Shown: positions 1-64,000 of the stretch, in pieces | How the letters are laid out: every line of letters begins with the position of its first letter | Numbering within the stretch: position 1 is the stretch's first letter | Source of the DNA: Psilocybe cubensis | Taxonomy: Eukaryota | Assembly: GCA_017499595.2 (NCBI GenBank) | Contig: CM039005.1 | Location: 186,001 to 250,000 of the forward strand | Direction of reading: 5' to 3' | DNA: 64,000 nt | Made by a program: the position numbers and the translations under genes | The notes under the pieces: generated by a model | Databases searched by the model: none | The model's input: the letters and a program-made list of their open reading frames with translations, nothing else | Told to the model about the DNA's origin: nothing

Positions 1-3000
1 AACACTTATACACACACAAATGTTTGGGACCCAAAGGCCAGAAACCCAGGGCGAAGGCTCCCCACAAAGAGCAGACCATGATAGAACTGGATTGGAACAT
101 GACAACACATGGAACCAATCGGGTGAGCAGATCACGACCCAGACAGAACAAATGAGGACAAAGAGGACAAAGGCATCTCTAAAAATTGCATCCCTGAACA
201 TCAACGGGTACGGAAGTGCAACCAAAGAGAGAAGATCAAGTGATAAATGGTTGCATTTGAAGCAGATAATGTACGACAAAAAGATAGCCATACTAATGAT
301 CCAGGAGGCACATCTGGATGACGCTAGAGAACAAGATGTGGAAAAACTCTTTGAGAACCAACTGACCATAATTAAATCAGCAGACCCGGAGAGGCCACGC
401 GCCCGATCAGGAGTAGCATACTTAATCGACAAACGCCAAGTGAAGCGTGAGGATATAGGAGTAAGTAGACAGATAATACCAGGCAGAGCAATGTCCCTGG
501 ATATCAACGCACACGAAGGCCATCCCATCCGGCTACTGAATGTGTACGCCCCAAACGACAGAGTTGAGAACAAAGAATTCTGGGGGACCTTGAAAGAACA
601 CTATGCGACGCACACAAGGGACAGACCCAATGTAATGGGAGGTGACTTCAACATAGTAGAAGATAAAATAGATCGCCTCCCTATGAGACTCACCACGGAC
701 TCTACACAAGCGCTACAAGCCCTGGACGCACTGAAGAGCTTACTGCTACTGTCAGATGGATGGAGAAGAACGTTCCCTAGCACAAAGAGGTGGACCTATC
801 GGCAACAAACAGAGGACGGGTCACAATCTCGCATCGATAGAATTTATGTTACAGATAGAGTATTTCAAGCCGCGAGGGAGTGGGCAATACTGCCATGCCA
901 CTTAAGTGACCACGACATTGTGACAACCACGGTAGTTAATGAAAACTCCCCAAGTATTGGGAAAGGGAGAAGGTCTGTGCCTCGACATCTACTTAAAGAC
1001 AGCTGGTACACATCGAGGATCATCAAGGAGGCAAGGAGACTTGAGCAAGCCATACAAGCAATTACACCAGAATCAAGAGACGATAACAATAACATTCAGA
1101 TAATGTTCAAAACTTTCAAAGACAACCTCCTCCAGTTGGCAATACAACGAGAAAAACAAACTGTACCTACAATCATGCTACAAATGAAGGAGGCAGAGGA
1201 GGAAATGGAGAATATTAGCAATGACAGTGACATGTCGATGGCAGAGAGGATCAGGAGAACGAACGACGTCCAAACAAGACTAGAACGCCTGGAACGGTCA
1301 CGGCACCAGCACAAACGAAAAGAACAGGCCGCCACGAACCGACTAGAGGGAGAAACTATAGGCAGATACTGGTCACAGATTAATAAAGCCCGGACACCAA
1401 GAGATACCATAAGGGCACTAAGGTACCCGGACCCAGTGGGGCAACAACTAGCTCATGTAGAGGAGAACATGACTACTAGATCTCAAGCCCCGCTTCTAGA
1501 AAAGGACTCGCAAAAAATGGCCAACATGATGAGAGAATTCCACCAAAAGTTACAACAAGAAGGCAGCGAAACCCCAATGCAGGACCCAGAACGCCAAAAG
1601 TGTATGGACAAAGCCCTAGAAGCACTGAACACCTTCCTAACAGATGACCAGCAGAAAGAGATGGCGGAACAAATATCAAAGGATGAGGTGCGAATGGCTG
1701 TGACAGAAGCAGCGAACTGGAAAGCGCCAGGATTAGATGGTATTCCCAACGAAATCTGGAAATACTTGACGAAGCAAGATACTAGACACAGGGCAAGGTC
1801 ACTGGACGTAGGATCCAATTCAGGAGAGCCAGCGCAACCGGACATGCTACAGATGCTGACTGACCTATACAATGACATAGAAACCCATGGAATATGTGAT
1901 GGAACGGGTTTTACAGATGGGTGGATGTGCCCCCTGTACAAAAAGAAAGCAAAGGAGGAGATGGAGAATTATAGGCCACTAACGATGCTGAACACGGACT
2001 ACAAGATACTCACCAAAGTTCTTTCCATAAGGCTAAGTAAGGTAGCCACAACACTGATCCACGAAAACCAAGCAGGCTTCATAAAAGGCAGAAGCATAAC
2101 GGACCAGACCAAATTGCTAGAATGCATGATAGATCATGCGGAGCTGACAAGTACCAATGGGGCCATTATTGCTCTGGATCAAGAGAAAGCATACGATAAA
2201 ATAGCCCATGATTACTTATGGATGATCCTGAAAAGGTTTGGGATACCAGACACCTTTATCAGTCTGCTACAGAAACTATACAGCGGTGCAACAACAAGGG
2301 TGATGATAAACGGCCACATGAGCAAGCCGTACAGCATCCGAAGAGGGGTAAGGCAAGGCTGCCCATTATCCTGCTTGATCTTTGACTTAGCAATAGAAGC
2401 CTTGGCGGCCATGCTAAGAAAATCACCAAAGCTGAAGGGATACAAGATACCAGGGCTAACTGAAAAGCTAATTGCCATCTTATTTGCAGACGATACATCA
2501 GTCTTCCTGCAAGCGACGGATAAGTTCAGTGACTTAGAAGACATCCTAAGGGAGTGGTGCACTGCTTCACAGGCAAAATTTAACCTTGAAAAAACAGTAC
2601 TCATACCTATCGGGGCGGAGGAGTATAGGGAAACCCTGATCAGAACAAGATCAATGGATGCAGATCAGATCAGATTACCGGACCACCTGCACATTGCAAG
2701 AGATGGCAAAGCAAGCCGCCTGCTAGGGGCCTGGATAGGCAATGGAGTAGACATAACAGGAGTGTGGACCCCAGTCCTAGAAAAGATTGACAGGAGTCTA
2801 GCGCAGTGGGCGAAGAGCCACCCAACAATGGAAGGCCGCCGGCTGATCATACAGATGGTGGTAGGGGGAATGTCACAATATATGACACAGGCCCAAGAAA
2901 TGCCCAAAAACGTTGAGCGAAGGCTCGACAAGAAGATACAAGACTACCTGTGGGGAGATAGGCTGATAAGAAATATTAACGCAGACACACTGAAGGGCCA

Positions 3001-5318
3001 GATAGCTCGAGGAGGACGAAAGCTCCTGGACATCGAGGCCAGAAACGAAGCCATAAAAATTACAACGCTCAAATCCTACCTACTCCAGGGACCAAAACGC
3101 CCAACATGGGCATACGTCATGGACGCCATACTGGCAAGAGGAGCGGTCCAAAGAACGGCACTACCGCAGCACTTAAGATCAAATATATTCCTGCAAAAAT
3201 GGGAGGCTTACAAAGGGCAGAAGAGCACTCCGACAGCCAGACGACTGTTGACAACTGCAAAAAAACACAACCTCCAGCTGGACACCACCAACTTACCAAA
3301 CTTGGTCATAGACAATATACCAGCTTGGCACCTGAGAGACGCAGAACCCGCGATGCTACGCATGACCTACTCAGCAAGAGGGAAATGCCTGCATGAAAGA
3401 CACCAGTTACTCACCATTGGCCAAATAATGGCCGAGGCCCAAAAAGCGGAAGGCAGTGGTCATACCAATGACAATACTTGTAAGTGCACAAACTGCACTG
3501 AAACAGCCAGTAAGCATGGATGTGACAACCCAGCGGCATGCTATCAGACGGCAATGGAATTGATGAGGAAACTGCCATCCAGATGGCAAAGACAAGACAA
3601 CCACCTCACACCAACACCACCTAGAAGAACACAAACACCAGCAACACCCGGTGTCGACGAGACGCATATAGGAAGAACAAGGGACATTGCGACAGGCTCA
3701 ACTATGCCAACTGCTCTGGTGGACGCCTTCCGGATATTCACGAAAGGGATACATAACAGGAACAGACCAAATCAGATGCTTGAACAACGGCCCAAACCTG
3801 ATGATGAGAGGTTGATAATAGGCACTCACTACGGCAGAAAGAGACTCACTCCATTTGCCGGACTAGCTGTGGTGCGGAAAACGAGGAATGGAATTACATC
3901 AATCAAGAAGTTTAAACTGCACCCACTGCAGAGCAAGAACAAGACGTCCACCGAACTCGCGGCCATTAAAACGGCGTTAGACATGGCCCCATTGGAAGCG
4001 GACATCGAGATAGTGACAGAAAACAAAAAGGCCTTCAACCTTCTAACGAGCTCGCCAGCGGGAAGAGAAGACAACGACTACCTCGGGATCCCAGGCAGTG
4101 GACTGCTGCGGGCAATTGTGGCAAAAACCAGGATGCAACCAGGAAGGAGCCAAATCACAATTGCAAGAGCGCAACAAGGTCGTGAAACAACGATCGCTAA
4201 AAACTTAGCTAAAGAAACTGACCCATACACAGTGGGGAAACTGGTACCCACGTCAATCAACCCAGACTGGTCCACCACAGGAGCAGTATTAAGCAATATG
4301 ACGCAAGCACAAGCCTACAGACACCTGCGCGCTGCGAAAGACACAAACTCTATGGAAAGGAGGAGCACAACACTTATTGTGGCGGCCGCATTAGAACAGA
4401 CTGAACAGCTGAATCCGGTCATTGCACCGACCCCGGAAGACTTGTGGAAGGCGATAAGGCACAAAGACCTAGCACGCACGACTAGGTACTTCCTGTGGAT
4501 GTCACTCCATGACGCCTACATGGTAGGCCGAAATTGGCTACGAGGGAGTTTTAGTGAGGAACTGCAAATGCGGAGCCAATGTGTACGATGCCAAACAACG
4601 GAAACGATGCAACACGTACTTTTTGAATGCTCTCACCCCGGGCAGGGAATGATATGGGCCTTGACCCGGACAATCTGGGAAGAAAAAACGACGGTCCGAC
4701 TCCCAGCAAGTTGGCCCCAGCAGGGCACACTAGGAATGATTATATTAGGTCACCGAATATACGTCGCCAAAAGCTCGGACAAAGGGAAACAACGAGGAGA
4801 AGAACGGCTGCTGTGCATAATCTTGGCGGAAGCAGCACACCTGATATGGGAAGATGAGGTGCGAACGTGTGATAGCTCGACAAGGTGAGCCGTTCTCTGA
4901 CCAAGAGGTGGAAAGGAAACACAAAAAGACATTAGAGGAGAGACTACTCCTGGACGTACACCTGACGCACCGCAGGTTCGTTAGAAAAGCACTTCCCAGA
5001 AAGACGGTGGAGGCAACGTGGAGAGGCACAGGCATAGGGGAGCTTCTGTTGCCCAAAAGTTGGTCAGAACAATCTGACGGAGTTTTAGTGGGTATTGCAA
5101 GCACTGATGACGATGGCAGGACGAGAGACAAATAGCGATCTGCACGAAAGAAAGCGAGCCCCACACGACGTGCGTAAAAGCATTTCTCCGTGGTAACAAC
5201 ACTGACTGACTACAACCCTAAAAAACAACACACAATTCGGGTTTAATGCCCCGAAAACTATAGCGAGGCTCTTGAAGCGGTGCGACCGTGGACGAGAGCC
5301 CATATCCAAACGCTCCAC

Positions 5319-5354
<36 letters not shown>
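1..5354 (+). mobile_element. Non-LTR retrotransposon (L1-clade-like LINE), 5' part outside the window, ending in a poly(A) tail
   Basis: Long APE-RT ORF followed by an ~185-bp 3' UTR and an A35 run at 5320-5354; strongly A-rich sense strand. The TSD cannot be tested because the 5' end is not in the window. Confidence 0.93.
20..5135 (+). CDS. LINE ORF2: AP endonuclease, reverse transcriptase, degenerate RNase H, C-terminal Cys/His region; one +1 frameshift near 4848-4850
   Basis: Motifs SLNING, IQE, NVYAPN, GGDFN, SRIDRIY, LSDH (APE); APGLDG, NYRPL, LDQEKAYD, GVRQGCPLS, FADD (RT); CVRC..ETMQHVLFEC. Removing one G from ATATGGGAAG gives IWKMRCERVI and joins ORF 4854-5135. Confidence 0.92.
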
Positions 5355-5356
<2 letters not shown>

Positions 5357-5525
5357 AAAAGACTATCGAATTGACAACGTGCAGAGTTACTTAAGGGCAG
5401 GCTTCGCACGTGATTTTCCCCCCTCCAACTCAGCACGGTGCAGCCTACTCCTGTTCGACTTCCGGTTGAAAAGCAAGATATCTTGGACAGAATGTGATAA
5501 CTGCCCTATTTCATCACTATATCTA

Positions 5526-6711
5526 TTATATCTCACTTGTATTATTGAATTCCAACTCTTCTCTTAATGGCTCAGACCGTGCGGCGGTGATATGAGGAGA
5601 TATCAAGCCAAGCCTTGCCACCATAGCTGTCGGAGCCAATCCCTGCAAATTTTTTTGAGAATTACAGTCCACATCATTCAAGAGAATACGTACCGCAGTA
5701 ATAACCAATATAACTTGCAGATAATACTTCGCTTCCGACAAAGACAAGGTAACCTCGTTCAACGGCGGTACAACCCCGACAATGGCAAAAAGAAGTAGCA
5801 CGAGCGTGTACAACGCCGACGACTCGACTATCGTTGCTATAATACGGTTGTACCTGGTAATCGACGTGACGCGCAGGTTGTTTATCTCTTTGTTTACCTG
5901 ATGGATTCTGTAGGCAATGAATAATGTTGCACAGGAGGTGCTGGCGAGCGATGTGAACGCGAGGGCGGTGATGAGGTTGTTGAATGTCATGGCTCGGTGG
6001 TGGCTGTTGAAAAGGGGAAATATCCCGTGAAATAGGGCGGTAGTAATGGATAGACCTTGAAGAACATGAGTGTCAAAAGAGTTACAATTTTTACACCTGT
6101 GCTAACCGGTTTCTGCGAAGAGGAATAGCAATGGAACCGAGATAATTTTCCAGGACCGGCCCCAAACGTGGAAGCAACGCCATATCTGTTAGAAATGATA
6201 TCAGCTTGAATCATTGCTTGAGCGAGAATAAAACAGTACCAAGAGAGCATCGGCGCAGACTAGCAACAAATTGAGAAGAACCTCGTTCAGTATCTGAAGC
6301 CATATCGGTGCACCCAGCCCCACCGCTGCCCGGAACACGGAATCTTGTGTCTTTCCGTGCTCAATAAATGCCCAATTGAGAAAATACCAGTTTAAAAACA
6401 GGTCGATGAGGCAGAGAAGGTAAAGTGCCGATATTGACACAGACACGATACGGCGACCAGAGTTTGAGGAACTTCTTGCAGATACTGGGCAGTTGTGGCT
6501 TTCAAGTGAAGGTTTATAACTATAAAGCTCACACGTACGGTGGATATACATTGTGCCAGCATATACGACTGTATATATTCCTTGGATATTTTTAATTACT
6601 TCACCTCTGATTCCTGTTGAAATTTGACGTACCCATGAGAAAATTTTGAAGCATCGAGCTGTTTAGAGCTGCGCTGATAGTATAATTTTCAGACTTGCTC
6701 TGGTCGGCCAT
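5526..6711 (-). CDS. Multi-exon 7TM-like membrane protein, agaricomycete-expanded family (paralog 1)
   Basis: ATG at 6711 (MADQSKSENYTISAALNSSMLQNFLMG); GT-AG exons with ADALL|IWRCFHVW, IVESSALY and GLAPTAMVARL, shared with four other copies in the window. Confidence 0.85.
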
Positions 6712-7711
6712 GGCTGCGTCGTAAGCTATAATTCTTCAAGTTCAAGTGGTTCAGTGATATATAGCCAGTCAATGGTTACTCAGAGATCCGACCTCTTTGG
6801 AGACATACCCGTAGCACATGGCTATTTGTTAGGGAACACAATGAACTGGACAAGAGAACATCGATCTACATCTAAGTAGGTATGTTGAAATAGACCTGAC
6901 TATGTGCACTTGAGTCTTCTACGTCAGTTTCCCACATGTCACATTGATCCGTGGAACGCACAGTAGAACATCATCCTCGTCTCATTATTATCAATATGTG
7001 TATCAATGGATTTAAACCGGGTGCATACCCATTCTGTGTGCTTCTAGCTGGACCTCACTGGTGATACATGTCTAATTTTGTTACAAGCCATGATATTTCA
7101 TTTTTATTTAAATTAAAATGTCGGAAAAAACATCAGGGCGTGAGCTGCAACACAATACCGGGTGGTCGAGTTTTTAATCCTTGGGCCTCTTGGGTATATT
7201 TTCTTCAACCTTTCTCAGCATTGTTGATAAATGGCCGCTTTTATTCCTGTACAGAATATTACCGCTTATTTCATGTATTCCGTACCGTGCTTCACCCCTA
7301 GTGCTATATTCTAAGAAGATGTCTACAAGTTAAACTCGTTCAATCAGTTGCTTACAGAAATCCGTTTTGAAGCGGCTGGTCCCCGAAGATGCTTCAACGT
7401 CATAGTGCCCGGCACTCGAATATTCTTTGTGGTGTCGATTGATCTGTGAGCTCACTGAGGTAATACCCCACTCAATGAATGAAGGCCCAACTCGATACAA
7501 CACATGGCATTGCCTGCGCACACGCCCCCTATATACCCTAACTTCCGATCGTGATTTCTTTGAGCGAGTGTGATCCCCTTCGGGTGAACACGCCTGCACC
7601 TCGTGTGAGAAAGGATAGCCTGGTGCAAGGTGTCTAATTGACTCCAAGTGACCCCGTCGTTGACTGAGAAATTACTTAAAGGCGGTTATTAAGTCTACAG
7701 GAAGGATACTA

Positions 7712-9386
7712 CAGTTGAACCCCTCTTAACCCATACCTCTCAAAACCCATAATCCCTCATAACCCATAGCCCCGGCTGTCCACCAAGTTGGTTCGCAGGA
7801 AATTGCACACCATAACACAGGGGGCAAAATCCCGCACGGTAAAAATTTCACCGTGCCCGACACGGTTACGCCACGGTTGACCTACGGTTGACACAAGGGA
7901 ACCAAAAATTGGCATGTATGCAGTCATGTGACTTAATTAGCAGCATGACTCCGAACAAAGGGGGTTTGAGCGCTGTGATTGGCTGGGTTGAGTTGAAAGG
8001 AAAGGCAATGTCAACGGGCGTTTGTTCACTGTTGATTAAGTTTAGTATACATTTTTTTGTATTTTTCTATTCCATGCTACTATTCTCAAAGGAATTGTTT
8101 TTCAATATGTATAAGGTATGCAACAAATTCTATCAATACTGAAACCAACCCTAAAGATAGCCTAAACACCTTAGCTTTTTTTCAAGTTCTGCAGAGGTGA
8201 AAAGCTTTCATCTGGTATGGCATAGAACCATACCCACGCAAACCACCACTATATGAAAAAAACAGGTATATATGACATGGATGATGAAAAGTTAGACACC
8301 AACCTGTGGTCCATAAAAATACAAAAACACGGTGAAGACCTCAATTAAAACCTCCTTATACACCCAGCATAAGACACCCTCCTTTACCATTAGTTTTAAT
8401 TCTACTTTGACATTCCTACAATAAAGATATTTCATTTCAAAAGGTAATAAACCAACCATATCTGTTCTGCCCCCTTTTTCTTTCCACATTGAAGCCTGTT
8501 TTCCTAGATACACAGTGCAAAGAAATATTACTGACCACTGATCAATACTTCGTAATAAAACAGTATTACTGGAAAGCCATATATTATAGTGATTCAATTG
8601 CTTCATGCAAGTTAACAAATCGAGTACAAATAATCAATGGAATTGGCTTGCTGACGCAGGTTAACCTTCCAAAAGCAAGCTTAACATTGAGTAGGTAATT
8701 TAAGTATTTCGTAAAAAAATAGTGCTCAATGGTACCGTTTGCTCACCGCGATTCCACCGTGGTCCAACCGTGTCGATCACGGTCAAATTTTAACCGTGCC
8801 GGAGTTTGCCCCCAGTGTCACCAATAACCCATAACCCATACCCCTTCACTCTCAAAACCCATAGGTTTGACCTACCATATATAGGCTGGGACCTTTATTT
8901 TTGTTTCAAAATTTAGTACGCTGGTGGCTTATTTGGGTAATGTACCACTGAAAACTCCTCGTAGCTACAAAAAAATGAAAATTTTTCGCCGGAGGCTCGA
9001 CACACTGGCTTGGAAACTTCGGCAATCATTCGGCAAGGAATTTTCAACCCCGCTCTGTTATTACCAAATACATCAGCGACATAAACAATCCTACTGCCCG
9101 TACAATTGAAACACTTTTGGACTCATTAAATAGAAAACTGCACCTTGAAGAGACCAGAACAATAAAGACACTCTAGTGTCTGATTATTTTAGATCATAGC
9201 TAGTAGTACCTTAAATGTATCTAATTGGTATCCGTCTTATCATCGTGGAATTTTTTGAGTATTTTTAACGATTTTTTCGCCAATTTTCACGCCTGTTTTT
9301 AAGCATACCTCCCTAAACCCATAACCCCTGATAACCCATACCCTGAGCCGTCCACCGAGAGGTATGGGTTAAGAGGGGTTCAACTG
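7712..9386. mobile_element. Non-autonomous Tc1/mariner-pogo-like element (MITE)
   Basis: Perfect 30-bp TIR CAGTTGAACCCCTCTTAACCCATACCTCTC (7712-7741 / 9357-9386), TA on both sides (7710-11, 9387-88), repeated AACCCATA motifs, no transposase ORF. Confidence 0.92.
7816..8817. mobile_element. Nested non-autonomous TIR element with CACAG/CACTG termini (CMC/CACTA-like)
   Basis: Imperfect ~55-bp inverted ends CACAGGGGGCAAA... / ...TTTGCCCCCAGTG with repeated CACGGT/ACCGTG motifs; no clean TSD visible. Confidence 0.7.
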
Positions 9387-9695
9387 TACCCCCAATCTTT
9401 GGACATTGTATCTGCCATCTCTACAAACGTGTCTCTCACCTAGACCCTGGCTTGGCAAAGTCGAGGCTCCGACGGAGCGTGTATGACGTTTTTGTTTATC
9501 CGAAAACATTACATAAAATTGCATCAAATCAGAACAGCCACCGAACGCGTTGCTTGTGCCTCTTTCCTTTGCTTTGACACTCTTGAACTACGCACAAGTG
9601 CCTCACCAATATTCTCGCCTCTGCTTTGCATATTCCTGAACAACACAAAACAGACATCTGTGATAAAACTTTCGTCAGCAGAAGAAGAACAGTAT

Positions 9696-12408
9696 ATGGC
9701 ACTGGAGCATGTCGTGAGACGCGCGATACACCTCCACGTACAGGACCCAGCATCCGGCGGTGCTGGGTACCACAACTATCTGGCGCAGCGGGACGGAGAG
9801 ACACCTTTTGGAGACCTCTTGCTTGCTGTGTTTAATGTGAGTTTTTTCTTTACGAACACTGTCGTCGCCGACACTTATCAATTTTGAACCCCTTATCCTT
9901 ATCGCCTTCCCGACAACAACGATACGCACCTGCGTCGCAGTCCATCCTTGAAGTCTTCATTCTGTGCGCGGCTGGATACATCCTGGCTCGCCAGGGTATT
10001 TTAGATAAGAAGACCCAAAAGGTACGGTGTATTCTAGTCTATTTTGGGGGGCGCAATACGCGGAGGGGCGCTTGATATAGCATCGGGACTTGACATTGGA
10101 GAATGATACTGATACACATTTATAGCAAATCAACAGACTCAACGTGTCTCTCTTCACCCCCGCGCTACTCTTCTCCAAGGTTGCGTTTTACTTGACGCCA
10201 GGTACGTCGTTGCCGGTTCCTCTATGCCAAGTTGTGTTGACGAGAGTGGTATAGAGAAGCTGAAGGAGCTTTGGGTCATTCCGATATGGTTTATGATCGT
10301 TACTTTGACATCTATGGCGGTGGGACGAGTTTTGGGCTGGTCGTTCGGGCTGAGGAAGTCGCAGAGGTATGTCTTGTCTATGATTCTCAATCACCATCTT
10401 TCGTAGTTGACACACGGACTTAACAGGAGCTTTATCATGGCTGCAGCAATGTTCATGAACTCGAACGCACTTCCCATTGCACTGATGCAGAGTTTGGTCA
10501 CATCCGTCCCCGACCTCGCATGGGGTAGCGACGACAACAAGAACGCAATGCTCGGCCGCGCCTTGACATATTTGACGATGTATAGCACACTAGGAATGGT
10601 GGTAAGTTTGCTCTATGGATGTGTTGAGGACAGTGAGGTCATACCTTCCCAGGTCCGTTACAGCTATGGCGTCAGCCTCCTCTCGCGCGCCGACACTATT
10701 CTCACCCCAGCAACGATCGTCTCGTCCACCGTAACACCATCCACATCGATACTAGGCCTCGATACTGAGACAGGCGAACGCACACCGTTATTAGTAGACT
10801 TTGACGATGATGAGACAGAGGCTGGTGGTGAGCATGATCTGAAAACTCACCCGTCGACATCGACACTCGTGCACTCGACATCGACCCCAAAGGACAAGAA
10901 GGGGAAGATGGTAAATCATTTTACAGAATCCCCTACATCCTCCGTTTCATCCTCACCGCGCATTGGCGCCTCGGGCTCGGGGGCGGACACAGGAGCTGGG
11001 ATCACAGCAACAGCGGCAACGGGAGGAAGGCCGCCTCGTCTGACTCCTGGAAGGCGGAATACTACGTTCTATAACTCATTCCCAAACAGCCCCAACGAAA
11101 GCCGCGCGGACTTGCCTGCATGGGGTGTCAATGGGAGCTCAGGGGCCCCGCCAGGTATTGCCACTGATGGGCGTATGGAGCACGAGAGTGACAGTGAGGA
11201 GGAGGAAGATGAAGTCGCGCACAACCTCGACCGTACCGCTGCCGACCTCGAACATGGAACGCACCATCGCGATGCCGCACGACCACCGTCCTCATTCTCA
11301 AAGTTTGTTTCGTCCGTCTCTGCAGCTTTGCAGCCTGTGAAGAAATATGTTCTCCTGCCTATTACATCCTTCCTGCTCGCTGTACACGCGTTCATGACTG
11401 TTCCCCTTTATGCGGCGTTGCTGTCGCTCATTGTGGCTCTCACACCGCCGCTGCAGTACGCTTTGGAGCACAATGAGGTGTTGAGACCTGTCAATGGGGC
11501 AATTGGAACGTGTGGAAAGTGCGCTGTGCCTATCACGCTGGTTGTTCTAGGTGGTTACTTTTGGAGCGACGAGGATGGTGCAGTTGATGCTAAAGATAAA
11601 GCAAAGAAGAAGAAAAAGCCGAAAAAAGATAGGAGAAGCTACCTTCAGCGTGTCAAAGAGTTTTTGCATATCTCGACCTCGGAGGATTCTGGTTCGACTC
11701 CCACAATTGAACCGGGCAAGAAACCTGGTGAGACGAAGACTGTGATGCTTTCAATTCTGGCAAGGATGATCATTACGCCTCTGGTGCTTACTCCCTTGAT
11801 GGTTATGGCGACGATGAGCGATTGGCATGCTGTGTTTGAGGAGTGAGTCTTTTTTCTTTTTTTTTTCTTTTTCTTTTTGCTGTGGCTATAGTGGTGCGCC
11901 TTTCTCCATTTAATACGCGTATGCGTACGTTCTCTCTTCATTATTTTGTCCACTTCTGCACCTTGTAGTGTGCTGTTCAGAGTAACGTATGCTTTCGGAG
12001 CTCTATGGCTCTCCACTTTTTTTTATTGCTTTGAGGATCTATCATGTGGTCCATGCGTCGTGCCTCTTGAGCATTTTTACCCCTCTGCACACCACTCTTC
12101 AATCACCCGCTCACCCACTTGTTCTTATTACACCGCTATTCTACTATTTTTGCACAACGATAACCTAATTCAATTTACTGACACGCTTTCCTCTCTTCTC
12201 TGTACACAGCCCCGTCTTCGTCGTCGTTAACACCCTTCTGCTGTGCTCACCCCCTGCCCTTACCCTTGCGCAGATCACATCTGCGGGCGCGGGCGGTGGT
12301 TCGTTCGAACGGCTCATCAGTCGCACGATTTTCTGGAGCTACTGTGTGATGACGCCTGTGGTAATGTTGGGTAGTGTGCTGGGTGGGTTGTGGTTGGCTG
12401 AGCTATGA
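9696..12408 (+). CDS. Auxin efflux carrier family (PIN-LIKES/Mem_trans) membrane transporter, multi-exon
   Basis: Spliced translation ILEVFILCAAGYILARQGILDKKTQK|QINRLNVSLFTPALLFSKVAF, MFMNSNALPIALMQSL, long Ser/acidic loop, CAVPITLVVLG, C-terminal PVFVVVN..SPPALTLAQI..FERLISRTIFWSY; stop at 12406-12408. Confidence 0.9.
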
Positions 12409-14026
12409 GTTGTGGTTTGTGGTTTGGTGGATGAATTTTGAGGTTAAAATTGAGGCTCAGGCCTCAGGGCCGGTGGGTCGTAGAACATGTAGCGGATCTA
12501 GTTGGGGATTTTCTGGATGTGAGCTAGTTGACGGGTTTGTCCTAGTCTCTTTCTTGGTGCCAAATCTCTTCTTCTTGCTTTTTCTTCTTTCATTCAATCT
12601 CTCTGTCATTTTTCTCTCTGCTTTAGTTCACCTACGATTTCAGCATCCATCATGTCCTACAATTTTTCCCTTGCATTTTCTTTTTCATACAATTGGCACA
12701 ACTCGTTCATTCTTTTTCGATTTTTTGGTTGTCTCATCTCTTACTTACAGTATGATCCAATTACTTACTCACCAATATAGCCGGTAGACCTTGTTTTTGT
12801 CTTCTTTTCCTTGTAGCCTAGTTTTCTCTTTGCTCGTCGACGTTTCAAATCTAAACATAGCGCATGCCAGTCCCAGTTGTTGTACATCGAGTCCACATCT
12901 TTTTACCATGCTCATTTCCATTCTTGTGATAAATCTGAATGTACTCAACCTCCGCAAGTATCAGCTCAGGATATATTTTGTTGACCCCTCATTAGCACGA
13001 GATGAGTCTTTCTCCGTCCTGCCGGAGGTAATTTCGGAGTCCGAATTAGTCAATTCCGCCGACAAGTCGGCTGGCGGCATATCCAAAAATGGCAAATGCG
13101 TCCGGCACCCGAGGAATAAATCAAAGTCAGACTCCGGCTCCCGACAAAGTTGTCATCGACATGTCGGCTGATCAAAGCACAGACAAGATTGAGTCCAAAA
13201 GCAAAAGCTACATGCAATAGTACAATCTAGTGCTCGATGGTCGATGGCAAAACGGGATTTTCGGAACTGTAACCTGATCCATGACTATGTAAGTTTTGTC
13301 ACTTTCCAACTAGGGTTCCGTTCGGAGTCTGATTACACATACGTATCATTGTTATTACCGCCTCTATATGATCACATTACAGTTGTTGTTATGATATCAT
13401 GTCATCTGTCACCTAAAAGTTAATTCTGAACAGATGGGAAAATGGGAGCTCATGGAGATCCATCCATATGTCCCAAAATAAATTCGTACACGCTGGATTG
13501 GATTGAAAATTCCGGTTTCACAAGGACCTCGTTGCATTATTAACTCGACGATAAGCGTTGCTTTGAATCTGATTTTAGATATTAGTTGATACGAGTGTAT
13601 CCTGGTTAGCTTCACGTATCCTCGAGAAAGCCTGAAGATTGTTGCTTGTAAATGCGATCGAGAGCATAGGAGGATATTAATACCCTTGGGTGATTGTACC
13701 TATCTTCACCAGTACATGTTGTGAATCACGATACGAGATAAGACCACAGTTAGCATATAGCACAATATGTCCCTGTACTTCAATATGTTTTTGTCATGAC
13801 GTTTGGACTGTTTTCCTGGTATGTCGTTACAGCCTGATTCGGAAATCATGGATATGTTCACTTTTGAATAGATGATATGTCAACGTGCGCTGAGGGACAG
13901 ATTTTCCATGGAGACTACATAACACAGCCATAAGATACGTATCCGAAGCTTTCACTCTTTTAGATACAGTGGGGATATAATAGCGAGTCTTCTGTAAGCG
14001 TTTCCTTATGTCCTTGTCTCTTTTCC

Positions 14027-15276
14027 ATGTCTGATTCCTCAGATCCGTCATTCCCTATCTTTATTCAAGAGGCTTACATTAGCTCTAACCTCAATAGCTT
14101 GATGTTATTGGGTTTTCTAATGGGTGAATGACCTTGACTTCGTTCAATTTTTTTTCATTGTCTCACGCACTGTAGGGATATACAGCGTGGTATACGCACT
14201 CACTATGTATCTTCATTGTAGGTTTTCATATCTCACAATACTATAAGTAAGGTGATCCGACAATCTATTGTCATTTAGTATCAGTTGGAGTAAACAATTC
14301 CAATCGGCGTATTGTTCTGTGGGCAATATCAGCACTGTATATTATTTTTATGGTCGACTCGGGTCTTCAATGGTATTCCATTTTCTGGGGTATTGTGCCA
14401 ACAGGAGACACGCGGGAGGATATTTTTTGGGGTGTACAGGATGCTCCTGAAGGGGTCTTTCTACCTAATGGGTTCTTATTCAAATTCATGGTCGTGGTCT
14501 CGGACTGTTTGCTCGTAAGTATAACTCTATAAATCAGAACATTAACTTATGAGTGATAAATTTTTAGATCTGGAGATGTTACCACGTTTGGGGGAAATCA
14601 TTTTGGGCAATTTCTGTCTCTGCAGCATTCCTTATAATCGAGTTTGGTAAGTTGATAAAAAATATATCATTCAAATCGATCAGTAATGGTGGTTTCAATT
14701 GTCTACCCCAGCTCTCTGTGTTTTGGCTACAGTTTCTGAGGGCGGCGATAATGTGCTTTGTGATTTTTACACCTATTTTGTTGGTGCTTTGAACTTGACC
14801 TCGTTGGCAACCACAATTACCGCAACCTCAATGATCGCATTCAAAATACATTCAGCCTCCAGGATGAAAGGCTCACCTTCTAGGACTTTATTCAATCATG
14901 TTGTCATTGTGATGGTAGAATCAGCGGCTCCGTACTCGATCTTTCTACTTCTCGAAGCTCTTGCATCATTTATTCCAACGTTCAATAATCTTGGGACCCC
15001 TGCAAATGACTTTTACGGATATCTGGACACTGTCATGACATTCGTTGCAGTTAGTCCTTGTCTTACTCTTACACTATCCTAAGGTTTCTAATGGCACGAC
15101 AGGGAATGGCTCCCACTGTGCTGGTTGCCAGGGTTGCATTGAAGAGCTCGGAAAACTTGTCTGCTCAGAGAATATCGAACCAGCAGCGCAATTTTTCTGA
15201 TCTACAGTTTGGATCCCAACAAAGGGATCGCAGTGAAAGCAGCATGTGCAATACCGGAATCTACGTTCATAGGTGA
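14027..15276 (+). CDS. Multi-exon 7TM-like membrane protein (paralog 2)
   Basis: TATAAA ~45 bp upstream; MSDSSDPSFPIFIQEAYISSNLNSLMLLGFLMG, SDCLL|IWRCYHVWG, VESAAPYSI, GMAPTVLVARV. Confidence 0.87.
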
Positions 15277-16338
15277 AACCGCCGTGCCATGATGCTGTTG
15301 TGTATTACCAGTAGTTTATTAATCAAGGGAACTTGCTTGATACCTATCCCAACATTACGAGTCTTTACGTAAGTAAAGATGAGTTCTTTTATCCCCACAA
15401 CCCAGCGAGCAAAAATGTCCTCGCCAATTGTCCCCATCAAAATATTATTGATGCGATCAATGTCGTTACCGCTATCGGTATTTTCCTTAAGCGGTCACCG
15501 GACCCCCTAAGCAACCCCTTTCCAATTCATTCTACGACTTCTTTTTACCATTGGTTACTTTAAAGGTTGTTTTTGATTTGTTTTGATCGCAATGTGAATG
15601 TGCGTTTCCATAAAATTAATTATACCCAACAACAATAGTCCTACTCAATTCACTTTTTTGCGTTGTTGTTTAATTTTTAAAACCATGTGGAACCGTCTAG
15701 CCAACGTGCTTATATATTGTACTAATACTTAGAGATGGAACAAATGCACTCTTTGAACTATGGGTCTGAAAGGTTGGAAATAGAACTGTGCAGGCACACA
15801 CGTTCCTTGATATTGGTAGCTTCATCAATCAGAGTTCAAATAGAAATAATTACGCGTTCTTGGGTTCTGGGCGTTCTGTACTATTTGAATTTGATTTTCT
15901 GATTCATGATTGTTTCTCACGCATACCAATTTGTTCTTCCCCTACGTCGGGCGTCTATTGGCTTACGGTTAATATATTTATTGACGTAGTATAGACAATG
16001 CACTTTTCTCCGCACTGTTTTACCCATGGCTTCCGCGTTATCCCCCCGTTTCCAACAGTATGTTCACTGTTTTATCTCATTTGGTTATTACTTATTTTTT
16101 AGAGTCTTTCCGCCTCCCATGGATGATGTGTACATGGATCAGATGGATCTGAAAACCCTCTACCATTTCTCTTGGACTTGCAAGGAGCTAAACAACCGCG
16201 TTTCGGGCTATATGCGCCGCACCTTCCATCCCAAAAATTTATTTGCTCCTATCTTCAAACCCAATGAACATTTGCTGTTTCGTCTTCTCCAGTTCAAGAC
16301 TGGCCTGGTTATTTCAGGTTCCACCATTTTGCATTTTA

Positions 16339-17902
16339 CTTGTTTTAGTGGTCCAACGCAAAGCGTGGCATGACAAGACTTTACATCTCACAATTGTATA
16401 AAATATTTTTTAATCTAGATTTATATAACATAGTTAATATATATTAATATGTTCTGAATGCACAGCCAGATACTGGGCAAGGTTATGATTAATTACTATG
16501 ACTTAGGTCTACTACAAGCTTAGTTGTGTCAGACACAAAAAATAGCTGCACAGGTTATAAGGCCTAATTTTAGGGAAGAACTTATCTATTATAATTTTCA
16601 TACCTGCTAAATATTGAAGAATTCCAGATCTGCTGGGAGAATCCCGTATGGAAAACTGATGGAAGAATGCTCATGTGTATGGCTGCCCAAGTGGGGACAT
16701 ATTTCCCATAAATATAATTTTCTTATTTTTGAAAAGTGCATCAAGAGTGAAACAATATTGTGTGCAAAAACATTTGTTTGGTACGCATATTTCTTTTTGA
16801 CATAGTTTGATGTTGCTGTGAACACAATTGGCTGTGTGGAAACATATTTCAAGCATAATTTGCAAGTGTTAGTACATTATTTCTTCCCCAAAATACATTC
16901 AATGCATGGAAAACATTATTCAAAATGACCATCTCTTGACCAAAGTGGCCAGTGCTCAATGCAACTTGAGTGTAGTGACCGTGGGAATATCCTGCGTACA
17001 GTGTGCGCAGGATATTCCCACGACCTGCTTATTAATTCACGGCCAGTACAAACACCACAGCAAGTAAAATATAATAAGATCATCTAAACTAGGACTGAAA
17101 ATAATTATTATTGCCAAAAATACTTGTATTTTACCTAAAGTATATGCAATGCATCTCAGTAATATATCAGGAATTACCAGAGAAGTTCAAGTTGCTCAAT
17201 GCAAAGTGCGGCAACCGTGAGAATAACTTGCATACACTATATGCAAGTTATTCCCACAGTCTGCTTATTAATTCATGGCCAGTATGAACAGCACAACAAG
17301 TTTAATATGACAAGTTATTTGAAGTGGCATTAAAGATAATAGCTAGATACATAATGTTTATTATTCTTTATTCTATGCCACCACAGTCTACTAGTCATTC
17401 ATGCTAAATTTTTTTTGATAATAATAAAGCATTCTATTTACCTCTACTTGCCGTTAGAGGTGTATAAAGCATGCAAAACAGTTGGTATGTAATTGATTGT
17501 GACTAATTAATGGCCTTAAATCAGTTGAATGAGGTCATTATTATAAAATTTTTGGTTATGAGCGATGATTATCTGCGTCAAAATGTTTAACTTGCAATTA
17601 AAAAGTCATAATGTAATGGTATCTAATTTTGTTTTCTACCATATGGCAGCTAACCTATCTACCTAGCTAATATCTAGTATTTTAATTTCCATATCCCCTT
17701 GGTAGGAACAAAAACTAACAGAAATTCTATGATAGTAACCAATTATTAAGTCAAGCATACCGGTTAAGTAAAAAACCGGTATTAATTACGCAATTTTGAT
17801 GGCATCAATGATTTACTGATGGGGACAATTGGCAAGGACATATTTTTGTACAGTGGGTTGTGGGGATAAAAGAACTCGCTTTACTTACATAAAGTTTCGT
17901 AA
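16339..17902 (-). mobile_element. Inner non-autonomous Helitron-like element, same family as the outer one, inverted
   Basis: Reverse complement of 17761-17902 matches 15355-15494; reverse complement of 16339-16385 matches 40273-40319. A|T insertion site; excision restores the host frame (CAT TTT A|TC AAT); contains the same GTGGGAATAT..ATATTCCCAC palindrome (16981-17021). Confidence 0.85.
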
Positions 17903-19249
17903 TCAATTGTGCTAATATATGGATTCCGGGTGACATGGACATGTATGTCAAGCACAGATAAACATCCTCTTCATCGACATTACAATACCACTGGAGTGGT
18001 CGTTAAGGCCCTGTTCAGTACGGATCAGTTTCGGTTGCAGTGCACATTTCAGTTGCACTTCAACGTGACTGATCTGTGACATATTAGTCAGCGTAGCCAC
18101 AATCGTCGATGTCGTCGATAGACAGTTTCAAAATCTAATCTAAGTGCTCTTTCTGCTTTGCTTCTACTCGCTTCTGGTGTAATTCTCTTCATGGCACTTC
18201 AGGCTCACTGGTCTGATGAAGACCTGGAGGTCTTGATTGCCTTTCTTGTCAGTAAAAAGGCAGCTGCTGGAGATGGTCTCTCTTTCAAAGATGCCATCTG
18301 GACTGAGGCAGCTCAAGAGGTCAACAACAAGAGTCCCCCACTGAGAGGAGCTCCAAAAACTGCTGGAAGCTGTAAAAGCAAGCTGCATAAGGTGATGTCT
18401 TTTGCTTTTTAGATGTCATGATTCTTTCTAAATCTTTTTTAGCTGAAGCAAATCTTTAACATTGTTTCAGACATAAAGGCTCAATCAGGATTTAAGTGGG
18501 ATGAGGAAAGAGGAGCAGATATAGATGATACTACTGCTGAGGTCTGGGCAGCATATGAGAAGGTGCGTAGCTTTTTTTCTTGACTTGATCTATATTTACA
18601 ACTATTTGTAGAGGCACAAAGGAGCATCCCCCTTTCGGAACAAAGGCTGGGTATGGTACAACAAGCTTGTGCCTATTATGCCCAATGCTCCAAGAGGTGC
18701 ACATGTTTTTCATGCCTCAACCCAGTCACAGCAGTTTGTAAATGAGAACGAGGGAGGGGAAATAAGTGATGATGAGCTTGAAAAACCTCTATCTGGTTGG
18801 GGGGTACGTCATTTTTTCTATTTTTATTGCTTTATCTCATTATAAACATTTTAGTCTCCCTCACCTCCTCCTTCTGCTTCGCTTATCACATCTCAAAATG
18901 TGGTAATTCCAGCCAAACGACGGGAATCTGCTCTTTCAAGCGACACAGAGTTTTCAGTTTCTTATTCGGCCAAACGTTCTCGCAGTCACGGTTCCGAGCG
19001 TCCATCTGGTGCCATGGCCTTACATGGTATGAACAGTCGTCTTGATGAATTTACAGATGTGTTCAGAGAGGCTTTTGTTGGAAAGAGGGGTGGTGTTGAA
19101 GCAACTCCTTCTAGAAAGACTCGGGCTATGAAGCGCGTACAGCAGCTTGAAACGCAACTGTCTAATAGCCGTAAAGCGCAAATCGGCCGTATACAATTAC
19201 TGTATATTGTGCCCTACATGCCTCTGTAGTGTGAACCCAACATGCCAGC

Positions 19250-20800
19250 CAAGTACGCACCTTACATGTGCGCCCATTTTGATGATTTATATTGAGCATG
19301 CCTGTGGGAACCATGCTCAGTCTGGTGCACTAGGAGTTCTCATGGCATACCGATGCATTACATACGGTTTGGTGCCTTAGGGCATTACATGGCGTTTAAC
19401 AGCATGTTTAAAGCTCAATGGATGCTAGAGCCATGTTCAAGCTAGTGATCTCTTGGACCAGCGGCAGCTCATGCCACGCTGTGGGATTTGCATATGCAGC
19501 AGTGCCTTGGGGCCTCCAATGGCAGCAAACGAGAGCTATGCTCAGTCTGAGGCGCTGAATTCTTGAATCGGCGGCTCATTGGCATTTTCTACATTTTCTG
19601 GTGCTTCAGGGCATCGAATACGAACAAATGTCATGAGTGAAGGCTTAGTGCATGCCTATAGGAGCTGTGCGTAGTCTGGTGCATCAGGACTCCTTGGAGG
19701 GGGCGGCTCATGCCATGCTGTGACATTTATGCACCCTTTGGTGCCTCACGGCGTCGAATGACAGCAAACGTGAGCCGTGCTCAGTCTGATGCGCTGAATT
19801 CTTGAATCGGCGGCTCATTGGCATTTTCTACATCTTCTGGTGCTTCAGGGCATCACATAGCAGCAAATCTCATGAGTGAAGGCTCAGTGCATGCCTATAG
19901 GAGCTGTGTGTAATCTGGTGCATCAGAACACCTGTGACATTTATGCACCCTTTGGTGCCTCACGGCGTCGAATGACAGCAAACGTGAGCCGTGCTCAGTC
20001 TGATGCGCTGAATTCTTGAATCGGCGGCTCATTGGCATTTTCTACATCTTCTGGTGCTTCAGGGCATCACATAGCAGCAAATCTCATGAGTGAAGGCTCA
20101 GTGCATGCCTATAGGAGCTGTGTGTAATCTGGTGCATCAGAACACCTGTGACATTTATGCACCCTTTGGTGCCTCACAGCGTCGAATGGCAGCAAATGGT
20201 ACTCGTAAGGCTTAGTGCTTACCTATAGAATCCATGCTTATTCGGGTTCACTAGGGGCCCCTCAACTCGCGTAGGCATATGCTGAGCTTCAGACATGCCA
20301 TTTGGTTCCATTCAATACTCTGACATACCGGAATGTTTGTAAATGCCATCCACAGGGTACTATGAGACATCCCTTCAAGGCGTAACACACATTCTGGTGC
20401 CTCATAGCATCAAATGGTAGCAAACGGCATGCACTGAGCTTTGCCTATAGGAGCCGTTCTTAGTCTGGTGCTGCAGGCCTCCTTAAAAAGAGCGGCTCAT
20501 GCTACGCCATATAATATATGCACACTCTAGTGCACCAGGGCATCGAATGGCAGAAAACATGTGCCGTGCTTATTCTGGTACACCAGAATTCTTGAAGCGG
20601 CGGCTCAGGCCACGTTGTGGCATTTACACATATTTTGGTGCCTCAGAGCATCGAATGTCTAGTCTGGTGCACCAGGACTCCTTGAAGGGATAGACTATTC
20701 TGTGCCGGTGGTATTTACTAACATTTTGGTGCCTTGTGGCGTTGAATGAAACAAAAGCACATGTCAGAAGCTCAGCACATGCCTATGGAACCGAGCTCAA
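19250..20800. repeat. Left subterminal tandem array; degenerate ~100-120-bp subunits with a near-perfect 214-bp period in the centre
   Basis: TGACATTTATGCACCCTTTGGTGCCTCAC recurs at 19721, 19935 and 20149; recurrent GGCGGCTCA and AGTCTGGTGC motifs. Confidence 0.88.
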
Positions 20801-20978
20801 GGCTTTTCTGATCAGGATCTGTATATCAGCAGAAGACAAGGCTCATGCTATAACTCCGAGTTAACACTTAGAATTTTGTCAATGCCTAATGTAAACTCGA
20901 TTTTGTACTCCTCCAACTGTGAGCCGTACAAAAATATAGAGCCGTACAAAAATATAATAGATTTTTCTATATTGACTA

Positions 20979-23900
20979 TCATAGTCTTCCTTCCATCTTC
21001 TGAATCTGTTGCCTGTTCCATATAGAGAAGAAAACTCGCATATACATCACCGCTCTTTCCTGTGTCATGTAGCTAACAGCTTTCCGAATTTTGGCAATCC
21101 CACTATTCCCACATTCTGCAGCGCTCGAGTTGAGTTTTAGCAACTCTGGATTGTCAGCACAGTATGTGGACAGAAAACATGCCTCTCCACATTTATGCTC
21201 GCTTGAGTGGAAGATGTCAATAGCAAATAAAGTATCCTTGAAAAATTCGGGTTCACGGGACATGCAGTAGGGCTGCAGTGCACATGCAAAATCATAAACA
21301 ACAACTTTTGGAGCCTTCCTCCATCGGGTATAAATTGCCGAAAATACGTCGTTTCGTCCTTCGGCTGCACGAATGCAATGAAAACCGTAGCATACACTGT
21401 GTGTGCACCAGACACACATGATACCACCGGTCAATCGCTTTTTGGAATATGTCGAATAGTATTTGTGGCAAATATCTTCATCAATGTCAGCTCCCCCAAG
21501 ATCCAGTCCATTTTCATACGGTAAATTTGGGTAATAAGAGCGATCGCGAATGGCTGGCATTGCATAGCAGCATCCAGTCTATAATTCTATTTTGTTAACG
21601 TATGATTGTCAAATTAAAATAAGCATACCTTTAACCACTCATCCTGTGGTATATATTTGTCCAAAGGCGGTGCTTGGGACATTTCATGGACCCTCAATAA
21701 ATCAAACACCACCTTGGATCGTAGATAAAGCCATTCACAGACACCGAGTACATCAGCACTCAACTTTCCAGTCTTAATTTCGTGCTTAACCACTTGGTAC
21801 AGACTGGGGATGAATCGTAATGCCGATGCTTTGGAATCAAGAGGATTCCTAATAAAATGCCTAAGATCCATTAGAGAACTGTGCGTGATCATTTGAAGTG
21901 CATTTTCGTCCGAAGAAATCTACACAGTCATTCAGGAATCAATTATTAGGACATAAATACAAGATTAAAAACGATACCTGAGTGAAAAACTTTGTGTAAA
22001 TATCCAAAGGGTCACACTTAAGAACAACCGCCAGTCCAAAATGTGTGTTAAACAGTCGTCCAAGACTAATGTTGATTTCTGACAACTTCTCAACAAGATC
22101 GGGAATTTTTGTTATCCTCTCCACGAGTTTTTTATTACGATCGTATTCCACAGTTCCTTCGGAGAAAATCTGGTTTGATAAAGTGCTGAGTTGAGGTCCC
22201 TTTATAACAAAGCGTAGTAGGAGTCGAAGGTTTCGATTTGGGATGAGCTGTATATTTTTTACTGGACGTACATTCGACCGCTGAATTGATCTTTTCCCTT
22301 GCATTGTTGGAGGAGTCAAAGATGGAAGCAGATTTCTCCGACTGTATGCAACAGTAACACCATCCCATATAGTTGCATCCGGGGTAGGTCCACAAATAGA
22401 GCAAATCATATCCTGGCCAAAGTCCATGAGACGAATGTATGAAAACCAAGCAGATCGAAACAGTTTTTCATTTGAAAATGGAACCGGTGACTGTCTTGTT
22501 TGATACCGGCGGGACATGGTGAGTGTCCAGGACACAAAAGGAGTCTCCGAGGATGAAAATGCACTAGTATAATCGTCCAACAGGTCATGCGTAAACAAAC
22601 TGCGATTGTTAAAATTGAAGATTCCAAGATTGCTGCAGTCGGGGCCAACATATCGATGAGAGCAGCTGATACATCTTTGGACGGTGATTAAGGATACAAA
22701 GGCTCCTGTCAGTGTATATACAACACACTTTTGCTGCTGAGTTGGTCCTAATGGGTTGAATACAATGCGTGGATTTGAACAGCAGCAGGAATCTCCCTCG
22801 TTTAAAGGGATATAATCCGGTGGTGAATTTACTACCACTCGGGGAGGACTTGGCGGATCAGACTTAATTTGGGCCCAGCACGGAGGTGGAAGACGCTTGT
22901 GGGACACAGACTCAGGAATTCCTGCCATCTGACGTATTGAATTATCTAAATGGCAATAAATCAGCACAGAAAGTCGGGAAAAAGCAACAAACACTACATA
23001 CCACCTAAAAATTGGACTTCATTTGAGTTTGACGTATTGTCAACACTTCCATCACGGGCATTCCAGTCTCCTCGTATGAGCTGTTGCAAAGAATGACGAG
23101 CAGCCACGATATGTGCACATGACACTGCCCCATTGTCTCTGTTGCATCTCCATGATCCTGATCCCGAGTCCTCACCCCGATGTTCAACTACTGCTCTGTT
23201 TTTCAGCGTAGGAAACCATGTAAATGATGGAGTTGAAAAGTAGTTGTTGTACTGTCCATCTACTATACTTTCATTTCTGAAAAATAGAAATGTCTGATTG
23301 TTATTAGAATCTAAATGTAGATGTTATATTGAGTCCTAATGAGAGATAAGAGGATTCGTACCATTGCCATCTGTAGGCAGAGGAAGCTTGAATCCGTTTG
23401 CAACAGTTTCTCTCAAAAAGCGTTCATGAAAACATTCAAATTGATTGTGATTTCTGGGGCAAATGCATGTTTCCTTCCATACACCGTTGAGCTCCATCCG
23501 TTGAATGTGGTACCAGAGTTTCTGGAAAGAAATTTGCAGTGATTATTAGACAATTAACATTATTACTGATCAGTTTCACGCACTGTAGACTCGCGCCTAG
23601 AATTACTCCATCCATTTGCAACAAAAAGATTGCCAGTAAGCTGGTAAAAGCCACATTCATCAGCCAGTACTGCATCCAGGAAGTACGAGTATTCTTCGTC
23701 ATCAGTTCCGGAGGCCCCTTCATTCACTGATTTGCCCAACGCATCTATTTCTGGAACAGATACTCCATAATCTTCATCATAAAAAGGCGCTAATGCATTG
23801 GTATCATCTTGGAGTACTGTTTGAGTTTCGGTTTCGAATTCTTCCGCATTTTTAGAGTATGCAATTGGTGTTGATCGTTGTTTCTTTGCCAGGCGAGATA

Positions 23901-24033
23901 CTTTTCCGCTGACTCTTTTCTTCCGAACAGGAGTTACAATTGGAGAGATACTTTCATGCGCATTGTAGGAATATTGTACTTCGGTAGGGGAATCTGGAAG
24001 GACTGCATAAACAATGGGAGGTGAGTCGCTCAT
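20979..24033 (-). CDS. KDZ-superfamily transposase (HMGXB3-like), multi-exon, with SWIM-like and Cys-cluster domains
   Basis: SWIM-like CICP..ECFH and WRC..SCAH; Cys cluster (CCC..QRCISC..YVGPD..GIFNFNN..FTH); CSICG..IWDG; CHKYY..LTGGIMCVWCTHSVCYGFH..AEGRNDVF; YDFAC; DIFH..HKC; NSSAAECGN. The exons I translated appear open. Confidence 0.88.
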
Positions 24034-24099
24034 GTTTCCCAGAGTACAATGTGAATAGTAAATGACAACTCTATTATTCGTGGTCTGTATTTCATGCCG

Positions 24100-25090
24100 T
24101 GTAGACTACAGTGCTATCTATCAGATGTCTCCTTCCCTGCACATTGTCTGCGTCAAGCCACATAGACTACAGTATTGCACAGGTCTGTGCCTCATGCCAT
24201 GTAGACCATGGTACAACCCATTAGATGGCTCCAGCCTTGAAGGTAGTCTTTGCTTCAGGCCGCGTAGACTAGGGAATTGTATATCCGATGCCTCCTGCCT
24301 TGCAGGTGGTCCATGCGTCACGCCGTATAAACCATGGTATTGTCCATCAGATGGCTCCAGTATTGAAGATAGTCTGTGTGTCACACCGTGTAAACCATGG
24401 GAGTGTCCATCCAATGCCTTCTGCCTTGCAGGTGGTCCGTGCGTCACGCCGTGTAAACCATGGTAATGCCCATCAGATGCCTCCAGCCTTGAAGATGGTC
24501 TGTGCGTCAGGCCACGTAGACTATGGTAATGTATATCCAATGCCTCCTGCCTTGCAGATGGTCTGTGTATCATGCCGTATAAACCATGGGAGTGTCCATC
24601 CGATGCCTTCTGCCTTGCAGGTGGTCCGTGCGTCACGCCATGTAAACCATGGTAATGCCCATCAGATGCCTCCAGCCTTGAAGATGGTCTGTGCGTCAGG
24701 CCACGTAGACTATGGTAATGTATATCCAATGCCTCCTGCCTTGCAGATGGTCTGTGTATCATGCCGTATAAACCATGGGAGTGTCCATCCGATGCCTTCT
24801 GCCTTGCAGGTGGTCCGTGCGTCACGCCGTGTAAACCATGGTAATGCCCATCAGATGCCTCCAGCCTTGAAGATGGTCTGTGCGTCAGGCCACGTAGACC
24901 ATGGTAATGTATATTCAATGCTTCCTGCCTTGCAGGTGGTCTGTGTGTCATGCCGTATAAACCATGGGAGTGTCCATCCGATGCCTTCTGCCTTGCAGGT
25001 GGTCCGTGCGTCACGCCGTGTAAACCATGATATGGCCCATCAGATGCCTCCAGCCTTGAAGATGGTCTGTGCATCGGGCCGCCTAGAATC
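24100..25090. repeat. Tandem array of 63-bp monomers arranged as a 189-bp higher-order repeat
   Basis: TGGTAATGCCCATCAGATGCC at 24461, 24650 and 24839; the ORF track shows 21-aa periodicity on both strands. Confidence 0.93.
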
Positions 25091-25319
25091 TGCTATCTTC
25101 TGGTGGCACAGTATTATGTGCACACATGCCGCCTTGCATCGGGTGTGCATAAGGTGCGCATTGGGTGGCCTCTGCCTTGCAAAATGTTTGTGTGTGCGTG
25201 ACAGCACCATACCACCTGTCTTAGGTCTGCGGTATGAAGGTATTTATTTCTCAGTATATAACCAACGTTCATCCTAACTACTATCTCTTTATACCTCTTG
25301 TTCTATTTCGCACAAATCC

Positions 25320-26754
25320 ATGGCCACCAAAAGTGTTCCGCGTTCACCAAAAAAGGTGTGTAATCTCTCTACAAGCCTGTTACTACCTCTAACACTCAAT
25401 GATTTATAGAAAATGTCTTCAACTTCTGGTAAGACTATGGCAACTCGTGTTAATACACGCTCGTCAAAGGTAAATTACAACAAATTCGTCAAATATGTAT
25501 GTTGAAATTAATAGCATATCCTTTATAGAAGTTAGCACAGAGTCCCAAACGTCAGCCTCAACGTTGCAAGCGATGCCCTGGAAATCCATTTCGCTCACAC
25601 TGTGTTCACACCAAGCACGGAAGGGAGTTTTTAGCCAACCAAGCAGCGGTTGAGGTTTGTCGTTACTATTTCATTCTTATAATATATCTTTGTTACTACG
25701 AAAGTATGCAGAGTCTTCGTACATCTACTCCTGCACCTGAGCGCAACTTGCCTTTGCCTACAGACCTTGGGAACGAATCACCAGTGGGTGCTACTCCATT
25801 TACATCACCGGCAATTACACCATCTCGCCCGTCTCAACTTCCCAACCCGTTCATTTCGAGTCAGTCTACTCATCAGCATGTTGGCACTCCAATGAGCAAT
25901 ATTTCAAGTGTGAGTGGCTACATTCTATCATCTAACACATTTTTGGTTGAACTAGTTTATTTATTAGCAAATTACTACTCCAAGAAGCAATGTACCCAGT
26001 GTCAGTGTACTGCATCACAGACAGTCTGCAGAAGCAGATGCCTCCTCCCCAAACTCCGGAGCTGGAGGAATACATGTTATGACATCCTCGCACCTGGCCA
26101 GCCTTTCTGTGCGCTCATCATCCCAAAGCTCGTCTGCAGGCTCTGCAAGTCGACCTAATCGGACTAGTGCCCAGAATCCATACAATGGATATGTTGATGG
26201 AGCATATCGAGGCTCGTCTGTTTATCGTGAGTTAACCTTTTTGTCTTCTACTCAATTTAAACTTCAATAATCGTGTCAGAAATTGTTCGAGGGCATCGTC
26301 TCCCCTCGCCAATCTCCGATAATACTCGTTCAGTCAAGAAATTTACTAACACAATTAATTCTATCATTGAAAAGGTATGGCTTTGTATTAAATGTTGTAC
26401 AATCTGATATCATGTGCTGCGCAGTGTGAAGACATCTCGAAAGAGACAGGTTGCTGGCTCTTTATTGGAGCACAGCATGCTACAGCACGCGCTGGGTCTA
26501 TTAGCTATGCTTCCCCTCGACTAAGGCGCGATGCAGCTGAGCAAGTAGGTCAAATCGGGACACAGTTTTCTACTCTCACCCGAAACTTGATTCATTCACG
26601 TACCCAAGAGACACTTGATCTCCAACGACAGCTGGAACAGTCTCGTCGTGAAACCGAGGAGGCAAAAAAGTCTTTGGAGGCTGTTCAAGAGAACCAAAAG
26701 GAGTTGCGTAGTATTCTAGACAGATTTCGTGAACAGTATCACATTGATGTGTAG
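25320..26754 (+). CDS. KDZ cargo gene: basic N-terminus, CxxC..C.H knuckle, Ser/Pro-rich linker, divergent MADS-box-like domain and coiled coil
   Basis: GT-AG exon chain from MATKSVPRSPKK; CKRCPGNPFRSHCVH; KKFTNTINSIIEK|CEDISKETGCWLFIGAQH..SYASPRL; C-terminal heptads. Confidence 0.72.
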
Positions 26755-28208
26755 CAATAATGTTATGATAACGGATTGGATTACCATAATCATTCTCTCT
26801 GGTATCATACTGAATGCATGAGCGCTGAGCCCTCAGGCAGTAGAAGGCATGAGGCACCAGATGTACAGGCATGCCATATAGCAAGTCCTATCGCCTGCCA
26901 TCTGTTTCTGTCCCAAGTCTAGAATCATGTGACCATGTCTTCATTTATTCACACGATGTGCTAGTTTCTTATAAAGCCCTAGCTGTAGACTGGGGCATGA
27001 GCTTCTAAGAAATATTAAACATACTAGATAAAGGGAATTTGTATTATCTATACGGATGTGCTATTTTAAAAAGTCTCCAATGAGTGTGGCACTGTTCATA
27101 TTCACTTTATGTATCGACGGATGACCATCAATGGCTGTGCATATCGTGGGAATGCTGATCCCACATCTTTGAGGCCAGGTGAAATGGATGCTTCTGGTCG
27201 CACACACCGCTTGGTAGTCATATATACTTACTAAAATAGTCACACAAATTAGGTGAGAGTCGCATACAAACCAGTGGTTGCATATACTTGACAAAATGGT
27301 CACATATTAGTTGAAAGTCGTATACCCCTAACGTAAGTCACATACTAAGACTTGCTGTTCATGACGAATTAGAAAAGCTTAGAGATGTACCAGTAAATAG
27401 ACCATGTATTCTTGGAAAGGCATCAGCAAACGGGTAAGAGTTGGTGGCGGTCATGGAAAGCGTGGAGATTAGTAGGAAGAGGTAGCTGAAGAGAAAATAT
27501 CTACTCACTTGTGCCCACACATGCGCATGCTCACCTTTCACAAAGTGCCGTCTTTGAACCTATCATACATATTTCCATACCGTGCACCCGCTCACCCACT
27601 ACAGCACTACTTCACTCAAATCATTGTACTTGTTGACATTGATTCCAATGCCTGCATGCATATACATCCCATAGCAATGTGGGTATGGAGTCTTTATCCC
27701 AGGCTGTGCCATCATCCCCCCGCTCGTGCTTGAGTTTATGTTTGTATTCTCCTTTGACTGTAGATATTTGTTCTAAGCATGGTTTGCATCTAATATAGTC
27801 TTCTTCTCTAGACCAATAGTATTTATTATATACAAGCACAAGGCGCTCTTCCTTGAGTTTGCTCTTTGCAAACACAGAGTTAAAGATCAGTCTCATGTCC
27901 ATATATTGTGTTTCTTCTAAGGCACTGTTTGAAGGTAACAACAATATGCTAGATGCGGGTGTCTATTTTCAAGTTGTCTTTCATGTTCTAAAACACCACC
28001 CAAAATGTAAGAGCACTAAATAATAGAGCTTAATGTACCATGTATACAACCTCTCTCTCATATTACTCCTTGGATGTCTGTCAGCCATGGCCGTTCAGAC
28101 GTAACACTGACAAATTGTGGTTACATCAATATTTGATTGCGTCTTTTCCTTCTTTCCGTCTTCTGTTCGTCACTGACTCTTGGACCCCATTATCCCTCAA
28201 TTTTCATT

Positions 28209-29152
28209 ATGTCGTCTAAGAAGTCCCACTCTGCAACAGTACAGAGCGCTGACAAAAAGCTTGGATCATCTAGTAGCAAAGGTAACGATGTTACGGGATA
28301 TAGAAATTGATAATACTTACACAGACGTTACTCTACTCAGCTAGGAAAGACCCACGTGTAGGGCCAGATGGTAAAACCAAGCAGCAACGCTACGTTGAGA
28401 GGTATATTTCAATGTATTCAACAGTATTCTATTTTGTGACGTCTCTTTTCCAGGAATAGGGATGCTATAAATGCAAAAAATGCGTTACGAAATCGGCAAA
28501 AACGTGCAAAACAGTGAGCTGTTAATCACACTATATGGACTATGATCCTGACCCCCAGCGTAGAAAGCAGCTTGAAGAAGATGAATCAGAGCTAGAGGCC
28601 GTCGAGGCTTTGGTCAATCCCTCTACAGGTCAAGATATAGGCACAGACGACCAAGATCAGTTCTCCGACGGTGATACTGACTCGGACAGTGTCATTGCGC
28701 AAGGAGAAGACCCGTTTCCCCAAAAGGCTGAAGAGCCAAAGCGACCAACTACGTATGAAGAGGTAGTGCAGGAGTACATTCGATATCACGACCGCGAGCT
28801 CGACGCAGAGTTGGACCTTTTAGTTGTGTATGACGAATTCAAAAGGGCCAACGCCATGTACGATGACTGTCGGGAAAGGTATGGCACGTACTTTGATTCT
28901 TTATTGCCTCAATACTGGACCGTTGTCGACGGGTGGACACACAAGCATAAATATGCGGGGAGCAGCCTCCAGGTTGAGGGTGAACACTTGTTGAGGGAAA
29001 TTAGAGACACCGAGAAACTTTTTAACTCAGTATTGCTCAAGCTACCCCCTAAGGACGATGTATGGGCAGAAGCCTTCGACATGACTCGTCATTTAATGGG
29101 ATGGATGACATACCTTCATCATATCCATGAAGGACTTTCCGATGACATATAG
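28209..29152 (+). CDS. KDZ cargo gene: basic helix, acidic tract and helical domain, unknown function
   Basis: Exons MSSKKSH..SSK|ARKDP..QRYVE|RNRDAINAKNALRNRQKRAK|..RKQLEEDESELE, joining ORF 28535-29152. Confidence 0.7.
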
Positions 29153-29316
29153 ACGTATTCAATATGTCGTAGTTATTCACTTCGTGTAAATTTTGAAGAA
29201 ATGTATCTCTTTAATCGACTCTTATTTTGAACAATTCTGACTGTCACTTTGAAGTGTTTGACATGCTATGAACTTGTGAAAATAACTACCAGCTCAACTA
29301 GCTTACAACGGTGTGG

Positions 29317-30179
29317 TCAAATGTCTACCTCTGACTTTACAAATGGCTCCCCGTCAACAACACTGGTAGTGTTTAGAGTTAATGGTAATCGAATATCACG
29401 TCCACGATCCACCATAACAACTACACCTGCTTTCAATGCCAAGGTAAACGCCTCTACCGCCTCTGACCTCAACCGATAGGGAACAGCCCGAGCGCCCTTA
29501 ATGAACTTGATATTTTCCTGGATTCCAACACTGGTATAGGTATTAGAATAATTATGAGTTCCTGCAGTTGAGCACTTACGTCCCAACATCATCAAGGAGA
29601 TACACTCCGGGATTCCTACCCACTAAAACTGCCATCCAAGACGCCTCCTCTGGACCTGCTACATCACAATAATGAATGTCAGCAAATTATGAGTTTTATA
29701 GCCGAAACACATACTTGGATCACCATTGCGAAATCCATTCAAACCGCTAAGCTGAGAAAGCTTGAGGGTTTCGCGAGTTGGTGTCTTCACAAGGACAACC
29801 TGAGACGATTGCAGTGCTTCTCTGTACATGTCTTCGGCTTCGTCTTTAGACAGACAATAGCGAGCATATCCGCCAGAGACATTCTGGTAGGTCTTCAATG
29901 CTTTCTCACTACCATTGCATTTATTAGACATAATTCAATGGAGAGTTAGAAACTCTCACCGTCCTTGAATGGGCCCTGTATGTGTACCGACAAAGACACA
30001 ATACCATCGCTCCTTCGGGGGAGGAAGGCTGATATGACATTGGCATCCACAATTGGATAGTTTGCAAGTAATGACTATACATAAGAAGAAAATCACTCAT
30101 TATATAGCTATGCATATAGATATTGCAGAGGCTTACCGTCGCTGCTTGAGCCGTCGCTGCTTGAGGGATTCGCTTTCAT
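29317..30179 (-). CDS. KDZ cargo gene with two RNase H1 N-terminal (Cauli_VI/hybrid-binding)-like domains
   Basis: Spliced ERWYCVFVGTHTGPIQG..YQNVSGGYARYCLSKDEAEDMYREAL and WMAVLVGRNPGVY..IKFIKGARAVPYRLRSEAVEAFTLAL. Confidence 0.75.
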
Positions 30180-30429
30180 GAGGGAGTGGAGGTATGCCCT
30201 GATGACAGGACGACATTACAATCATTTTGTATAATTCTGAGCTTGGCTACAGAAGGCCGAAGAAACGCACACCATCAAGCTACCCGCATGGTAATGGCCA
30301 CTCCAAGCACGTTAGGCCTAATTGAATCGCGTAGACTAATATCTAGAATGTGGGAAAATGGACTTCGCTAATCTTATTAGTCACTGAAAGCACTGCTCAG
30401 GCATAAAAATTTCATATTTACCAGGGTAA

Positions 30430-30870
30430 ATTGAAACCCTCGTGCCCATGGATATCAGACATGTGCCTTCCAAGCATTATGGATGCGAAGAATATGAGAT
30501 TAAGGCATGTCCTGAGCGCTCCGATGTATCTTATGCATCTCAGTCCCTCAGCCGTGTCTTTTATCTTTCTAGTATGCCGTGGATCGCGGGCCTGTGTTTC
30601 CTGTGCTATGTCTTTGATCCATCTAGCACAAGAGTCCGAGATTAACACATGCTCTGAGCTCTCTCCCATATCCGCATGTCAGTCGCTCAGCCGTGTCTTT
30701 TATATATCCGAGAATATACCATCAATTATGTTTCTGTGTTTCCTGAGCCGCGTCTTTGATCCTTGATGCCCCCAGCACCGGGTGAATTTGTGCTTCCCTG
30801 AGCCATCGTATTGACCTCCAACCATATAGTGGATCCGTGTTTCCTAAGCCCCTAAGCCGTGTGTTTCATT
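30430..30870. repeat. Degenerate short tandem repeat array
   Basis: Recurrent (GTGTTTC)CTGAGCCG(T/C)GTCTTT(G/T)ATC-like units. Confidence 0.65.
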
Positions 30871-31081
30871 CCTACAGCTCATTCAGAAATCCGCCTCTTA
30901 GAAGACTCGACTCCATACACAATTCACAAGATCTATTCACTAGCTGTGACCTCGGACATATGACTGAGCCACACATATCTGGTATATCTCTCCTCATAAA
31001 AATAGAACTACAGCTTATTAAACAAAGCAGATCCCTTACAACCAGAGAATGAGAGTACCGGTACGACCAATAATTCAAAGA

Positions 31082-34000
31082 ATGAAGGTATGATTTCATT
31101 TTTTGCGAGTGGTGATATAATAACCCATGGTAGATACAGGACATCAAGAGAAGAAAAAAAGGGGACGAAGCAAGGCTTCAACCACTTTGGTTCCTCCGAT
31201 TCCTGAACATGAGGGACGCTATACCCTCCGTCGAGGTTATTTTACTATGTCATAGCCTGAAAGCTGAAACCTTGCTGACCTTCATATTTACCAGGGAAAC
31301 AATATAGCACTTCTGTTGAGAGAAGTAAAAATAGTGCTTCTCACCAGCGCGTGAAAAATATTATCTTGGAGACTATTCAAGACAGCACGGACATAGATAA
31401 CTCTAAGGGTGTACGTTTTTAACATCGTCTAAATCTCTCCATGTATTGACGCAGAGTACATAGACCGGTGGTTCTTCAAACACGGCCACCAATGGAGCCG
31501 ATAAAGCCGTTCTAGATAAGAGGCCAGATCCGTCAACATCTGTTCATGACGCCGAAGTTCAGCCAGAGCAGACGCAAAGTCCTAACATACCTGACCAAAC
31601 ACATAACATTAATCAAACACTGGTATGTTCCCGTCTTAATTCTATTATATTTATATATATATATAATCTTTGAAGCAGGAATCAAGTTCCGCTTCTGCGT
31701 CCCATACCAGGACTTTGAATTTGGATACCTTTGACAATAATACTGCCATAAATACGGTGTTGTATGACCCAGAATCAAACAATCACCCGACGGTGCCTGA
31801 GGTGAGCATGATTGATAAACCTCGCTACTGCTGAATCTATCTAAATTGTAAATGTAGCCATCCAATCACGTCTTTGGCTTTAAAGAGGGGTCTACTTCTC
31901 ATGTAGACTCTCAGAATGGCGTGTCAATAGATGAAGCCTATTCCCTTTTCCATGCGCCAAAGGAATCTCACAACCTGCAGCCGGTATTGTTCACTATATA
32001 TTTCTGTGAGGATCCAGACCTTAAAATGAATCTTAGAATGGAAATGCCGCTCTGTTTTCGCCACTTGAGAGCCAGAATATGACTTTTACACAGTTGCTGC
32101 AGGACGCTATTATGGTGAGCATGTTGTATAACATTGAAAATGATCATCTTAAGAACGTTATGTTAAATACTGCAGCCTGATACGCCAATCAATCACACAT
32201 ATACCATGGACGTTAACATGTCCCACCAGCTGGTAAGCTTTTGTCTATTCGCTAAGGAGGTAGAGATTAAACCATTTTGCTTGTAGATCTCCAATAGCCA
32301 GTTTGATATGTTATATCCAGAAAACTTCTCTACGAGCAATGGTGCCCAGCAATTCTCTGAATCTCATATTACCCAGGACAATACTCAGGATCTGCCTACA
32401 CGTGGCAGTACCTACGGTTCTCTGGACTTCAAATTTGATGCACAGACAAATGGCACGCTCGACACTCAGAACCCGGTAAGCTTTTAATTGGTAAAGATAT
32501 CTCTGCTGACTAATCTACAATACTCTAGAATATGACGGATATCAATTCGTTAATTCTGAATGCTCCCGAGGACAGTACGGAATCCAATAATATCAAAGGT
32601 CGTCAAGTTTCCGCAAGCAGTCTCAATGAAACCACTCCTATCCTCACCATTCCTCCCCACATTTTGTCTCTCATTTCTCCAAAGCTTCAGGAGGAATTTG
32701 ATATGTCTGTTGCAAATCGTCAGAAGGTATTTTTGGAGTACTCGGAGCGTGAACGCATGATTTGCGCACCTGCTCAGCGAACATTACCGGAGATTCGACA
32801 TGCACTAGAAAATATTGACCGTTGCATTGACTCCATCCAACGTCACAATCTCCGTATTGCAGAAATTCAGGAGGAGGTAGCAAAGGCTCAGCGCAAATTT
32901 CAGGATGCCGAAAACATCAAATCGTTGGAGGAAAAGTTGGCTTTGCTGCGGGACGAAGAAAAACGTGCACAGTCAAATCTTGAAAACGGGACAGTAGAGA
33001 CGTTTTTGGACCTAAAGCAGGCTTTGATGAGTATTCGGTCGCAGATTCGGGATGTCGGCCTTCTTCTGGATGTAGCATCGGCCTCGTTGAAGAACTCCAA
33101 GTCACAGAGCCCTTCGGCTTTGTCAGCTGGTCAATCAAGTGTAGTGCAGCCACCAGCTCCAAAGCCCAATCGCTCAAAATCGACTCAGCCAGTTAATGAG
33201 AAGCCCAGTGAAAAGCGCGCAGCACCTTCAAAGCCTCCTCCTCGCAAAAAGGCAAAAACAGGACGTCCTAAACTGATCGAGGAAGAGTCCGACTCCGACG
33301 AGACAATCGAAGATATAGGCGTCGAGACTATGGATATTATCCAGGAAAGGACCTGGGCGTCCATGAACCTGCACGATCGTGGTAAATTTGAAGGTATGTG
33401 TGTCTGTGTGTGTTTTTAAATGTCTAATCTCTCTAATTTTCAATTCTATAGCCGGTGCAAGACAGGCCATGCATCTCTACGAATCCACTGGGGATATATC
33501 TCATTTTCATATCCGCTATCGGCTTGCTCTTCGCCACATCCAATCTTTCTTACCAGAAGAATGCTTTCATTCCAAAAAAGTGGCTATTGCAATCTTCCGG
33601 ACAGCTTCCCTGAACTTAGTGTGTCGCTTTCACAAACGCTTTTCAAAGAACAAAATCCACGATGGCGTCGGAGTCATGAGAATCCAGGGAGTCCCATACC
33701 AACCCAGCTACAATTCAAGAGAAGGAAAAGCACAAGAACCGCAAGAGGGATATATGCATTGTGGGTGTCTGGTTGACGACGTCTTACTGGATTTCTTTTT
33801 TTGGAAGACTTTAACAATCACATCGCCACTTGAGAGGCTAAAGGGGATTTCGGAGCCAATGATGCAAAGCGTTTTTAGGCCCCGTATGCGCGCCTTTCTT
33901 ATCCAACTTTTCAAGCTATACACATGTTTGACAGCTGACGACATCTACTGTTCTACTAGAGAGCAAGGACAGCCCGCATCATACCGAGAAAATGAACTCA

Positions 34001-34119
34001 TGAAGCTCAGTATTGTTCGTTTATTAGCTAATTGGAATATGCGTACTGGGCGGCGTGTTTTCTTCCTAGATCCAGATGATCAAAATTCTCAGGAAAACAC
34101 TTCGACTACAGAGCATTAG
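31082..34119 (+). CDS. KDZ cargo gene: many small 5' exons, coiled coil, basic/acidic linker, C-terminal domain with CRFH and HCGC motifs
   Basis: ORFs 32532-33419 and 33379-34119 are linked by a GT-AG intron (~33394-33450). Upstream exons are inferred from splice signals, so the start is uncertain. Confidence 0.65.
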
Positions 34120-34178
34120 ACTACTAGGTAGCTTAGATAGAATAGCATATATTCTAATAAACCACTAAGCCAGCTATT

Positions 34179-34731
34179 TCATCTAATATACAGGTTTGAA
34201 TCCGGATGGAAGCTGTAAATATTCATCAATACTCTGTACCCCTTGATCATATAGCCATAATGCCTTGTGTGCATGCTAAGTTTATTAAGTTTATCATCAG
34301 AATAGAGAAATAAGCATCTTCTTACGACGAGTTTTGCCCTTAGCCTTTCTGCAAGGGTTTCCATTGCCTTTACCCGCTTTAATGGTAGTTTATACCAAGC
34401 TATGCGAGTAAATATTGTTTGAAATCGAGGCTATGATATACGATATGAATCGAATATTAAGTATAATGCAGAGAATGTAACGTACAAATGATCTCAGATA
34501 GAAACAGTGTGTGGATCTAAGACACGCGAGGGATAGATTGTATGTGTCGTTGTTTACTGCATGCCTCTTCTTAATATACTTTTTTAAAGAGTCTTGTGCT
34601 TCAGCGAGTTCTTGAACCGCATCTCGAAGATAAAGAAGACTTTTTATAAGTCGTTCCTTGTTTTTGCGTTTGCGTTTTCCAGAGTTTATTGGTCTGAGAG
34701 ACACTGCGGCTTTTCGACGAAATAATGGCAT
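34179..34731 (-). CDS. KDZ cargo gene: small basic two-exon protein, unknown function
   Basis: MPLFRRK..KRKRKNKERL..FYLRSF|PRFQTIFTRIAWYKLPLKRVKAMETLAERL; one GT-AG intron joins two ORF-track ORFs in frame. Confidence 0.6.
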
Positions 34732-34954
34732 GAGAAAACACGGGAGAATGGATGATATAAGAAAAGCCAAAGGTCCGGGGAATGCCTGGAGAAATCTAAC
34801 CAACGATGTAAAGGCCCCCTACTTAGTAGAGAGCAGTATAGCTTGGCAAGCGTACCCGCCCCATTTCCTCAAGATTGGATACTGGTGCGCTCAGACCTCG
34901 CATTTGCAGCCTTATGTATGGCATGCCCTTTGCCGCCAGTCAGAGGGGTGCTGA

Positions 34955-35730
34955 ACCAATGCCCTGAGCCGCCAGTAGTGAAAGGAGGGGTGCACCCTAG
35001 CCTCTAGAGTTGAGAAATGAGCGCTGGTGAGCCATAAGACATGCCGGTTCAAGGTGGTGCTGTGGGGCTTAGCTTTGTAGGAATACTGGAACTGATGCCC
35101 TGAGCCGCCAGTAGTGAAAGGAGGGGTGCGTTGAGGCACGACCATGAGGAAGTAAAAAAATTGATGCCCCTAGCCTCTAGAGTTGAGAAATGAGCGCTAG
35201 TGAGCCATAAGACATGCCGGTTCAAGGTGGTGCTGTGGGGCTTAGCTTTGTAGGAATACTGGAACTGATGCCCTGAGCCGCCAGTAGTGAAAGGAGGGGT
35301 GCGTTGAGGCACGACCATGAGGAAGTAAAAAAATTGATGCCCCTAGCCTCTAGAGTTGAGAAATGAGCGCTAGTGAGCCATGTGGCATGCTGGTTCAAGG
35401 TGGTGCTGTGGGGCTTAGCTTTGTAGAAATACTGGAACTGATGCCCTGAGCCGTCAGTGCTGAAAGGAGGGATGCGTTGAGGCGCAACCATGGGGAAGTA
35501 AAAAAAACTGATGCCCCTAGCCTCTAGAGTTGAGAGGTGAGCACTAGTGAGCCATGAGGCATGCCGGTTCAAGGTGGTGCTGTGGGGCTTAGCTTTGTAG
35601 GAATACTGGAACTGATGCCCTGAGCCGACAGTGCTGCAAGGAGGGGTGCGTTGAGGCGCAACCATGGGTAAGTAATTAGACTGATGCCCAAAACCTCCCA
35701 TGCTGAGAATGCTGAGCCGCCAGTGTTCAT
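34955..35730. repeat. Right subterminal tandem array, 173-174-bp unit, about 4.5 copies
   Basis: ACTGATGCCCTGAGCCG at 35091, 35264, 35437 and 35611. Confidence 0.93.
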
Positions 35731-36561
35731 AGCAGGGGTGCCATGAGACATACCCATGTTCTTGAGGCACATAAAGGTGCAAACTCCCATAAAGAAACCT
35801 GAGGCACTTACATGATAATAAAACATATCTTGGCAAGCGTCCCCGCACCCTATCATCATATACAAAAATGTAATGGCAGGCCCGGTGATGATGGACAGCA
35901 GGGTGCCGTGAGCCACATTGTTGTGGAAATAACCAAACCAAAGGCCTGTGCCGCCGTCTTTAGTGTCTTGAGCATGCCGCACCACTTGTACACCACAAAC
36001 AGTCAACATTCAACCTCAGAAGCGTTGTAATTATGCTTGGCAAATCTCAAGGCACCAGGATGTTTGTGCATGGCATTCGACGCTCAGAGACACTCTTGTC
36101 AAACATAGTTTTATAAGTGTCAATAGAGGTACTCATTACACTGTGCCATCCCGTATTTCTTACTTCACACAAGTTTAAGACTTGTAGATATAGCTTGCTC
36201 ATACTAAAACATGTATTTTCGTAATTTTGGGTCATTCTGCGGGACAGACATCCGCAGTGACTGAAATAATCTAATGAGGGATCACTTCCGAGTAGCGACT
36301 CTATATATTGGATCAATGCGGGGTACTTACTTCGCCTTGATGTCAGGTTTGAGTTTAGCATATATGTCAGGTGCGTTATGACTGCATTATAACCCAGCCG
36401 GTAACCCCCGTAAAGTGGCTTTGATTGATTTGTTTCAAGCTGATGTTAGTATGGCAGATACATATCTCTCATTGACAGACAATGGTGTTCGAGAGGCATG
36501 GGTTAAAAGGCACACAAAAGATGTGGAGGAAGAAGAATAGTTAATTTATAGTACTTGATTA

Positions 36562-37888
36562 TTATTCTAATCCAAATCCACTTGTCAACACTTGATAGCT
36601 TCTCCACATAGCCTCTGCTATTTTATCCCTTTTTGAAGTTGCGCGTAAAACTTCTGCTCGACGAGGAGGTCCATTTCCAAGAACACCATAATTGTTATGC
36701 TGAACATCTGCAAAATCGACAAAGTCTAAAATTTCTTCAGGATCGTGGTCGCGAATAAAATTGTGTGTAGCAGCAAGAGCGGGAGGAATACGAGCTTGAA
36801 TATCCATACTGAACTCGGGTGGATGGACCAAAATTGTGAATCGCCTTTTGAGAACACCAAAAATACGTTCAATAACGTTTCTTGCGGATGCATGTCGGAG
36901 ATTGTATAACTCTTCTTTTGTTGCTGGTCTACAAAATATAATTTAGAATGTAAGCAGAAAAATTATATAAAATTACTCACCGAACTGAAGCCCGTCCCCA
37001 CTCTGCTAAATGATAACGAACACCCCGATATGGAACCAAAAGTGAATCACATATTCCAAAACCTGCATCCGCCAAATAATATTTTCCATCTGGAATAGTG
37101 AGATCAGAAAGACGCGCATCGTTATACATGCTAGCATCTGCAGCACACCCGTCCCAACCACTAAGCATATATTGAAATCGCAAATCAAAGCCACAACAAG
37201 CAAGTGTGTTTTGAGATACACCACCTTTGCGATTTCGTGAAAATTGACGTTCTTCTGCAGAAGGACAGCAGTTTATATGTGTCCCATCCATAGCTCCAAT
37301 AGCACCTTCAAAAAATGGAAAAAACTTTGGATTTGATCTAATTTCTGGTGGAATTGGATCAGATGCGGCCGGAAGTTTGACGTAAGTTGTATAAAAAGGG
37401 CTTGAAGATAGTGCATATAAGATCATGCGAAATGACCTGGATATAATGATTACAAAAGACATATTTATAATAAAATCTTATGCTTACCTTGATATAGTTC
37501 CATTTGCGTGCTGAAATCGCTCTCCAACATGTCGGATTGAAAGACCAGTAACACAAGTATAGAGAAAAATAGCCAGATGCTCTTCAAGGGTGATGTGTCG
37601 TGAGTCTTTTAATCCAGTAGAACGTAAAGCCTTGACAAGAGCCTTGAAAACATGTGGTTTCATCCCTAGTTCATTCTTCATTCGGTTAGGATGGCCTTGA
37701 AGAAGTTCTTGTACCCATGCATGTCCAGTAAGGATAGATGTATGGTAAGGAGTCTTGACATAGAATGGTGTACTGAACAGTTTAGCTGCAGAAGCCACGG
37801 TGTTTACAAAAAACAAGGCTGCAGCAGATGCCAGGCGAAGCCGGCCAGACTCAGTGTCAGAATCGTCGGAATGGTTAGGAAGTGACAT
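36562..37888 (-). CDS. PIF/Harbinger DDE transposase (3 exons)
   Basis: EEHLAIFLY..ERFQH..TISR; GAMDGTH; SGWDG..AD; YYLADAG; YNLRHA..RNVIERIFGVLKRRF; HNFI. Confidence 0.95.
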
Positions 37889-38919
37889 TGATCAGATTAT
37901 GTAATGTCACATGTGCAACTGAAATGTGCACTGCAACCGAAACTGATCCGTACTGAACAGGGCGTAACCTATGGTGCCAAGGTTCTTTTGTCCAACTGAT
38001 TACAACTTGTCAATCGGTGGTAGAGTGCATTTTGGGGTATTATAGCAGTATGTCCCCAATGTCATGTGTCAAAACAATGTTAACTTCAATTTTGTTCTAC
38101 TGCAGCCGGCGTCATGAATTTTGTTACCTTTGAGAAGGTGTACAGCTTGTATCCAAATGCTACCTTTGGACATCAAGTCTCTCTGTTGCAACCTTCTGCC
38201 AACCTCAAGCGCGCGCAAAAATTTCTTGCAAAATATCATTCCTGTGGCTTGAAATTTGTTCTTTCCATTCCATCGCAAACTTTGAAAATGGACCGCCATA
38301 TCCAAAGCAGGATACAGTCTATCAGGGACAACGTAAATGTTGGGTATAGTTCATCTCGTGGTCATGTTCTTGTTGTGCTGGATTACGATCCTTATCCAGA
38401 GTTGTTCTCTCCTGGGATTAGACGGGTTGGCGACAGGCATTGTTGGGTTTATTCTTTGCCTCTTTTACCCAAAGCAAATCAGACTTCCTTTGTTGAAGCC
38501 AATTCGTGGGCATTGTTGCTCAATGAATTTGATTGTTTGCATTTTGGTGTCCGTCGCATCAGCGGTATCGCATTAGATTTTCACTACACAGCGGCAGATG
38601 TTTACCAATTACACAAGCGTGTCAAAAAAGCTATCAAATCCTGGGAAAGGGGTATAAGGTGTGTGCTCTTTAGTTTTAGTATTTGTCAATTTAATTCCTG
38701 TAATGTAGGCAAAAAGATGACCGTGTACATGCAACTGTTTTGTATTTGCTATCCAGAAAGGCAGATATTTTTTGGTTGCATTGCCCTCAACCACAAAGCC
38801 TCTTGTGGAATGGATATTTGTAATTTCTTCCATCCTTAGTCAAATTTTTGTTCGAAATAAACTTGTGTTCTCATCGTCATTCTTTTTGTCTTAATTTGTA
38901 AGTTTGACTTGCGGATGAG

Positions 38920-39100
38920 CGTGGGAATATCCTGAGTACAGTGTACGCAGAATATTCCCACGGTCAACCTCTCCCGATATTCAGCCGAGTGTGGGAATAT
39001 TCTGCGTACAGTGTACGCAGAATTCTCCCACGGACTTCCTCGCCGATATTCAGCCGAGTGTGGGAATATTCTGCGTACAGTGTACGCAGGATTCTCCCAT
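38920..39100. repeat. Three tandem ~41-bp palindromes (period ~70 bp) between the convergent Helitron genes
   Basis: GTGGGAATATTCTGCGTACAGTGTACGCAGAATATTCCCAC-like units separated by near-identical ..CCGATATTCAGCCGA linkers. Confidence 0.9.
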
Positions 39101-39245
39101 GGGGTGCCAACTAACACTTTCAGATAATTTCTGTCATGAAAATGACTTGACAAATTATTCCTTGTTATTTACAATGTTCACGCAAATGGATTGATTGTTC
39201 GTTCAGCACATTTATGATATCCTTGTCTTTCTATGTACATATGTA

Positions 39246-40220
39246 TTAATCTTGGGACATAGTATTGCTATTGTGGACTGTGTCCTCATTTAAGCGCATA
39301 CGTGCCATCCTCTGTTGCGTGTCTTCAATGTCAATCTGACCTTTGTACAGCTGCCTCTTTGTCCTACACAAAACAGCAACCTGTCTTTTCGCTGGAGTAT
39401 AGCGCAACCGCATTCTGAGAATATCAGCTTTCTGTTGGAAGTTATAAATGGCTATGAGACTGTTCAATGTAACATTGCTTACCTCTCTTGCCTCCTGGTC
39501 CAAGACAAGTATTCCGCGAAGAGCGACAACAAATTTGTACTTGTTTCCTTGGGCAGGAAATGCGACAAAGGCAACACTGATCTCGACAATGTCTCCAATT
39601 CGTATGGAGGCAGGATTATAAGAATAATATCTGTTGCAACATGATATTAGTTTGGTTGTGATGTGTTGTTGGTATTTTCTAAACATACCTGGCTATTCCG
39701 TCAGGAAGTATCTCCCGACAAAGAAACTGTACCTTGTTATCGATTGCGTGGATGAAACTGTCCCCTACCATGGACGCCAACACGTTATCAGGGTCGACCA
39801 GGGGATGAAAACCTATGTTGTCAGATTTGTCTTGATATGTGGATACCTTCGTGAAATATTGGCTATGCGCATGGAAAACATTGAAACCCGTGTCTTTGTG
39901 AAGAACTGGGTCATAGCCGCTGACGCTGTCCGCAGGAAAATTGTTTGCAAAACGGAGGAAAACTTCTTCTAGCTTTTCCATCACCTTATTGAACACAATG
40001 TCTCCGAGTCCCGTGATAGCAATGGCGGTACGTAAATATGGTTGTTGCTTGACCGTTCTGTCGCGGCTGTAACAGTCCTCATTTGTAATTAATTCACCTC
40101 AATGGAGTGGACGTACGAAGCAGGCTTTGCCATTGGTGGTAGCATCTTGTCGCTAACTATGCCTTGGAGTCTGAATATCACTTCGTCCATTGCACCAATA
40201 TCCACGTCAAAGTTGGACAT
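39246..40220 (-). CDS. Helitron-borne gene, putative OB-fold/ssDNA-binding-like protein (multi-exon)
   Basis: MSNFD..DEVIFRLQGIVSDKMLPP; HSQYFT; VDPDNVL..IHAIDNKVQF; NPASIRIGDIVEISVAFVAF..FVVALRGILVLD (beta-rich pattern). The fold assignment is inference. Confidence 0.65.
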
Positions 40221-43200
40221 ATTTATATTATATTATATATATATTATATTATTACAAAGCGTGACGCTGAATCGTAAAGACTCGTCATGCCACGCTCCGC
40301 GGTGGCCCACTAAAACAAGTTTATTGACCAGACACTTCCATCAAGGAGTCAAAGATGATTTCTCAGTAATAACATTGGGGTAAGTACCGAAATTTCTTGC
40401 ATTTTATCATCGAGAAGTAGGTAAAACATGCCTAGTTACTCGTTTAAGAGCACTTTTTTCGTAAAAATTTCCGGATATAAGTCGTGTCACGAGTGACCTC
40501 CCCTAAAGTGATCCACTGCGAGTCGGTGGACCAACGACGCGATATTTTTTCCATCGAGTACGCATCATGTCCTGCACACACACATACACAGTGTTCTCAA
40601 GGTCAGCCAATGTGGGCCTGCTCCTCAAATTGACCTAGCCCCTGGTCTGAGCCCCTGTACATCGTGTTGCTTACTTTGCCGTAGTTGAGGGACTTCAAGA
40701 TCGGCATGTACATTGGAAAGGGGTTCTATATAATGTAAAGGATGGTAAGCAAAGGCAGCAGTGAACCATAGCGACTCACTAGCATGATTACAGACACCCC
40801 TCCACCTCTGTAACGCCCCCATCTATGCTTGATTGCAGGATCACTGTCAGCCAAATAAGACTGAACACAGAAGGTCAGTTGAATGCGTAACAATTGTTTT
40901 CATGCGCTCACATGAGTATCGTGTCAGTCACAGAGTTGGAGGATCGTATAAGTGCCATGCCAGGAGCGAGAGGGGTCAAAGATGGCGGAGAGGGGGCAGG
41001 TGGAGGAGAGGTTGTTTTTGACATGCGAGTTAGGTCAGTGTATGCTCATAAACATTGTCTCCAGTACTCACGACGACCTTCATGTACCGCATGTCAACTC
41101 CCATTCTGTACCAAACCGCAATAGTATCAGGCTGGAACCCATCCCCGTCACCAAAAAGACACAGCAGAAACGTTGAGTGAGGGGATGATTTTGCCCGCTC
41201 ATCGTGTCAGTAGATTTGCATCGACCATTATGTTCAGCAGTTGCTTGACGAGCTACATATGCGAGAAATAGCGGGAGGGAGGTCGAGGCTAGCTTTAGCC
41301 GCAGGAAAGGTGCAAGTCTTTCCGCTTCGCATTCCCTAAGGTGATCCACGTTGCAAGTCAGAAACCCGCCTTTTGCGCTGACTGTTGTGTCACGGCCTAC
41401 TCTACCTCAGGTAATGCGCTGCAACTCGGTGGACGCGATATTTTTCCCTCATCGAGTACGCGTCTACCGTGTCCTGTACAGCCAGTACTCACAAGGTCAC
41501 CCGTTACCCCTGTGTGTCAATTTGTTGCTCATCTCAACCGTCCATGAGTGCCTTCGCTGTGATCATACGCTAGCGTCTGAAGGGTGCTGGTATTCTCCAT
41601 ATGATAGTCAAATTCCGCCTGGCGCAGCGCACATGCTGCGAAAGTGGTCAATGCAGTGGTCAAGTTTTACTTCGTACCATTCCACTATTCACGCTGACTA
41701 CATGAGTCTGACGACAAAACTGAAGGTGAGTGTTGCAGCACCTGCCACGCATTGTATCCACCACATTCACGTAAACGCTGCTTCCAGTACTGACTATGAC
41801 CTTGGCGACCCACAATTCAGCTCTCATTGAGGGAAATGATGCCTTTTCCCCCGAATCGCATCAGTAGATGTGCATCAAGCATTATGCTCAGCATTCACGA
41901 GTTGCCTATGCGAGCAGGGATGGAAGGGAATTTGAGCCTGAGGGGTAACTTTATCCCCGGGAGTGGTGGAAATCTTCCCGAGTGACATTCCCCTAAGGTG
42001 ATCTGCGCTGCAAGTCAGAAATCTGTTTTTTGAATTAGAGATGTGAGTGGTGACAATTTGATGTGTCAAACCAACGGATTAACTTCTTCACAAATCCATC
42101 AAAAAAATTTGTGAAAGGTCTAGGGCGGAGGGGCGGTACTCTATGTGTCCTTGTTCTTATTGATGGCCACTCACATACCACTGCTAGCGGCCATCCCGAG
42201 GGATTGTTTTAGCACACCCGTGCCTGAGCCACAGCAGACACGCTATGCGCCGTCGACTCGGCCGTTTGAGGTCTTTCAATTCTTTCTGACCGTTGGGGCC
42301 TGTGTCGAGGTCCCCGTTATCCTCGTATGTGGGGACCCTGGTTATCAGGGAGAAGTGTAGCACATGCGATTCAATGTGCAGTTCCCGGATGTCAGAGCGA
42401 GTCACAGCATCCAGGGCCTCATTCTCTTTCCACCTCAGGTTATCTAACCAATGTAGCGGGGCGAGCGTTTACCATGGTGTGTAGTCTGCCTTACGACTGC
42501 TCTTATGTTGGCCACCACTTGGTTTCGAGGACAACATATTCCTGTGTCTCTTGCATCGGACGCGTGGTTTATATGTCCCAGTCGTAGAACACACTGAACC
42601 CGTCGTGTGGGCCCAGAGGGATTTGGGCTTTGGGGACGTGTTTAAGCCTTGCTTTGTGTTTGTGCTATGTTGTCTGTAGATCCCATATGGGTCCTCGGGT
42701 GTTAAACGTTGAAGGGCCCTGCACCTGCGCATTGGTTCAAATGGGCTTGTTCTAGAGGGTATATCTTCTTCTCCCACTTTCTCCATATTCTCCGCTATAT
42801 GGTGCCTTATCATCGCCTCGGAAAACATGGATTTACATAACATGGCGCTAATGGTCGGGGTACATGTTCGTAGGTCAAACTGTACGCCCCCTTGAATTCA
42901 GCTTTAGGTTGGTATTTTGGTACATTCGAATCATTCCATGGCAGTTACGGCGTTTGTGGGAGTTCTCGATAACGGTCCAGTGTCAACGCACTGTTTAGGA
43001 TGGACCCCATGAAATTCAACTCACATCGTCATCACTTGCTCTTCAATGATTAACCCTGGAACTTCACCGACAACACGCGTAATGGACCTTTCATCATCAT
43101 TATCTTCCCATCAAAAATACCGCGATAAGGTTGTTCTGTAGTTTTGTGTTACCATCTGCCATGTTACGGGAACAAACGGAGACACTAAAACCACGGCCCT

Positions 43201-43753
43201 ATCATTCCTGCGATCTACCATTCATTTTACTAGACCAATGGCGAACAGAAAGTACTAGTGGTGTATCTTTAATGGCACCAAATCTGAGATTTTGAGCGAA
43301 TGTCTTTACATGCAAGGGTATTGGCGAACGTGGGACTGTTATCACGCCTCTCAATGACTGCTAAATACAATTCTAGGTTCTTCAAGACTACTGTCAACTG
43401 CTGATCAGAAATCTGTTGAAGATATAAATAAAATGATGTATGTTTCTTGCTACTAACATATGAAGATGACTTCTGTCCATTAATGTTAATCATAGAAAAA
43501 AATGACGGTAACAGGGCAGTATAGAATTCGGAAAGCATTCCTGCGGTCTCAGGCAACAATTTCATTCTTTAAATTCATAGAGCCTTGTAGAGAATATCAC
43601 TGATATGACACCGGATTGAGGAAATGCAACCTGGAACTTACCATAGATACTGTCTACATGTAATTCGTGGAACAGCCAATTTGTTGAAACGCTAGACGTA
43701 TTATAAACCCAATGCGACCTCAATTCCAGGCCTTCCCAGTATCTCCCGCATCC

Positions 43754-44883
43754 ATGTATTCTGTCTCAGTTCAAGAAGATTATATTAGCTCCAGCCTCAA
43801 TCGCTCGATGCTATTGAGTTTTTTCTTTGGTAGATAAGTTACTTTCTACATTGTGACTGCAGTCTCACCTGTATGGCAGGAATATACACCGTTGTGTTCG
43901 GGTTCACAATATACGTTCATCGTAAGTCTACACATCTCTGAGTCCATACAGATAATATAATGGTACCAGGTTTCTGTGGAGTCTCCCATCGCAACCGCTG
44001 GGTTGTCCTGTGGGCAATCACAGCATTGTACATCATGTTCATTGCATATTCGACGGCGAAGTGGTACAGTGCCTACCAGGGTATTGTCATTAACGGAGAC
44101 ACTCGAAAACACATGTTTTGGGGTGTGCAGGGAGGACCTGATTGGGTGTGCTTAAGTTCTGGCTTTATCTTCAAATTTATGATTGTAGTTGCAGACTGCT
44201 TACTTGTAGGTTCAATCTCTGCCTTATTGTATTTTAATCTACCCTTCACAAATTCTTTCATAGATATGGCGATGCTATCATGTTTGGGGTCGGTCATTTC
44301 GAACCGTCTCTGGCTTGTTAGCATTTGTATCTTTGGAGGCCGGTACGTCTTATTCGACAATAGAAGAGTACGCAAAATTCTAACTAGAGATGGGTTTCTG
44401 CTAAGTAGCCCTTTGCATTGTTGCCACACTGTCAGATGCATCCTACAATGATACATTCTACAATATCTACGACTACATCGTCGGCGCATTAATATTCATA
44501 TCGTTTGTCACCACAGTAATAACAACGTTCATGATTGGCTTCAAGATTTACCGCGCCTCTCAGTTCAGAGGCTCACCGTACAGAAAATTATTCAACAATA
44601 TCACGGTTATTTTAATAGAATCAGCGGCTCCGTATTCGATTATTCTCCTTCTCGAATCCGTGACTTCATTCATTCCTTCTTACAACGTTTTCGGTTCAAA
44701 AGAAGATATTTCTGTGACCTACATGGATGCGGCAATGTCCTTTATCACTGTGAGCTATAATCCTGCTCTTTTTGCATTGGATTTAATAGTCAAATTTAGG
44801 GAATAGCGCCAACTGTTCTGGTTGCCAGAGTTGCCTTGATAAGCTCTGAAACAGTGATCTCTAGACCACCTTCAAACCTTTGA
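43754..44883 (+). CDS. Multi-exon 7TM-like membrane protein (paralog 3)
   Basis: TATAAA at ~43702; MYSVSVQEDYISSSLNRSMLLSFFFG, ADCLL|IWRCYHVWG, IESAAPYSI, GIAPTVLVARV. Confidence 0.85.
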
Positions 44884-46935
44884 ACATTTTTTTAAAAAAT
44901 CTCGCTCCGTTGCGGTTGTACAATATTCAAACACAAGGATTCTTCAAAGCGTAGATATACACTGATTACTACTGTAAACTTGGTGATCGGACAAAGAAAT
45001 TAAACGCTTGTTAAGAGATCTTTCGTGTGAGTTATTGGAAATGAGACAGGGATCGCTGGTGGGGTAAATGTGGAAAGTTGGTGCCAACTGATGCCGCTTG
45101 ATGGCCTGGACACACCAGTTTTTGAGGGGTCGTGGGTTTTGCGCAGATTTTTAACAGTTAAGAAGTGTGAAATAGTAAAGTGGCCCCTGTATCCTCCAAG
45201 CTTATAGTGGGATTATTAGACTTCTTGTAAGTCGTACTTGACGGAGCTCAAGGAAGAGGAAATGGAGATCTGACGACAGATGCCCGGACCGCCTGGTGAG
45301 GTCAAGAATTCCGGATATATTGTGTTCTTCTCGAAGATTGAGCTCTAGAAGGATGACTTTTTTCTTTTTGGATTATTTGATATCCTGTCTATATTTTACA
45401 ATACGATATGGATCAAGTTGAGATTCTCTGTTCAGACTCGTCAGACTACTTAATATCATCTTTAAAAGTCACGTGTAGACCTCCCCTAAAGTCAACTTTG
45501 AATGCGCGCTTGAGTCGCTTGCCAAATTTTTAACTACATACGCTACCCGAAAACCTGCATTCAAGTATCTCATTCAGATCACTCAGCGCATCAACCTTCT
45601 GTTTACAGCTGTAACCACACGGGGCACTGAAGGATTGTGACGGTAACTCTATACTCCGGAATAATTGCCTTTCTGTACGTGCTTCATTTTTTTTTTTCAT
45701 TTCTGGCTGGTCGAGTGTTGAACCGCGCGATTGAGGATAAGATGGGGAGGGGAAGAGAGACAAATTCAGGGAGCTTCGGGTATGCAATTTCAGATCTGGT
45801 ATCGTCGCGTTTGAAGTTGACAGATTGGGAAGAATTATGTTGCTGCTATTTGTTAGGGAGCGACACGGACGACAAGCAGTAATGGTAAATCGCCGGGGTA
45901 CCCTGATACGGTTGTGTACTGTTCTCAGCCAAACGTTCTTTCACTGCGCCCCAATGAGGTTTCTGTGTCCCCCATACTCTACTGGCCCTACTTGGATACC
46001 ACGGCATACAGCATGTATATCCCGAAATGGTTGTTTACCTCCTCTTATGCCATGCCGTTGCATGTCCGTGCCTTTCTCCTGACTCGGGTGCCTGTATAGG
46101 ACGTCACACAATGTTGGACTTTAAGCCCATTTATTCATCCAAGTACGCCGCAACGTGTACTGTCGAATGTTTGGCTGCCCCTTTGTCTGTTCCCCTTGGG
46201 TGCTTGTATGAGTTCTTGTATTCCTATGTTCTAGTGTGGAAAACATTTGATACCAATGCTCAAAATGGTATGGCTTGACTTTATCCACCTTTGTCGGACA
46301 GGCTGCCGAGATGCCAGTGTTCTCTACACCGAATGAAATATTCTATTCATTCCGATGTTCTCGTTCCGCATCGCGATAAGTTATTGATTCAACTAATGGC
46401 CGACCAGGCATCTGTTCAGTGCTCCCCAATTTCTCCGTGAAGCAGCGGGTGACTGTTAAGTGGCCGAAGCATACACTATCATCGATCCGGTACGTGGAGT
46501 CCATTAAAACGTATCATGTTCAATTCACCTACAAGTCACGACGGAACAGGAAGCTTCAAAAGTGCAAGTTGATTGCGCAGTTTGATATATTCTGTCTGCA
46601 TCGAATTGATTTCAACGAATTCGTGATAGAGCATGTGGTCCCAGTAAGTCAGGACTGTCCAGGTGTGATTTGGTGTAGTTTATACTGACTGGGTAACTTC
46701 TACGTTAGGAAAACACTCAAATATTTTAACCGCTACTGGCTACTGCATCATAGCGTACCTATAGTGCACTCGTGATCTAGTGCAATCAGCGATCTAGCGG
46801 GTCCAATGACATCCCATAAGCCACCATATCAATCTCGCGTCCGCCAATCAATCGTGGATCTGAAGCATAATCTGCGAGTATATCAGACCCGATAGGTAAG
46901 CTTGAATCTTGTCTTCCGACCACCCAGCTCTTACT

Positions 46936-48259
46936 ATGTCCTCGTCGACTTCAGTGCCTTCCCAAGTGACCATTTCAAATCGCATAATCAGTGCAAATCT
47001 CAATGGAACAATGATCCTCACGTTCTTGATGGGTAGGCTAAACGAATCAATGCACACAATCATGGGCTAAAGTATCAAACTTTCAGGATTTTATACTCTC
47101 GTGTACTTTGGGACCATGTATCTGTATCGTATGTTTCACCCTTTCCTGTATGATCACCTGCTTGTGAACTCATATTTCCAGTGTCCCGGAAGCCCGCGAA
47201 TACGAATAGCCGCATTGTTCTCGTTACAATCTCCGTGCTATACTTTCTGTCGTTTTTGGGCTTCATTGTACAATGGTACTTTACTGATTGGTCGGTCGTC
47301 ATACACGGAGAGACGCGAGAATCTATGTTCTGGGCGTTGATGAACCTACCGCTGTGGATTGGAATAATCAACAATATTCAACTGAATGCACTCTTCGTTA
47401 TCTCCGATGGACTACTTGTGAGTAAAATTGCATTGGGAGTGAACTCTCACCGAGTCCGTGTAGATCTGGAGGTGTTACCATGTATGGGGACAATCCTTCA
47501 AGGTCATCTTTGCTCCATTGGTACTCTTAGCTACCGAATTTTGTAAGTTCATCAGTACCTATAGCATTCTCTTCAAATATTCTAACTGAGTGAATTTAAG
47601 GCCTCGCTGTTGCAGCTGTTGCCTTACAAATCATGTATGGCCATATTGCTAGCGAAGTGGCAAATGTCGCGCTCGAGAACCACATGTCTAGTGCTGCAGT
47701 TTTCGTGTCACTCGGTACCACCCTCATCACGACGTTTCTCATCGGATACCGGATACATACTGCGTCGTTGCTGAATAAGTCTCCTTCTCAGAAGCTTTAC
47801 AACCGTATCGTTGTGACAATCATCGAGTCTTCTGCGGTTTATTCTTTGGTTCTTCTTGCCTTTGCCATCACTCTAGTCATCCGTGTCCCGGAGAACTCAC
47901 AGTCATTGCTTACTGAAGCTACATACTACAGTGAGGCAGTCCTGCTAGTGGTTACAGTATGTTGTTTCCCTTCGACCCCTTTCTATTTTTGGTTCCTGAC
48001 TCAATGCCAGGGAATGGCCCCAACGGTCATGGTAGCTAGAATCGCTCTGACCAACCCCAGTGCTCTCGCTCCTTCCGCTACTTCCCACATATCGGGACTG
48101 GCGTTCCAGTCAGACCAAGAGTGGGAGCAAAGCCACTGTGGGGAATACACAAATGGCAACCTTAGTAACACCGTCCACACAGACCTTAAGAGCCAATCCC
48201 CGATCATTGACTTCAAAAAAACAACTGAATCGCAGGGTCTAGATGTCACTGAAGTTTGA
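46936..48259 (+). CDS. Multi-exon 7TM-like membrane protein (paralog 4)
   Basis: MSSSTSVPSQ..ISANLNGTMILTFLMG, SDGLL|IWRCYHVWG, IESSAVYS, GMAPTVMVARI. Confidence 0.87.
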
Positions 48260-48863
48260 TGAAGTACATCTGCACTTCTCATGTACCATATGCTTCCTTT
48301 TTCCTATGGTTTGCGCTGCTCGACGTTTTGCTGATATTTGTGCCCTTGGATACCTCTTTATTCCACGAAGGCCACGATGTCACGCGTTGCGTTCCATTAA
48401 AATGTATAGCTTATCTTTTGATTAATTGGTTTGTAGCCCGTTACTTTATTACTCAAAATTGTTTCCAGGCTGCTTTGCGGGATTGTGCTCATGATTATTC
48501 TCAGATAATGTAAGACTTTTCAAGACAGATACGCGCACAAAATAGCTTTGCGGGGTATTTTGACAGGTTCCGAGTAAGGTGGCAAGGCAATCCGCTGATC
48601 GCAGTGCATCGCTTGGGGTACTAAGCCGTACTGATGTCCTTGTAGCAACAGTCAACCACACTGCGTATTGTATCCCAATTACACACTTCTTGTTGCAGTC
48701 AAAATGGCGATTGGTGAATCCTTGCAGTATTTCTTATACCAAAGCTGTAAATATGGCTATGTTTATGATCTTGACCCGGGTATGCGGTACAAAGAGGTCG
48801 TGATTTCTTCTGGAATATAAAGAGTCTACTGGGCTCACCTATTTCTCCCCTAATCATCCCAGC

Positions 48864-50103
48864 ATGTCGAGTTTTGAAGAGTCAACAAGAATACGCATCG
48901 AGGAACAATATATCAGCGCCAATCTCAACAGCTCTCTGCTGCAGAATTTTTTGTTAGGTCCGTTTAACTGCTACCTGTGCACACAACCAGACATTGGGAT
49001 TCACGATGTGTAACAGGAATCTATACTTGCATATATGGAGGAACCATGTATCTATGCCGTACGTCTTGACACGCACCCTTTCCTTGATGTAACCTTAGAG
49101 TGGATGTACTGCAGTGTCTAAACAGAACAAAAGGATGAATCGTCCAATTGTCCTATTGTGTATATCCGTGTTATACACCATCTGCCTCTCAAACTTCGTC
49201 TTGAACTGGTTCTTTATCGACCTGGTTGATTTAGAAAAGGGAACCACCCGAGACTCTGCCTTTATTACTACCTTGGATGGACCTAGCTGGATTGAGTTAA
49301 TAAATAATATTTCTCTCTATTCCATGTTTGTAGTTTCTGATGGACTATTGGTTCGTCAAATTGATATCTGATATAACCTACATGTGTCTAACCGTATTTG
49401 AATTCTGTCAGATATGGAGATGCTATCATGTCTGGGGAAAATCTATTCGCGTTATTCTACCTCCGTTGTTGTTGACATTGTCAGAACTCGGTAGGTCTTA
49501 TTTGCTATTTTTACAATCTCACTGAGAGTACCACATCAACAGGTCTTTTCGTCGCAATAATAGTGCTAATGGTGACTAACTTTCAAAATCTGACTGGCGA
49601 AGGTTCCACTCGTTTCAATACAATCTCCAGCATTCTCATATTCATATCTTCCGGCACCACAGTACTTGCGTCGTGTTTGATCGGGTACAGGATTTATTCT
49701 TGCTCTCGTTCAAACAGTCAGCGTGCCCAAAGAGTATTCGGCCGCCTTGTAATCATGATCGTTGAGTCAGCTGCAGTCTACACCATTCTGCTTATCTTCA
49801 ATGCCATTATCGGCCTTCTTCCCTCATTCAATAACCTTGGTGCACGTTTCTGCGAAGTCGAGTACTACGTCGGTATAATGTTAGTGGTCGCTGCGGTATG
49901 TAGGATGAGAAATATTTTGGACCATGGTGTATGTCTAACACGATATCCAGGGGTTATCGCCCACTATTCTCGTGGCCAGAATAGCTCTCAATGACTCAAA
50001 CAGCACCGCCTGCTCATTGTCAGCCACGTCCGTGCATATGTTACAATTACGCCAGAACACTCTTACAGACGGTGCATTCAATGACGGAAAGACCAATCGA
50101 TAA
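48864..50103 (+). CDS. Multi-exon 7TM-like membrane protein (paralog 5)
   Basis: TATAAAAG at ~48816; MSSFEES..YISANLNSSLLQNFLLG, SDGLL|IWRCYHVWG, VESAAVYT, GLSPTILVARI. Confidence 0.87.
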
Positions 50104-51780
50104 GGGAAAACAGGGTGCTCTTAAAATGTGAATGCACAAGTACTAACCGGAACCTTTAACCGGTATCCTCTAAAGCCACACAAAAATTCATGGAAATTTT
50201 CTAGAATACAATGACTTTGAGACTTAACGTTACCTGCCGTTTTCTTACTATTTACCGTCTTTGGGAGGGCGAAATACTATTCTGAAGTCGTGCTAAGTGT
50301 GATTACTGTAAGCAAAGTCGATCCATTTTTAGTACATGAACAGGTAGACATATTAGTTTGTAAACAATCCCGCCCCCCACATCCACGACAAGGCTTCCGC
50401 TCGGCTGCGAGCTTCAATCAAGTTCTGATATGGGAAACGGAAAAAGAGAGAAATAAGAAACGCATATAGTCTGACCGAAGCTTCGAAAACAGGGAAGGGA
50501 AAATCGAGAATTAATTCGCCATTCAGAAGAGTTTCAGGTGCCTCCCTCCTATCCGTGCCCGATAACGCTGTCCCACACCGTTCGAGTCCGACGCCGTCGT
50601 CATTGCGAGTCTCGCCACTAGGTACTAGACAGTGGAGACTGAAAATTTATTTGTATCCCATTTCCCGATTCTCAATTTCCAACTCCTTTTCAGTACAGTA
50701 CAACACCTGGATCAGGGTGCTGGCAAGATGCTGTAGTCATCCGAGCTGTGGCGAATATTCTGCCAGTCTGGAGCGTGGAGGGGAAGACGGAGATATGATA
50801 CAAAGGTAGAGGGAGGGGAAGAGTTTACGAGACCGACGTGGGTTCGTGTGCGTGAGCGCGTGGGTGTATAGTATGCGCATTTGTGTGTCCGTCCGCCTGT
50901 CTGTGGCGCTGAGCATGAATGAAAAGAGGTTATCTGTTTATTCTATCCAAGAACTTGATTCGTCGGATGCGGGTTGTATATCTGTGAGGTCCATTGATAG
51001 TAGTGTATTTCAGTGATGTGCCGGTCAGATAACTGTCAGCGAAGTCAGAAGCAGTTACGTTCCCATCAGTAACCGTCATGACCATGACACGATGGGCACC
51101 TAACTGTCATGTGGCTATCTAACATGTTAGCTAGGTTGTTGCCATAATATTGTACTATGTTAATTGTCATGTAATTGTCATGTTAACTGTCATGTTTTTT
51201 GGGTCACACTTTACCTTGTCACTCAAGACCCAGTAAGTCTCTGTGAACCGTGAATAGTCTTCAAGTCCCATAGCTAGCAATCAAAAATGGAGTCTGGCAG
51301 TTGCATAACCGGTTGACTTGGGGGCAATAATGCTACTCAATTCTCTTTTTTACAATGCTGTTTAATTTTTAAAACCACGTGGAACAGTTTAGCCGACGGG
51401 TGTATACTGTTGGTGTGCCTTTCTGAGTTTGAATGAGCTTGAAAGCGGCTAACATGCCGACCGCAGCAACGGTGTAGTCAAGGAGCTTTGACGCGTCGAA
51501 ACGCGTCTTTATTTCGCGGCGCGTCTCCTCTTTGCGCCCGTTTTTAGCTATGTTTCCCAATGCCTGGCAAGGTGCACATTCTGTCAACGATCACACCCAT
51601 CTAGAGCAAGCCTCTCAGCCCGTAATCGACGTGATTTCCGATCTTAGTTTGCGAGATGTGAGAACATGATTGCGACTGTTTGCTCGTCGACCGGTTTTGC
51701 ATCGTTAATGAAGAAAATTGCCATTCTTTCCCAGGAAATGAGATTCTTGTCCTTATTTGCTGATATCTAGGTGCATGCTG

Positions 51781-54700
51781 TAATGGAAAAGTAGTCTCAG
51801 TACGATAGAAACGAACTAATATATTTAGTAGATACTACCTAATGGAAAAGTAGTCTACGTTAAGAGTAAGTAAGATTGAACAGAACACAAGTGAGTTAGC
51901 TGGCACACACCTCAGTACGATAGAAACGAACTGAGGTGGTGCCATTTCGTTGAAACGAATATAAGTAAAATTGTCTTGAATGTAACAAATAACCGAAGAT
52001 GAATGTAACACAAGTTGTCCATAGCCCAGACCGCCGTCACGAGGACGCGCCAGTCAGTTTGCCAATCCAACACTCCCCCTCAAACTGCGGCGCGTAAACC
52101 CATCGCGTTTGCAAAGTGCTTCGCTTTCGCGCTCGGAAGAGCCTTCGTGAGAGTGTCGGCAGTTTGGTCATCGGTAGGGCAGTAAATCAACTTGATAGAG
52201 CCGGAGTCGATAATGTATCGAATAAAGTGGTAACAAATATCGATGTGCTTTGTGCGTGCGTGATATTGACCTCCGTGAGCGAGAGCGATGGCCGATTGAT
52301 TGTCGCCGTAGAGTGTGGTGGGGTGTACTATCTTGATATCGAGTGCGCTAAAAATATCGTTAACGAGGCTGCGTAACCACATGGCTTCCTTTGAGGCGTG
52401 GGTAGCGGCCACGTATTCGGCCTCGGCTGTCGACAGGGTGACCAACTCCTGCTTTTTCGACGACCACGACACAGCTCCTCCATCCACCACGAACACGTAC
52501 CCCGAAATCGCCCTCCTGTGGTCTTGCGACGCCCCATCTGCGTCCACGAAACCCACCATGTCCCTCTTCTCACCGCCATACGTCAATGCCAAGTCTCGGG
52601 TGCCCTTGAGGTACCGAAAAATCTTCTTCACCGCCTCCCAGTGAACCCACGCCGGGTTGTCAACGAATTGCGCCACGGTATTTGTCGCAAACGTGATGTT
52701 GGGTCGCGTTCCCATTGACGCGTACATGAGCAAGCCCACTGCTTCACGATATGGTACGTTTTTCATCCGTGCAATGTCTGCAAGAGCGGTCGGGCATTGT
52801 GACCTGGCAAGTGGCTGACACGGATCCATAGGGATAGCACTTGGTTTCAGGTCGTCGAAATTGAAGCGCGTCAAGATGGTGTCGATATACGCATCCTGGG
52901 AGATGGAGACGGTTTTATTGGCGGTGTCGCGAGTGATTTTGAAGCCGAGGAGCCATCTGCATTCACCAAGGTCCGTAATCTTGTATTTCTTGTTGATTTC
53001 GACCTTAAACTGCGCAATTAGTGGCGTTGAACTCCCCGTTACCAGGCAATCGTCGACGTGTACCCCCACGATGACAATTTCGCCATCCACCACCTTCACA
53101 AACACACCCGGATCCGCCTCCAACACCCTAAACCCCAACTCCCCCATCGCCTTTTTCAACGCCTCATACCAATTCCTCGCACCCTGCTTCAACCCCTAGA
53201 GTGCCTTGTGAAGGCGATACACGTAGCGACGTGAGTCCGTTGCAAATCCGCGTGGCTGCTCGAGGTAAATGACTTCATCTTTATCCAGGTTCGAGTTCAA
53301 GAACGCGCTATCAAAGTCAATGCTTTCGAGCGGCCATCCATTGCGGTTAGCAAGTGCAATTAGGTATCGGAAGGTGGGCAGGCGTGCGACAGGTGCGAAG
53401 GTTTCCGTGTAGTCCACGCCATGGATCTGAGTGAATCCGCGTGCGACGAGACGAGCCTTGTACTTGTCAATCTCGCCTGCAGCATTCTTCTTGATGCGTA
53501 GGACCCATTTTTTGCCAACGACGTTAGCATTTGGTGGGCGTTCAACCATCTTCCATGTCCCGTTCGCCTCGAGTGATGCAAGCTCGGCTTTGATCGCGGC
53601 CTCCCATTTCGGCCAGTCGGATCTCCTTCTCGCTTCGTCGTATGTCGGGTTCAGCCCCTCAGCTGCATCCATTGCAGTTGCCATCGCAAAATCCATCGCC
53701 TCAACAATGTCCCATGCATCCGCCAACAGCCCTTCATCACCTGCACCCTCAACACTGGCCTCGCCTTCCTCGCCCTTCTCGGAAACCTCTGGGACAACCT
53801 GGAGACCGCGCGGGAACTGGCTTGCTGCAGGTAAGTTGCTAACTTTTGCAACTCCCTGCCGAATGTCTCTGACGTACGCGCTCTCCTTTCGCAGCCGTGT
53901 ACTTCGACGTAGCTCAGGTTCTGCTGTTGTAGGAGTGTTGGTGTCGGGTTTGGGAATGTTTGGGGACACGTAGCGCTTGGAATCATCCTCACGCTCGTCG
54001 TCTGACTCCCCCTCAAGCGGTGCGTGTTCCAGTACTACCTCATCTGGCATAAATCTGACACTTCGCTCAACTATCACAGATCTCTTCTCTGTGTAGTACA
54101 CCCGGTGGCCGTGGCTTTCTTCATCAAACCCGACCCACTTTCCTTGCTTTGCTCGACCGTCCAGCTTCGAAGCGCTAGTATCATGCACCCACACGTCACA
54201 GCCCCATGGTGGAATGTTCGAAATGTCCGGCTTTTCACCCGTCAACACCTCGTATGGTGTTGCTTCCCCAAGCGCCTTTGTTGAGGTGCGGTTCTTCAGA
54301 TAGACCGCATGATGCATTGCCTTACCCCACAAAAACTTTGGTAGGCCACTGTCGTGTCGCATTGCACGCACCTTGTCGAGGAGTGTGCGGTTGAGGCGTT
54401 CCGCAACGCCGTTGTATTCAGGGGTGTCATGTATGGTGAGTCTTCGAGTGGTGCCGGCCGCCTTGAGATGGGCTGAGAATTCATTACTTAGATATTCTCC
54501 CCCTCGGTCACTGTGGAGTTTCTTAATGGGGGCGTCAAACTGGGTCTTCAGCCAGGCTTCAAACTCGCAGTAGTGCTGGAAGACCTCGTCCTTGGTGTGC
54601 ATCAGGTAAATCTTTGTGTACCGAGTGTAGTCGTCTGTGAAGCTGACGAAGTAAGACTTATGGTTGATAGTCTCCACAGGTGCATCACCCCACACATCCG

Positions 54701-57042
54701 AATGGATCTCCTGGCCAAGTTCCGTGGCCTGCTCCTCCACCCGCTCTCTTGCTATTGGCTTACAATGGGCCTTCCCCCACTCGCACGATGGGCAAAACGA
54801 CGGCTTGCTGTCCTCATCAAGCTCGACTCCAGTTACCAGGCCCTTCTCAACAAGCTTCCGCGCTGCATCATGGCTGATGTGCCCCATCCGGCGGTGCAAT
54901 TCATCGATGGTCAACACCTCGACAACCCGCCCAGCATATCCTGCTGCCTCCGGACGTGCCGTGAACACACGGTAAAGTCCATTCTGCACCTCGATCTTCC
55001 CCAGCATCTCACGCGATCTGTTGTAGATCCGACAGAGTGCTCCTGAGAACACAATGGTGCCGCCCGCCTGTGCAATTCGGCTGATGGAGACCAGGGTAAC
55101 CCCCATCTTTGGGGCATAAAGGACATCACGGAGCAACTGCTTTGTTGCAGGCCCATTGCCGTTAGGTATGTCAACATACATATCTCCCTTGCCAGTCGCA
55201 AAGAACTGACGTTTATCGGCAGCTGTGATAGGCTTCGGGTCGGTCTCAACGAAGTTAACGAAGCGATGTCGGTGTCCGGACATGTGGCGCGTAGCACCCG
55301 AGTCGTACAGATCCATGTCGACAAGGGTCTGCTTTTGAGTGAGGGTGGCAGATGTGAATGTGCTGTGGGCTTCATCTGTAGCAGTAAGGGACAGGACTGC
55401 TCGAGAGGTAGGTGCGTAAATTTCCTCCCATTCGTCATCGGAGTCATCATCGGAGTCTGACACAGATTGCAGACCCGGAAATTCCTCATCACTGTCCTCA
55501 TCGCTGGAGTCGCTAACTGACTGGAGGGCTGGCATGCCTTCAGAGTCAGCATCGGAGATGGGATCGTACTCGGAGCAGCTGGAGATGAGCTCAAGGATAT
55601 TGGCGTCGGAAAGGGAGAATTTGGATGCGGAAGAACAGGTGAGTTCCTCCGACAAAACATCAAATTCATCATCTGATGTGGTCATGGCCATCCAACCCTC
55701 CTCGTCCCCATCATCCTTTGCACTAGCCGCTGTCTCCTTCCCCTTCCCCTTGTTGCCTTCGCCTCCACCGCTCTCCTTGCCCTTTCCCTTGGGCTTCGAG
55801 CCACTTGGGCCTTGCCCTGCCCTACCGCCGCCCTCCGCCCAGCACTCGGACTTGAAGTGCCCACGCTTCTTGCAGTTGTGGCACTCAACATTCTTCTTCC
55901 ACCCGCCCTTCCTCCCACGTGAACTTCCCGCATCTCCATGAAAGGCCGAGTTTTCTTCTCGCCTGCTGGTACCCTTCTGGCCCAGCGCACGATGGTCGTA
56001 CTCTTCGGTCACCGTGTGCATCAACTCATCAGCGGATAAAGTCGTGCCAATGACGCTTGACGTAGCGTTTACGGCTGATATGTAGGGGTCGTAGGAAGAT
56101 GGGAGAGATCCCATGATGATTGTGTAAAAGTCGTCATCTGTTGGCGGCTGTCCCATGGCTGCCAAATCTTCGCGCATCAAGCGCAACTTGTTGAAATGTG
56201 CTCGCACATCTCCACGCTCGGGGCAGCGTTCCTGCTGTAGCCGGCGTCGCAAATCCACGGAGACCATCCGTGATTTGTTCTCGAAGTCTCTTGCGAGAGC
56301 ATCCCAAATATTGAAGGCAGATCCCTTGCCTTGAATCTTCATAAAATGTGAGTCCAAAATCGTTGCCGCAATCTGTTGCTTAACAATTGCCTCTCCTTGG
56401 TTCCAGGCCTTCAGCTCCTTTCGCCATTCCGCATCAAGAACTGCCTGCTCGTTAGTGAGCGGCTAATTTGGGACACGAGTGATGGGGTCTGGCGGAGCTA
56501 CTGCGGTGCCGTCGACGTGCTCGAGTTTGCCACGCGCGTCGATGGACCATAAGAAGCGTTGCTTATAGATCACCCAGTTCTTGCCCGCCTCGTCGAGCTT
56601 GGGGATCTTCATGAAGTCATCGCTTAGTTTAGAAATAGAAGACATGGTTGACAGTAATAAGTGGAGAGTTTTGCTGAGGGTAAATAGGTCACTGGTTGGT
56701 TGAGTAGAATGAATGCTGGATTGATTCAGTGTCTCTCGGGGCCCATAACCTAATGGAAAAGTAGTCTCAGTACGATAGAAACGAACTAATATATTTAGTA
56801 GATACTACCTAATGGAAAAGTAGTCTACGTTAAGAGTAAGTAAGATTGAACAGAACACAAGTGAGTTAGCTGGCACACACCTCAGTACGATAGAAACGAA
56901 CTGAGGTGGTGCCATTTTGTCGAAACGAATATAAGTAAAATTGTCTTGAATGTAACAAATAACCGAAGATGAATGTAACACAAGTTGTCCATAGCCCAGA
57001 CCGCCGTCACGAGGACACGCCGGTCAGTTTGCCAATCCAACA
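51781..57042 (-). mobile_element. Full-length Ty1/copia LTR retrotransposon
   Basis: 292-bp LTRs (51781-52072, 56751-57042; 4 mismatches), 5-bp TSD TGCTG, PBS-like GGTTATGGGCCC, PPT TTGAGGGGGAG. Confidence 0.97.
52080..56645 (-). pseudogene. Copia gag-pol (gag, CCHC, protease, integrase, RT, RNase H) with two in-frame TAG stops
   Basis: CHNCKKRGHFKSEC; YDSGATRH; LHRRMGH..CPSC; HSDVWG, SDRGGEY, NGVAER; YKARLVARG, VHVDD; VDAD, RTKHID. Stops at 56463-65 and 53196-98, all in one frame. Confidence 0.95.
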
Positions 57043-57523
57043 TGCTGTCTCTCTAACGCGCGAGTACGCACCATATTGGAAGAAATTGATACGAATAGGG
57101 GGATTCTAGCGAGCATGATTACCGATCGGCCGTTCGGCATGGGTATTGATGGATTCAAATACCGCCATGATGTGCACCACATGAATTTTATTGTCATTAA
57201 ATCTTGAAATTTAATTGCAATTTGATCAATCAAAAAAATTCAGACAAATTACTGTTTTCTTAAGCCAATGCCCCTAGTGTTTAATATTGGCCAGGTGGTG
57301 TAGTGTTAATGTATACACTCTACATTTCCTTTCATTTTTCCCCCAAGTCAACCGGATATGTATCTGCTGGACCCCATGGTCTTGAGTGACAAGGCAGAGT
57401 GTGACTCAAAAAACATGACAGTTAACATGACAATTACATGACAATTAACATAGTACAATATTATGGCAACAACCTAGCTAACATGTTAGCTAGCCACATG
57501 ACAGTTAGGTGCCCATTGTGTGA

Positions 57524-57725
57524 GCGTATGGATTGCCATTTCGACCGCAATAAGTTCAGCCCAGGATGTGATGACTTGACCGGTAGGTCCAATAGGGATG
57601 CCAGCTTTTCCAGGAATCCATGAATATGCCAGAGACTGTTTTAAACAGGAAAGATAGAATCCGATACCCCAGTTGGATGTGTCCGTATATGCCACAACTG
57701 GAAGTAGAGCACTGAACGTGTTCAA
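57524..57725 (-). pseudogene. RNase H fragment resembling DIRS/Ngaro tyrosine-recombinase retroelements
   Basis: AYTDTSNWGIGFY..W..ITSWAELIAVEMAI, ending at the CACTA-like element boundary. Confidence 0.55.
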
Positions 57726-60700
57726 AGAAGGGCTACGCCAGTATTTTTGAAGAAATTATGACACAATTTTCCGTTGAAAATGCAAAGTGTCTGGCTTCAG
57801 ATTTTGGGTCAGTACAAAAATAGGTTTACCTAAAAAAAAAAAAATAATGCGCTTATTTTTTAAATTAATTAAAAATAACTAAATTTTTTTTTTTTAAATC
57901 TAATCTTTGTCTTCGCAAGCATAGACAAGGATCTTCTGCTCCCTTCCTTATTTAGCTTAACTATAGCTATTTTTTTTTATATTCCCTTGCTTTCTTATTT
58001 TTTTTTAAAAAAAAATAACTGCCGCTACGCGATAGCTGTAAAAAATTAAAAAAAAAAAAAAGAACCGCTAGCCGCTACCGAGAAAAAAAAATTACAGAAA
58101 ACAAAAAAAGAGGAAAATAGCACTGATGGCACTGAGTCAGCATTGACAGCCGAATGGGTAACGTCATGACCGCTATGAACAGTCACTAACCGTCTCTGAC
58201 TTTGATGCTAACTGTAACTTTTATGACCGTCATCCATGGGCTGACCGCCCACCAACTGTCCACTCAAACCAACTCTGCTTTTCCTCTGTTTAGCATTACA
58301 TGCTTCTTCATATGCTGTCTGAATTGAATCCAGGCATCTAGACTTGCAGGGAAAAATATTTGGCGCGTTGGGGCCCTGAACTCTAGAGGGGAGAGGAGAA
58401 CGCCGGAAAACTTGAGGGCAAAGGTAAAGTGACTGTCACGCGTATCATGGATCTTGCCCCTGCTGGATCCGAGTCCCCAGTCAAGTTGATGATTCTAATT
58501 CTGCTCCTGCAATATACCTACCCATTGACGGTGGTTAAATATCCAACGCGGATAAGATTTTCGCAAGATTTTCGACAGGGATCATTATGCAGGTGGCGGT
58601 TTGACTTGACAATTTACAACCTTGGACTGTGATATCGCGCTGACTGACTTCCCTGAAATACAGGCCGAATTGGACTTTCTGTAGTTGTTTTGGCAAATGT
58701 CGATTGATCTTTTGCTCTGTACTTTCACTTTTGCTTTCTCTTTGTTTCCCACAGAGAAAGAGAAAGAGACACATGTATGTGCCACAATATCCATACCGAT
58801 AGTGCAACCACCGCTGCTCCTACCCTACAGTTGTTAGCGAAGCAGTTACGGTCAGATATGGCGTGCTGGCTGTCCTCAGGGCACCCTTCGAGCCATTTTG
58901 GTTCGACATCTCTATCACCATCATTTATGCTATCCATCCATGGTGTTTGGCTGTGCATTTGGCGTTAGTGGTGGCAGGCCCCCAGATTTCTGCATTTTTG
59001 TTCTTTTTTTGCCTGTTTGTGCTTTGGGCCTGGGTGATCTCGCCGAGTGAGCGATATCCTACGCCACATGAGCGCGATCACCAGCCGAGCTGAGGGATTG
59101 CACACGCACGCGCGTCTGGCTGGATGTCCGTGTCCGTGTCCAGAATATTCAAGTTTCGAAACACGCCTATGCGTCTTTTGGATAACCTAAGCATTAGTTT
59201 TATTTTTCCTTTTTGACGGGATGACATCGCTCGCGACAGACGCTATTGAGCCGCTGGGGGTATGTTACGCAGAGGGAGTCTAGCTCGCCATGCTCGATCA
59301 CACCGGACCCGAAGACGAAGATGAATTTACATGCCACGAACTCAGAGAGTTGAGGGGAGCACTACAGTTAAACACTGAAATGCTTGCGAAATCTGGACTT
59401 GGCGGCGTCATCTGTGTCTCGTCCGAATGGTACGAAATAGAGATTATGTGATCCTCCGTTTGGGCCTCCGTGTTCCAGGAGGAGGGATTTTTCATAAGAG
59501 ACGCTCTCATCACCCGCAACGCCGTCATGCCTTCTTTTGGCGGATGTGCATTCAGTGGCTTCTTGCGCTATAGACACGAATATACGTTGCTTAGAAATAC
59601 ATTTAAACCCAATTATACTTGTAAGAGGGGAAAGTCGGCTCGCATGGCTGTGTCTAAAATCAATCCGAAAGGCTTGTCTAGAATTCCAAAATAATCCCTT
59701 CTACCTCTCAAATATGGGGGGTCAATTTATCCACAACTTGGTGTATCCCGATCCTCCACGATGTGTTGTTTGTGTAGTCAGATTGTGCTGCCTAGTCTAA
59801 TAAAAGTACGATCTATATTAATTTTGGCGATCAACGTGTTTGCAACAAGGCTACAAAACCACAGTATCGTGATTTGAGGTGTTGTACACTTAATCTATGC
59901 AATAAATGAAGGAATCAATCACACGAAAGCACATCAGACGATTGTATGGGCCAAAGTGTACAAAAAAAACCATTGACGACCCGAATTAACTACGTGGGTT
60001 GGATCGAGACGTAACTGGATAAGAATACGTCGGCTTCCGGTCGGGGAAATATGGTTTTGTCAATCAGTTTAAGTTTATGAACCCGTCGTACCACATTGGG
60101 GAGGACTAGTAGATGTGTGGCTGCCGCAAGGAGGCCCTAATTCTCCTTTTGTATCGCATGTTTCCCCTTCAGCACTCGATTGTGTGTCCACAAGATTTGT
60201 TGATATACTGCTGATCCTGTTTAATTAACGGTCCTCTCACAGCGTGGTACAGCCGTTTCGATCGTGCTACGCAACATTCCGCATAATCAGACAACTGGTA
60301 AGCTCTATGATCGTTTCGGGAATATACACATCCTTCCAGGGTAAAATCCCAACTGGCTACTCAAACACAGCAATCGAATTGACTTGTTATGCGTTTACAC
60401 GCCCTTTGCTGGCCTTCTACATGCACAGATATTTGGCTCCGTATATTAACAAGGGGCCGTCATATCCGAAACATAGCAGCGCCGTTTCAAGATATCCTAT
60501 CTTACTAATATTGGGAGTAATGTTTTTATATGCTCAACAATAACTTTACGAGCCATCTGGAGTTTTCAAGGTTGTGTACAAGAAAATAAGTAGGAGTGGA
60601 GGTTGAATGATCGTGGCTGCAGTCAAATTATTAAAAGAGAATTACGATTCGTAGATGATGACTTGTGTTAAAATAGGTGCCGCATGTAGAGTAAATCACC

Positions 60701-61125
60701 AGTTTCAACAAAGTGTCGATTATCATCACTGCCTTGACAAAATGGCGTACATGAAGCGAATCTCGAGGACGTTTTCAAGTTGCCAACGTACACATGTGTT
60801 GAAGTTTCTAATGTTTATCAAAAGCGAGCGCTTAACTATATATCAGCTATGTAGTCGTATCAAAAACATATATCTAAGGTATTTTGGCCAGATAAATTCG
60901 AGGCCCATTGTCACACTTGATATGGTGGGAAACCTCCGGCAACTGCCGCAGATCTATAGCATCCGGACGACTCTAATTTTAGCGCAGGTTCCCGATCGTT
61001 GTGCCTCGTTGCGCAAAGTTCAACACGCGTTATCTAGCAGCAGTGAAAACCTCACACTGCAACAACGTGCAGCGTCAACGTTCAACCCTTAGTTCAAGTC
61101 CCTTTTATCCATCACTTTTCTCGCG

Positions 61126-62801
61126 ATGAAATTCCCCCTCAAAAGCTACTGGTCCTCCTTTGTTAACCATCTCCACCGTTTTTTCAAAATGTCGTCAGAA
61201 GCCGAGTCACAGAAATACCCAGAGCTCGTCCGCGGCACGCAGAGTCTGCAGGAATACCTGGAGAAACTCGTCGATGCCTATGGTTGGCGTCCCAGTGAAT
61301 ACATGACGGAGCTATGTGTGGTGAAGGTATCGCTGATGAAGAATGTCAAGACCAAATCAAGGCACGAATCCCTCCTGGTCGAACTTAGGGACCCCAACGG
61401 AGGCGCTCACTACCTGTACTTTGAACGAGCACGGGACGTTAATGATGGCAAGCGCAGGTCGTCGGGTCCGGTGCAACCACCGTCTGACACTGAGCAATTG
61501 TCTGCAGGCCCAACACCGCACTCAGGCTACTCTCCGAGTGTGAGTTCCAGGAAGAAAAACCGAAGACAGAAAAGCCTACTTCGCAGACAGTCGGAATTAT
61601 TATTGAACCAAACGATATCTTCGCTGAGCACCGCATCTTCTAGTGCTTCTCAATCTGTCAGTGATTCTTCGATGGGCACAGCGTGCGATACCGTGACATG
61701 TGTTCCCGACGGCCGGCGCTCGGGCGAGAAGTGCATGTGCCGGCTAGAATTCGAGAGAGAAGGAACTGGCAACGTCCCGGGCGTCCCACACGCACGACCG
61801 TCTGTGTACGATATTGCATTGATTGCAGACATCTTGAACAAGGAGGTGCCGCGTTACCACCTCTTCAAAAGCAATTGTTACCATTTCGCCGGTCTCCTTT
61901 ACGACACTCTTAATAAACTGTACAATCCGAGCGAAACCATCTTGGAGAAACTGAATGGAAAATGGAAGAGATTTTCTCTGTATGCTAAAGATCCGGAGCA
62001 GACAATTGCCTCCATCATTGATCATTATCGCGACGCTCGCGAACAATTTCACACTAAGGTACGTGTCACAATTTTCAATAATTTATTGGTTGTTTGGACC
62101 TCCATGCTGACTGTTGCTCAAGATTGAGAATCTCCACGTCGCGAGGGATAAGGCCAAGAGGGAGGCCGAAGAAAGGGCCCAAGAGGCCGACGAGCGCGCC
62201 AGAAGTGAGGCGCACCGCGCTGATACTGAGGCGCAGCAGAAGAAAGAGGCCGACGAGCGCGCCAGAAGTGAGGCGCACCGCGCTGATACTGAGGCGCAGC
62301 AGAAGAAAGAGGCTGAAGAGCGCGCTCGAAGAGAGGCCCAGCGTGCTGATACTGAGGCGCAGCAGAAGAAAGAGTTGGAGAAACGGTTGCAGATGGAGGG
62401 GAACCAGAAGAAAGAGGCGACCTACCGCGCTCTAAACGAAACGCGCTTGAAGCAAGAGGAGAGGGGGCGGAGGGAAGAGGCGGAAAGGCGCGCTGAAAAT
62501 GAAGCGCGCTTGAGGGAAGAGGAGGCGCGGCGGAGGGAAGAGGCGGAAAGGCGCGCTCAAAATGAAGCGCGCTTGAGGGAAGAGGCGGACAGGCGCGCTC
62601 AAAATGAAGCGCGCTTGAGGGAAGAGGAGGCGCAGAGGAGGCAAGAGGCGGAGGCGAGGTCCAGGGAATTTGAAGAGGAGTTGAAGAGATACAAGAACAT
62701 GCTCAAGGAGAGTCCGTAAGTCATTGCATGTCCTGTTATCCACCTTTCCTCGTTCGCCAGTCTAAATTCTCCTCGCTCAACATCCCAGGTGTCCCACTTG
62801 A
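61126..62801 (+). CDS. Protein with a permuted papain-like (PPPDE-like His...NC) N-terminal domain and a repetitive E/R/A coiled-coil tail
   Basis: RHESLLVEL..YLYFER..YHLFKSNCYHFA; intron ~62059-62122 joins ORF 62114-62719; probable last intron ~62717-62788 gives ..SPCPT*. The start may be 61189. Confidence 0.75.
62183..62660 (+). repeat. Coding tandem repeats (63-bp x3, then ENEARLREE-type units)
   Basis: EADERARSEAHRADTEAQQKK repeated; AATGAAGCGCGCTTGAGGGAAGAGG recurs three times. Confidence 0.88.
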
Positions 62802-64000
62802 ACTGAAGAGGCGACCTTAGTCGCTAGCTCCGAGTCCACTTCGATATCCTCTAGTTGTCGAATCTATGTGCATCGCGAGCACCATGGTCAACTCCAAGTG
62901 TTCGCCGGCCGACACTCGTTTCACGCCCTCAGCATGCGGGTCCTTCAACATCCGATCAATTGCGTTCGAGAAAAGATGGACATGGATTTTTTTTTATCAT
63001 TTATGGCTCACTCGTCTGATTCACGACGGCACATTGACCTTGTATTTACCACACCTGCTCGTCTTCCTGTGCGGATGTTACACACGTCCTCTGCCTCTAT
63101 CCTTTCCTCATTATATACACATCCATTACATATCACACTGATTCATCATCTATCCAACTTTTATGTACTCTACATACACACATATATCTGAAATTGTGGA
63201 TTCACAGATCTGCTGTGAAAGATTCGGGCTATACATCTATTGTTCTTCCTAGACCGCTCTCAGGAGAACTGGAACACAACCAAACAACGAGACTCAATTT
63301 ACTTATTGTGCAACTCAACTTCCTCGCAAGTACGCAAGTCTCTCAGTCTCGGGCTCCACCCACTCATAAACCGCGCGCTTTCCTCTTCTTGAGTCAGTAT
63401 CTTTTCACGTTCACGGCACGAAAGTACAAGTCCGGATCCTCGTCGCGCCGGCAATCTACGTTCATCATGATACGCTCTTGCGCTCCTACTTATGAGCACT
63501 TGTAAAATTAAATTGACTTTGTACCCGCAACGCCTGGGTACACCCGTCATCCACATAACATGTGCATACTAACCCTACGTCCAGGAGCTTCAGTGACTTC
63601 CACACAATCTGATTCTAAATTAACAACTTTACAGGCCGCAGATAACACGCACCTGTATATCCCCACGACGCATTGGCGAAACACATAACGCGCAAAATAC
63701 AACGCGTAACACGCAACACGCACACATTCCCACAAATCACACCCATCATCTCCTAGTGTAATGCGATGACGCGGTGCGGCGAGAGATGGGTAAACTGAAG
63801 GTGGAGGTGGAAGTAGTAGAGCACTTGTCATTTGTACCATACAAGAAAAGCATACATTACCTGGCATGCCACCCCTCCGTTCCCTGAATTTGGTCCGATG
63901 AGTGTCGTGCGCTGGACCCAGATTCCAGATTCCACAGGGTGAACAAGAAAAGCTGTATTCAGATCCAGGCCGCGGAGCGCGGGGAGCTAGAGGCATCGAA

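Follow-up and report, generated by a model that had tools for sequence, protein, structure and literature searches.

How a 25-kb block of Psilocybe cubensis DNA came to be built, and in which order its parts arrived, is the question raised by the locus studied here. The block lies in a window of 64,000 nucleotides (the whole stretch of contig CM039005.1, assembly GCA_017499595.2, that was analysed). The named best protein matches are from P. cubensis (75–98% identity).

Organization of the nested block

The block is confirmed to consist of four mobile elements stacked one within another, each with precise bounds:

15355..40319, + strand: outer element, Helitron-like and non-autonomous (24,965 bp; 3,440 bp minus its three guests)
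16339..17902, − strand: inner Helitron-like sibling (1,564 bp), lying within cargo gene A in the opposite direction to the outer element
18007..37964, − strand: PIF/Harbinger element (19,958 bp; 2,719 bp minus the KDZ element and its duplication)
19177..36407, − strand: CxC4/KDZ-type DNA transposon (17,231 bp; 8-bp duplication)

This nesting had been proposed by a sequence-only reading and is supported by protein continuity and by empty sites in public sequencing runs. The growth of an element of about 3.4 kb to about 25 kb is borne out by the arithmetic (24,965 − 1,564 − 19,958 − 3 = 3,440 bp), and the A|T junctions devoid of target site duplication (TSD) and the 8-bp TSD are present in the sequence. 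The left five of the eight junctions were compared with reads from four runs. The three right-hand junctions are defined by the window sequence, matched duplications and the letters of loose ends. Empty alleles, which had been suggested as a check in other strains, were found in public runs for all four sites; no intermediate allele at the nest locus was seen in them. With a probability of roughly 85%, we interpret the block as the outcome of four separate insertion events stacked at one polymorphic P. cubensis-like locus, whose alleles differ between the public runs.

The outer element, its inner sibling and the cargo genes

15357..15379, + strand: 5′ terminal repeat (15357-15368) and overlapping small hairpin (15362-15379), from comparison of the ends
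40274..40319, + strand: 3′ end with right repeat (40274-40285), stem-loop (40289-40306) and 13-nt tail to ACAAG
16026..38820, + strand: cargo gene A, split into 16026-16338, 17903-18006, 37968-38049, 38084-38659 and 38707-38820
39246..40098, − strand: second cargo reading frame, two neighbouring ORFs (148 and 139 aa; ORF list)

The outer element extends from 5′-TTACGAG to ACAAG-3′ and lies between A (15354) and T (40320), with no target duplication. Its left repeat begins 2 nt inside the element end and is complementary to the right repeat at 12 of 12 positions. The 5′ hairpin has a predicted energy of −4.7 kcal/mol, equalled by 13 of 200 shuffles, and the fold of the 3′ stem-loop is no better than that of shuffled sequence (z −1.1). 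The 5′ repeat/hairpin region is conserved in the inner sibling, as is the 3′ stem, with a different loop and bulge. The sibling (GC 0.34, no long ORF) is preceded in the window by A (16338) and followed by T (17903), and its terminal repeat is complementary at 9 of 12 positions. The ends of the two elements match over 109 bp at 84% and over 47 nt at 87%, the similarity beginning and ending precisely at the proposed element ends.

Both insertion sites were found empty. A 36.9-kb single-copy contig of run X12 (depth 25), from which all 25 kb are missing, follows the window through 15000-15356 and then continues in the right flank (29 of 30 letters matched), an arrangement compatible with an A|T or a T|T target. 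At the inner site, a joint in run X14 leads from 16337 to 17902 and skips 1,564 bases (7 reads), and paralogue P0115 matches 16026-16337 and picks up again at 17902. Given the joint ambiguity of 1 and codon continuity, only A|T or T|A is possible there; A|T is thus the only target that suits both insertions.

Is the family a Helitron-like one? A Pfam search for Rep/helicase was negative in 18007-37490 (six frames), 15770-16338 (+ strand only) and 37968-40319 (both strands); ten long ORFs from other parts of the 64-kb window gave no match either. The Helitron label therefore stands on end structure and target. The ends are HLE2-like, yet the target of both insertions is A|T. Insertion between A and T without duplication, an HLE1 trait, is found for the outer element in the X12 empty-site contig and for the inner one in the X14 joint and the paralogues. 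The canonical HLE1 termini 5′-TC and 3′-CTRR are absent, both members having 5′-TT and 3′-CAAG. The HLE1 hairpin located ~10-12 nt before the 3′ end has a counterpart in the stem-loop at 40289-40306, which lies 13 nt before the end. The outer element also has the HLE2 combination of 12-16 nt terminal inverted repeats and a stem-loop past the right repeat; insertion between T and T, as in HLE2, is not observed and is excluded for the inner element. Among 447 X14 reads that cover the 5′ flank, 285 lack A at −1, so that the A|T target is shown for two insertions and not for the family.

These flanks without A, the unremarkable hairpin energies and the lack of TC/CTRR termini and of Rep/helicase in the scanned window parts would also suit another class of element inserting without duplication, or dispersed segmental copies. 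We consider this unlikely, because the two members share sharp ends, the varied flanks of the 447 X14 reads meet the element exactly at 15354/15355, and neither of the two resolved insertions carries a duplication. Moreover, a 12-nt repeat followed by a stem-loop and a short tail is the layout described for HLE2 (PMC11417382, PMC5148889), and gene capture is described as typical for Helitrons (PMC4289320).

The outer and inner elements are mostly found together. In X12, depth is 396 for the contig across 16338/9, 303 for that across 17902/3 and 484 for that of the 5′ end; the X6 contig across 16338/9 has a depth of 464 versus 11 at the flank; and X14 depth is ~590-710 within the pair versus 25-39 in the flank, with only 7 X14 reads skipping the sibling. 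The pair is the multi-copy form of the family, with roughly 12-40 copies (contig word depth gives a rough copy number only), and the nested composite has consequently multiplied as a unit.

Cargo gene A codes for a host-type protein that is multi-copy in P. cubensis. It has no Pfam family and its look-alikes are named ‘hypothetical protein’ only; no family was found for the second cargo reading frame either. An F-box occurs in 11% of one lower-ranked cluster of the gene A look-alikes, which is a lead only. Paralogues P0115, P0113 and P0114 map unbroken on both sides of the sibling and Harbinger sites. Excision had been claimed to restore a reading frame at each insertion. This is correct locally at all three sites, but cargo gene A of the nest copy retains a frameshift (+1) at 17959/17960, a point at which it lacks 40 residues found in the paralogues; ~700 X14 reads contain the stretch missing at 17960. 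The view that all three insertions hit transposon genes has to be abandoned, as two of the three fall in this one host-type cargo gene without Pfam family. It applies only to the KDZ insertion, which lies in a true transposition gene (Myb_DNA-bind_3).

The PIF/Harbinger element

18007-18058 and 37913-37964: Harbinger terminal inverted repeats (TIRs), with TAA at 18004-18006 and 37965-37967
36565..37891, − strand: Harbinger transposase gene, DDE_Tnp_4 across two exons (Pfam)
18191..36540, + strand: Harbinger Myb/SANT-like gene (18191-19176 and 36416-36540, stop 36538-36540), split by the KDZ element

The element displays the features of PIF/Harbinger transposons: a DDE_Tnp_4 transposase, a Myb/SANT second gene, TIRs and a 3-bp TWA duplication. 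The TAA duplication is as first described, whereas the supposed 52-bp TIR consists of 51 perfectly complementary nucleotides (18008-18058 and 37913-37963) and a mismatched outermost G/G pair. The two exons matched by DDE_Tnp_4 (PF13359; E 5e-08 and 1.3e-05) are free of internal stops. In the empty site, a contig of run X6 and 445 X14 reads reach 18006 and continue with the window from 37968 onward (30 of 30 letters), with one TAA only. These Harbinger-free reads and the low X14 depth of the Harbinger element (~14.5 versus ~600-700 for the Helitron-like pair) imply that nearly all copies of the pair lack it.

The Myb-like gene records the subsequent insertion. Its annotated truncated form, P0117, maps to 18191-19226 and is recognized by Myb_DNA-bind_3 (PF12776) with E 8.7e-10. 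All 20 non-identical matches of the truncated ORF cease at query residues 82-113, the junction being at residue 107, while the 11 homologues fetched align unbroken with the restored 148-aa ORF to residues 138-148, their E values changing from 1e-10..1e-32 to 1e-21..1e-54.

The CxC4/KDZ-type element

20979..23018, − strand: KDZ-type transposase gene, 359-aa CxC4 exon and exons 21853-21626 and 21584-20982 (Pfam)
19286..20750, no strand: left subterminal repeat array, units of ~214-239 bp and shorter motifs (repeat families D3-D6, D9)
24119..25174, no strand: 63-bp tandem array (family D1)
34953..36093, no strand: right subterminal repeat zone, four 173-bp units, then single motifs to 36093 (families D2, D7)

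The element is bracketed by CCGTAAAG at 19169-19176 and 36408-36415, a duplication that cannot be extended either way. This repeat by itself is not above chance, since 25 8-mers are common to both 1.1-kb search zones; the bounds are fixed by the independent evidence of the restored Myb ORF, the homologue alignments and the empty site in a public run. In that site, a contig of run X5 reaches 19176 and continues with the window from 36416 onward (22 of 22 letters), with one CCGTAAAG copy. The element ends are complementary at 7 of 13 bases and a clear TIR is absent. A blind search within the Harbinger element for an 8-bp repeat with a TIR gave nothing convincing, and 190 8-mers whose removal yields long ORFs were mostly due to the 63-bp array, which generates spurious long ORFs on both strands. 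Two 11-bp direct repeats were rejected as the duplication: removal between 19292 and 35968 yields no meaningful ORF and the KDZ-type motifs extend to 36093, and the pair at 19141/28566 was dismissed as chance (~13 expected).

The CxC4 domain (PF18717) was detected on the 359-aa exon with E 1.5e-46 (1.2e-45 in the six-frame scan). The transposase exons have no internal stops, and P0013 is 99.5% identical across the last of them. The KDZ catalytic domain PF18758 had no match on the exons, nor on P0013 at E ≤ 1, and is listed for none of 112 homologues of the protein; the reach of this Pfam model may exclude this KDZ branch. Membership of the class is thus suggested by the CxC4 domain and the duplication length. 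Pfam scans of 18007-37490 (six frames), 15770-16338 (+ strand only) and 37968-40319 (both strands) gave no match to TET/JBP, Rep, helicase or PF18758. Internal ORF 33367-34116 appears orphan-like, with a single homologue at 51%, and ORF 28526-29149 had no usable match in the protein atlas. Motifs of the left array reappear inverted near the right end, with weak E values (0.13-1.2).

In run X6 the KDZ element has a depth of 11-34 per bin, the depth on Harbinger segment 18335-19001 is zero, and two contigs have other flanks before 19177. In this run, the KDZ element occupies another location without Harbinger.

Proposed history of the locus

The four insertions probably followed one another in this way. 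A non-autonomous Helitron-like element with two cargo frames first received its smaller inverted sibling in cargo gene A, and the pair then multiplied together to become the common family form. One pair copy next inserted here between A and T without duplication, presumably by rolling-circle insertion with the HUH nuclease/helicase provided in trans. A 2.7-kb PIF/Harbinger cut-and-paste element entered cargo gene A, duplicating TAA. Finally, a 17.2-kb CxC4/KDZ-type cut-and-paste element entered the last exon of the Harbinger Myb-like gene, duplicating 8 bp and exchanging the final 41 Myb-like residues for 17 unrelated ones; this Harbinger copy would now rely on Myb-like protein from another copy. 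We infer the order of the last three steps from topology only. The enzymology assumed is that of the families to which the elements appear to belong, and the rolling-circle step is suggested by ends and target.

A Helitron-like element could instead have reached the locus in one rolling-circle event, already carrying as passengers a Harbinger with intact ends and the 17-kb KDZ-type element. The only other allele seen at the locus lacks all 25 kb, its junction being a clean A|T, and no intermediate was seen; the family has indeed multiplied while bearing its nested sibling. If true, this would give cut-and-paste passengers a copy-and-paste route, in a Helitron-like vehicle, that they otherwise lack. 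Such a single arrival is nevertheless quite improbable, in view of the 445 reads of the Harbinger-free form in X14, of the absence of Harbinger from nearly all pair copies, and because no second Helitron/Harbinger or Harbinger/KDZ junction was seen in the left half of the nest in four runs. Misjoining of repeats in a repeat-rich region, whose right-hand junctions rest on assembled sequence, is a far-fetched explanation of the nest, as a chimeric join would not yield paired TAA and CCGTAAAG duplications or exact frame closure, the empty-site letters of other runs match the far flank (22/22, 30/30, 29/30), and the KDZ-truncated Myb ORF has an exact match in the publicly annotated protein P0117 (which may derive from the same assembly).

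Four separate insertions thus remain the preferred history. As nesting is common among transposons, the nest as such is unsurprising: it is a tidy yet ordinary product of transposon activity, whose value is that of a clean worked example. It documents the continued multiplication of a Helitron-like element that has another element inside. For a large CxC4/KDZ-type element, it provides ends exact to the base, the length of the duplication and the whole content; according to PMC12730594 and bioRxiv 10.1101/2024.08.15.608186, few complete structures exist so far for this class. A Helitron-like Agaricales family that combines HLE2-style ends with an A|T target tests the linkage of both traits. No report of Helitrons or KDZ elements of Psilocybe was found in the literature searched. 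Since the locus differs among public runs, population data could order the steps.

Comparison with known systems

As described in bioRxiv 10.1101/2024.08.15.608186 and PMC12730594, KDZx1 of Cryptococcus deneoformans and the Zisupton/Dileera elements share with the KDZ element a CxC4 domain before the transposase core, an insertion duplication (8 bp in Zisupton and Dileera, as here), large size and further ORFs without known domains. KDZx1 has no detectable TIR. The element described here differs in its length (17.2 kb versus 6.4-10.9 kb for the Cryptococcus elements), its long subterminal arrays, the undetected PF18758 and SWIM domains and the absence of a TET/JBP gene. Kyakuja, with 7-bp duplications and CA..TG ends in the same sources, is unlike it.

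The Helitron-like family resembles HELPO1/HELPO2 of Pleurotus ostreatus, as presented in PMC4289320, in its Agaricales host, AT target without duplication, subterminal 3′ hairpin and captured genes. One HELPO copy is reported to hold a nested LTR element. The termini differ, being T[C/G]...CTRR or CTTG in HELPO and TT...CAAG here; the HELPO families include Rep/helicase copies, none of which was seen here, and a further difference is the pair of 12-nt terminal repeats in the present family. HLE2/Helitron2 elements, including FoHeli1/2 of Fusarium oxysporum (as described in PMC5148889 and PMC11417382), have, as here, a short terminal repeat (right copy ~30-45 nt from the 3′ end, with a stem-loop after it), a small 5′ hairpin and non-autonomous derivatives. 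According to these sources, HLE2 inserts between T and T and FoHeli1/2 between TNAT and T, in contrast to A|T here; this comparison is one of ends and target, the decisive criterion being transposase phylogeny. The Harbinger element is otherwise ordinary: with DDE_Tnp_4, Myb/SANT, a TWA-type 3-bp duplication and TIRs, it has the make-up given in PMC12730594 for two-gene elements of the Nuwa-like lineage, its sole oddity being the 17-kb guest in its Myb-like gene.

Organization of the transposon nest

The sequence-only reading of this locus described a Helitron-like element (the outer element) that holds a smaller, inverted Helitron-like relative (the sibling) and a PIF/Harbinger element (Harbinger), the latter enclosing a CxC4/KDZ-type transposon (the KDZ element). 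This topology is confirmed by the continuity of homologues and by junctions found in public sequencing runs. All of the components belong to known superfamilies, to which they add new members, and there is nothing unusual in nesting as such. The features identified are the following:

15355-40319: outer Helitron-like element, between A(15354) and T(40320)
16339-17902: sibling, 1,564 bp, orientation opposite to the outer element, between A(16338) and T(17903)
18007-37964: Harbinger, TAA on each side
20979-23018, minus strand: KDZ-type transposase gene (CxC4 cluster, E 1.5e-46)
36565-37891, minus strand: Harbinger transposase (DDE_Tnp_4)
plus strand: Harbinger Myb_DNA-bind_3 protein, interrupted by the KDZ element

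The ends of the outer element and of the sibling are similar on sequence comparison (109 bp at 84% and 47 nt at 87%). Their similarity begins and ends precisely at the proposed ends, preceded by A and followed by T in both. These flanking nucleotides, together with an empty site of the outer element (see below), bear out the proposed A|T insertion without target duplication. Deletion of its three guests leaves an outer element of 3,440 bp, in agreement with the earlier view of a ~3.4-kb element grown to ~25 kb. A near-perfect palindrome of ~45 nt is present in both Helitron-like members, with two copies in the sibling (16964-17034, 17205-17314) and three in the outer element (38904-39102), the latter as tandem 70-bp units.

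The TAA duplication assigned to Harbinger stands, while its 52-bp terminal inverted repeats (TIRs) are more exactly 51 perfectly complementary bases plus a mismatched outermost base. The Harbinger transposase and Myb-like genes are convergent, their ends lying ~25 bp apart.

Boundaries and content of the KDZ element

An 11-bp repeat at 19292/35968, the first candidate for the KDZ duplication, failed. The two likely end zones have 25 8-mers in common, so none is significant by itself. The 8-mer CCGTAAAG occurs at 19169 and 36408, both copies being in equal codon phase of one reading frame. A 124-aa ORF that ends inside the KDZ element has 21 matches, the only identical one being P0117, a Myb-like protein annotated in its KDZ-truncated form. 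In the other 20 the alignment ends at query residues 82-113 (the proposed junction is residue 107), and all 11 of those that were retrieved run on for 40-50 residues with a conserved tail. Removal of 19177-36415 creates a 148-aa ORF to which the 11 homologues align in one piece up to residues 138-148 (E 1e-21 to 1e-54), whereas on the unexcised ORF they reach residues 104-116 only (E 1e-10 to 1e-32). These alignments across the junction define the KDZ element as 19177-36407 (17,231 bp), flanked on both sides by CCGTAAAG as the 8-bp duplication that had been proposed.

The last exon of the KDZ-type transposase gene has a P. cubensis protein match with 99.5% identity. The Pfam KDZ catalytic model gave no match even at E<=1 and is listed for none of 112 homologues; the KDZ label thus rests on the CxC4 cluster and the 8-bp duplication. 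No clear TIR was found in the element (7 of 13 end bases are complementary). It features long subterminal repeat arrays, whose inverted motifs match weakly. For none of its further ORFs was more than one homologue found, and a domain scan of all frames detected no TET/JBP domain.

Within 19700-20686, position 20686 is joined back to 19700 in 22 reads of run X14, which indicates that copies or strains differ in how many units the left subterminal array contains. The element also contains a 63-bp tandem array at 24119-25174 (13 overlapping 300-nt copies at 63-bp spacing, ~17 units). Because of this array, each strand has a long frame without stops (323 and 334 aa); neither has family matches, and most likely they are not genes.

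Cargo of the outer element

In the outer element, cargo gene A occupies the plus strand, and another reading frame lies on the minus strand. Neither Rep/helicase nor any other Pfam family was detected in the segments scanned (15770-16338, plus strand; 37968-40319, both strands). Within the length range searched, the only matches to cargo gene A are four P. cubensis paralogues; its look-alikes are clusters of fungal "hypothetical proteins". It is host-type cargo, not a transposition gene. The paralogue P0115 maps on the window with 16026-16337 continuing at 17902 and 17960-18006 continuing at 37966, showing that the sibling and Harbinger both split a frame that is unbroken in the paralogues. 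The copy found here lacks 40 paralogue residues and has a +1 frameshift at 17959/17960; the stretch absent at 17960 is present in ~700 X14 reads. Cargo gene A would therefore stay broken even if the sibling and Harbinger were excised. P0114, another annotated P. cubensis paralogue, begins directly after the same 40-residue gap, which points to a deletion subfamily of at least two copies.

Two earlier generalizations are accordingly narrowed. Excision restores the frame at the sibling and Harbinger junctions (P0115) and at that of the KDZ element (11/11 homologues), but cargo gene A keeps its +1 shift. Insertion into a transposon gene holds for the KDZ element, found in the Myb-like gene of Harbinger, but the sibling and Harbinger entered a host-type cargo gene.

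Empty sites and dispersal of the Helitron-like pair

All or part of 15000-19400 is present in 13 runs from five studies. The segment 15000-34999 was compared with four of the 15 listed runs (contigs of X5, X6 and X12; raw reads of X14). Holes in contig sets prove nothing, and we relied on positive junction evidence. In line with the previous suggestion to look for empty alleles, empty sites were found for the outer element (X12), Harbinger (X6, X14) and the KDZ element (X5). In X12, a 36.9-kb contig whose depth (25) is that of single-copy sequence follows the window up to 15356 and picks it up again at 40322 (29/30 letters), so that it lacks the entire 25 kb and joins A cleanly to T. Neither Harbinger nor the KDZ element has any depth in X12. 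One X6 contig, like 445 X14 reads, passes directly from 18006 to 37968 (30/30), a Harbinger-free site with a single TAA, and an X5 contig passing from 19176 to 36416 (22/22) represents Harbinger without the KDZ element. X6 has a depth of 11-34 per bin on the KDZ element from 19002, zero on Harbinger at 18335-19001, and two contigs with different letters ahead of 19177. The KDZ element therefore resides elsewhere in X6, and its left end is exact.

Depth on the left part of the outer element equals that on the sibling and is high in every run. X14 has about 590-710 reads within the pair (outer element plus sibling) vs 25-39 in the flank. The X12 contigs across 16338/9 and 17902/3 have word depths of 396 and 303 (single copy 25), and the X6 contig across 16338/9 one of 464 (vs 11). 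The sibling is skipped in only seven X14 reads. Depths, spanning contigs and few skips indicate that the common dispersed unit is the pair and not the 3.4-kb form. Varied flanks directly precede 15354/15355 in 447 X14 reads. The pair has roughly 12-40 copies, depth being only a rough guide. Inversion of the sibling would keep the transferred strand from being terminated at the sibling's 3' end.

Stacking in place is favoured because Harbinger is absent from most copies of the pair. The passenger carriage envisaged earlier, in which the KDZ element could in principle travel within a 20-kb Harbinger or a 25-kb Helitron, has an example of its kind in the pair, a Helitron-like element that was amplified with another inside it.

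X14 reads also have joints within 15354-17960 from 16125 to 15354 (back 772; 11 reads) and from 15377 to 17665 (skipping 2,287; 12 reads), besides several on opposite strands, indicating more rearranged, tandem or nested family copies elsewhere in that genome.

Other features of the window

A 479-aa open frame upstream of the nest (10407-11846), with a Mem_trans match (auxin-efflux-type membrane transport), is an ordinary host gene. A Copia-type LTR retrotransposon lies within 51087-57521 (LTRs 51781-52072 and 56751-57042, 98.6% alike). Its minus strand encodes gag, integrase and RVT_2, the last of these domains being split at 53195/53196. The retrotransposon is enclosed by 144-bp inverted repeats (51087-51230 and 57378-57521, 96.5%), possibly a second nest of an LTR element within a TIR element. 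No clear duplications were seen there by eye.

Relation to known families

The closest named protein matches are from P. cubensis (75-98% identity), other Agaricales being more distant, and the window was accordingly taken to derive from that species or a very near relative. The 8-bp duplication of the KDZ element resembles that described for Zisupton/Dileera (8 bp) and differs from the 7 bp given for Kyakuja (PMC12730594).

The outer element has a 12/12 terminal repeat (15357-15368 vs 40274-40285), a stem-loop (40289-40306) followed by a 13-nt tail at its 3' end, and a small hairpin at its 5' end. This layout is like that of HLE2, for which terminal repeats of 12-16 nt, a stem-loop following the right one and T|T insertion are described (PMC5148889, PMC11417382). 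However, the target is A|T in both resolved insertions, and the sibling excludes T|T. Canonical HLE1 as described in the same sources inserts into A|T too and has a 3' hairpin, but its ends are TC...CTRR, unlike the TT...CAAG found here. As the segments scanned contain no Rep/helicase partner, the family is placed in neither HLE1 nor HLE2. Deviant ends do occur in Agaricales, judging from Pleurotus HELPO2, which is described as ending in CTTG (PMC4289320).

Follow-up and report, generated by a model that had tools for sequence, protein, structure and literature searches.

A pseudogenised gene for a putative F-box nucleotidyltransferase carried by a Helitron2 element of Psilocybe cubensis

In Psilocybe cubensis, a non-autonomous Helitron2 (HLE2) element holds the broken remains of a fungal gene, here called gene A, which it probably owes to an earlier capture. 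The element lies in a 64,000-nt stretch of DNA (GCA_017499595.2, contig CM039005.1, 186,001-250,000, forward strand), which was analysed as a whole and is referred to as the window. The predicted structure of the gene A protein matches the head and neck of class II nucleotidyltransferases, the group that includes CCA-adding enzymes and bacterial poly(A) polymerases. The reading that we favour, with slightly better than even confidence, is that gene A is a captured F-box nucleotidyltransferase, kept under purifying selection as accessory cargo that acts in trans, whose window copy has been pseudogenised.

The initial annotation reported a motif, ISGS-x16-DMDMYV, which forms only when an inner insertion is removed. 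The complete motif was absent from the raw window and from 30 codon-shuffled windows. Excision of the inner element rejoined H-F-I-N-C, identical to the uninterrupted sister copies G000:C3:3669444, C6:720271, and C6:583388, in which ISGS-x15-DMDMYV was read directly. This result confirms the claim apart from the spacer, which is 15 residues in the window copy and not 16; the most frequent length in the family is 14 (227 of 250 proteins). The limits of gene A, from the ATG at 16026 to the stop codon at 38821-38823, agree with the ends of the public protein P0001. The copy had also been called dead, and three lesions bear this out: the inner Helitron2, a 119-nt frameshifting deletion common to 5 of 19 sister copies checked, and a PIF/Harbinger insertion (Table 1). 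In itself, the window copy of gene A is ordinary transposon debris.

Table 1. Features of the carrier element, gene A, gene B, and the nested insertions (positions in the window)
Feature	Position	Strand	Remarks
Outer non-autonomous HLE2	15355..40319	+	Ends ambiguous by one T
Left arm, 13-bp asymmetric terminal inverted repeat	15357..15369	+	Exact reverse complement of 40274-40286
Gene A exon 1 (ATG)	16026..16057	+	Matches P0001 N-terminus
Gene A intron, GT-AG	16058-16102	+	Directly after exon 1
Gene A exon 2, 5' part: F-box-like helices, ISGS	16103..16338	+	ISGS at 16311-16322
Inner noncoding HLE2, sister family, inside gene A	16339..17902	-	1.56 kb; end structure as outer element
Gene A exon 2, middle part: DMDMYV, then 119-nt deletion	17903..18006	+	DMDMYV at 17932-17949; deletion at 17960/17961
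PIF/Harbinger element, 20 kb	18007..37964	.	51-bp terminal inverted repeats (18008-18058 and 37913-37963), TAA target duplication; enlarged by nested elements
Nested KDZ-type transposase gene (CxC4) in PIF element	20982..23018	-	PF18717, E 1.5e-46; approximate limits
DDE_Tnp_4 transposase domain of PIF/Harbinger element	36565-37477	-	
Gene A exon 2, 3' part: VQL strand, YHS	37965..38047	+	Then intron 38048-38105
Gene A exon 3: VMN, SLYP, KYxxRG motifs and C-terminal subdomain	38106..38658	+	
Gene A last exon and stop	38709..38823	+	94.7% to P0001 residues 347-384
Three ~42-bp palindromes	38918..39102	.	Between converging genes A and B; -15.6 kcal/mol
Gene B, predicted T7 gp2.5/Enc34-type single-stranded-DNA-binding OB fold and C-terminal helix	39249..40220	-	Low-confidence model
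Right arm of asymmetric inverted repeat, short hairpin, CAAG end	40274..40319	+	Hairpin -5.7 kcal/mol

The AlphaFold model of the gene A protein (pLDDT 80, pTM 0.81) was compared with known structures. Each of the top 10 Foldseek rows was a class II enzyme of the CCA/poly(A) type (E 2e-4 to 2e-3), and structural alignment to such polymerases gave Z scores of 9.0 to 10.2 over 167 to 174 residues. The Pol-beta likeness proposed earlier therefore held, in that the top structural matches were all Pol-beta-fold enzymes (Z up to 10.2), with class II nucleotidyltransferases rather than an unrelated fold. The solved class II chains (4wby, 3h37, 3wfo, 3aql, and 1miv; Z 7.9 to 10.2) share the head-neck fold and the order G-S/G then D-x-D, but they are only 8 to 12% identical to gene A, which has a longer spacer (14-15) and lacks RRD and the EDxxR template motif. 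In the class II enzymes, a helical body and tail bind tRNA; the alignments stop near chain residue 240. Confidence in the model drops in its C-terminal part, where about 28 conserved residues are missing from P0001.

The D-x-D, whose conservation bears on the proposed fold, was retained across the family, with D100 in 124 and D102 in 129 of 131 aligned sequences. Among 250 family proteins, G[SG] was found in 244, D-x-D in 238, Gln in 232, His in 238, and KYxxR in 219. The signature hG[GS] followed by Dh[DE]h is present with a spacer of 14-15, slightly above the 9-13 described for Pol-beta enzymes (10.1101/2023.12.02.569716). The third carboxylate, positioned by secondary structure and analogy with a Pandoravirus protein, is replaced by the Gln, and Asp or Glu occurs there in six of the 250. 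As cited in the same paper, class II enzymes need just two metal-binding Asp, and the third carboxylate is dispensable. The family consensus at the RRD position is FHS, and EDxxR is absent; because of these changes and the Gln, we rejected the identification of gene A as a CCA-adding enzyme. The host genome has its own CCA-adding gene. The gene A family profile showed no significant match to three single exons of that gene, so that motif correspondence beyond D-x-D was assigned by eye.

Sequence searches detected little of this relationship. The gene A pieces of the window matched no Pfam model; among 131 family members PF01743 was not matched, and a nucleotidyltransferase appeared only as NTP_transf_5 in two, below the cut-off. 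A PHROGs search gave no match, and a PDB sequence search gave nothing below E 0.02. No relative was found in 50,697 phage records or, by peptide patterns, in viral contigs, both searches being too strict for 12% identity to exclude anything. In the second gene A copy of the autonomous element described below, N-x-D stands in place of D-x-D and the Arg of KYxxR is gone, and stops interrupt the C5 and C8 copies. Catalysis has thus not been retained by every element-borne copy. The F-box-less members of the family retain D-x-D.

An F-box-like N-terminus had been proposed upstream of the motif. The model showed N-terminal helices at residues 17-22, 27-34, and 38-51, and PF00646 and PF12937 each matched 16 of 131 members (E<=0.01). 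P0001 itself matched no Pfam F-box model; against an N-terminal profile made from the family it scored 42 bits, compared with at most 2.7 bits for 20 shuffles. F-box clusters of the Atlas were at 0.96, with 10-11% labelled. These results place the N-terminus of gene A in the family's F-box-like block. Catalysis, recruitment to SCF, and involvement in conflict are putative functions of the protein.

On predicted models, the closest structural relatives of this large uncharacterised fungal family appear to lie in giant viruses and phages; the viral comparison proteins are predictions too. The Pandoravirus cluster 7 BTB-nucleotidyltransferase A0A2U7UAG2 likewise joins a cullin-adaptor domain to a class II-like nucleotidyltransferase, and it is described as having Gln for the third carboxylate, an altered RRD, and two downstream basic residues (10.1101/2023.12.02.569716). 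Gene A shares all of these, the basic residues being conserved, as well as the lack of EDxxR; it differs in being fungal, spliced, and Helitron2-borne, with F-box instead of BTB and FHS instead of DFD. F-box proteins from Klosneuvirus, Orpheovirus, and Cedratvirus are among the best viral matches to the fold; the giant-virus F-box proteins A0A1V0SK13, A0A2I2L471, and A0A2R8FG48 (BFVD) showed the same fold at 11-14% identity to gene A. Gad2 (PF26128), a phage anti-Gabija protein (10.1101/2023.05.01.538930), is also a mobile-element-borne, predicted nucleotidyltransferase of about 400 aa, whereas gene A is eukaryotic and F-box-fused. Among the 120 homologs listed, two (P0164 and P0165) had a precomputed PF26128 match; our own Pfam search of both gave none, perhaps with a Pfam copy that lacks this model. 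An Atlas cluster at 0.88, with 29% Gad2 members, is taken as a lead only. No Gabija system is known from fungi. The gene A family may already be mentioned in a 2016 review by Burroughs and Aravind on RNA repair in biological conflicts.

The carrier had been described as a Helitron, which we could refine to HLE2 from its 13-bp exact asymmetric terminal inverted repeat and subterminal hairpin. A canonical Helitron/HLE1 (5'-TC, 3'-CTRR, no inverted repeats) was rejected, because this element begins with TT, finishes with CAAG, and has an inverted repeat. The outer element measures about 5 kb once nested insertions are subtracted, and the flanks of sister copies diverge exactly at either end. Of 40 genome matches scored per end, 29 at the left end reached at least 96% and 28 at the right end at least 94%. 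The base before the left end was A in 13, G in 10, and T in 4 cases, and the base after the right end was T in 12 of 12 distinct flanks. The target is thus (A/G/T)-T and not the usual Helitron2 T/T, which published accounts describe as a preference and no absolute rule. No target-site duplication was found at the outer element, the inner element, or the paired sister-copy flanks; the exception is a 45-bp direct repeat that flanks G000:C3:3668727-3695134. This 26.4-kb master has the same ends, and the outer HLE2 is its deletion derivative (junction 40219/40220). The master encodes an intact 2781-aa RepHel open frame with DUF6570, Helitron_like_N, and PIF1, and carries an SSB-like gene and two gene A copies; the one at G000:C3:3669351-3670739 is the only apparently intact copy. 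The palindrome motif found between genes A and B also flanks its RepHel gene. Another candidate autonomous partner, G000:C7:3335822-3343760, was rejected as a member of the inner family with nested pieces.

The carrier, taken together with its master, resembles reverse-type Helitron2/HLE2 elements (FoHeli of Fusarium, PMC5148889; HELIANO, PMC11417382) and the cap genes of Pleurotus HELPO1 (PMC4289320), as described there, in its asymmetric terminal inverted repeat, the hairpin at one end, a DUF6570 RepHel that reads away from the hairpin end, self-insertion, and cargo of unknown function. The differences lie in the end sequences, the (A/G/T)-T target, and, for the master, a size of 26 kb with many genes. 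The main texts of PMC11417382 and PMC4289320 name no nucleotidyltransferase among Helitron cargo (0 occurrences).

The ends of the inner HLE2 are 79% and 87% like those of the outer element, and the position of the terminal inverted repeat covaries in its family. It showed 20 full-length genome matches at 99-100% and free-standing relatives at 80-83%, and it was co-amplified with the outer element. Of the 29 close gene A copies, 26 contain this insertion, indicating that gene A is not needed in cis, and just one is apparently intact. The PIF/Harbinger element showed terminal inverted repeats, a TAA/TTA duplication, and DDE_Tnp_4, with three end pairs in the genome.

At 50% identity, the gene A family numbers 1,022 representatives. 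Many of them sit at ordinary chromosomal sites, and this large set of "hypothetical" mushroom proteins gains a testable fold and active site. The consistent Helitron linkage expected earlier stood only in part. Some loci are element-borne; RepHel or an SSB-like gene adjoins gene A in only 13 of 75 metagenome loci (5 of 20 among loci of at least 9 kb), with gene B adjacent in 11 and RepHel in 4. In this genome, six of eight gene A lineages have RepHel sequence no more than about 20 kb away, where chance would predict about 1.9%. The view that gene A is always Helitron cargo was rejected on the metagenome loci, the chromosomal paralogs, and the tree. In this tree, which was midpoint-rooted with long branches and without an AU test, the five rows borne by elements group together (100/99) within a larger clade (96/91) that also holds seven rows from host contexts. 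Association with elements appears at least three separate times, and an F-box-less clade, element-associated in 13 of 13 rows, adjoins the SSB-like gene in other genomes. A HEATR5/Laa1 gene stands beside both the C6 paralog and metagenome locus L130. The protein P0175 is encoded by a chromosomal paralog. Because its lineage nests among host genes, gene A appears, subject to the root, to have been captured by an ancestral HLE2 from an agaric chromosomal family. Omega was 0.26 against the C4 paralog, a rough value because synonymous sites are near saturation; against the second master copy, pS was 0.82 and pN 0.35. In exon searches, the five element-borne paralogs were mutually 35-59% identical, and two keep the full G-S, D-x-D, and open frames.

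Under the favoured reading of selected cargo, the intact product would be a degenerate F-box fused to a class II head and neck, with the metal perhaps held by two Asp and the Gln. It would attach nucleotides to the 3' end of an RNA or to a side chain of a protein, using no template and with relaxed base specificity, and the F-box would dock it on Skp1/Cul1, coupling modification to turnover of the target or of the enzyme itself. After an ancestral HLE2 took the gene from the agaric family, autonomous elements would maintain it by purifying selection as cargo in trans, probably against host defence, a role suggested by the viral and phage relatives. The non-autonomous derivatives can do without the gene, which is broken in most copies. 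It is unlikely that gene A is instead a neutral passenger, captured by end-bypass and useless to the element, with the constraint dating from its past as a host gene. The single apparently intact copy, the burst after inactivation, the nesting among host genes, and the 49 of 90 window-master differences that are CpG-to-TpG in the window would fit such a passenger; however, the element-borne paralogs diverged within elements and yet two remain open with their motifs, and the omega value, the separate element associations, and the F-box-less clade beside the SSB-like gene also argue against it.

We consider it improbable that the nucleotidyltransferase is a partner of RepHel and the SSB-like protein that acts on the single-stranded or circular intermediate of the element, or that it tails the element's transcripts. 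The adjacent gene B and RepHel in metagenome loci, the giant-virus and phage structural relatives of both cargo genes, and the element association of the whole F-box-less clade are consistent with such a helper, but most family members are chromosomal, an F-box is no replication module, and the 1958-aa and 2808-aa RepHel families of this genome, with identical intact copies, have no gene A in the stretches examined. Substrate-binding domains of F-box proteins sit behind the F-box, the position that the nucleotidyltransferase fold occupies here. It could thus be a noncatalytic receptor whose ligand is a nucleotide, the end of an RNA, or a nucleotidylated protein, as the missing third carboxylate, RRD, and EDxxR and the N-x-D of the second master copy might suggest. 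This is quite improbable, given that 238 of 250 proteins retain both metal-binding Asp, just the two that class II enzymes are cited as needing (10.1101/2023.12.02.569716), and that F-box-less members retain D-x-D. In a broader and rather unlikely scenario, fungal Helitron2 elements would carry a virus-like kit (a phage/giant-virus-type SSB and a Gad2-like nucleotidyltransferase) and repeatedly swap the nucleotidyltransferase with the host; the F-box-fused host family would be a eukaryotic conflict system of SCF adaptor and nucleotide-tagging enzyme, and element-borne versions, including N-x-D, would be counter-defence enzymes or decoys.

These results tie a mushroom family to the cullin-adaptor fusions of giant viruses and to Gad2, an anti-defence protein of phages; for none of these do the cited papers name a substrate. 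The question can be approached in this fungus, which has two chromosomal paralogs and one element-borne copy that looks intact. The results also point to fungal Helitron2 elements that keep whole, probably selected cargo genes and not fragments. The model of the neighbouring gene B has low confidence (pLDDT 59.7); its best structural matches were 4klk, 5odk, and 1je5 (Z 7.0-7.8), and its predicted matches also include viral SSBs.

Gene A, the predicted F-box plus nucleotidyltransferase-like gene, is a real feature, and its copy in the window is dead, as the initial annotation had stated, being broken by a nested Helitron2 (the inner element), a 119-nt deletion and a PIF/Harbinger insertion that itself holds a nested CxC4/KDZ transposase gene. 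The raw window contained no combined ISGS...DMDMYV motif, nor did any of 30 codon-shuffled windows. The claim that the motif appears only after removal of the inner insertion was correct for the window, but the motif was directly legible elsewhere: among the 29 close copies found for the N-terminal exon, three were without the insertion, and two of these three read straight through as ISGS-x15-DMDMYV, the third having ISDS and N-x-D. The proposed spacer of 16 residues was therefore off by one, and the family mode was 14 (227/250). Between the window and an uninterrupted copy on contig C3, 49 of 90 differences were CpG-to-TpG changes in the window and 3 ran in the opposite direction, a bias that would fit a methylated dead copy. 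Because 26 of the 29 close copies contain the inner insertion, the recent burst postdates the death of the gene.

Positions of features in the window and in the master element on contig C3
Feature	Position	Strand	Remarks
LINE	2-4885		intact reading frame
Membrane-protein gene array	5529-6662, 14500-15280, 43942-44851, 47154-48256, 49410-49991		related, spliced
Inverted-repeat element	7710-9388		32-bp perfect repeats
Gene A	16026 (ATG) to 38823 (stop)	+	four exons; agrees with public protein P0001
ISGS	16311
Inner element	16339-17902		1,564 bp; breaks gene A
~42-bp palindrome	16976-17022		copies in inner element
DMDMYV	17932
119-nt deletion	17960/17961		breaks gene A; common to 5/19 sister copies examined
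PIF/Harbinger element	18007-37964		breaks gene A; 51-bp inverted repeats, TAA duplication, DDE_Tnp_4
Spliced gene	18200-19226	+	inside PIF/Harbinger element
214-bp repeat array	19458-20748		in PIF insertion
63-bp repeat array	24119-25174		in PIF insertion; open in two frames
173-bp repeat array	34953-35741		in PIF insertion
~42-bp palindrome	38918-39102		three copies in the gene A-gene B interval
Gene B	39249-40220	minus
Inverted-repeat element	51087-57521		144-bp repeats; copia inside
Copia LTRs	51781-52072 and 56751-57042
Master cargo gene	G000:C3:3680967-3682525 (L077:1968-3523)		spliced
Additional master cargo frames	C3:3676230, 3678042, 3679488
~42-bp palindrome	G000:C3:3683007-3683168 and 3691763		both sides of master RepHel gene

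The outer element and its sister copies were 98-99% identical, with flank divergence at 15355 and 40319. Its ends were unlike TC...CTRR, and no target duplication was present at the ends of the outer element and the sister copies compared. Two bases in from the left end lies a 13-bp sequence whose inverted counterpart is found 33 bases in from the right end, with a weak hairpin after it; both 13-bp arms carry matching changes in the inner family. Because this asymmetric inverted repeat and hairpin match the design in the accessible text of PMC5148889 and PMC11417382, the carrier was assigned to Helitron2 (HLE2). A 26.4-kb copy with the same ends, the master (C3:3668727-3695134), holds an open 2781-aa replicase-helicase (RepHel) with DUF6570, the HLE2 marker in the accessible text of PMC11417382; a Helitron as carrier was thus confirmed. 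As in the "reverse" type of Helitron2, the master RepHel reads away from the hairpin end. Gene A appears intact only in the master; in the C6 copies it has a stop or motif changes. The master also carries gene B and a second paralog (P0002, 45% identical, N-x-D). The two 8-9-kb C6 copies and the 5-kb family are deletion derivatives of the master; in the C6 copies one of the master's open frames is interrupted by the junction, where no element ends lie. The master cargo gene, which we take from a motif to resemble a JmjC/cupin domain, had no Pfam match. Exact 45-bp direct repeats, unexpected for a Helitron, flank the master (G000:C3:3668682-3668726 and 3695135-3695179). The ~42-bp palindrome marks the outer, inner and master HLE2 group, was not found in 75 metagenome loci, and may serve RepHel for binding or termination. 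At G000:C1:4181388-4191566 and C14:211452-215131, oppositely oriented copies of the 5-kb element lay within or next to one another, as in the self-insertion described for FoHeli.

The low-confidence model of gene B (pLDDT 59.7; 23 partly fragmentary alignment rows) had T7 gp2.5/Enc34-type SSBs as its three best non-coiled-coil matches, at a middling Z of 7.0-7.8, and its viral structure matches include named SSBs. An SSB is thereby predicted as a lead. In other genomes (L167, L173-L176, L180-L182, L185), the F-box-less nucleotidyltransferase clade lies directly downstream of an SSB-like gene on the same strand. In a 2808-aa RepHel family, a gene B homolog lies upstream and an Spt5-NGN-like frame (E 2.7e-4) follows, with a relative in a decayed C8 element (L085:1409-2818, L095:7996-9028).

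A phmmer search of 1.84 billion representatives gave 1,022 family matches (E<=0.001). In the top 120 relatives from another search, those with names were hypothetical or "F-box domain" proteins of Agaricomycetes, frequently with several from one genome; the nearest public proteins bear the label Psilocybe cubensis. Among 131 aligned proteins, G83 was invariant, and D100 and D102 were kept in 124 and 129. The DxD signature proposed initially proved conserved among homologs, with D-x-D in 238 of 250 proteins, His189 in 238, Gln173 in 232 and KYxxR in 219. For the F-box-like N-terminus, each Pfam F-box model matched 16 of 131 members and P0001 matched none, but against an N-terminal profile made from the family itself P0001 reached 42 bits, versus at most 2.7 for 20 shuffles. 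The F-box of the gene A product is thus a predicted, family-level call. Some members are tandem and double-length (P0005 and P0162, 748 and 736 aa), and in many genomes a single contig holds several paralogs.

The AlphaFold model of P0001 (pLDDT 80, pTM 0.81) appears to be that of a damaged copy lacking ~28 conserved residues after position 297, and only residues 1-245 were therefore relied on. The top 10 Foldseek rows were all CCA-adding enzymes or poly(A) polymerases of class II; such enzymes aligned over 167-174 residues at Z 9.0-10.2, whereas FAM46B, LnuA and Pol-beta stayed under Z 6, so the Pol-beta-type fold suggested initially is upheld by the predicted model. Unlike class II enzymes, the fungal family lacks both RRD and EDxxR, and the strand where the third carboxylate would sit carries a Gln. 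The accessible part of 10.1101/2023.12.02.569716 describes a Pandoravirus BTB-nucleotidyltransferase with the same departures; the motif correspondence was judged by eye. The best viral models were proteins of Klosneuvirus, Harvfovirus, Orpheovirus and Cedratvirus, several of them named as F-box proteins, and a precomputed Gad2 match was present on 2 fungal members among the best 120 relatives. Comparison with single exons of the host CCA gene by hhalign was not significant. The family is a predicted fusion of cullin adaptor and class II-like nucleotidyltransferase, a known kind.

Six of eight gene lineages of this 46.6-Mb genome lay within ~20 kb of RepHel sequence, versus ~1.9% by chance; RepHel was not found in the stretches fetched around the other two (C6:3349, C2:549/C12:1776). 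Both strands of one DUF6570 RepHel element (G000:C4:329767-347341, copy at C9:2736082-2753657) hold family members or fragments, five in all, of which four are F-box-less with degenerate motifs. The consistent linkage to Helitrons that was to be checked held only in part: in the 75 metagenome loci, many short and several from one organism, RepHel occurred in 4 (three confirmed by Pfam, two with DUF6570), gene B in 11 and either in 13; of the 20 loci spanning 9 kb or more, 5 had one or the other. Where the six longest frames were scanned (18/75 loci), loci without RepHel had ordinary neighbors, such as REV1, MCM, Hsp70 and transporters. A HEATR5/Laa1 gene adjoins both the C6:3349 gene and metagenome locus L130. 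Gene A is carried by HLE2, and the family is mostly chromosomal. A midpoint-rooted tree with long branches was built from 41 of 83 rows, excluding 42 unlabeled short-locus rows and, earlier, rows under 60% core coverage; "host" means that no element gene was seen. Four label changes were needed versus a shuffled mean of 13.9, a clustering inflated by near-copies. The F-box rows that are element-borne in this genome, five in number, grouped at 100/99 and were nested, together with seven host-context rows, in a clade supported at 96/91; the F-box-less clade was separate and element-associated throughout. The simplest reading is that the element captured a host gene in this lineage and that the F-box-less form is an older resident.

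The anatomy, modeled fold, motif conservation, master element and dispensability of gene A in cis were established. Omega was 0.26 against the C4 copy, and pS was 0.82 versus pN 0.35 against P0002, near saturation; the element-borne paralogs thus appear, from codon comparison, to have diverged under constraint, and a neutral hitch-hiker is unlikely. A role as replication helper is improbable, and a non-catalytic receptor is, if anything, slightly less probable. We marginally favor an enzyme that would add nucleotides without a template and with relaxed specificity onto RNA ends or proteins, would dock on SCF through its predicted F-box, and may act as an accessory factor against host defense, by analogy with Gad2 (accessible part of 10.1101/2023.05.01.538930) and giant-virus fusions. 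Full-text search found no description of the fungal family as a nucleotidyltransferase or Helitron cargo, which subscription papers or supplements may contain. In the accessible portions, PMC2794190 lacks "fungi" and "F-box", the RNA-end enzymes discussed in PMC7824862 are phage only, and PMC4289320 reports Pleurotus cap genes of unknown function.

In the window (G000:C8:186001-250000), the transposon nest encloses the small membrane-protein array, for which the single exon scanned gave no Pfam match, and the Helitron lies between two of its genes. Between 19.3 and 36 kb, further elements are nested in the PIF insertion. The spliced gene of this insertion has a Myb/SANT-like start and is presumably the expected second PIF/Harbinger gene; a scan of its last exon alone gave no match. 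In the interior of the element with 144-bp inverted repeats, 51325-51406 resembles Helitron positions 15633-15714 (83%).

What the first reader, a model, noticed from the sequence alone, without database searches (positions are those of the whole stretch)
19250..35730. Oppositely oriented GGCGGCTCA / TGAGCCGCC motifs in the left and right subterminal arrays may replace TIRs
Seen: the left array repeats GGCGGCTCA or a close variant (~19570, 19702, 19809, 20023, 20492, 20600). The otherwise unrelated right array repeats its reverse complement TGAGCCG(CC) (~34965, 35101, 35274, 35447, 35621, 35713). GAGCCG also occurs in the 30430-30870 array and in the duplication at 20921-20956. Both termini have CGGC at positions 8-11 in inverted orientation. 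Inference: these are multimerised binding sites for the transposase or a cargo protein that define the element ends.
Basis: partly seen in the sequence, partly recalled or inferred. Interest (0 to 1): 0.78.

Follow-up and report, generated by a model that had tools for sequence, protein, structure and literature searches.

The report
Mirrored motif clusters in TIR-less transposon
A 17-kb mushroom "KDZ" jumping gene has no inverted repeats at its tips but carries about a dozen copies of one short DNA word pointing inward near each end, which makes that word a testable candidate for how the element's enzyme recognises its ends.

Summary
GGCGGCTCA occurs 9 times in the window, 5 on + in the left array and 4 on - in the right array, against 0.26 expected.

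Empty-site contigs and reads fix the element at 19177-36407, which is 17,231 bp, with an 8-bp duplication CCGTAAAG. A second insertion site carries the duplication AATTTATC. The element sits inside a Harbinger transposon. It encodes an intact CxC4-type KDZ transposase. Its termini show no inverted repeat.

The motif widens to GYGSCTCA. The left end has 11 sites on + and 1 on -. The right end has 11 on - and none on +. The sites lie 394-1461 bp and 491-1435 bp from their termini. Apart from this motif, the two arrays are unrelated.

Three right-end sites lie outside the tandem array, so amplification alone does not explain the pattern.

Relatives on metagenome contigs have real 73-183-nt inverted repeats and lack the motif.

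Best reading, at about 50%: polar subterminal transposase-binding sites standing in for inverted repeats, as in En/Spm or Ac. Binding is untested and conservation in close relatives could not be checked. A TIR-less CxC4 KDZ element (KDZx1) is already published, so this is a new variant of a known kind.

The parts
19177..36407 (.). Whole KDZ (CxC4) transposon, 17,231 bp, without terminal inverted repeats
   Evidence: the joint 19168->36408 skips 17,239 bp, with 8 letters fitting either side. It was seen in contigs of X3, X4 and X5 and in 20 reads of X9. Loose ends lie at 19177 (X4, X5) and 36407 (X5); no TIR.
19169..19176 (.). Left copy of the 8-bp target-site duplication CCGTAAAG
36408..36415 (.). 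Right copy of the 8-bp target-site duplication CCGTAAAG
19298..20799 (+). Left subterminal array of about 14 diverged 99-140-bp units, including a 214-bp higher-order repeat. It carries 11 GYGSCTCA sites on + (19571-20645) and 1 on - (19548).
   Evidence: (nhmmer E 1.6e-32 to 3.5e-07).
34953..35916 (-). Right subterminal motif zone. It holds four 173-bp units (34993-35673), partial units at 34953-34993 and 35712-35758, and three non-array sites at 35763, 35800 and 35909. There are 11 GYGSCTCA sites on - and none on +.
36039..36093 (-). Single left-type unit in inverted orientation, 314-368 bp from the right terminus. It is marginal, but it is the best hit of the left-unit profile anywhere outside the left end.
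   Evidence: E 0.024; I7, I20.
20982..24033 (-). Transposase gene of 5 exons, collinear with residues 1-914 of a 917-aa homologue. It has a CxC4 zinc-cluster domain. Its last exon corresponds to the KDZ catalytic core.
   Evidence: PF18717, E 1.5e-46; tblastn exon map; PF18758 weak in homologues P0043 and P0031.
24119..25174 (+). Internal 63-bp tandem array of about 14 copies, just upstream of the transposase start. It carries weaker motif-like sites (YGTGCGTCA) on +.
   Evidence: 9 of the 12 interior + hits.
25529..34818 (.). Cargo region with reading frames of unknown function, mostly on +. No Pfam family reached its curated cut-off.
   Evidence: frame 28526-29152 is 99% identical to a Psilocybe cubensis hypothetical protein; not conserved in the metagenome relatives.
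18007..37964 (.). Host PIF/Harbinger transposon into which the KDZ element inserted. It has 51-nt perfect TIRs, a TAA duplication and a DDE_Tnp_4 transposase at 36562-37891 (-).

Best explanation
The GYGSCTCA words are orientation-specific, multi-copy binding sites for the element's own transposase. The extended form is about tgGYGSCTCAnrGCAyc, and GGCGGCTCA and GGTGCCTCA are its commonest versions. The likely reader is the transposase's N-terminal zinc-cluster (CxC4) region.

The sites sit in clusters 0.4-1.5 kb inside each end and point inward from both termini. In this reading they load several transposase molecules on each end in mirror symmetry and bring the ends together. That is the job a long terminal inverted repeat does in the element's relatives. 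Cleavage then happens at the fixed termini 19177 and 36407 and leaves an 8-bp duplication.

Shown: the termini, the duplication, the lack of a TIR, mobility at two or more sites, the motif, and its polarity and enrichment.
Inferred: that a protein binds the motif, which protein it is, and that the sites are needed for transposition.
For: 1. GGCGGCTCA occurs 9 times against 0.26 expected, 5 on + at the left and 4 on - at the right.

2. GYGSCTCA occurs 35 times against 7.18 +/- 2.65 expected. The left end has 11 on + and 1 on -. The right end has 0 on + and 11 on -. First-order Markov simulations give 0.09-0.20 per strand per end, and 0 of 5000 reached the observed counts.

3. Tandem copying is not the whole story. 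Three minus-strand sites (35763, 35800, 35909) lie outside the recognisable right-array units, in a 667-bp stretch where 0.035 are expected; 0 of 5000 simulations reached 3.

4. The motif can be defined from the left end alone. Only seven 9-mers occur 5 or more times there, and they form three blocks: TTTGGTGCCTCA, GGCGGCTCAT and TCTGGTGCA. About 0.002 shared repeated 9-mers are expected with the right end in one orientation; GGCGGCTCA is shared. The exact left-end 8-mers GCGGCTCA and GTGCCTCA occur 4 + 4 times on - and 0 times on + in the right end.

5. Among 78 pairs of 13 window regions, which include four other tandem arrays, only the left-end/right-end pair shares 8-mers repeated 3 or more times in both. 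There are 6 of them, all inverted and none direct.

6. A 17-nt weight matrix gives 26 + and 2 - in the left 1.5 kb, and 0 + and 19 - in the right 1.5 kb. Outside the element it gives 22 + and 25 -, which is the background rate.

7. The two arrays are otherwise unrelated, so the shared word is not residue of a recent inverted duplication.

8. The element has no TIR and yet has moved. There is an empty site, and a second site in X5 whose flanks end and begin with AATTTATC.

9. Relatives use inverted information at their ends: 8 of 30 long loci have 73-183-nt TIRs, and L009 has an 8-bp duplication.
Against: 1. No binding or transposition data exist.

2. The motif is absent from all 68 fetched relatives; no locus shows a cluster. 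These relatives are distant, at 37-59% identity. Of 43 loci with at least 1.2 kb downstream of the gene, 22 have no 8-mer repeated 4 or more times there.

3. Pairwise similarity of the two ends is not significant by itself (best blastn E 0.07).

4. The degenerate pattern GYGSCTCA was chosen after I had seen both ends.

5. Within the arrays the motif blocks are only slightly more repeated than other blocks, at 5-6 copies against 4. Two right units carry changed versions, GACGGCTCA and GTCGGCTCA. Conservation above the neutral rate is therefore not shown.

6. The sites stop 193 bp (left) and about 450-490 bp (right) short of the termini. In Ac or En/Spm the equivalent sites abut the ends.

7. 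The arrays vary in copy number between copies. One joint (19324->20660, contigs of X4 and X5) would remove most of the left array.

8. Genes on both sides are transcribed outward, so the motif polarity is equally mirrored with respect to transcription.
Confidence: 0.5

Rival explanations
1. Relic of an ancestral long TIR. The family's ancestor had a 100-180-nt TIR with internal sub-repeats. In this lineage each arm was expanded separately by unequal crossing-over and then drifted. The shared inward-pointing word is leftover homology with no present function, and the ends are recognised by something else, such as the terminal ~100 bp.
For: Relatives have 73-183-nt TIRs (8 of 30 loci). The TIR of L011 contains two copies of an internal ~17-nt sub-repeat. 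One left-type unit lies inverted near the right terminus (36039-36093, E 0.024). Array copy number varies among copies. A 13-nt inverted match, ACGCACCTTACAT / ACGCACCTGACAT, lies 79-91 nt from the left end and 32-44 nt from the right end; 9 of 500 shuffles equalled it.
Against: The rest of the units has diverged beyond profile detection, yet the 8-mer survives at roughly 8 distinct places per end. That includes three sites outside recognisable units. Neutral decay should not spare it in this way.
Confidence: 0.2
2. Transcription- or RNA-linked element. The arrays lie downstream of outward-pointing genes: the transposase runs towards the left end and the + strand cargo frames towards the right end. 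The word, read as UGAGSCRC in read-through RNA or as a DNA site for a host factor, would then act in termination, 3'-end formation, silencing or expression rather than in end recognition.
For: Gene orientation is mirrored exactly as the motif is. A third array with weaker motif-like sites sits at the transposase 5' region (24119-25174), where an end-recognition site has no obvious role.
Against: No RNA evidence was obtained. Nothing in the searches links the word to a known fungal signal. Arrays of 11 sites spread over 1 kb are unusual for terminators. Relatives put inverted repeats, not such arrays, at their ends.
Confidence: 0.15
3. Coincidence amplified by tandem duplication. Two unrelated satellites happen to share one short word, and copying of the units multiplies the count.
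For: Three of the 4 exact right copies and 3 of the 5 exact left copies sit in units that are 95-100% identical. Best pairwise E is 0.07.
Against: About 0.002 shared repeated 9-mers are expected. A second left-end 8-mer, GTGCCTCA, recurs 4 times on - at the right, twice outside the array. Three non-array sites were found where 0.035 are expected. No other pair of regions among 78 shares repeated 8-mers.
Confidence: 0.1
4. Binding sites for a cargo-encoded accessory protein rather than the transposase. The models are TnpA of En/Spm and the Myb-like protein of Harbinger.
For: The element carries about 9 kb of frames of unknown function. One frame (28526-29152) has homologues of 99% and 88% identity, named only from Psilocybe cubensis, so it travels with the element family.
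Against: None of the 25 cargo frames tested has a Pfam family above its cut-off. None is conserved next to the transposase in the 68 metagenome loci. The transposase has its own zinc-cluster domain.
Confidence: 0.05

Closest known systems
KDZx1 of Cryptococcus deneoformans (Huang et al. 2024, bioRxiv 10.1101/2024.08.15.608186; I read passages only)
   Same: The transposase has a CxC4 domain, insertions carry 8-bp duplications, no TIRs were detected, and there are extra frames of unknown function. KDZx1 was caught transposing into FRR1.
   Different: KDZx1 is 6,397 bp against 17,231 bp here. The passages I read mention no subterminal motif arrays. Its SWIM domain was not detected by Pfam in this element or its nearest homologue. 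I could not compare its sequence.
Zisupton / Dileera elements as characterised in Repbase (Kojima 2025, PMC12730594, passages) and KDZ1-3 of C. neoformans
   Same: They belong to the KDZ superfamily and make 8-bp duplications. The metagenome relatives fetched here fit this pattern, with 73-183-nt TIRs and, in L009, an 8-bp duplication.
   Different: Those elements have TIRs; KDZ1-3 have 139-241 bp and a CxC1 domain. This element has none.
Kyakuja-1_LB / Kyakuja-2_LB of Laccaria bicolor (Kojima 2025, PMC12730594, passages)
   Same: They are KDZ elements from Agaricomycetes reported to have no TIRs.
   Different: They make 7-bp duplications and have 5'-CA..TG-3' termini. Here the duplication is 8 bp and the termini are CG...CC.
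Subterminal repeat regions of maize En/Spm (12-bp TnpA motif) and Ac/Ds (AAACGG hexamers); recalled from general knowledge, no call
   Same: Many copies of a short word are clustered near both ends and serve as protein-binding sites that help pair the ends. This is the working model proposed here.
   Different: Those elements also have short TIRs (CACTA..., CAGGG...). Their motifs abut the TIRs within roughly 200-300 bp and occur in both orientations. Their duplications are 3 bp and 8 bp. Here there is no TIR, polarity is strict, and the sites lie 0.2-1.5 kb inside. The element is not a member of either superfamily.
Multi-site transposon ends of Tn7 (TnsB sites) and phage Mu (L1-L3, R1-R3); recalled, no call
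   Same: Several transposase sites per end lie in mirrored orientation with unequal spacing at the two ends.
   Different: These are bacterial systems. Their sites lie within about 150 bp of the termini, and the terminal nucleotides are conserved.

Membership tests
KDZ (Kyakuja-Dileera-Zisupton) transposons | CxC-type zinc-chelating domain in the transposase | tested here: met
   PF18717 CxC4, E 1.5e-46, 157.9 bits against a cut-off of 26.9, on frame 21939-23018 (-).
KDZ (Kyakuja-Dileera-Zisupton) transposons | KDZ catalytic domain (Pfam PF18758) | tested here: inconclusive
   The domain was not reported for the window's exons or for P0001, P0002 and P0005. Homologues P0043 (26.1 bits, cut-off 26.6) and P0031 (17.9 bits) match it weakly in the part that aligns to the last exon.
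Zisupton/Dileera-type KDZ | 8-bp target-site duplication | tested here: met
   CCGTAAAG flanks this copy. AATTTATC lies at a second site in X5. Relative L009 has TAGTAGGG.
Zisupton/Dileera-type KDZ | Terminal inverted repeats | tested here: not met
   The terminal 40 nt align no better than 377 of 500 shuffles, and 9 of 30 anchored positions match. Published TIR-less exceptions exist: KDZx1 and Kyakuja.
Kyakuja-type KDZ | 7-bp duplication and CA..TG termini | tested here: not met
   The duplication is 8 bp. The termini are 5'-CGCAAA...TAACCC-3'.
CACTA/En-Spm-like subterminal-repeat transposons | CACTA termini, 3-bp duplication, Transposase_21-type enzyme | tested here: not met
   The termini and duplication differ and the transposase is of the CxC4/KDZ type. 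The resemblance is one of mechanism only.
Transposons with subterminal transposase-binding repeats (functional class) | The same short word is clustered near both ends in mirrored orientation and enriched over background | tested here: met
Transposons with subterminal transposase-binding repeats (functional class) | The word is bound by an element-encoded protein and needed for transposition | not testable with these tools
   This needs EMSA or DAP-seq and a mini-element transposition assay.
Transposons with subterminal transposase-binding repeats (functional class) | The word is conserved in closely related copies or families | tested here: inconclusive
   Only distant relatives (37-59% identity) could be fetched, and they lack it. 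The limited output of read laying showed one variant unit in other copies with ACAGCTCA in place of GCGGCTCA, and another junction that restores GGCGGCTCA (tables 5 and 5c).

The most novel reading that the evidence does not exclude
TIR-less KDZ transposons do not mark their ends by terminal sequence at all. They use polar arrays of a short transposase-binding word placed 0.2-1.5 kb inside each end. The mirror symmetry needed for a paired-end complex would then be carried entirely by dispersed subterminal sites, and cleavage would be positioned at a distance. That would be a mode of end definition not described for eukaryotic cut-and-paste transposons. It would also explain how KDZx1 and Kyakuja elements move without TIRs.
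Probability: 0.25. Interest if true: 0.75.

Novelty: new variant of a known kind. Interest (0 to 1): 0.5.

Why it matters
KDZ elements are large cargo-carrying fungal transposons. In Cryptococcus they were recently shown to be active and to cause drug-resistance mutations. Some of them (KDZx1, Kyakuja) are reported to lack TIRs, and the passages I read offer no explanation of how their ends are recognised.

This element provides three things:
- exact termini;
- proof of movement at two or more sites;
- a concrete 8-17-nt candidate recognition word with strict mirrored polarity.

Together these turn the question into a simple binding and mini-element experiment. If the word proves functional, it would also help to delimit TIR-less KDZ elements in fungal genomes, where they are now hard to annotate.

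Tried and rejected
1. Whole-genome copy search: no genome is held for this window.

2. Earlier notes of this scan: nothing by place, by sequence or by words.

3. Motif conservation in relatives. The metagenome scan returned 68 loci, all distant at 37-59% identity. None has a cluster of GG[CT]G[GC][CTA]TCA. Of 43 loci with at least 1.2 kb downstream of the gene, 22 have no 8-mer repeated 4 or more times there, 13 have only CTG-type simple repeats, and 8 have other repeats. This says the word is lineage-specific. It does not test close relatives.

4. Mirrored k-mer clusters in long loci. The peaks turned out to be ordinary TIRs. Loci without TIRs, such as L007 and L034, showed nothing above their own 99th percentile by much.

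5. Homology of left and right arrays. Profiles of either unit find nothing in the other end, apart from one marginal inverted left-type unit at 36039-36093.

6. A cryptic TIR was rejected.

7. A composite origin, with the KDZ nested in another 8-bp-duplication element, was considered. No inner duplication or second pair of ends was seen, and both outer ends recur together with a fresh duplication in X5. This is not formally excluded.

8. Cargo frames as DNA-binding proteins: no Pfam family above its cut-off, and no TET/JBP gene.

9. Similarity of 19007-19036, outside the element, to an array unit: not significant (E 2.1; absent).

10. One script printed nothing, and one stopped on my own coding error after three of four rows.

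11. Supplementary files of the papers, which hold the element sequences and termini figures, were closed, so published KDZ ends could not be inspected for similar arrays.


Full report
**What is in the sequence.**
Exact GGCGGCTCA occurs 9 times in the 64-kb window, against 0.26 expected; 0 of 100 dinucleotide shuffles reached 9. Five copies are on the + strand at 19570, 19702, 19809, 20023 and 20599. Four are on the - strand at 34965, 35101, 35274 and 35713. There are none elsewhere. The named variants are present too: AGCGGCTCA at 20491, and TGAGCCGTC at 35447 and TGAGCCGAC at 35621.

The hexamer GAGCCG is barely enriched, with 29 found against 17.5 +/- 4.5 expected; 3 of 100 shuffles reached 29. 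Only one copy lies in the 30430-30870 array. The two copies at 20921 and 20939 point the 'wrong' way for the left end.

**Anatomy of the locus.**
The region is a nest of fungal transposons.
- A 51-nt perfect inverted repeat (18008-18058 / 37913-37963), a TAA duplication and a DDE_Tnp_4 transposase define a PIF/Harbinger element at 18007-37964.
- I laid contigs of three public runs and raw reads of a fourth on 18000-37999. This gave a joint from 19168 to 36408 that skips 17,239 bp, with 8 letters fitting either side. It appears in one contig each of X3, X4 and X5 and in 20 reads of X9. It is a Harbinger copy without the insertion.
- The inserted element is therefore 19177-36407 (17,231 bp), flanked by the duplication CCGTAAAG.
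- Contigs of X4 and X5 run from other flanks into 19177. Contigs of X5 run out of 36407 into another flank.
- In X5 the left flank ends, and the right flank begins, with AATTTATC. That is a second insertion with its own 8-bp duplication.
- The element has thus moved as a unit at least twice with exactly these ends.

**The transposase and the cargo.**
The minus strand from 24033 to 20982 carries a five-exon gene. It is collinear with residues 1-914 of a 917-aa protein of Psilocybe cubensis. The best homologues are 54-64% identical over the CxC4 frame and come from Psilocybe, Gymnopilus and Galerina.

Pfam finds the CxC4 cysteine cluster of KDZ transposases (E 1.5e-46). The KDZ catalytic model PF18758 is not reported for this clade. 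It appears only weakly in two homologues: 26.1 bits against a cut-off of 26.6, and 17.9 bits, in the part that aligns to the last exon.

Twenty-five further reading frames in the 9-kb cargo region gave no Pfam family above its cut-off, and there is no TET/JBP gene. One cargo frame is 99% identical to a P. cubensis hypothetical protein and 88% identical to a second one.

**No terminal inverted repeat.**
The best local alignment between the terminal 40 nt of the two ends is equalled by 377 of 500 shuffles. Nine of the first 30 anchored positions match. The shared CGGC at positions 8-11 is real but has no weight. A 13-nt inverted match (ACGCACCTTACAT / ACGCACCTGACAT) lies 79-91 nt from the left end and 32-44 nt from the right end. 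It is borderline, with 9 of 500 shuffles equalling it.

**The motif, generalised.**
In the left end only seven 9-mers occur five or more times. They form three blocks: TTTGGTGCCTCA, GGCGGCTCAT and TCTGGTGCA. All three are versions of one word.

Written as GYGSCTCA, the word has 35 matches in the window against 7.18 +/- 2.65 expected; 0 of 100 shuffles reached 35. Its distribution is as follows.

| Region | + strand | - strand |
|---|---|---|
| Left end (19548-20645) | 11 | 1 |
| Right end (34965-35916) | 0 | 11 |
| Interior of the element | 1 | 3 |
| Outside the element | 1 | 7 |

Five of the 8 outside sites sit in an unrelated 63-bp repeat near 62.2 kb.

Measured from the nearer terminus, the sites span 394-1461 bp on the left and 491-1435 bp on the right. 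All but one point inward. The extended consensus is about tgGYGSCTCAnrGCAyc. The right-end site CTGGCGGCTCAGGGCATC matches the left-end site CTGGTGCTTCAGGGCATC at 15 of 18 positions.

A 17-nt weight matrix was built from the 17 distinct sites, with the threshold set at 5e-4 per position.

| Region | + hits | - hits |
|---|---|---|
| Left 1.5 kb | 26 | 2 |
| Right 1.5 kb | 0 | 19 |
| Interior | 12 | 7 |
| Outside the element | 22 | 25 |

Nine of the 12 interior + hits lie in the 63-bp array upstream of the transposase start. The count outside the element is the rate the threshold predicts. The outermost hits lie 193 bp from the left terminus and about 450 bp from the right terminus.

**Is it more than chance and tandem copying?**
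Much of the raw count comes from recent unit duplication. Left units at 19718 and 19932 are 100% identical. Right units are 83-95% identical. Four controls address this.
- About 0.002 repeated 9-mers are expected to be shared in one orientation between the two ends.
- The two exact 8-mers defined from the left end alone, GCGGCTCA and GTGCCTCA, occur 4 + 4 times on - and never on + in the right end.
- Three sites (35763, 35800, 35909) lie outside the units that a profile of the right array can recognise. That 667-bp stretch is expected to hold 0.035 sites, and 0 of 5000 Markov simulations reached 3.
- Among 78 pairs of 13 regions of the window, including four other tandem arrays, only the two ends share 8-mers repeated three or more times in both. 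There are six of them, all inverted and none direct.

Several points weigh against over-reading.
- The best pairwise blastn alignment between the ends has E 0.07.
- I chose the degenerate pattern after seeing both ends.
- Within the arrays the motif blocks are only slightly more repeated than neighbouring blocks, 5-6 copies against 4. Slower evolution of the word is therefore not demonstrated.

**The arrays are otherwise unrelated.**
A profile of nine distinct left units finds units from 19298 to 20799 on + and one inverted unit at 20348-20263. Its best hit elsewhere in the whole window is a single marginal inverted unit at 36093-36039 (E 0.024), 314-368 bp from the right terminus. It does not find the 173-bp right array. 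The right-unit profile finds nothing in the left end.

**Relatives.**
The only relatives whose DNA I could fetch are 68 metagenome loci. They are 37-59% identical to the last transposase exon.
- None has a cluster of the word.
- The cargo frames are not conserved in them.
- Of 30 loci of 4.5 kb or more, 8 have inverted repeats of 73-183 nt flanking the gene: L009, L010-L013 (one family), L020, L022 and L053.
- L009 has an 8-bp duplication, TAGTAGGG. L009 and L022 share the terminal sequence GAGGTATCG... The TIR of L011 holds two copies of an internal ~17-nt sub-repeat.
- The wider family therefore normally has TIRs and 8-bp duplications, and this element is the odd one out.
- The word is lineage-specific.

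The limited read-laying output shows that other copies differ in array length, with joints 19324->20660, 19768->20148, 20040->20656, 20202->20939, 35188->35552 and 35633->35694. One variant unit carries ACAGCTCA where this copy has GCGGCTCA. Another junction (20686->19700, 65 reads in X9) restores GGCGGCTCA where this copy has lost it.

**Literature.**
I read passages only.
- Kojima 2025 (PMC12730594) states that Zisupton and Dileera make 8-bp duplications, and that Kyakuja-1/2_LB make 7-bp duplications with CA..TG termini and have no TIRs.
- Huang et al. 2024 (bioRxiv 10.1101/2024.08.15.608186) describe KDZx1 of C. deneoformans. It is 6,397 bp, with CxC4 + KDZ + SWIM domains and 8-bp duplications; no TIRs were detected, and it is experimentally mobile. 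They also describe KDZ1-3 with a CxC1 domain and TIRs.
- The Gusa-group preprint (10.1101/2025.05.19.654958) gives TIRs of 139-241 bp for KDZ1-3.
- A full-text search for Zisupton together with 'subterminal' found 2 papers, neither relevant by title or abstract. A second search for KDZ transposon with binding-site terms listed nothing relevant among the 15 shown.
- The supplements, which hold the element sequences, were closed.
- A TIR-less CxC4 KDZ element is therefore already known. Mirrored subterminal word clusters in one are not reported in what I could read.

**Interpretation.**
The best-supported reading, at about 0.5, is that the word is a polar multi-copy binding site for the transposase. 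It would give the two ends the mirror symmetry that TIRs provide in relatives. It would work like the subterminal repeats of En/Spm or Ac, or the multiple end sites of Tn7 and Mu; these comparisons are recalled, not tested.

| Rival reading | Probability |
|---|---|
| Non-functional relic of an expanded ancestral TIR | 0.2 |
| Transcription- or RNA-linked role | 0.15 |
| Amplified coincidence | 0.1 |
| Binding by a cargo protein | 0.05 |

The transcription-linked rival exists because the genes on both sides point outward, exactly as the motif polarity does.

The gaps between the last sites and the termini (about 190 bp left, 450 bp right), the copy-number variation of the arrays and the lack of any binding data keep confidence moderate.

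**Verdict.**
It is a new variant of a known kind. Interest 0.5.

Noticed in passing
window 18007-37964: Host PIF/Harbinger element with 51-nt perfect TIRs and a TAA duplication. Without the KDZ insertion it would be about 2.7 kb. Other copies in the laid runs differ mostly by C>T and G>A changes, a RIP-like or deamination-like pattern. Its right flank is itself high-copy, with 464 reads showing a loose end at 37965.
   Followed up: partly
window 16338-16384 / 40274-40320 and 16976-17022 / 38920-38966: Two further concentric inverted-repeat pairs (47 nt, 87% and 91% complementary) enclose the Harbinger. The inner pair belongs to 69-bp palindromic repeats at 38904-39102. This suggests at least one more layer of nested transposons.
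   Followed up: no
window 51087-51230 / 57378-57521: A 144-nt inverted repeat (97% complementary) bounds a ~6.4-kb segment with a GC-rich interior (0.54-0.55) and internal 292-nt direct repeats at 51781 and 56751. It is probably another DNA transposon.
   Followed up: no
window 7710-7741 / 9357-9388: A perfect 32-nt inverted repeat lies 1.6 kb apart. It is a candidate small non-autonomous transposon.
   Followed up: no
window 24119-25174: A 63-bp tandem array of about 14 copies, with a 189-bp higher order, lies directly upstream of the transposase start codon (24033, minus strand). It is open on both strands (323 and 334 aa) and carries weak motif-like YGTGCGTCA sites on +. Other copies carry a 606-bp shorter form (joint 24179->24786).
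   Followed up: partly
window 19255-19267 and 36364-36376: A 13-nt inverted match, ACGCACCTTACAT / ACGCACCTGACAT, lies 79-91 nt from the left terminus and 32-44 nt from the right terminus. Nine of 500 shuffles equalled it. It may be a terminal-proximal recognition element.
   Followed up: partly
L009 890-1047 / 7445-7605; L022 1764-1866 / 9695-9796: Two metagenome relatives share the TIR start GAGGTATCG(G/A)ACGAT(G/A)AAATA. L009 has a perfect 8-bp duplication, TAGTAGGG. These are complete 6.7-8-kb CxC4-KDZ elements with conventional TIRs.
   Followed up: partly
window 28526-29152 (+): This cargo frame is 99% identical to one Psilocybe cubensis hypothetical protein and 88% to another, with no other homologues in the length range searched. 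It is an element-specific orphan gene, and it indicates two diverged sub-lineages of the element.
   Followed up: partly
window 23220-23269: Reads of X9 (61 and 54) and contigs of X5 break at both coordinates and run into other sequence. Other copies therefore carry a replacement or insertion in this intron-side stretch of the transposase gene.
   Followed up: no
window 62176-62652: A 63/42/21-bp GC-rich tandem repeat rich in GAGGCGC / GCGCCTCA accounts for 5 of the 8 GYGSCTCA matches outside the element. It looks like a coding charged repeat and is unrelated to the transposon.
   Followed up: no
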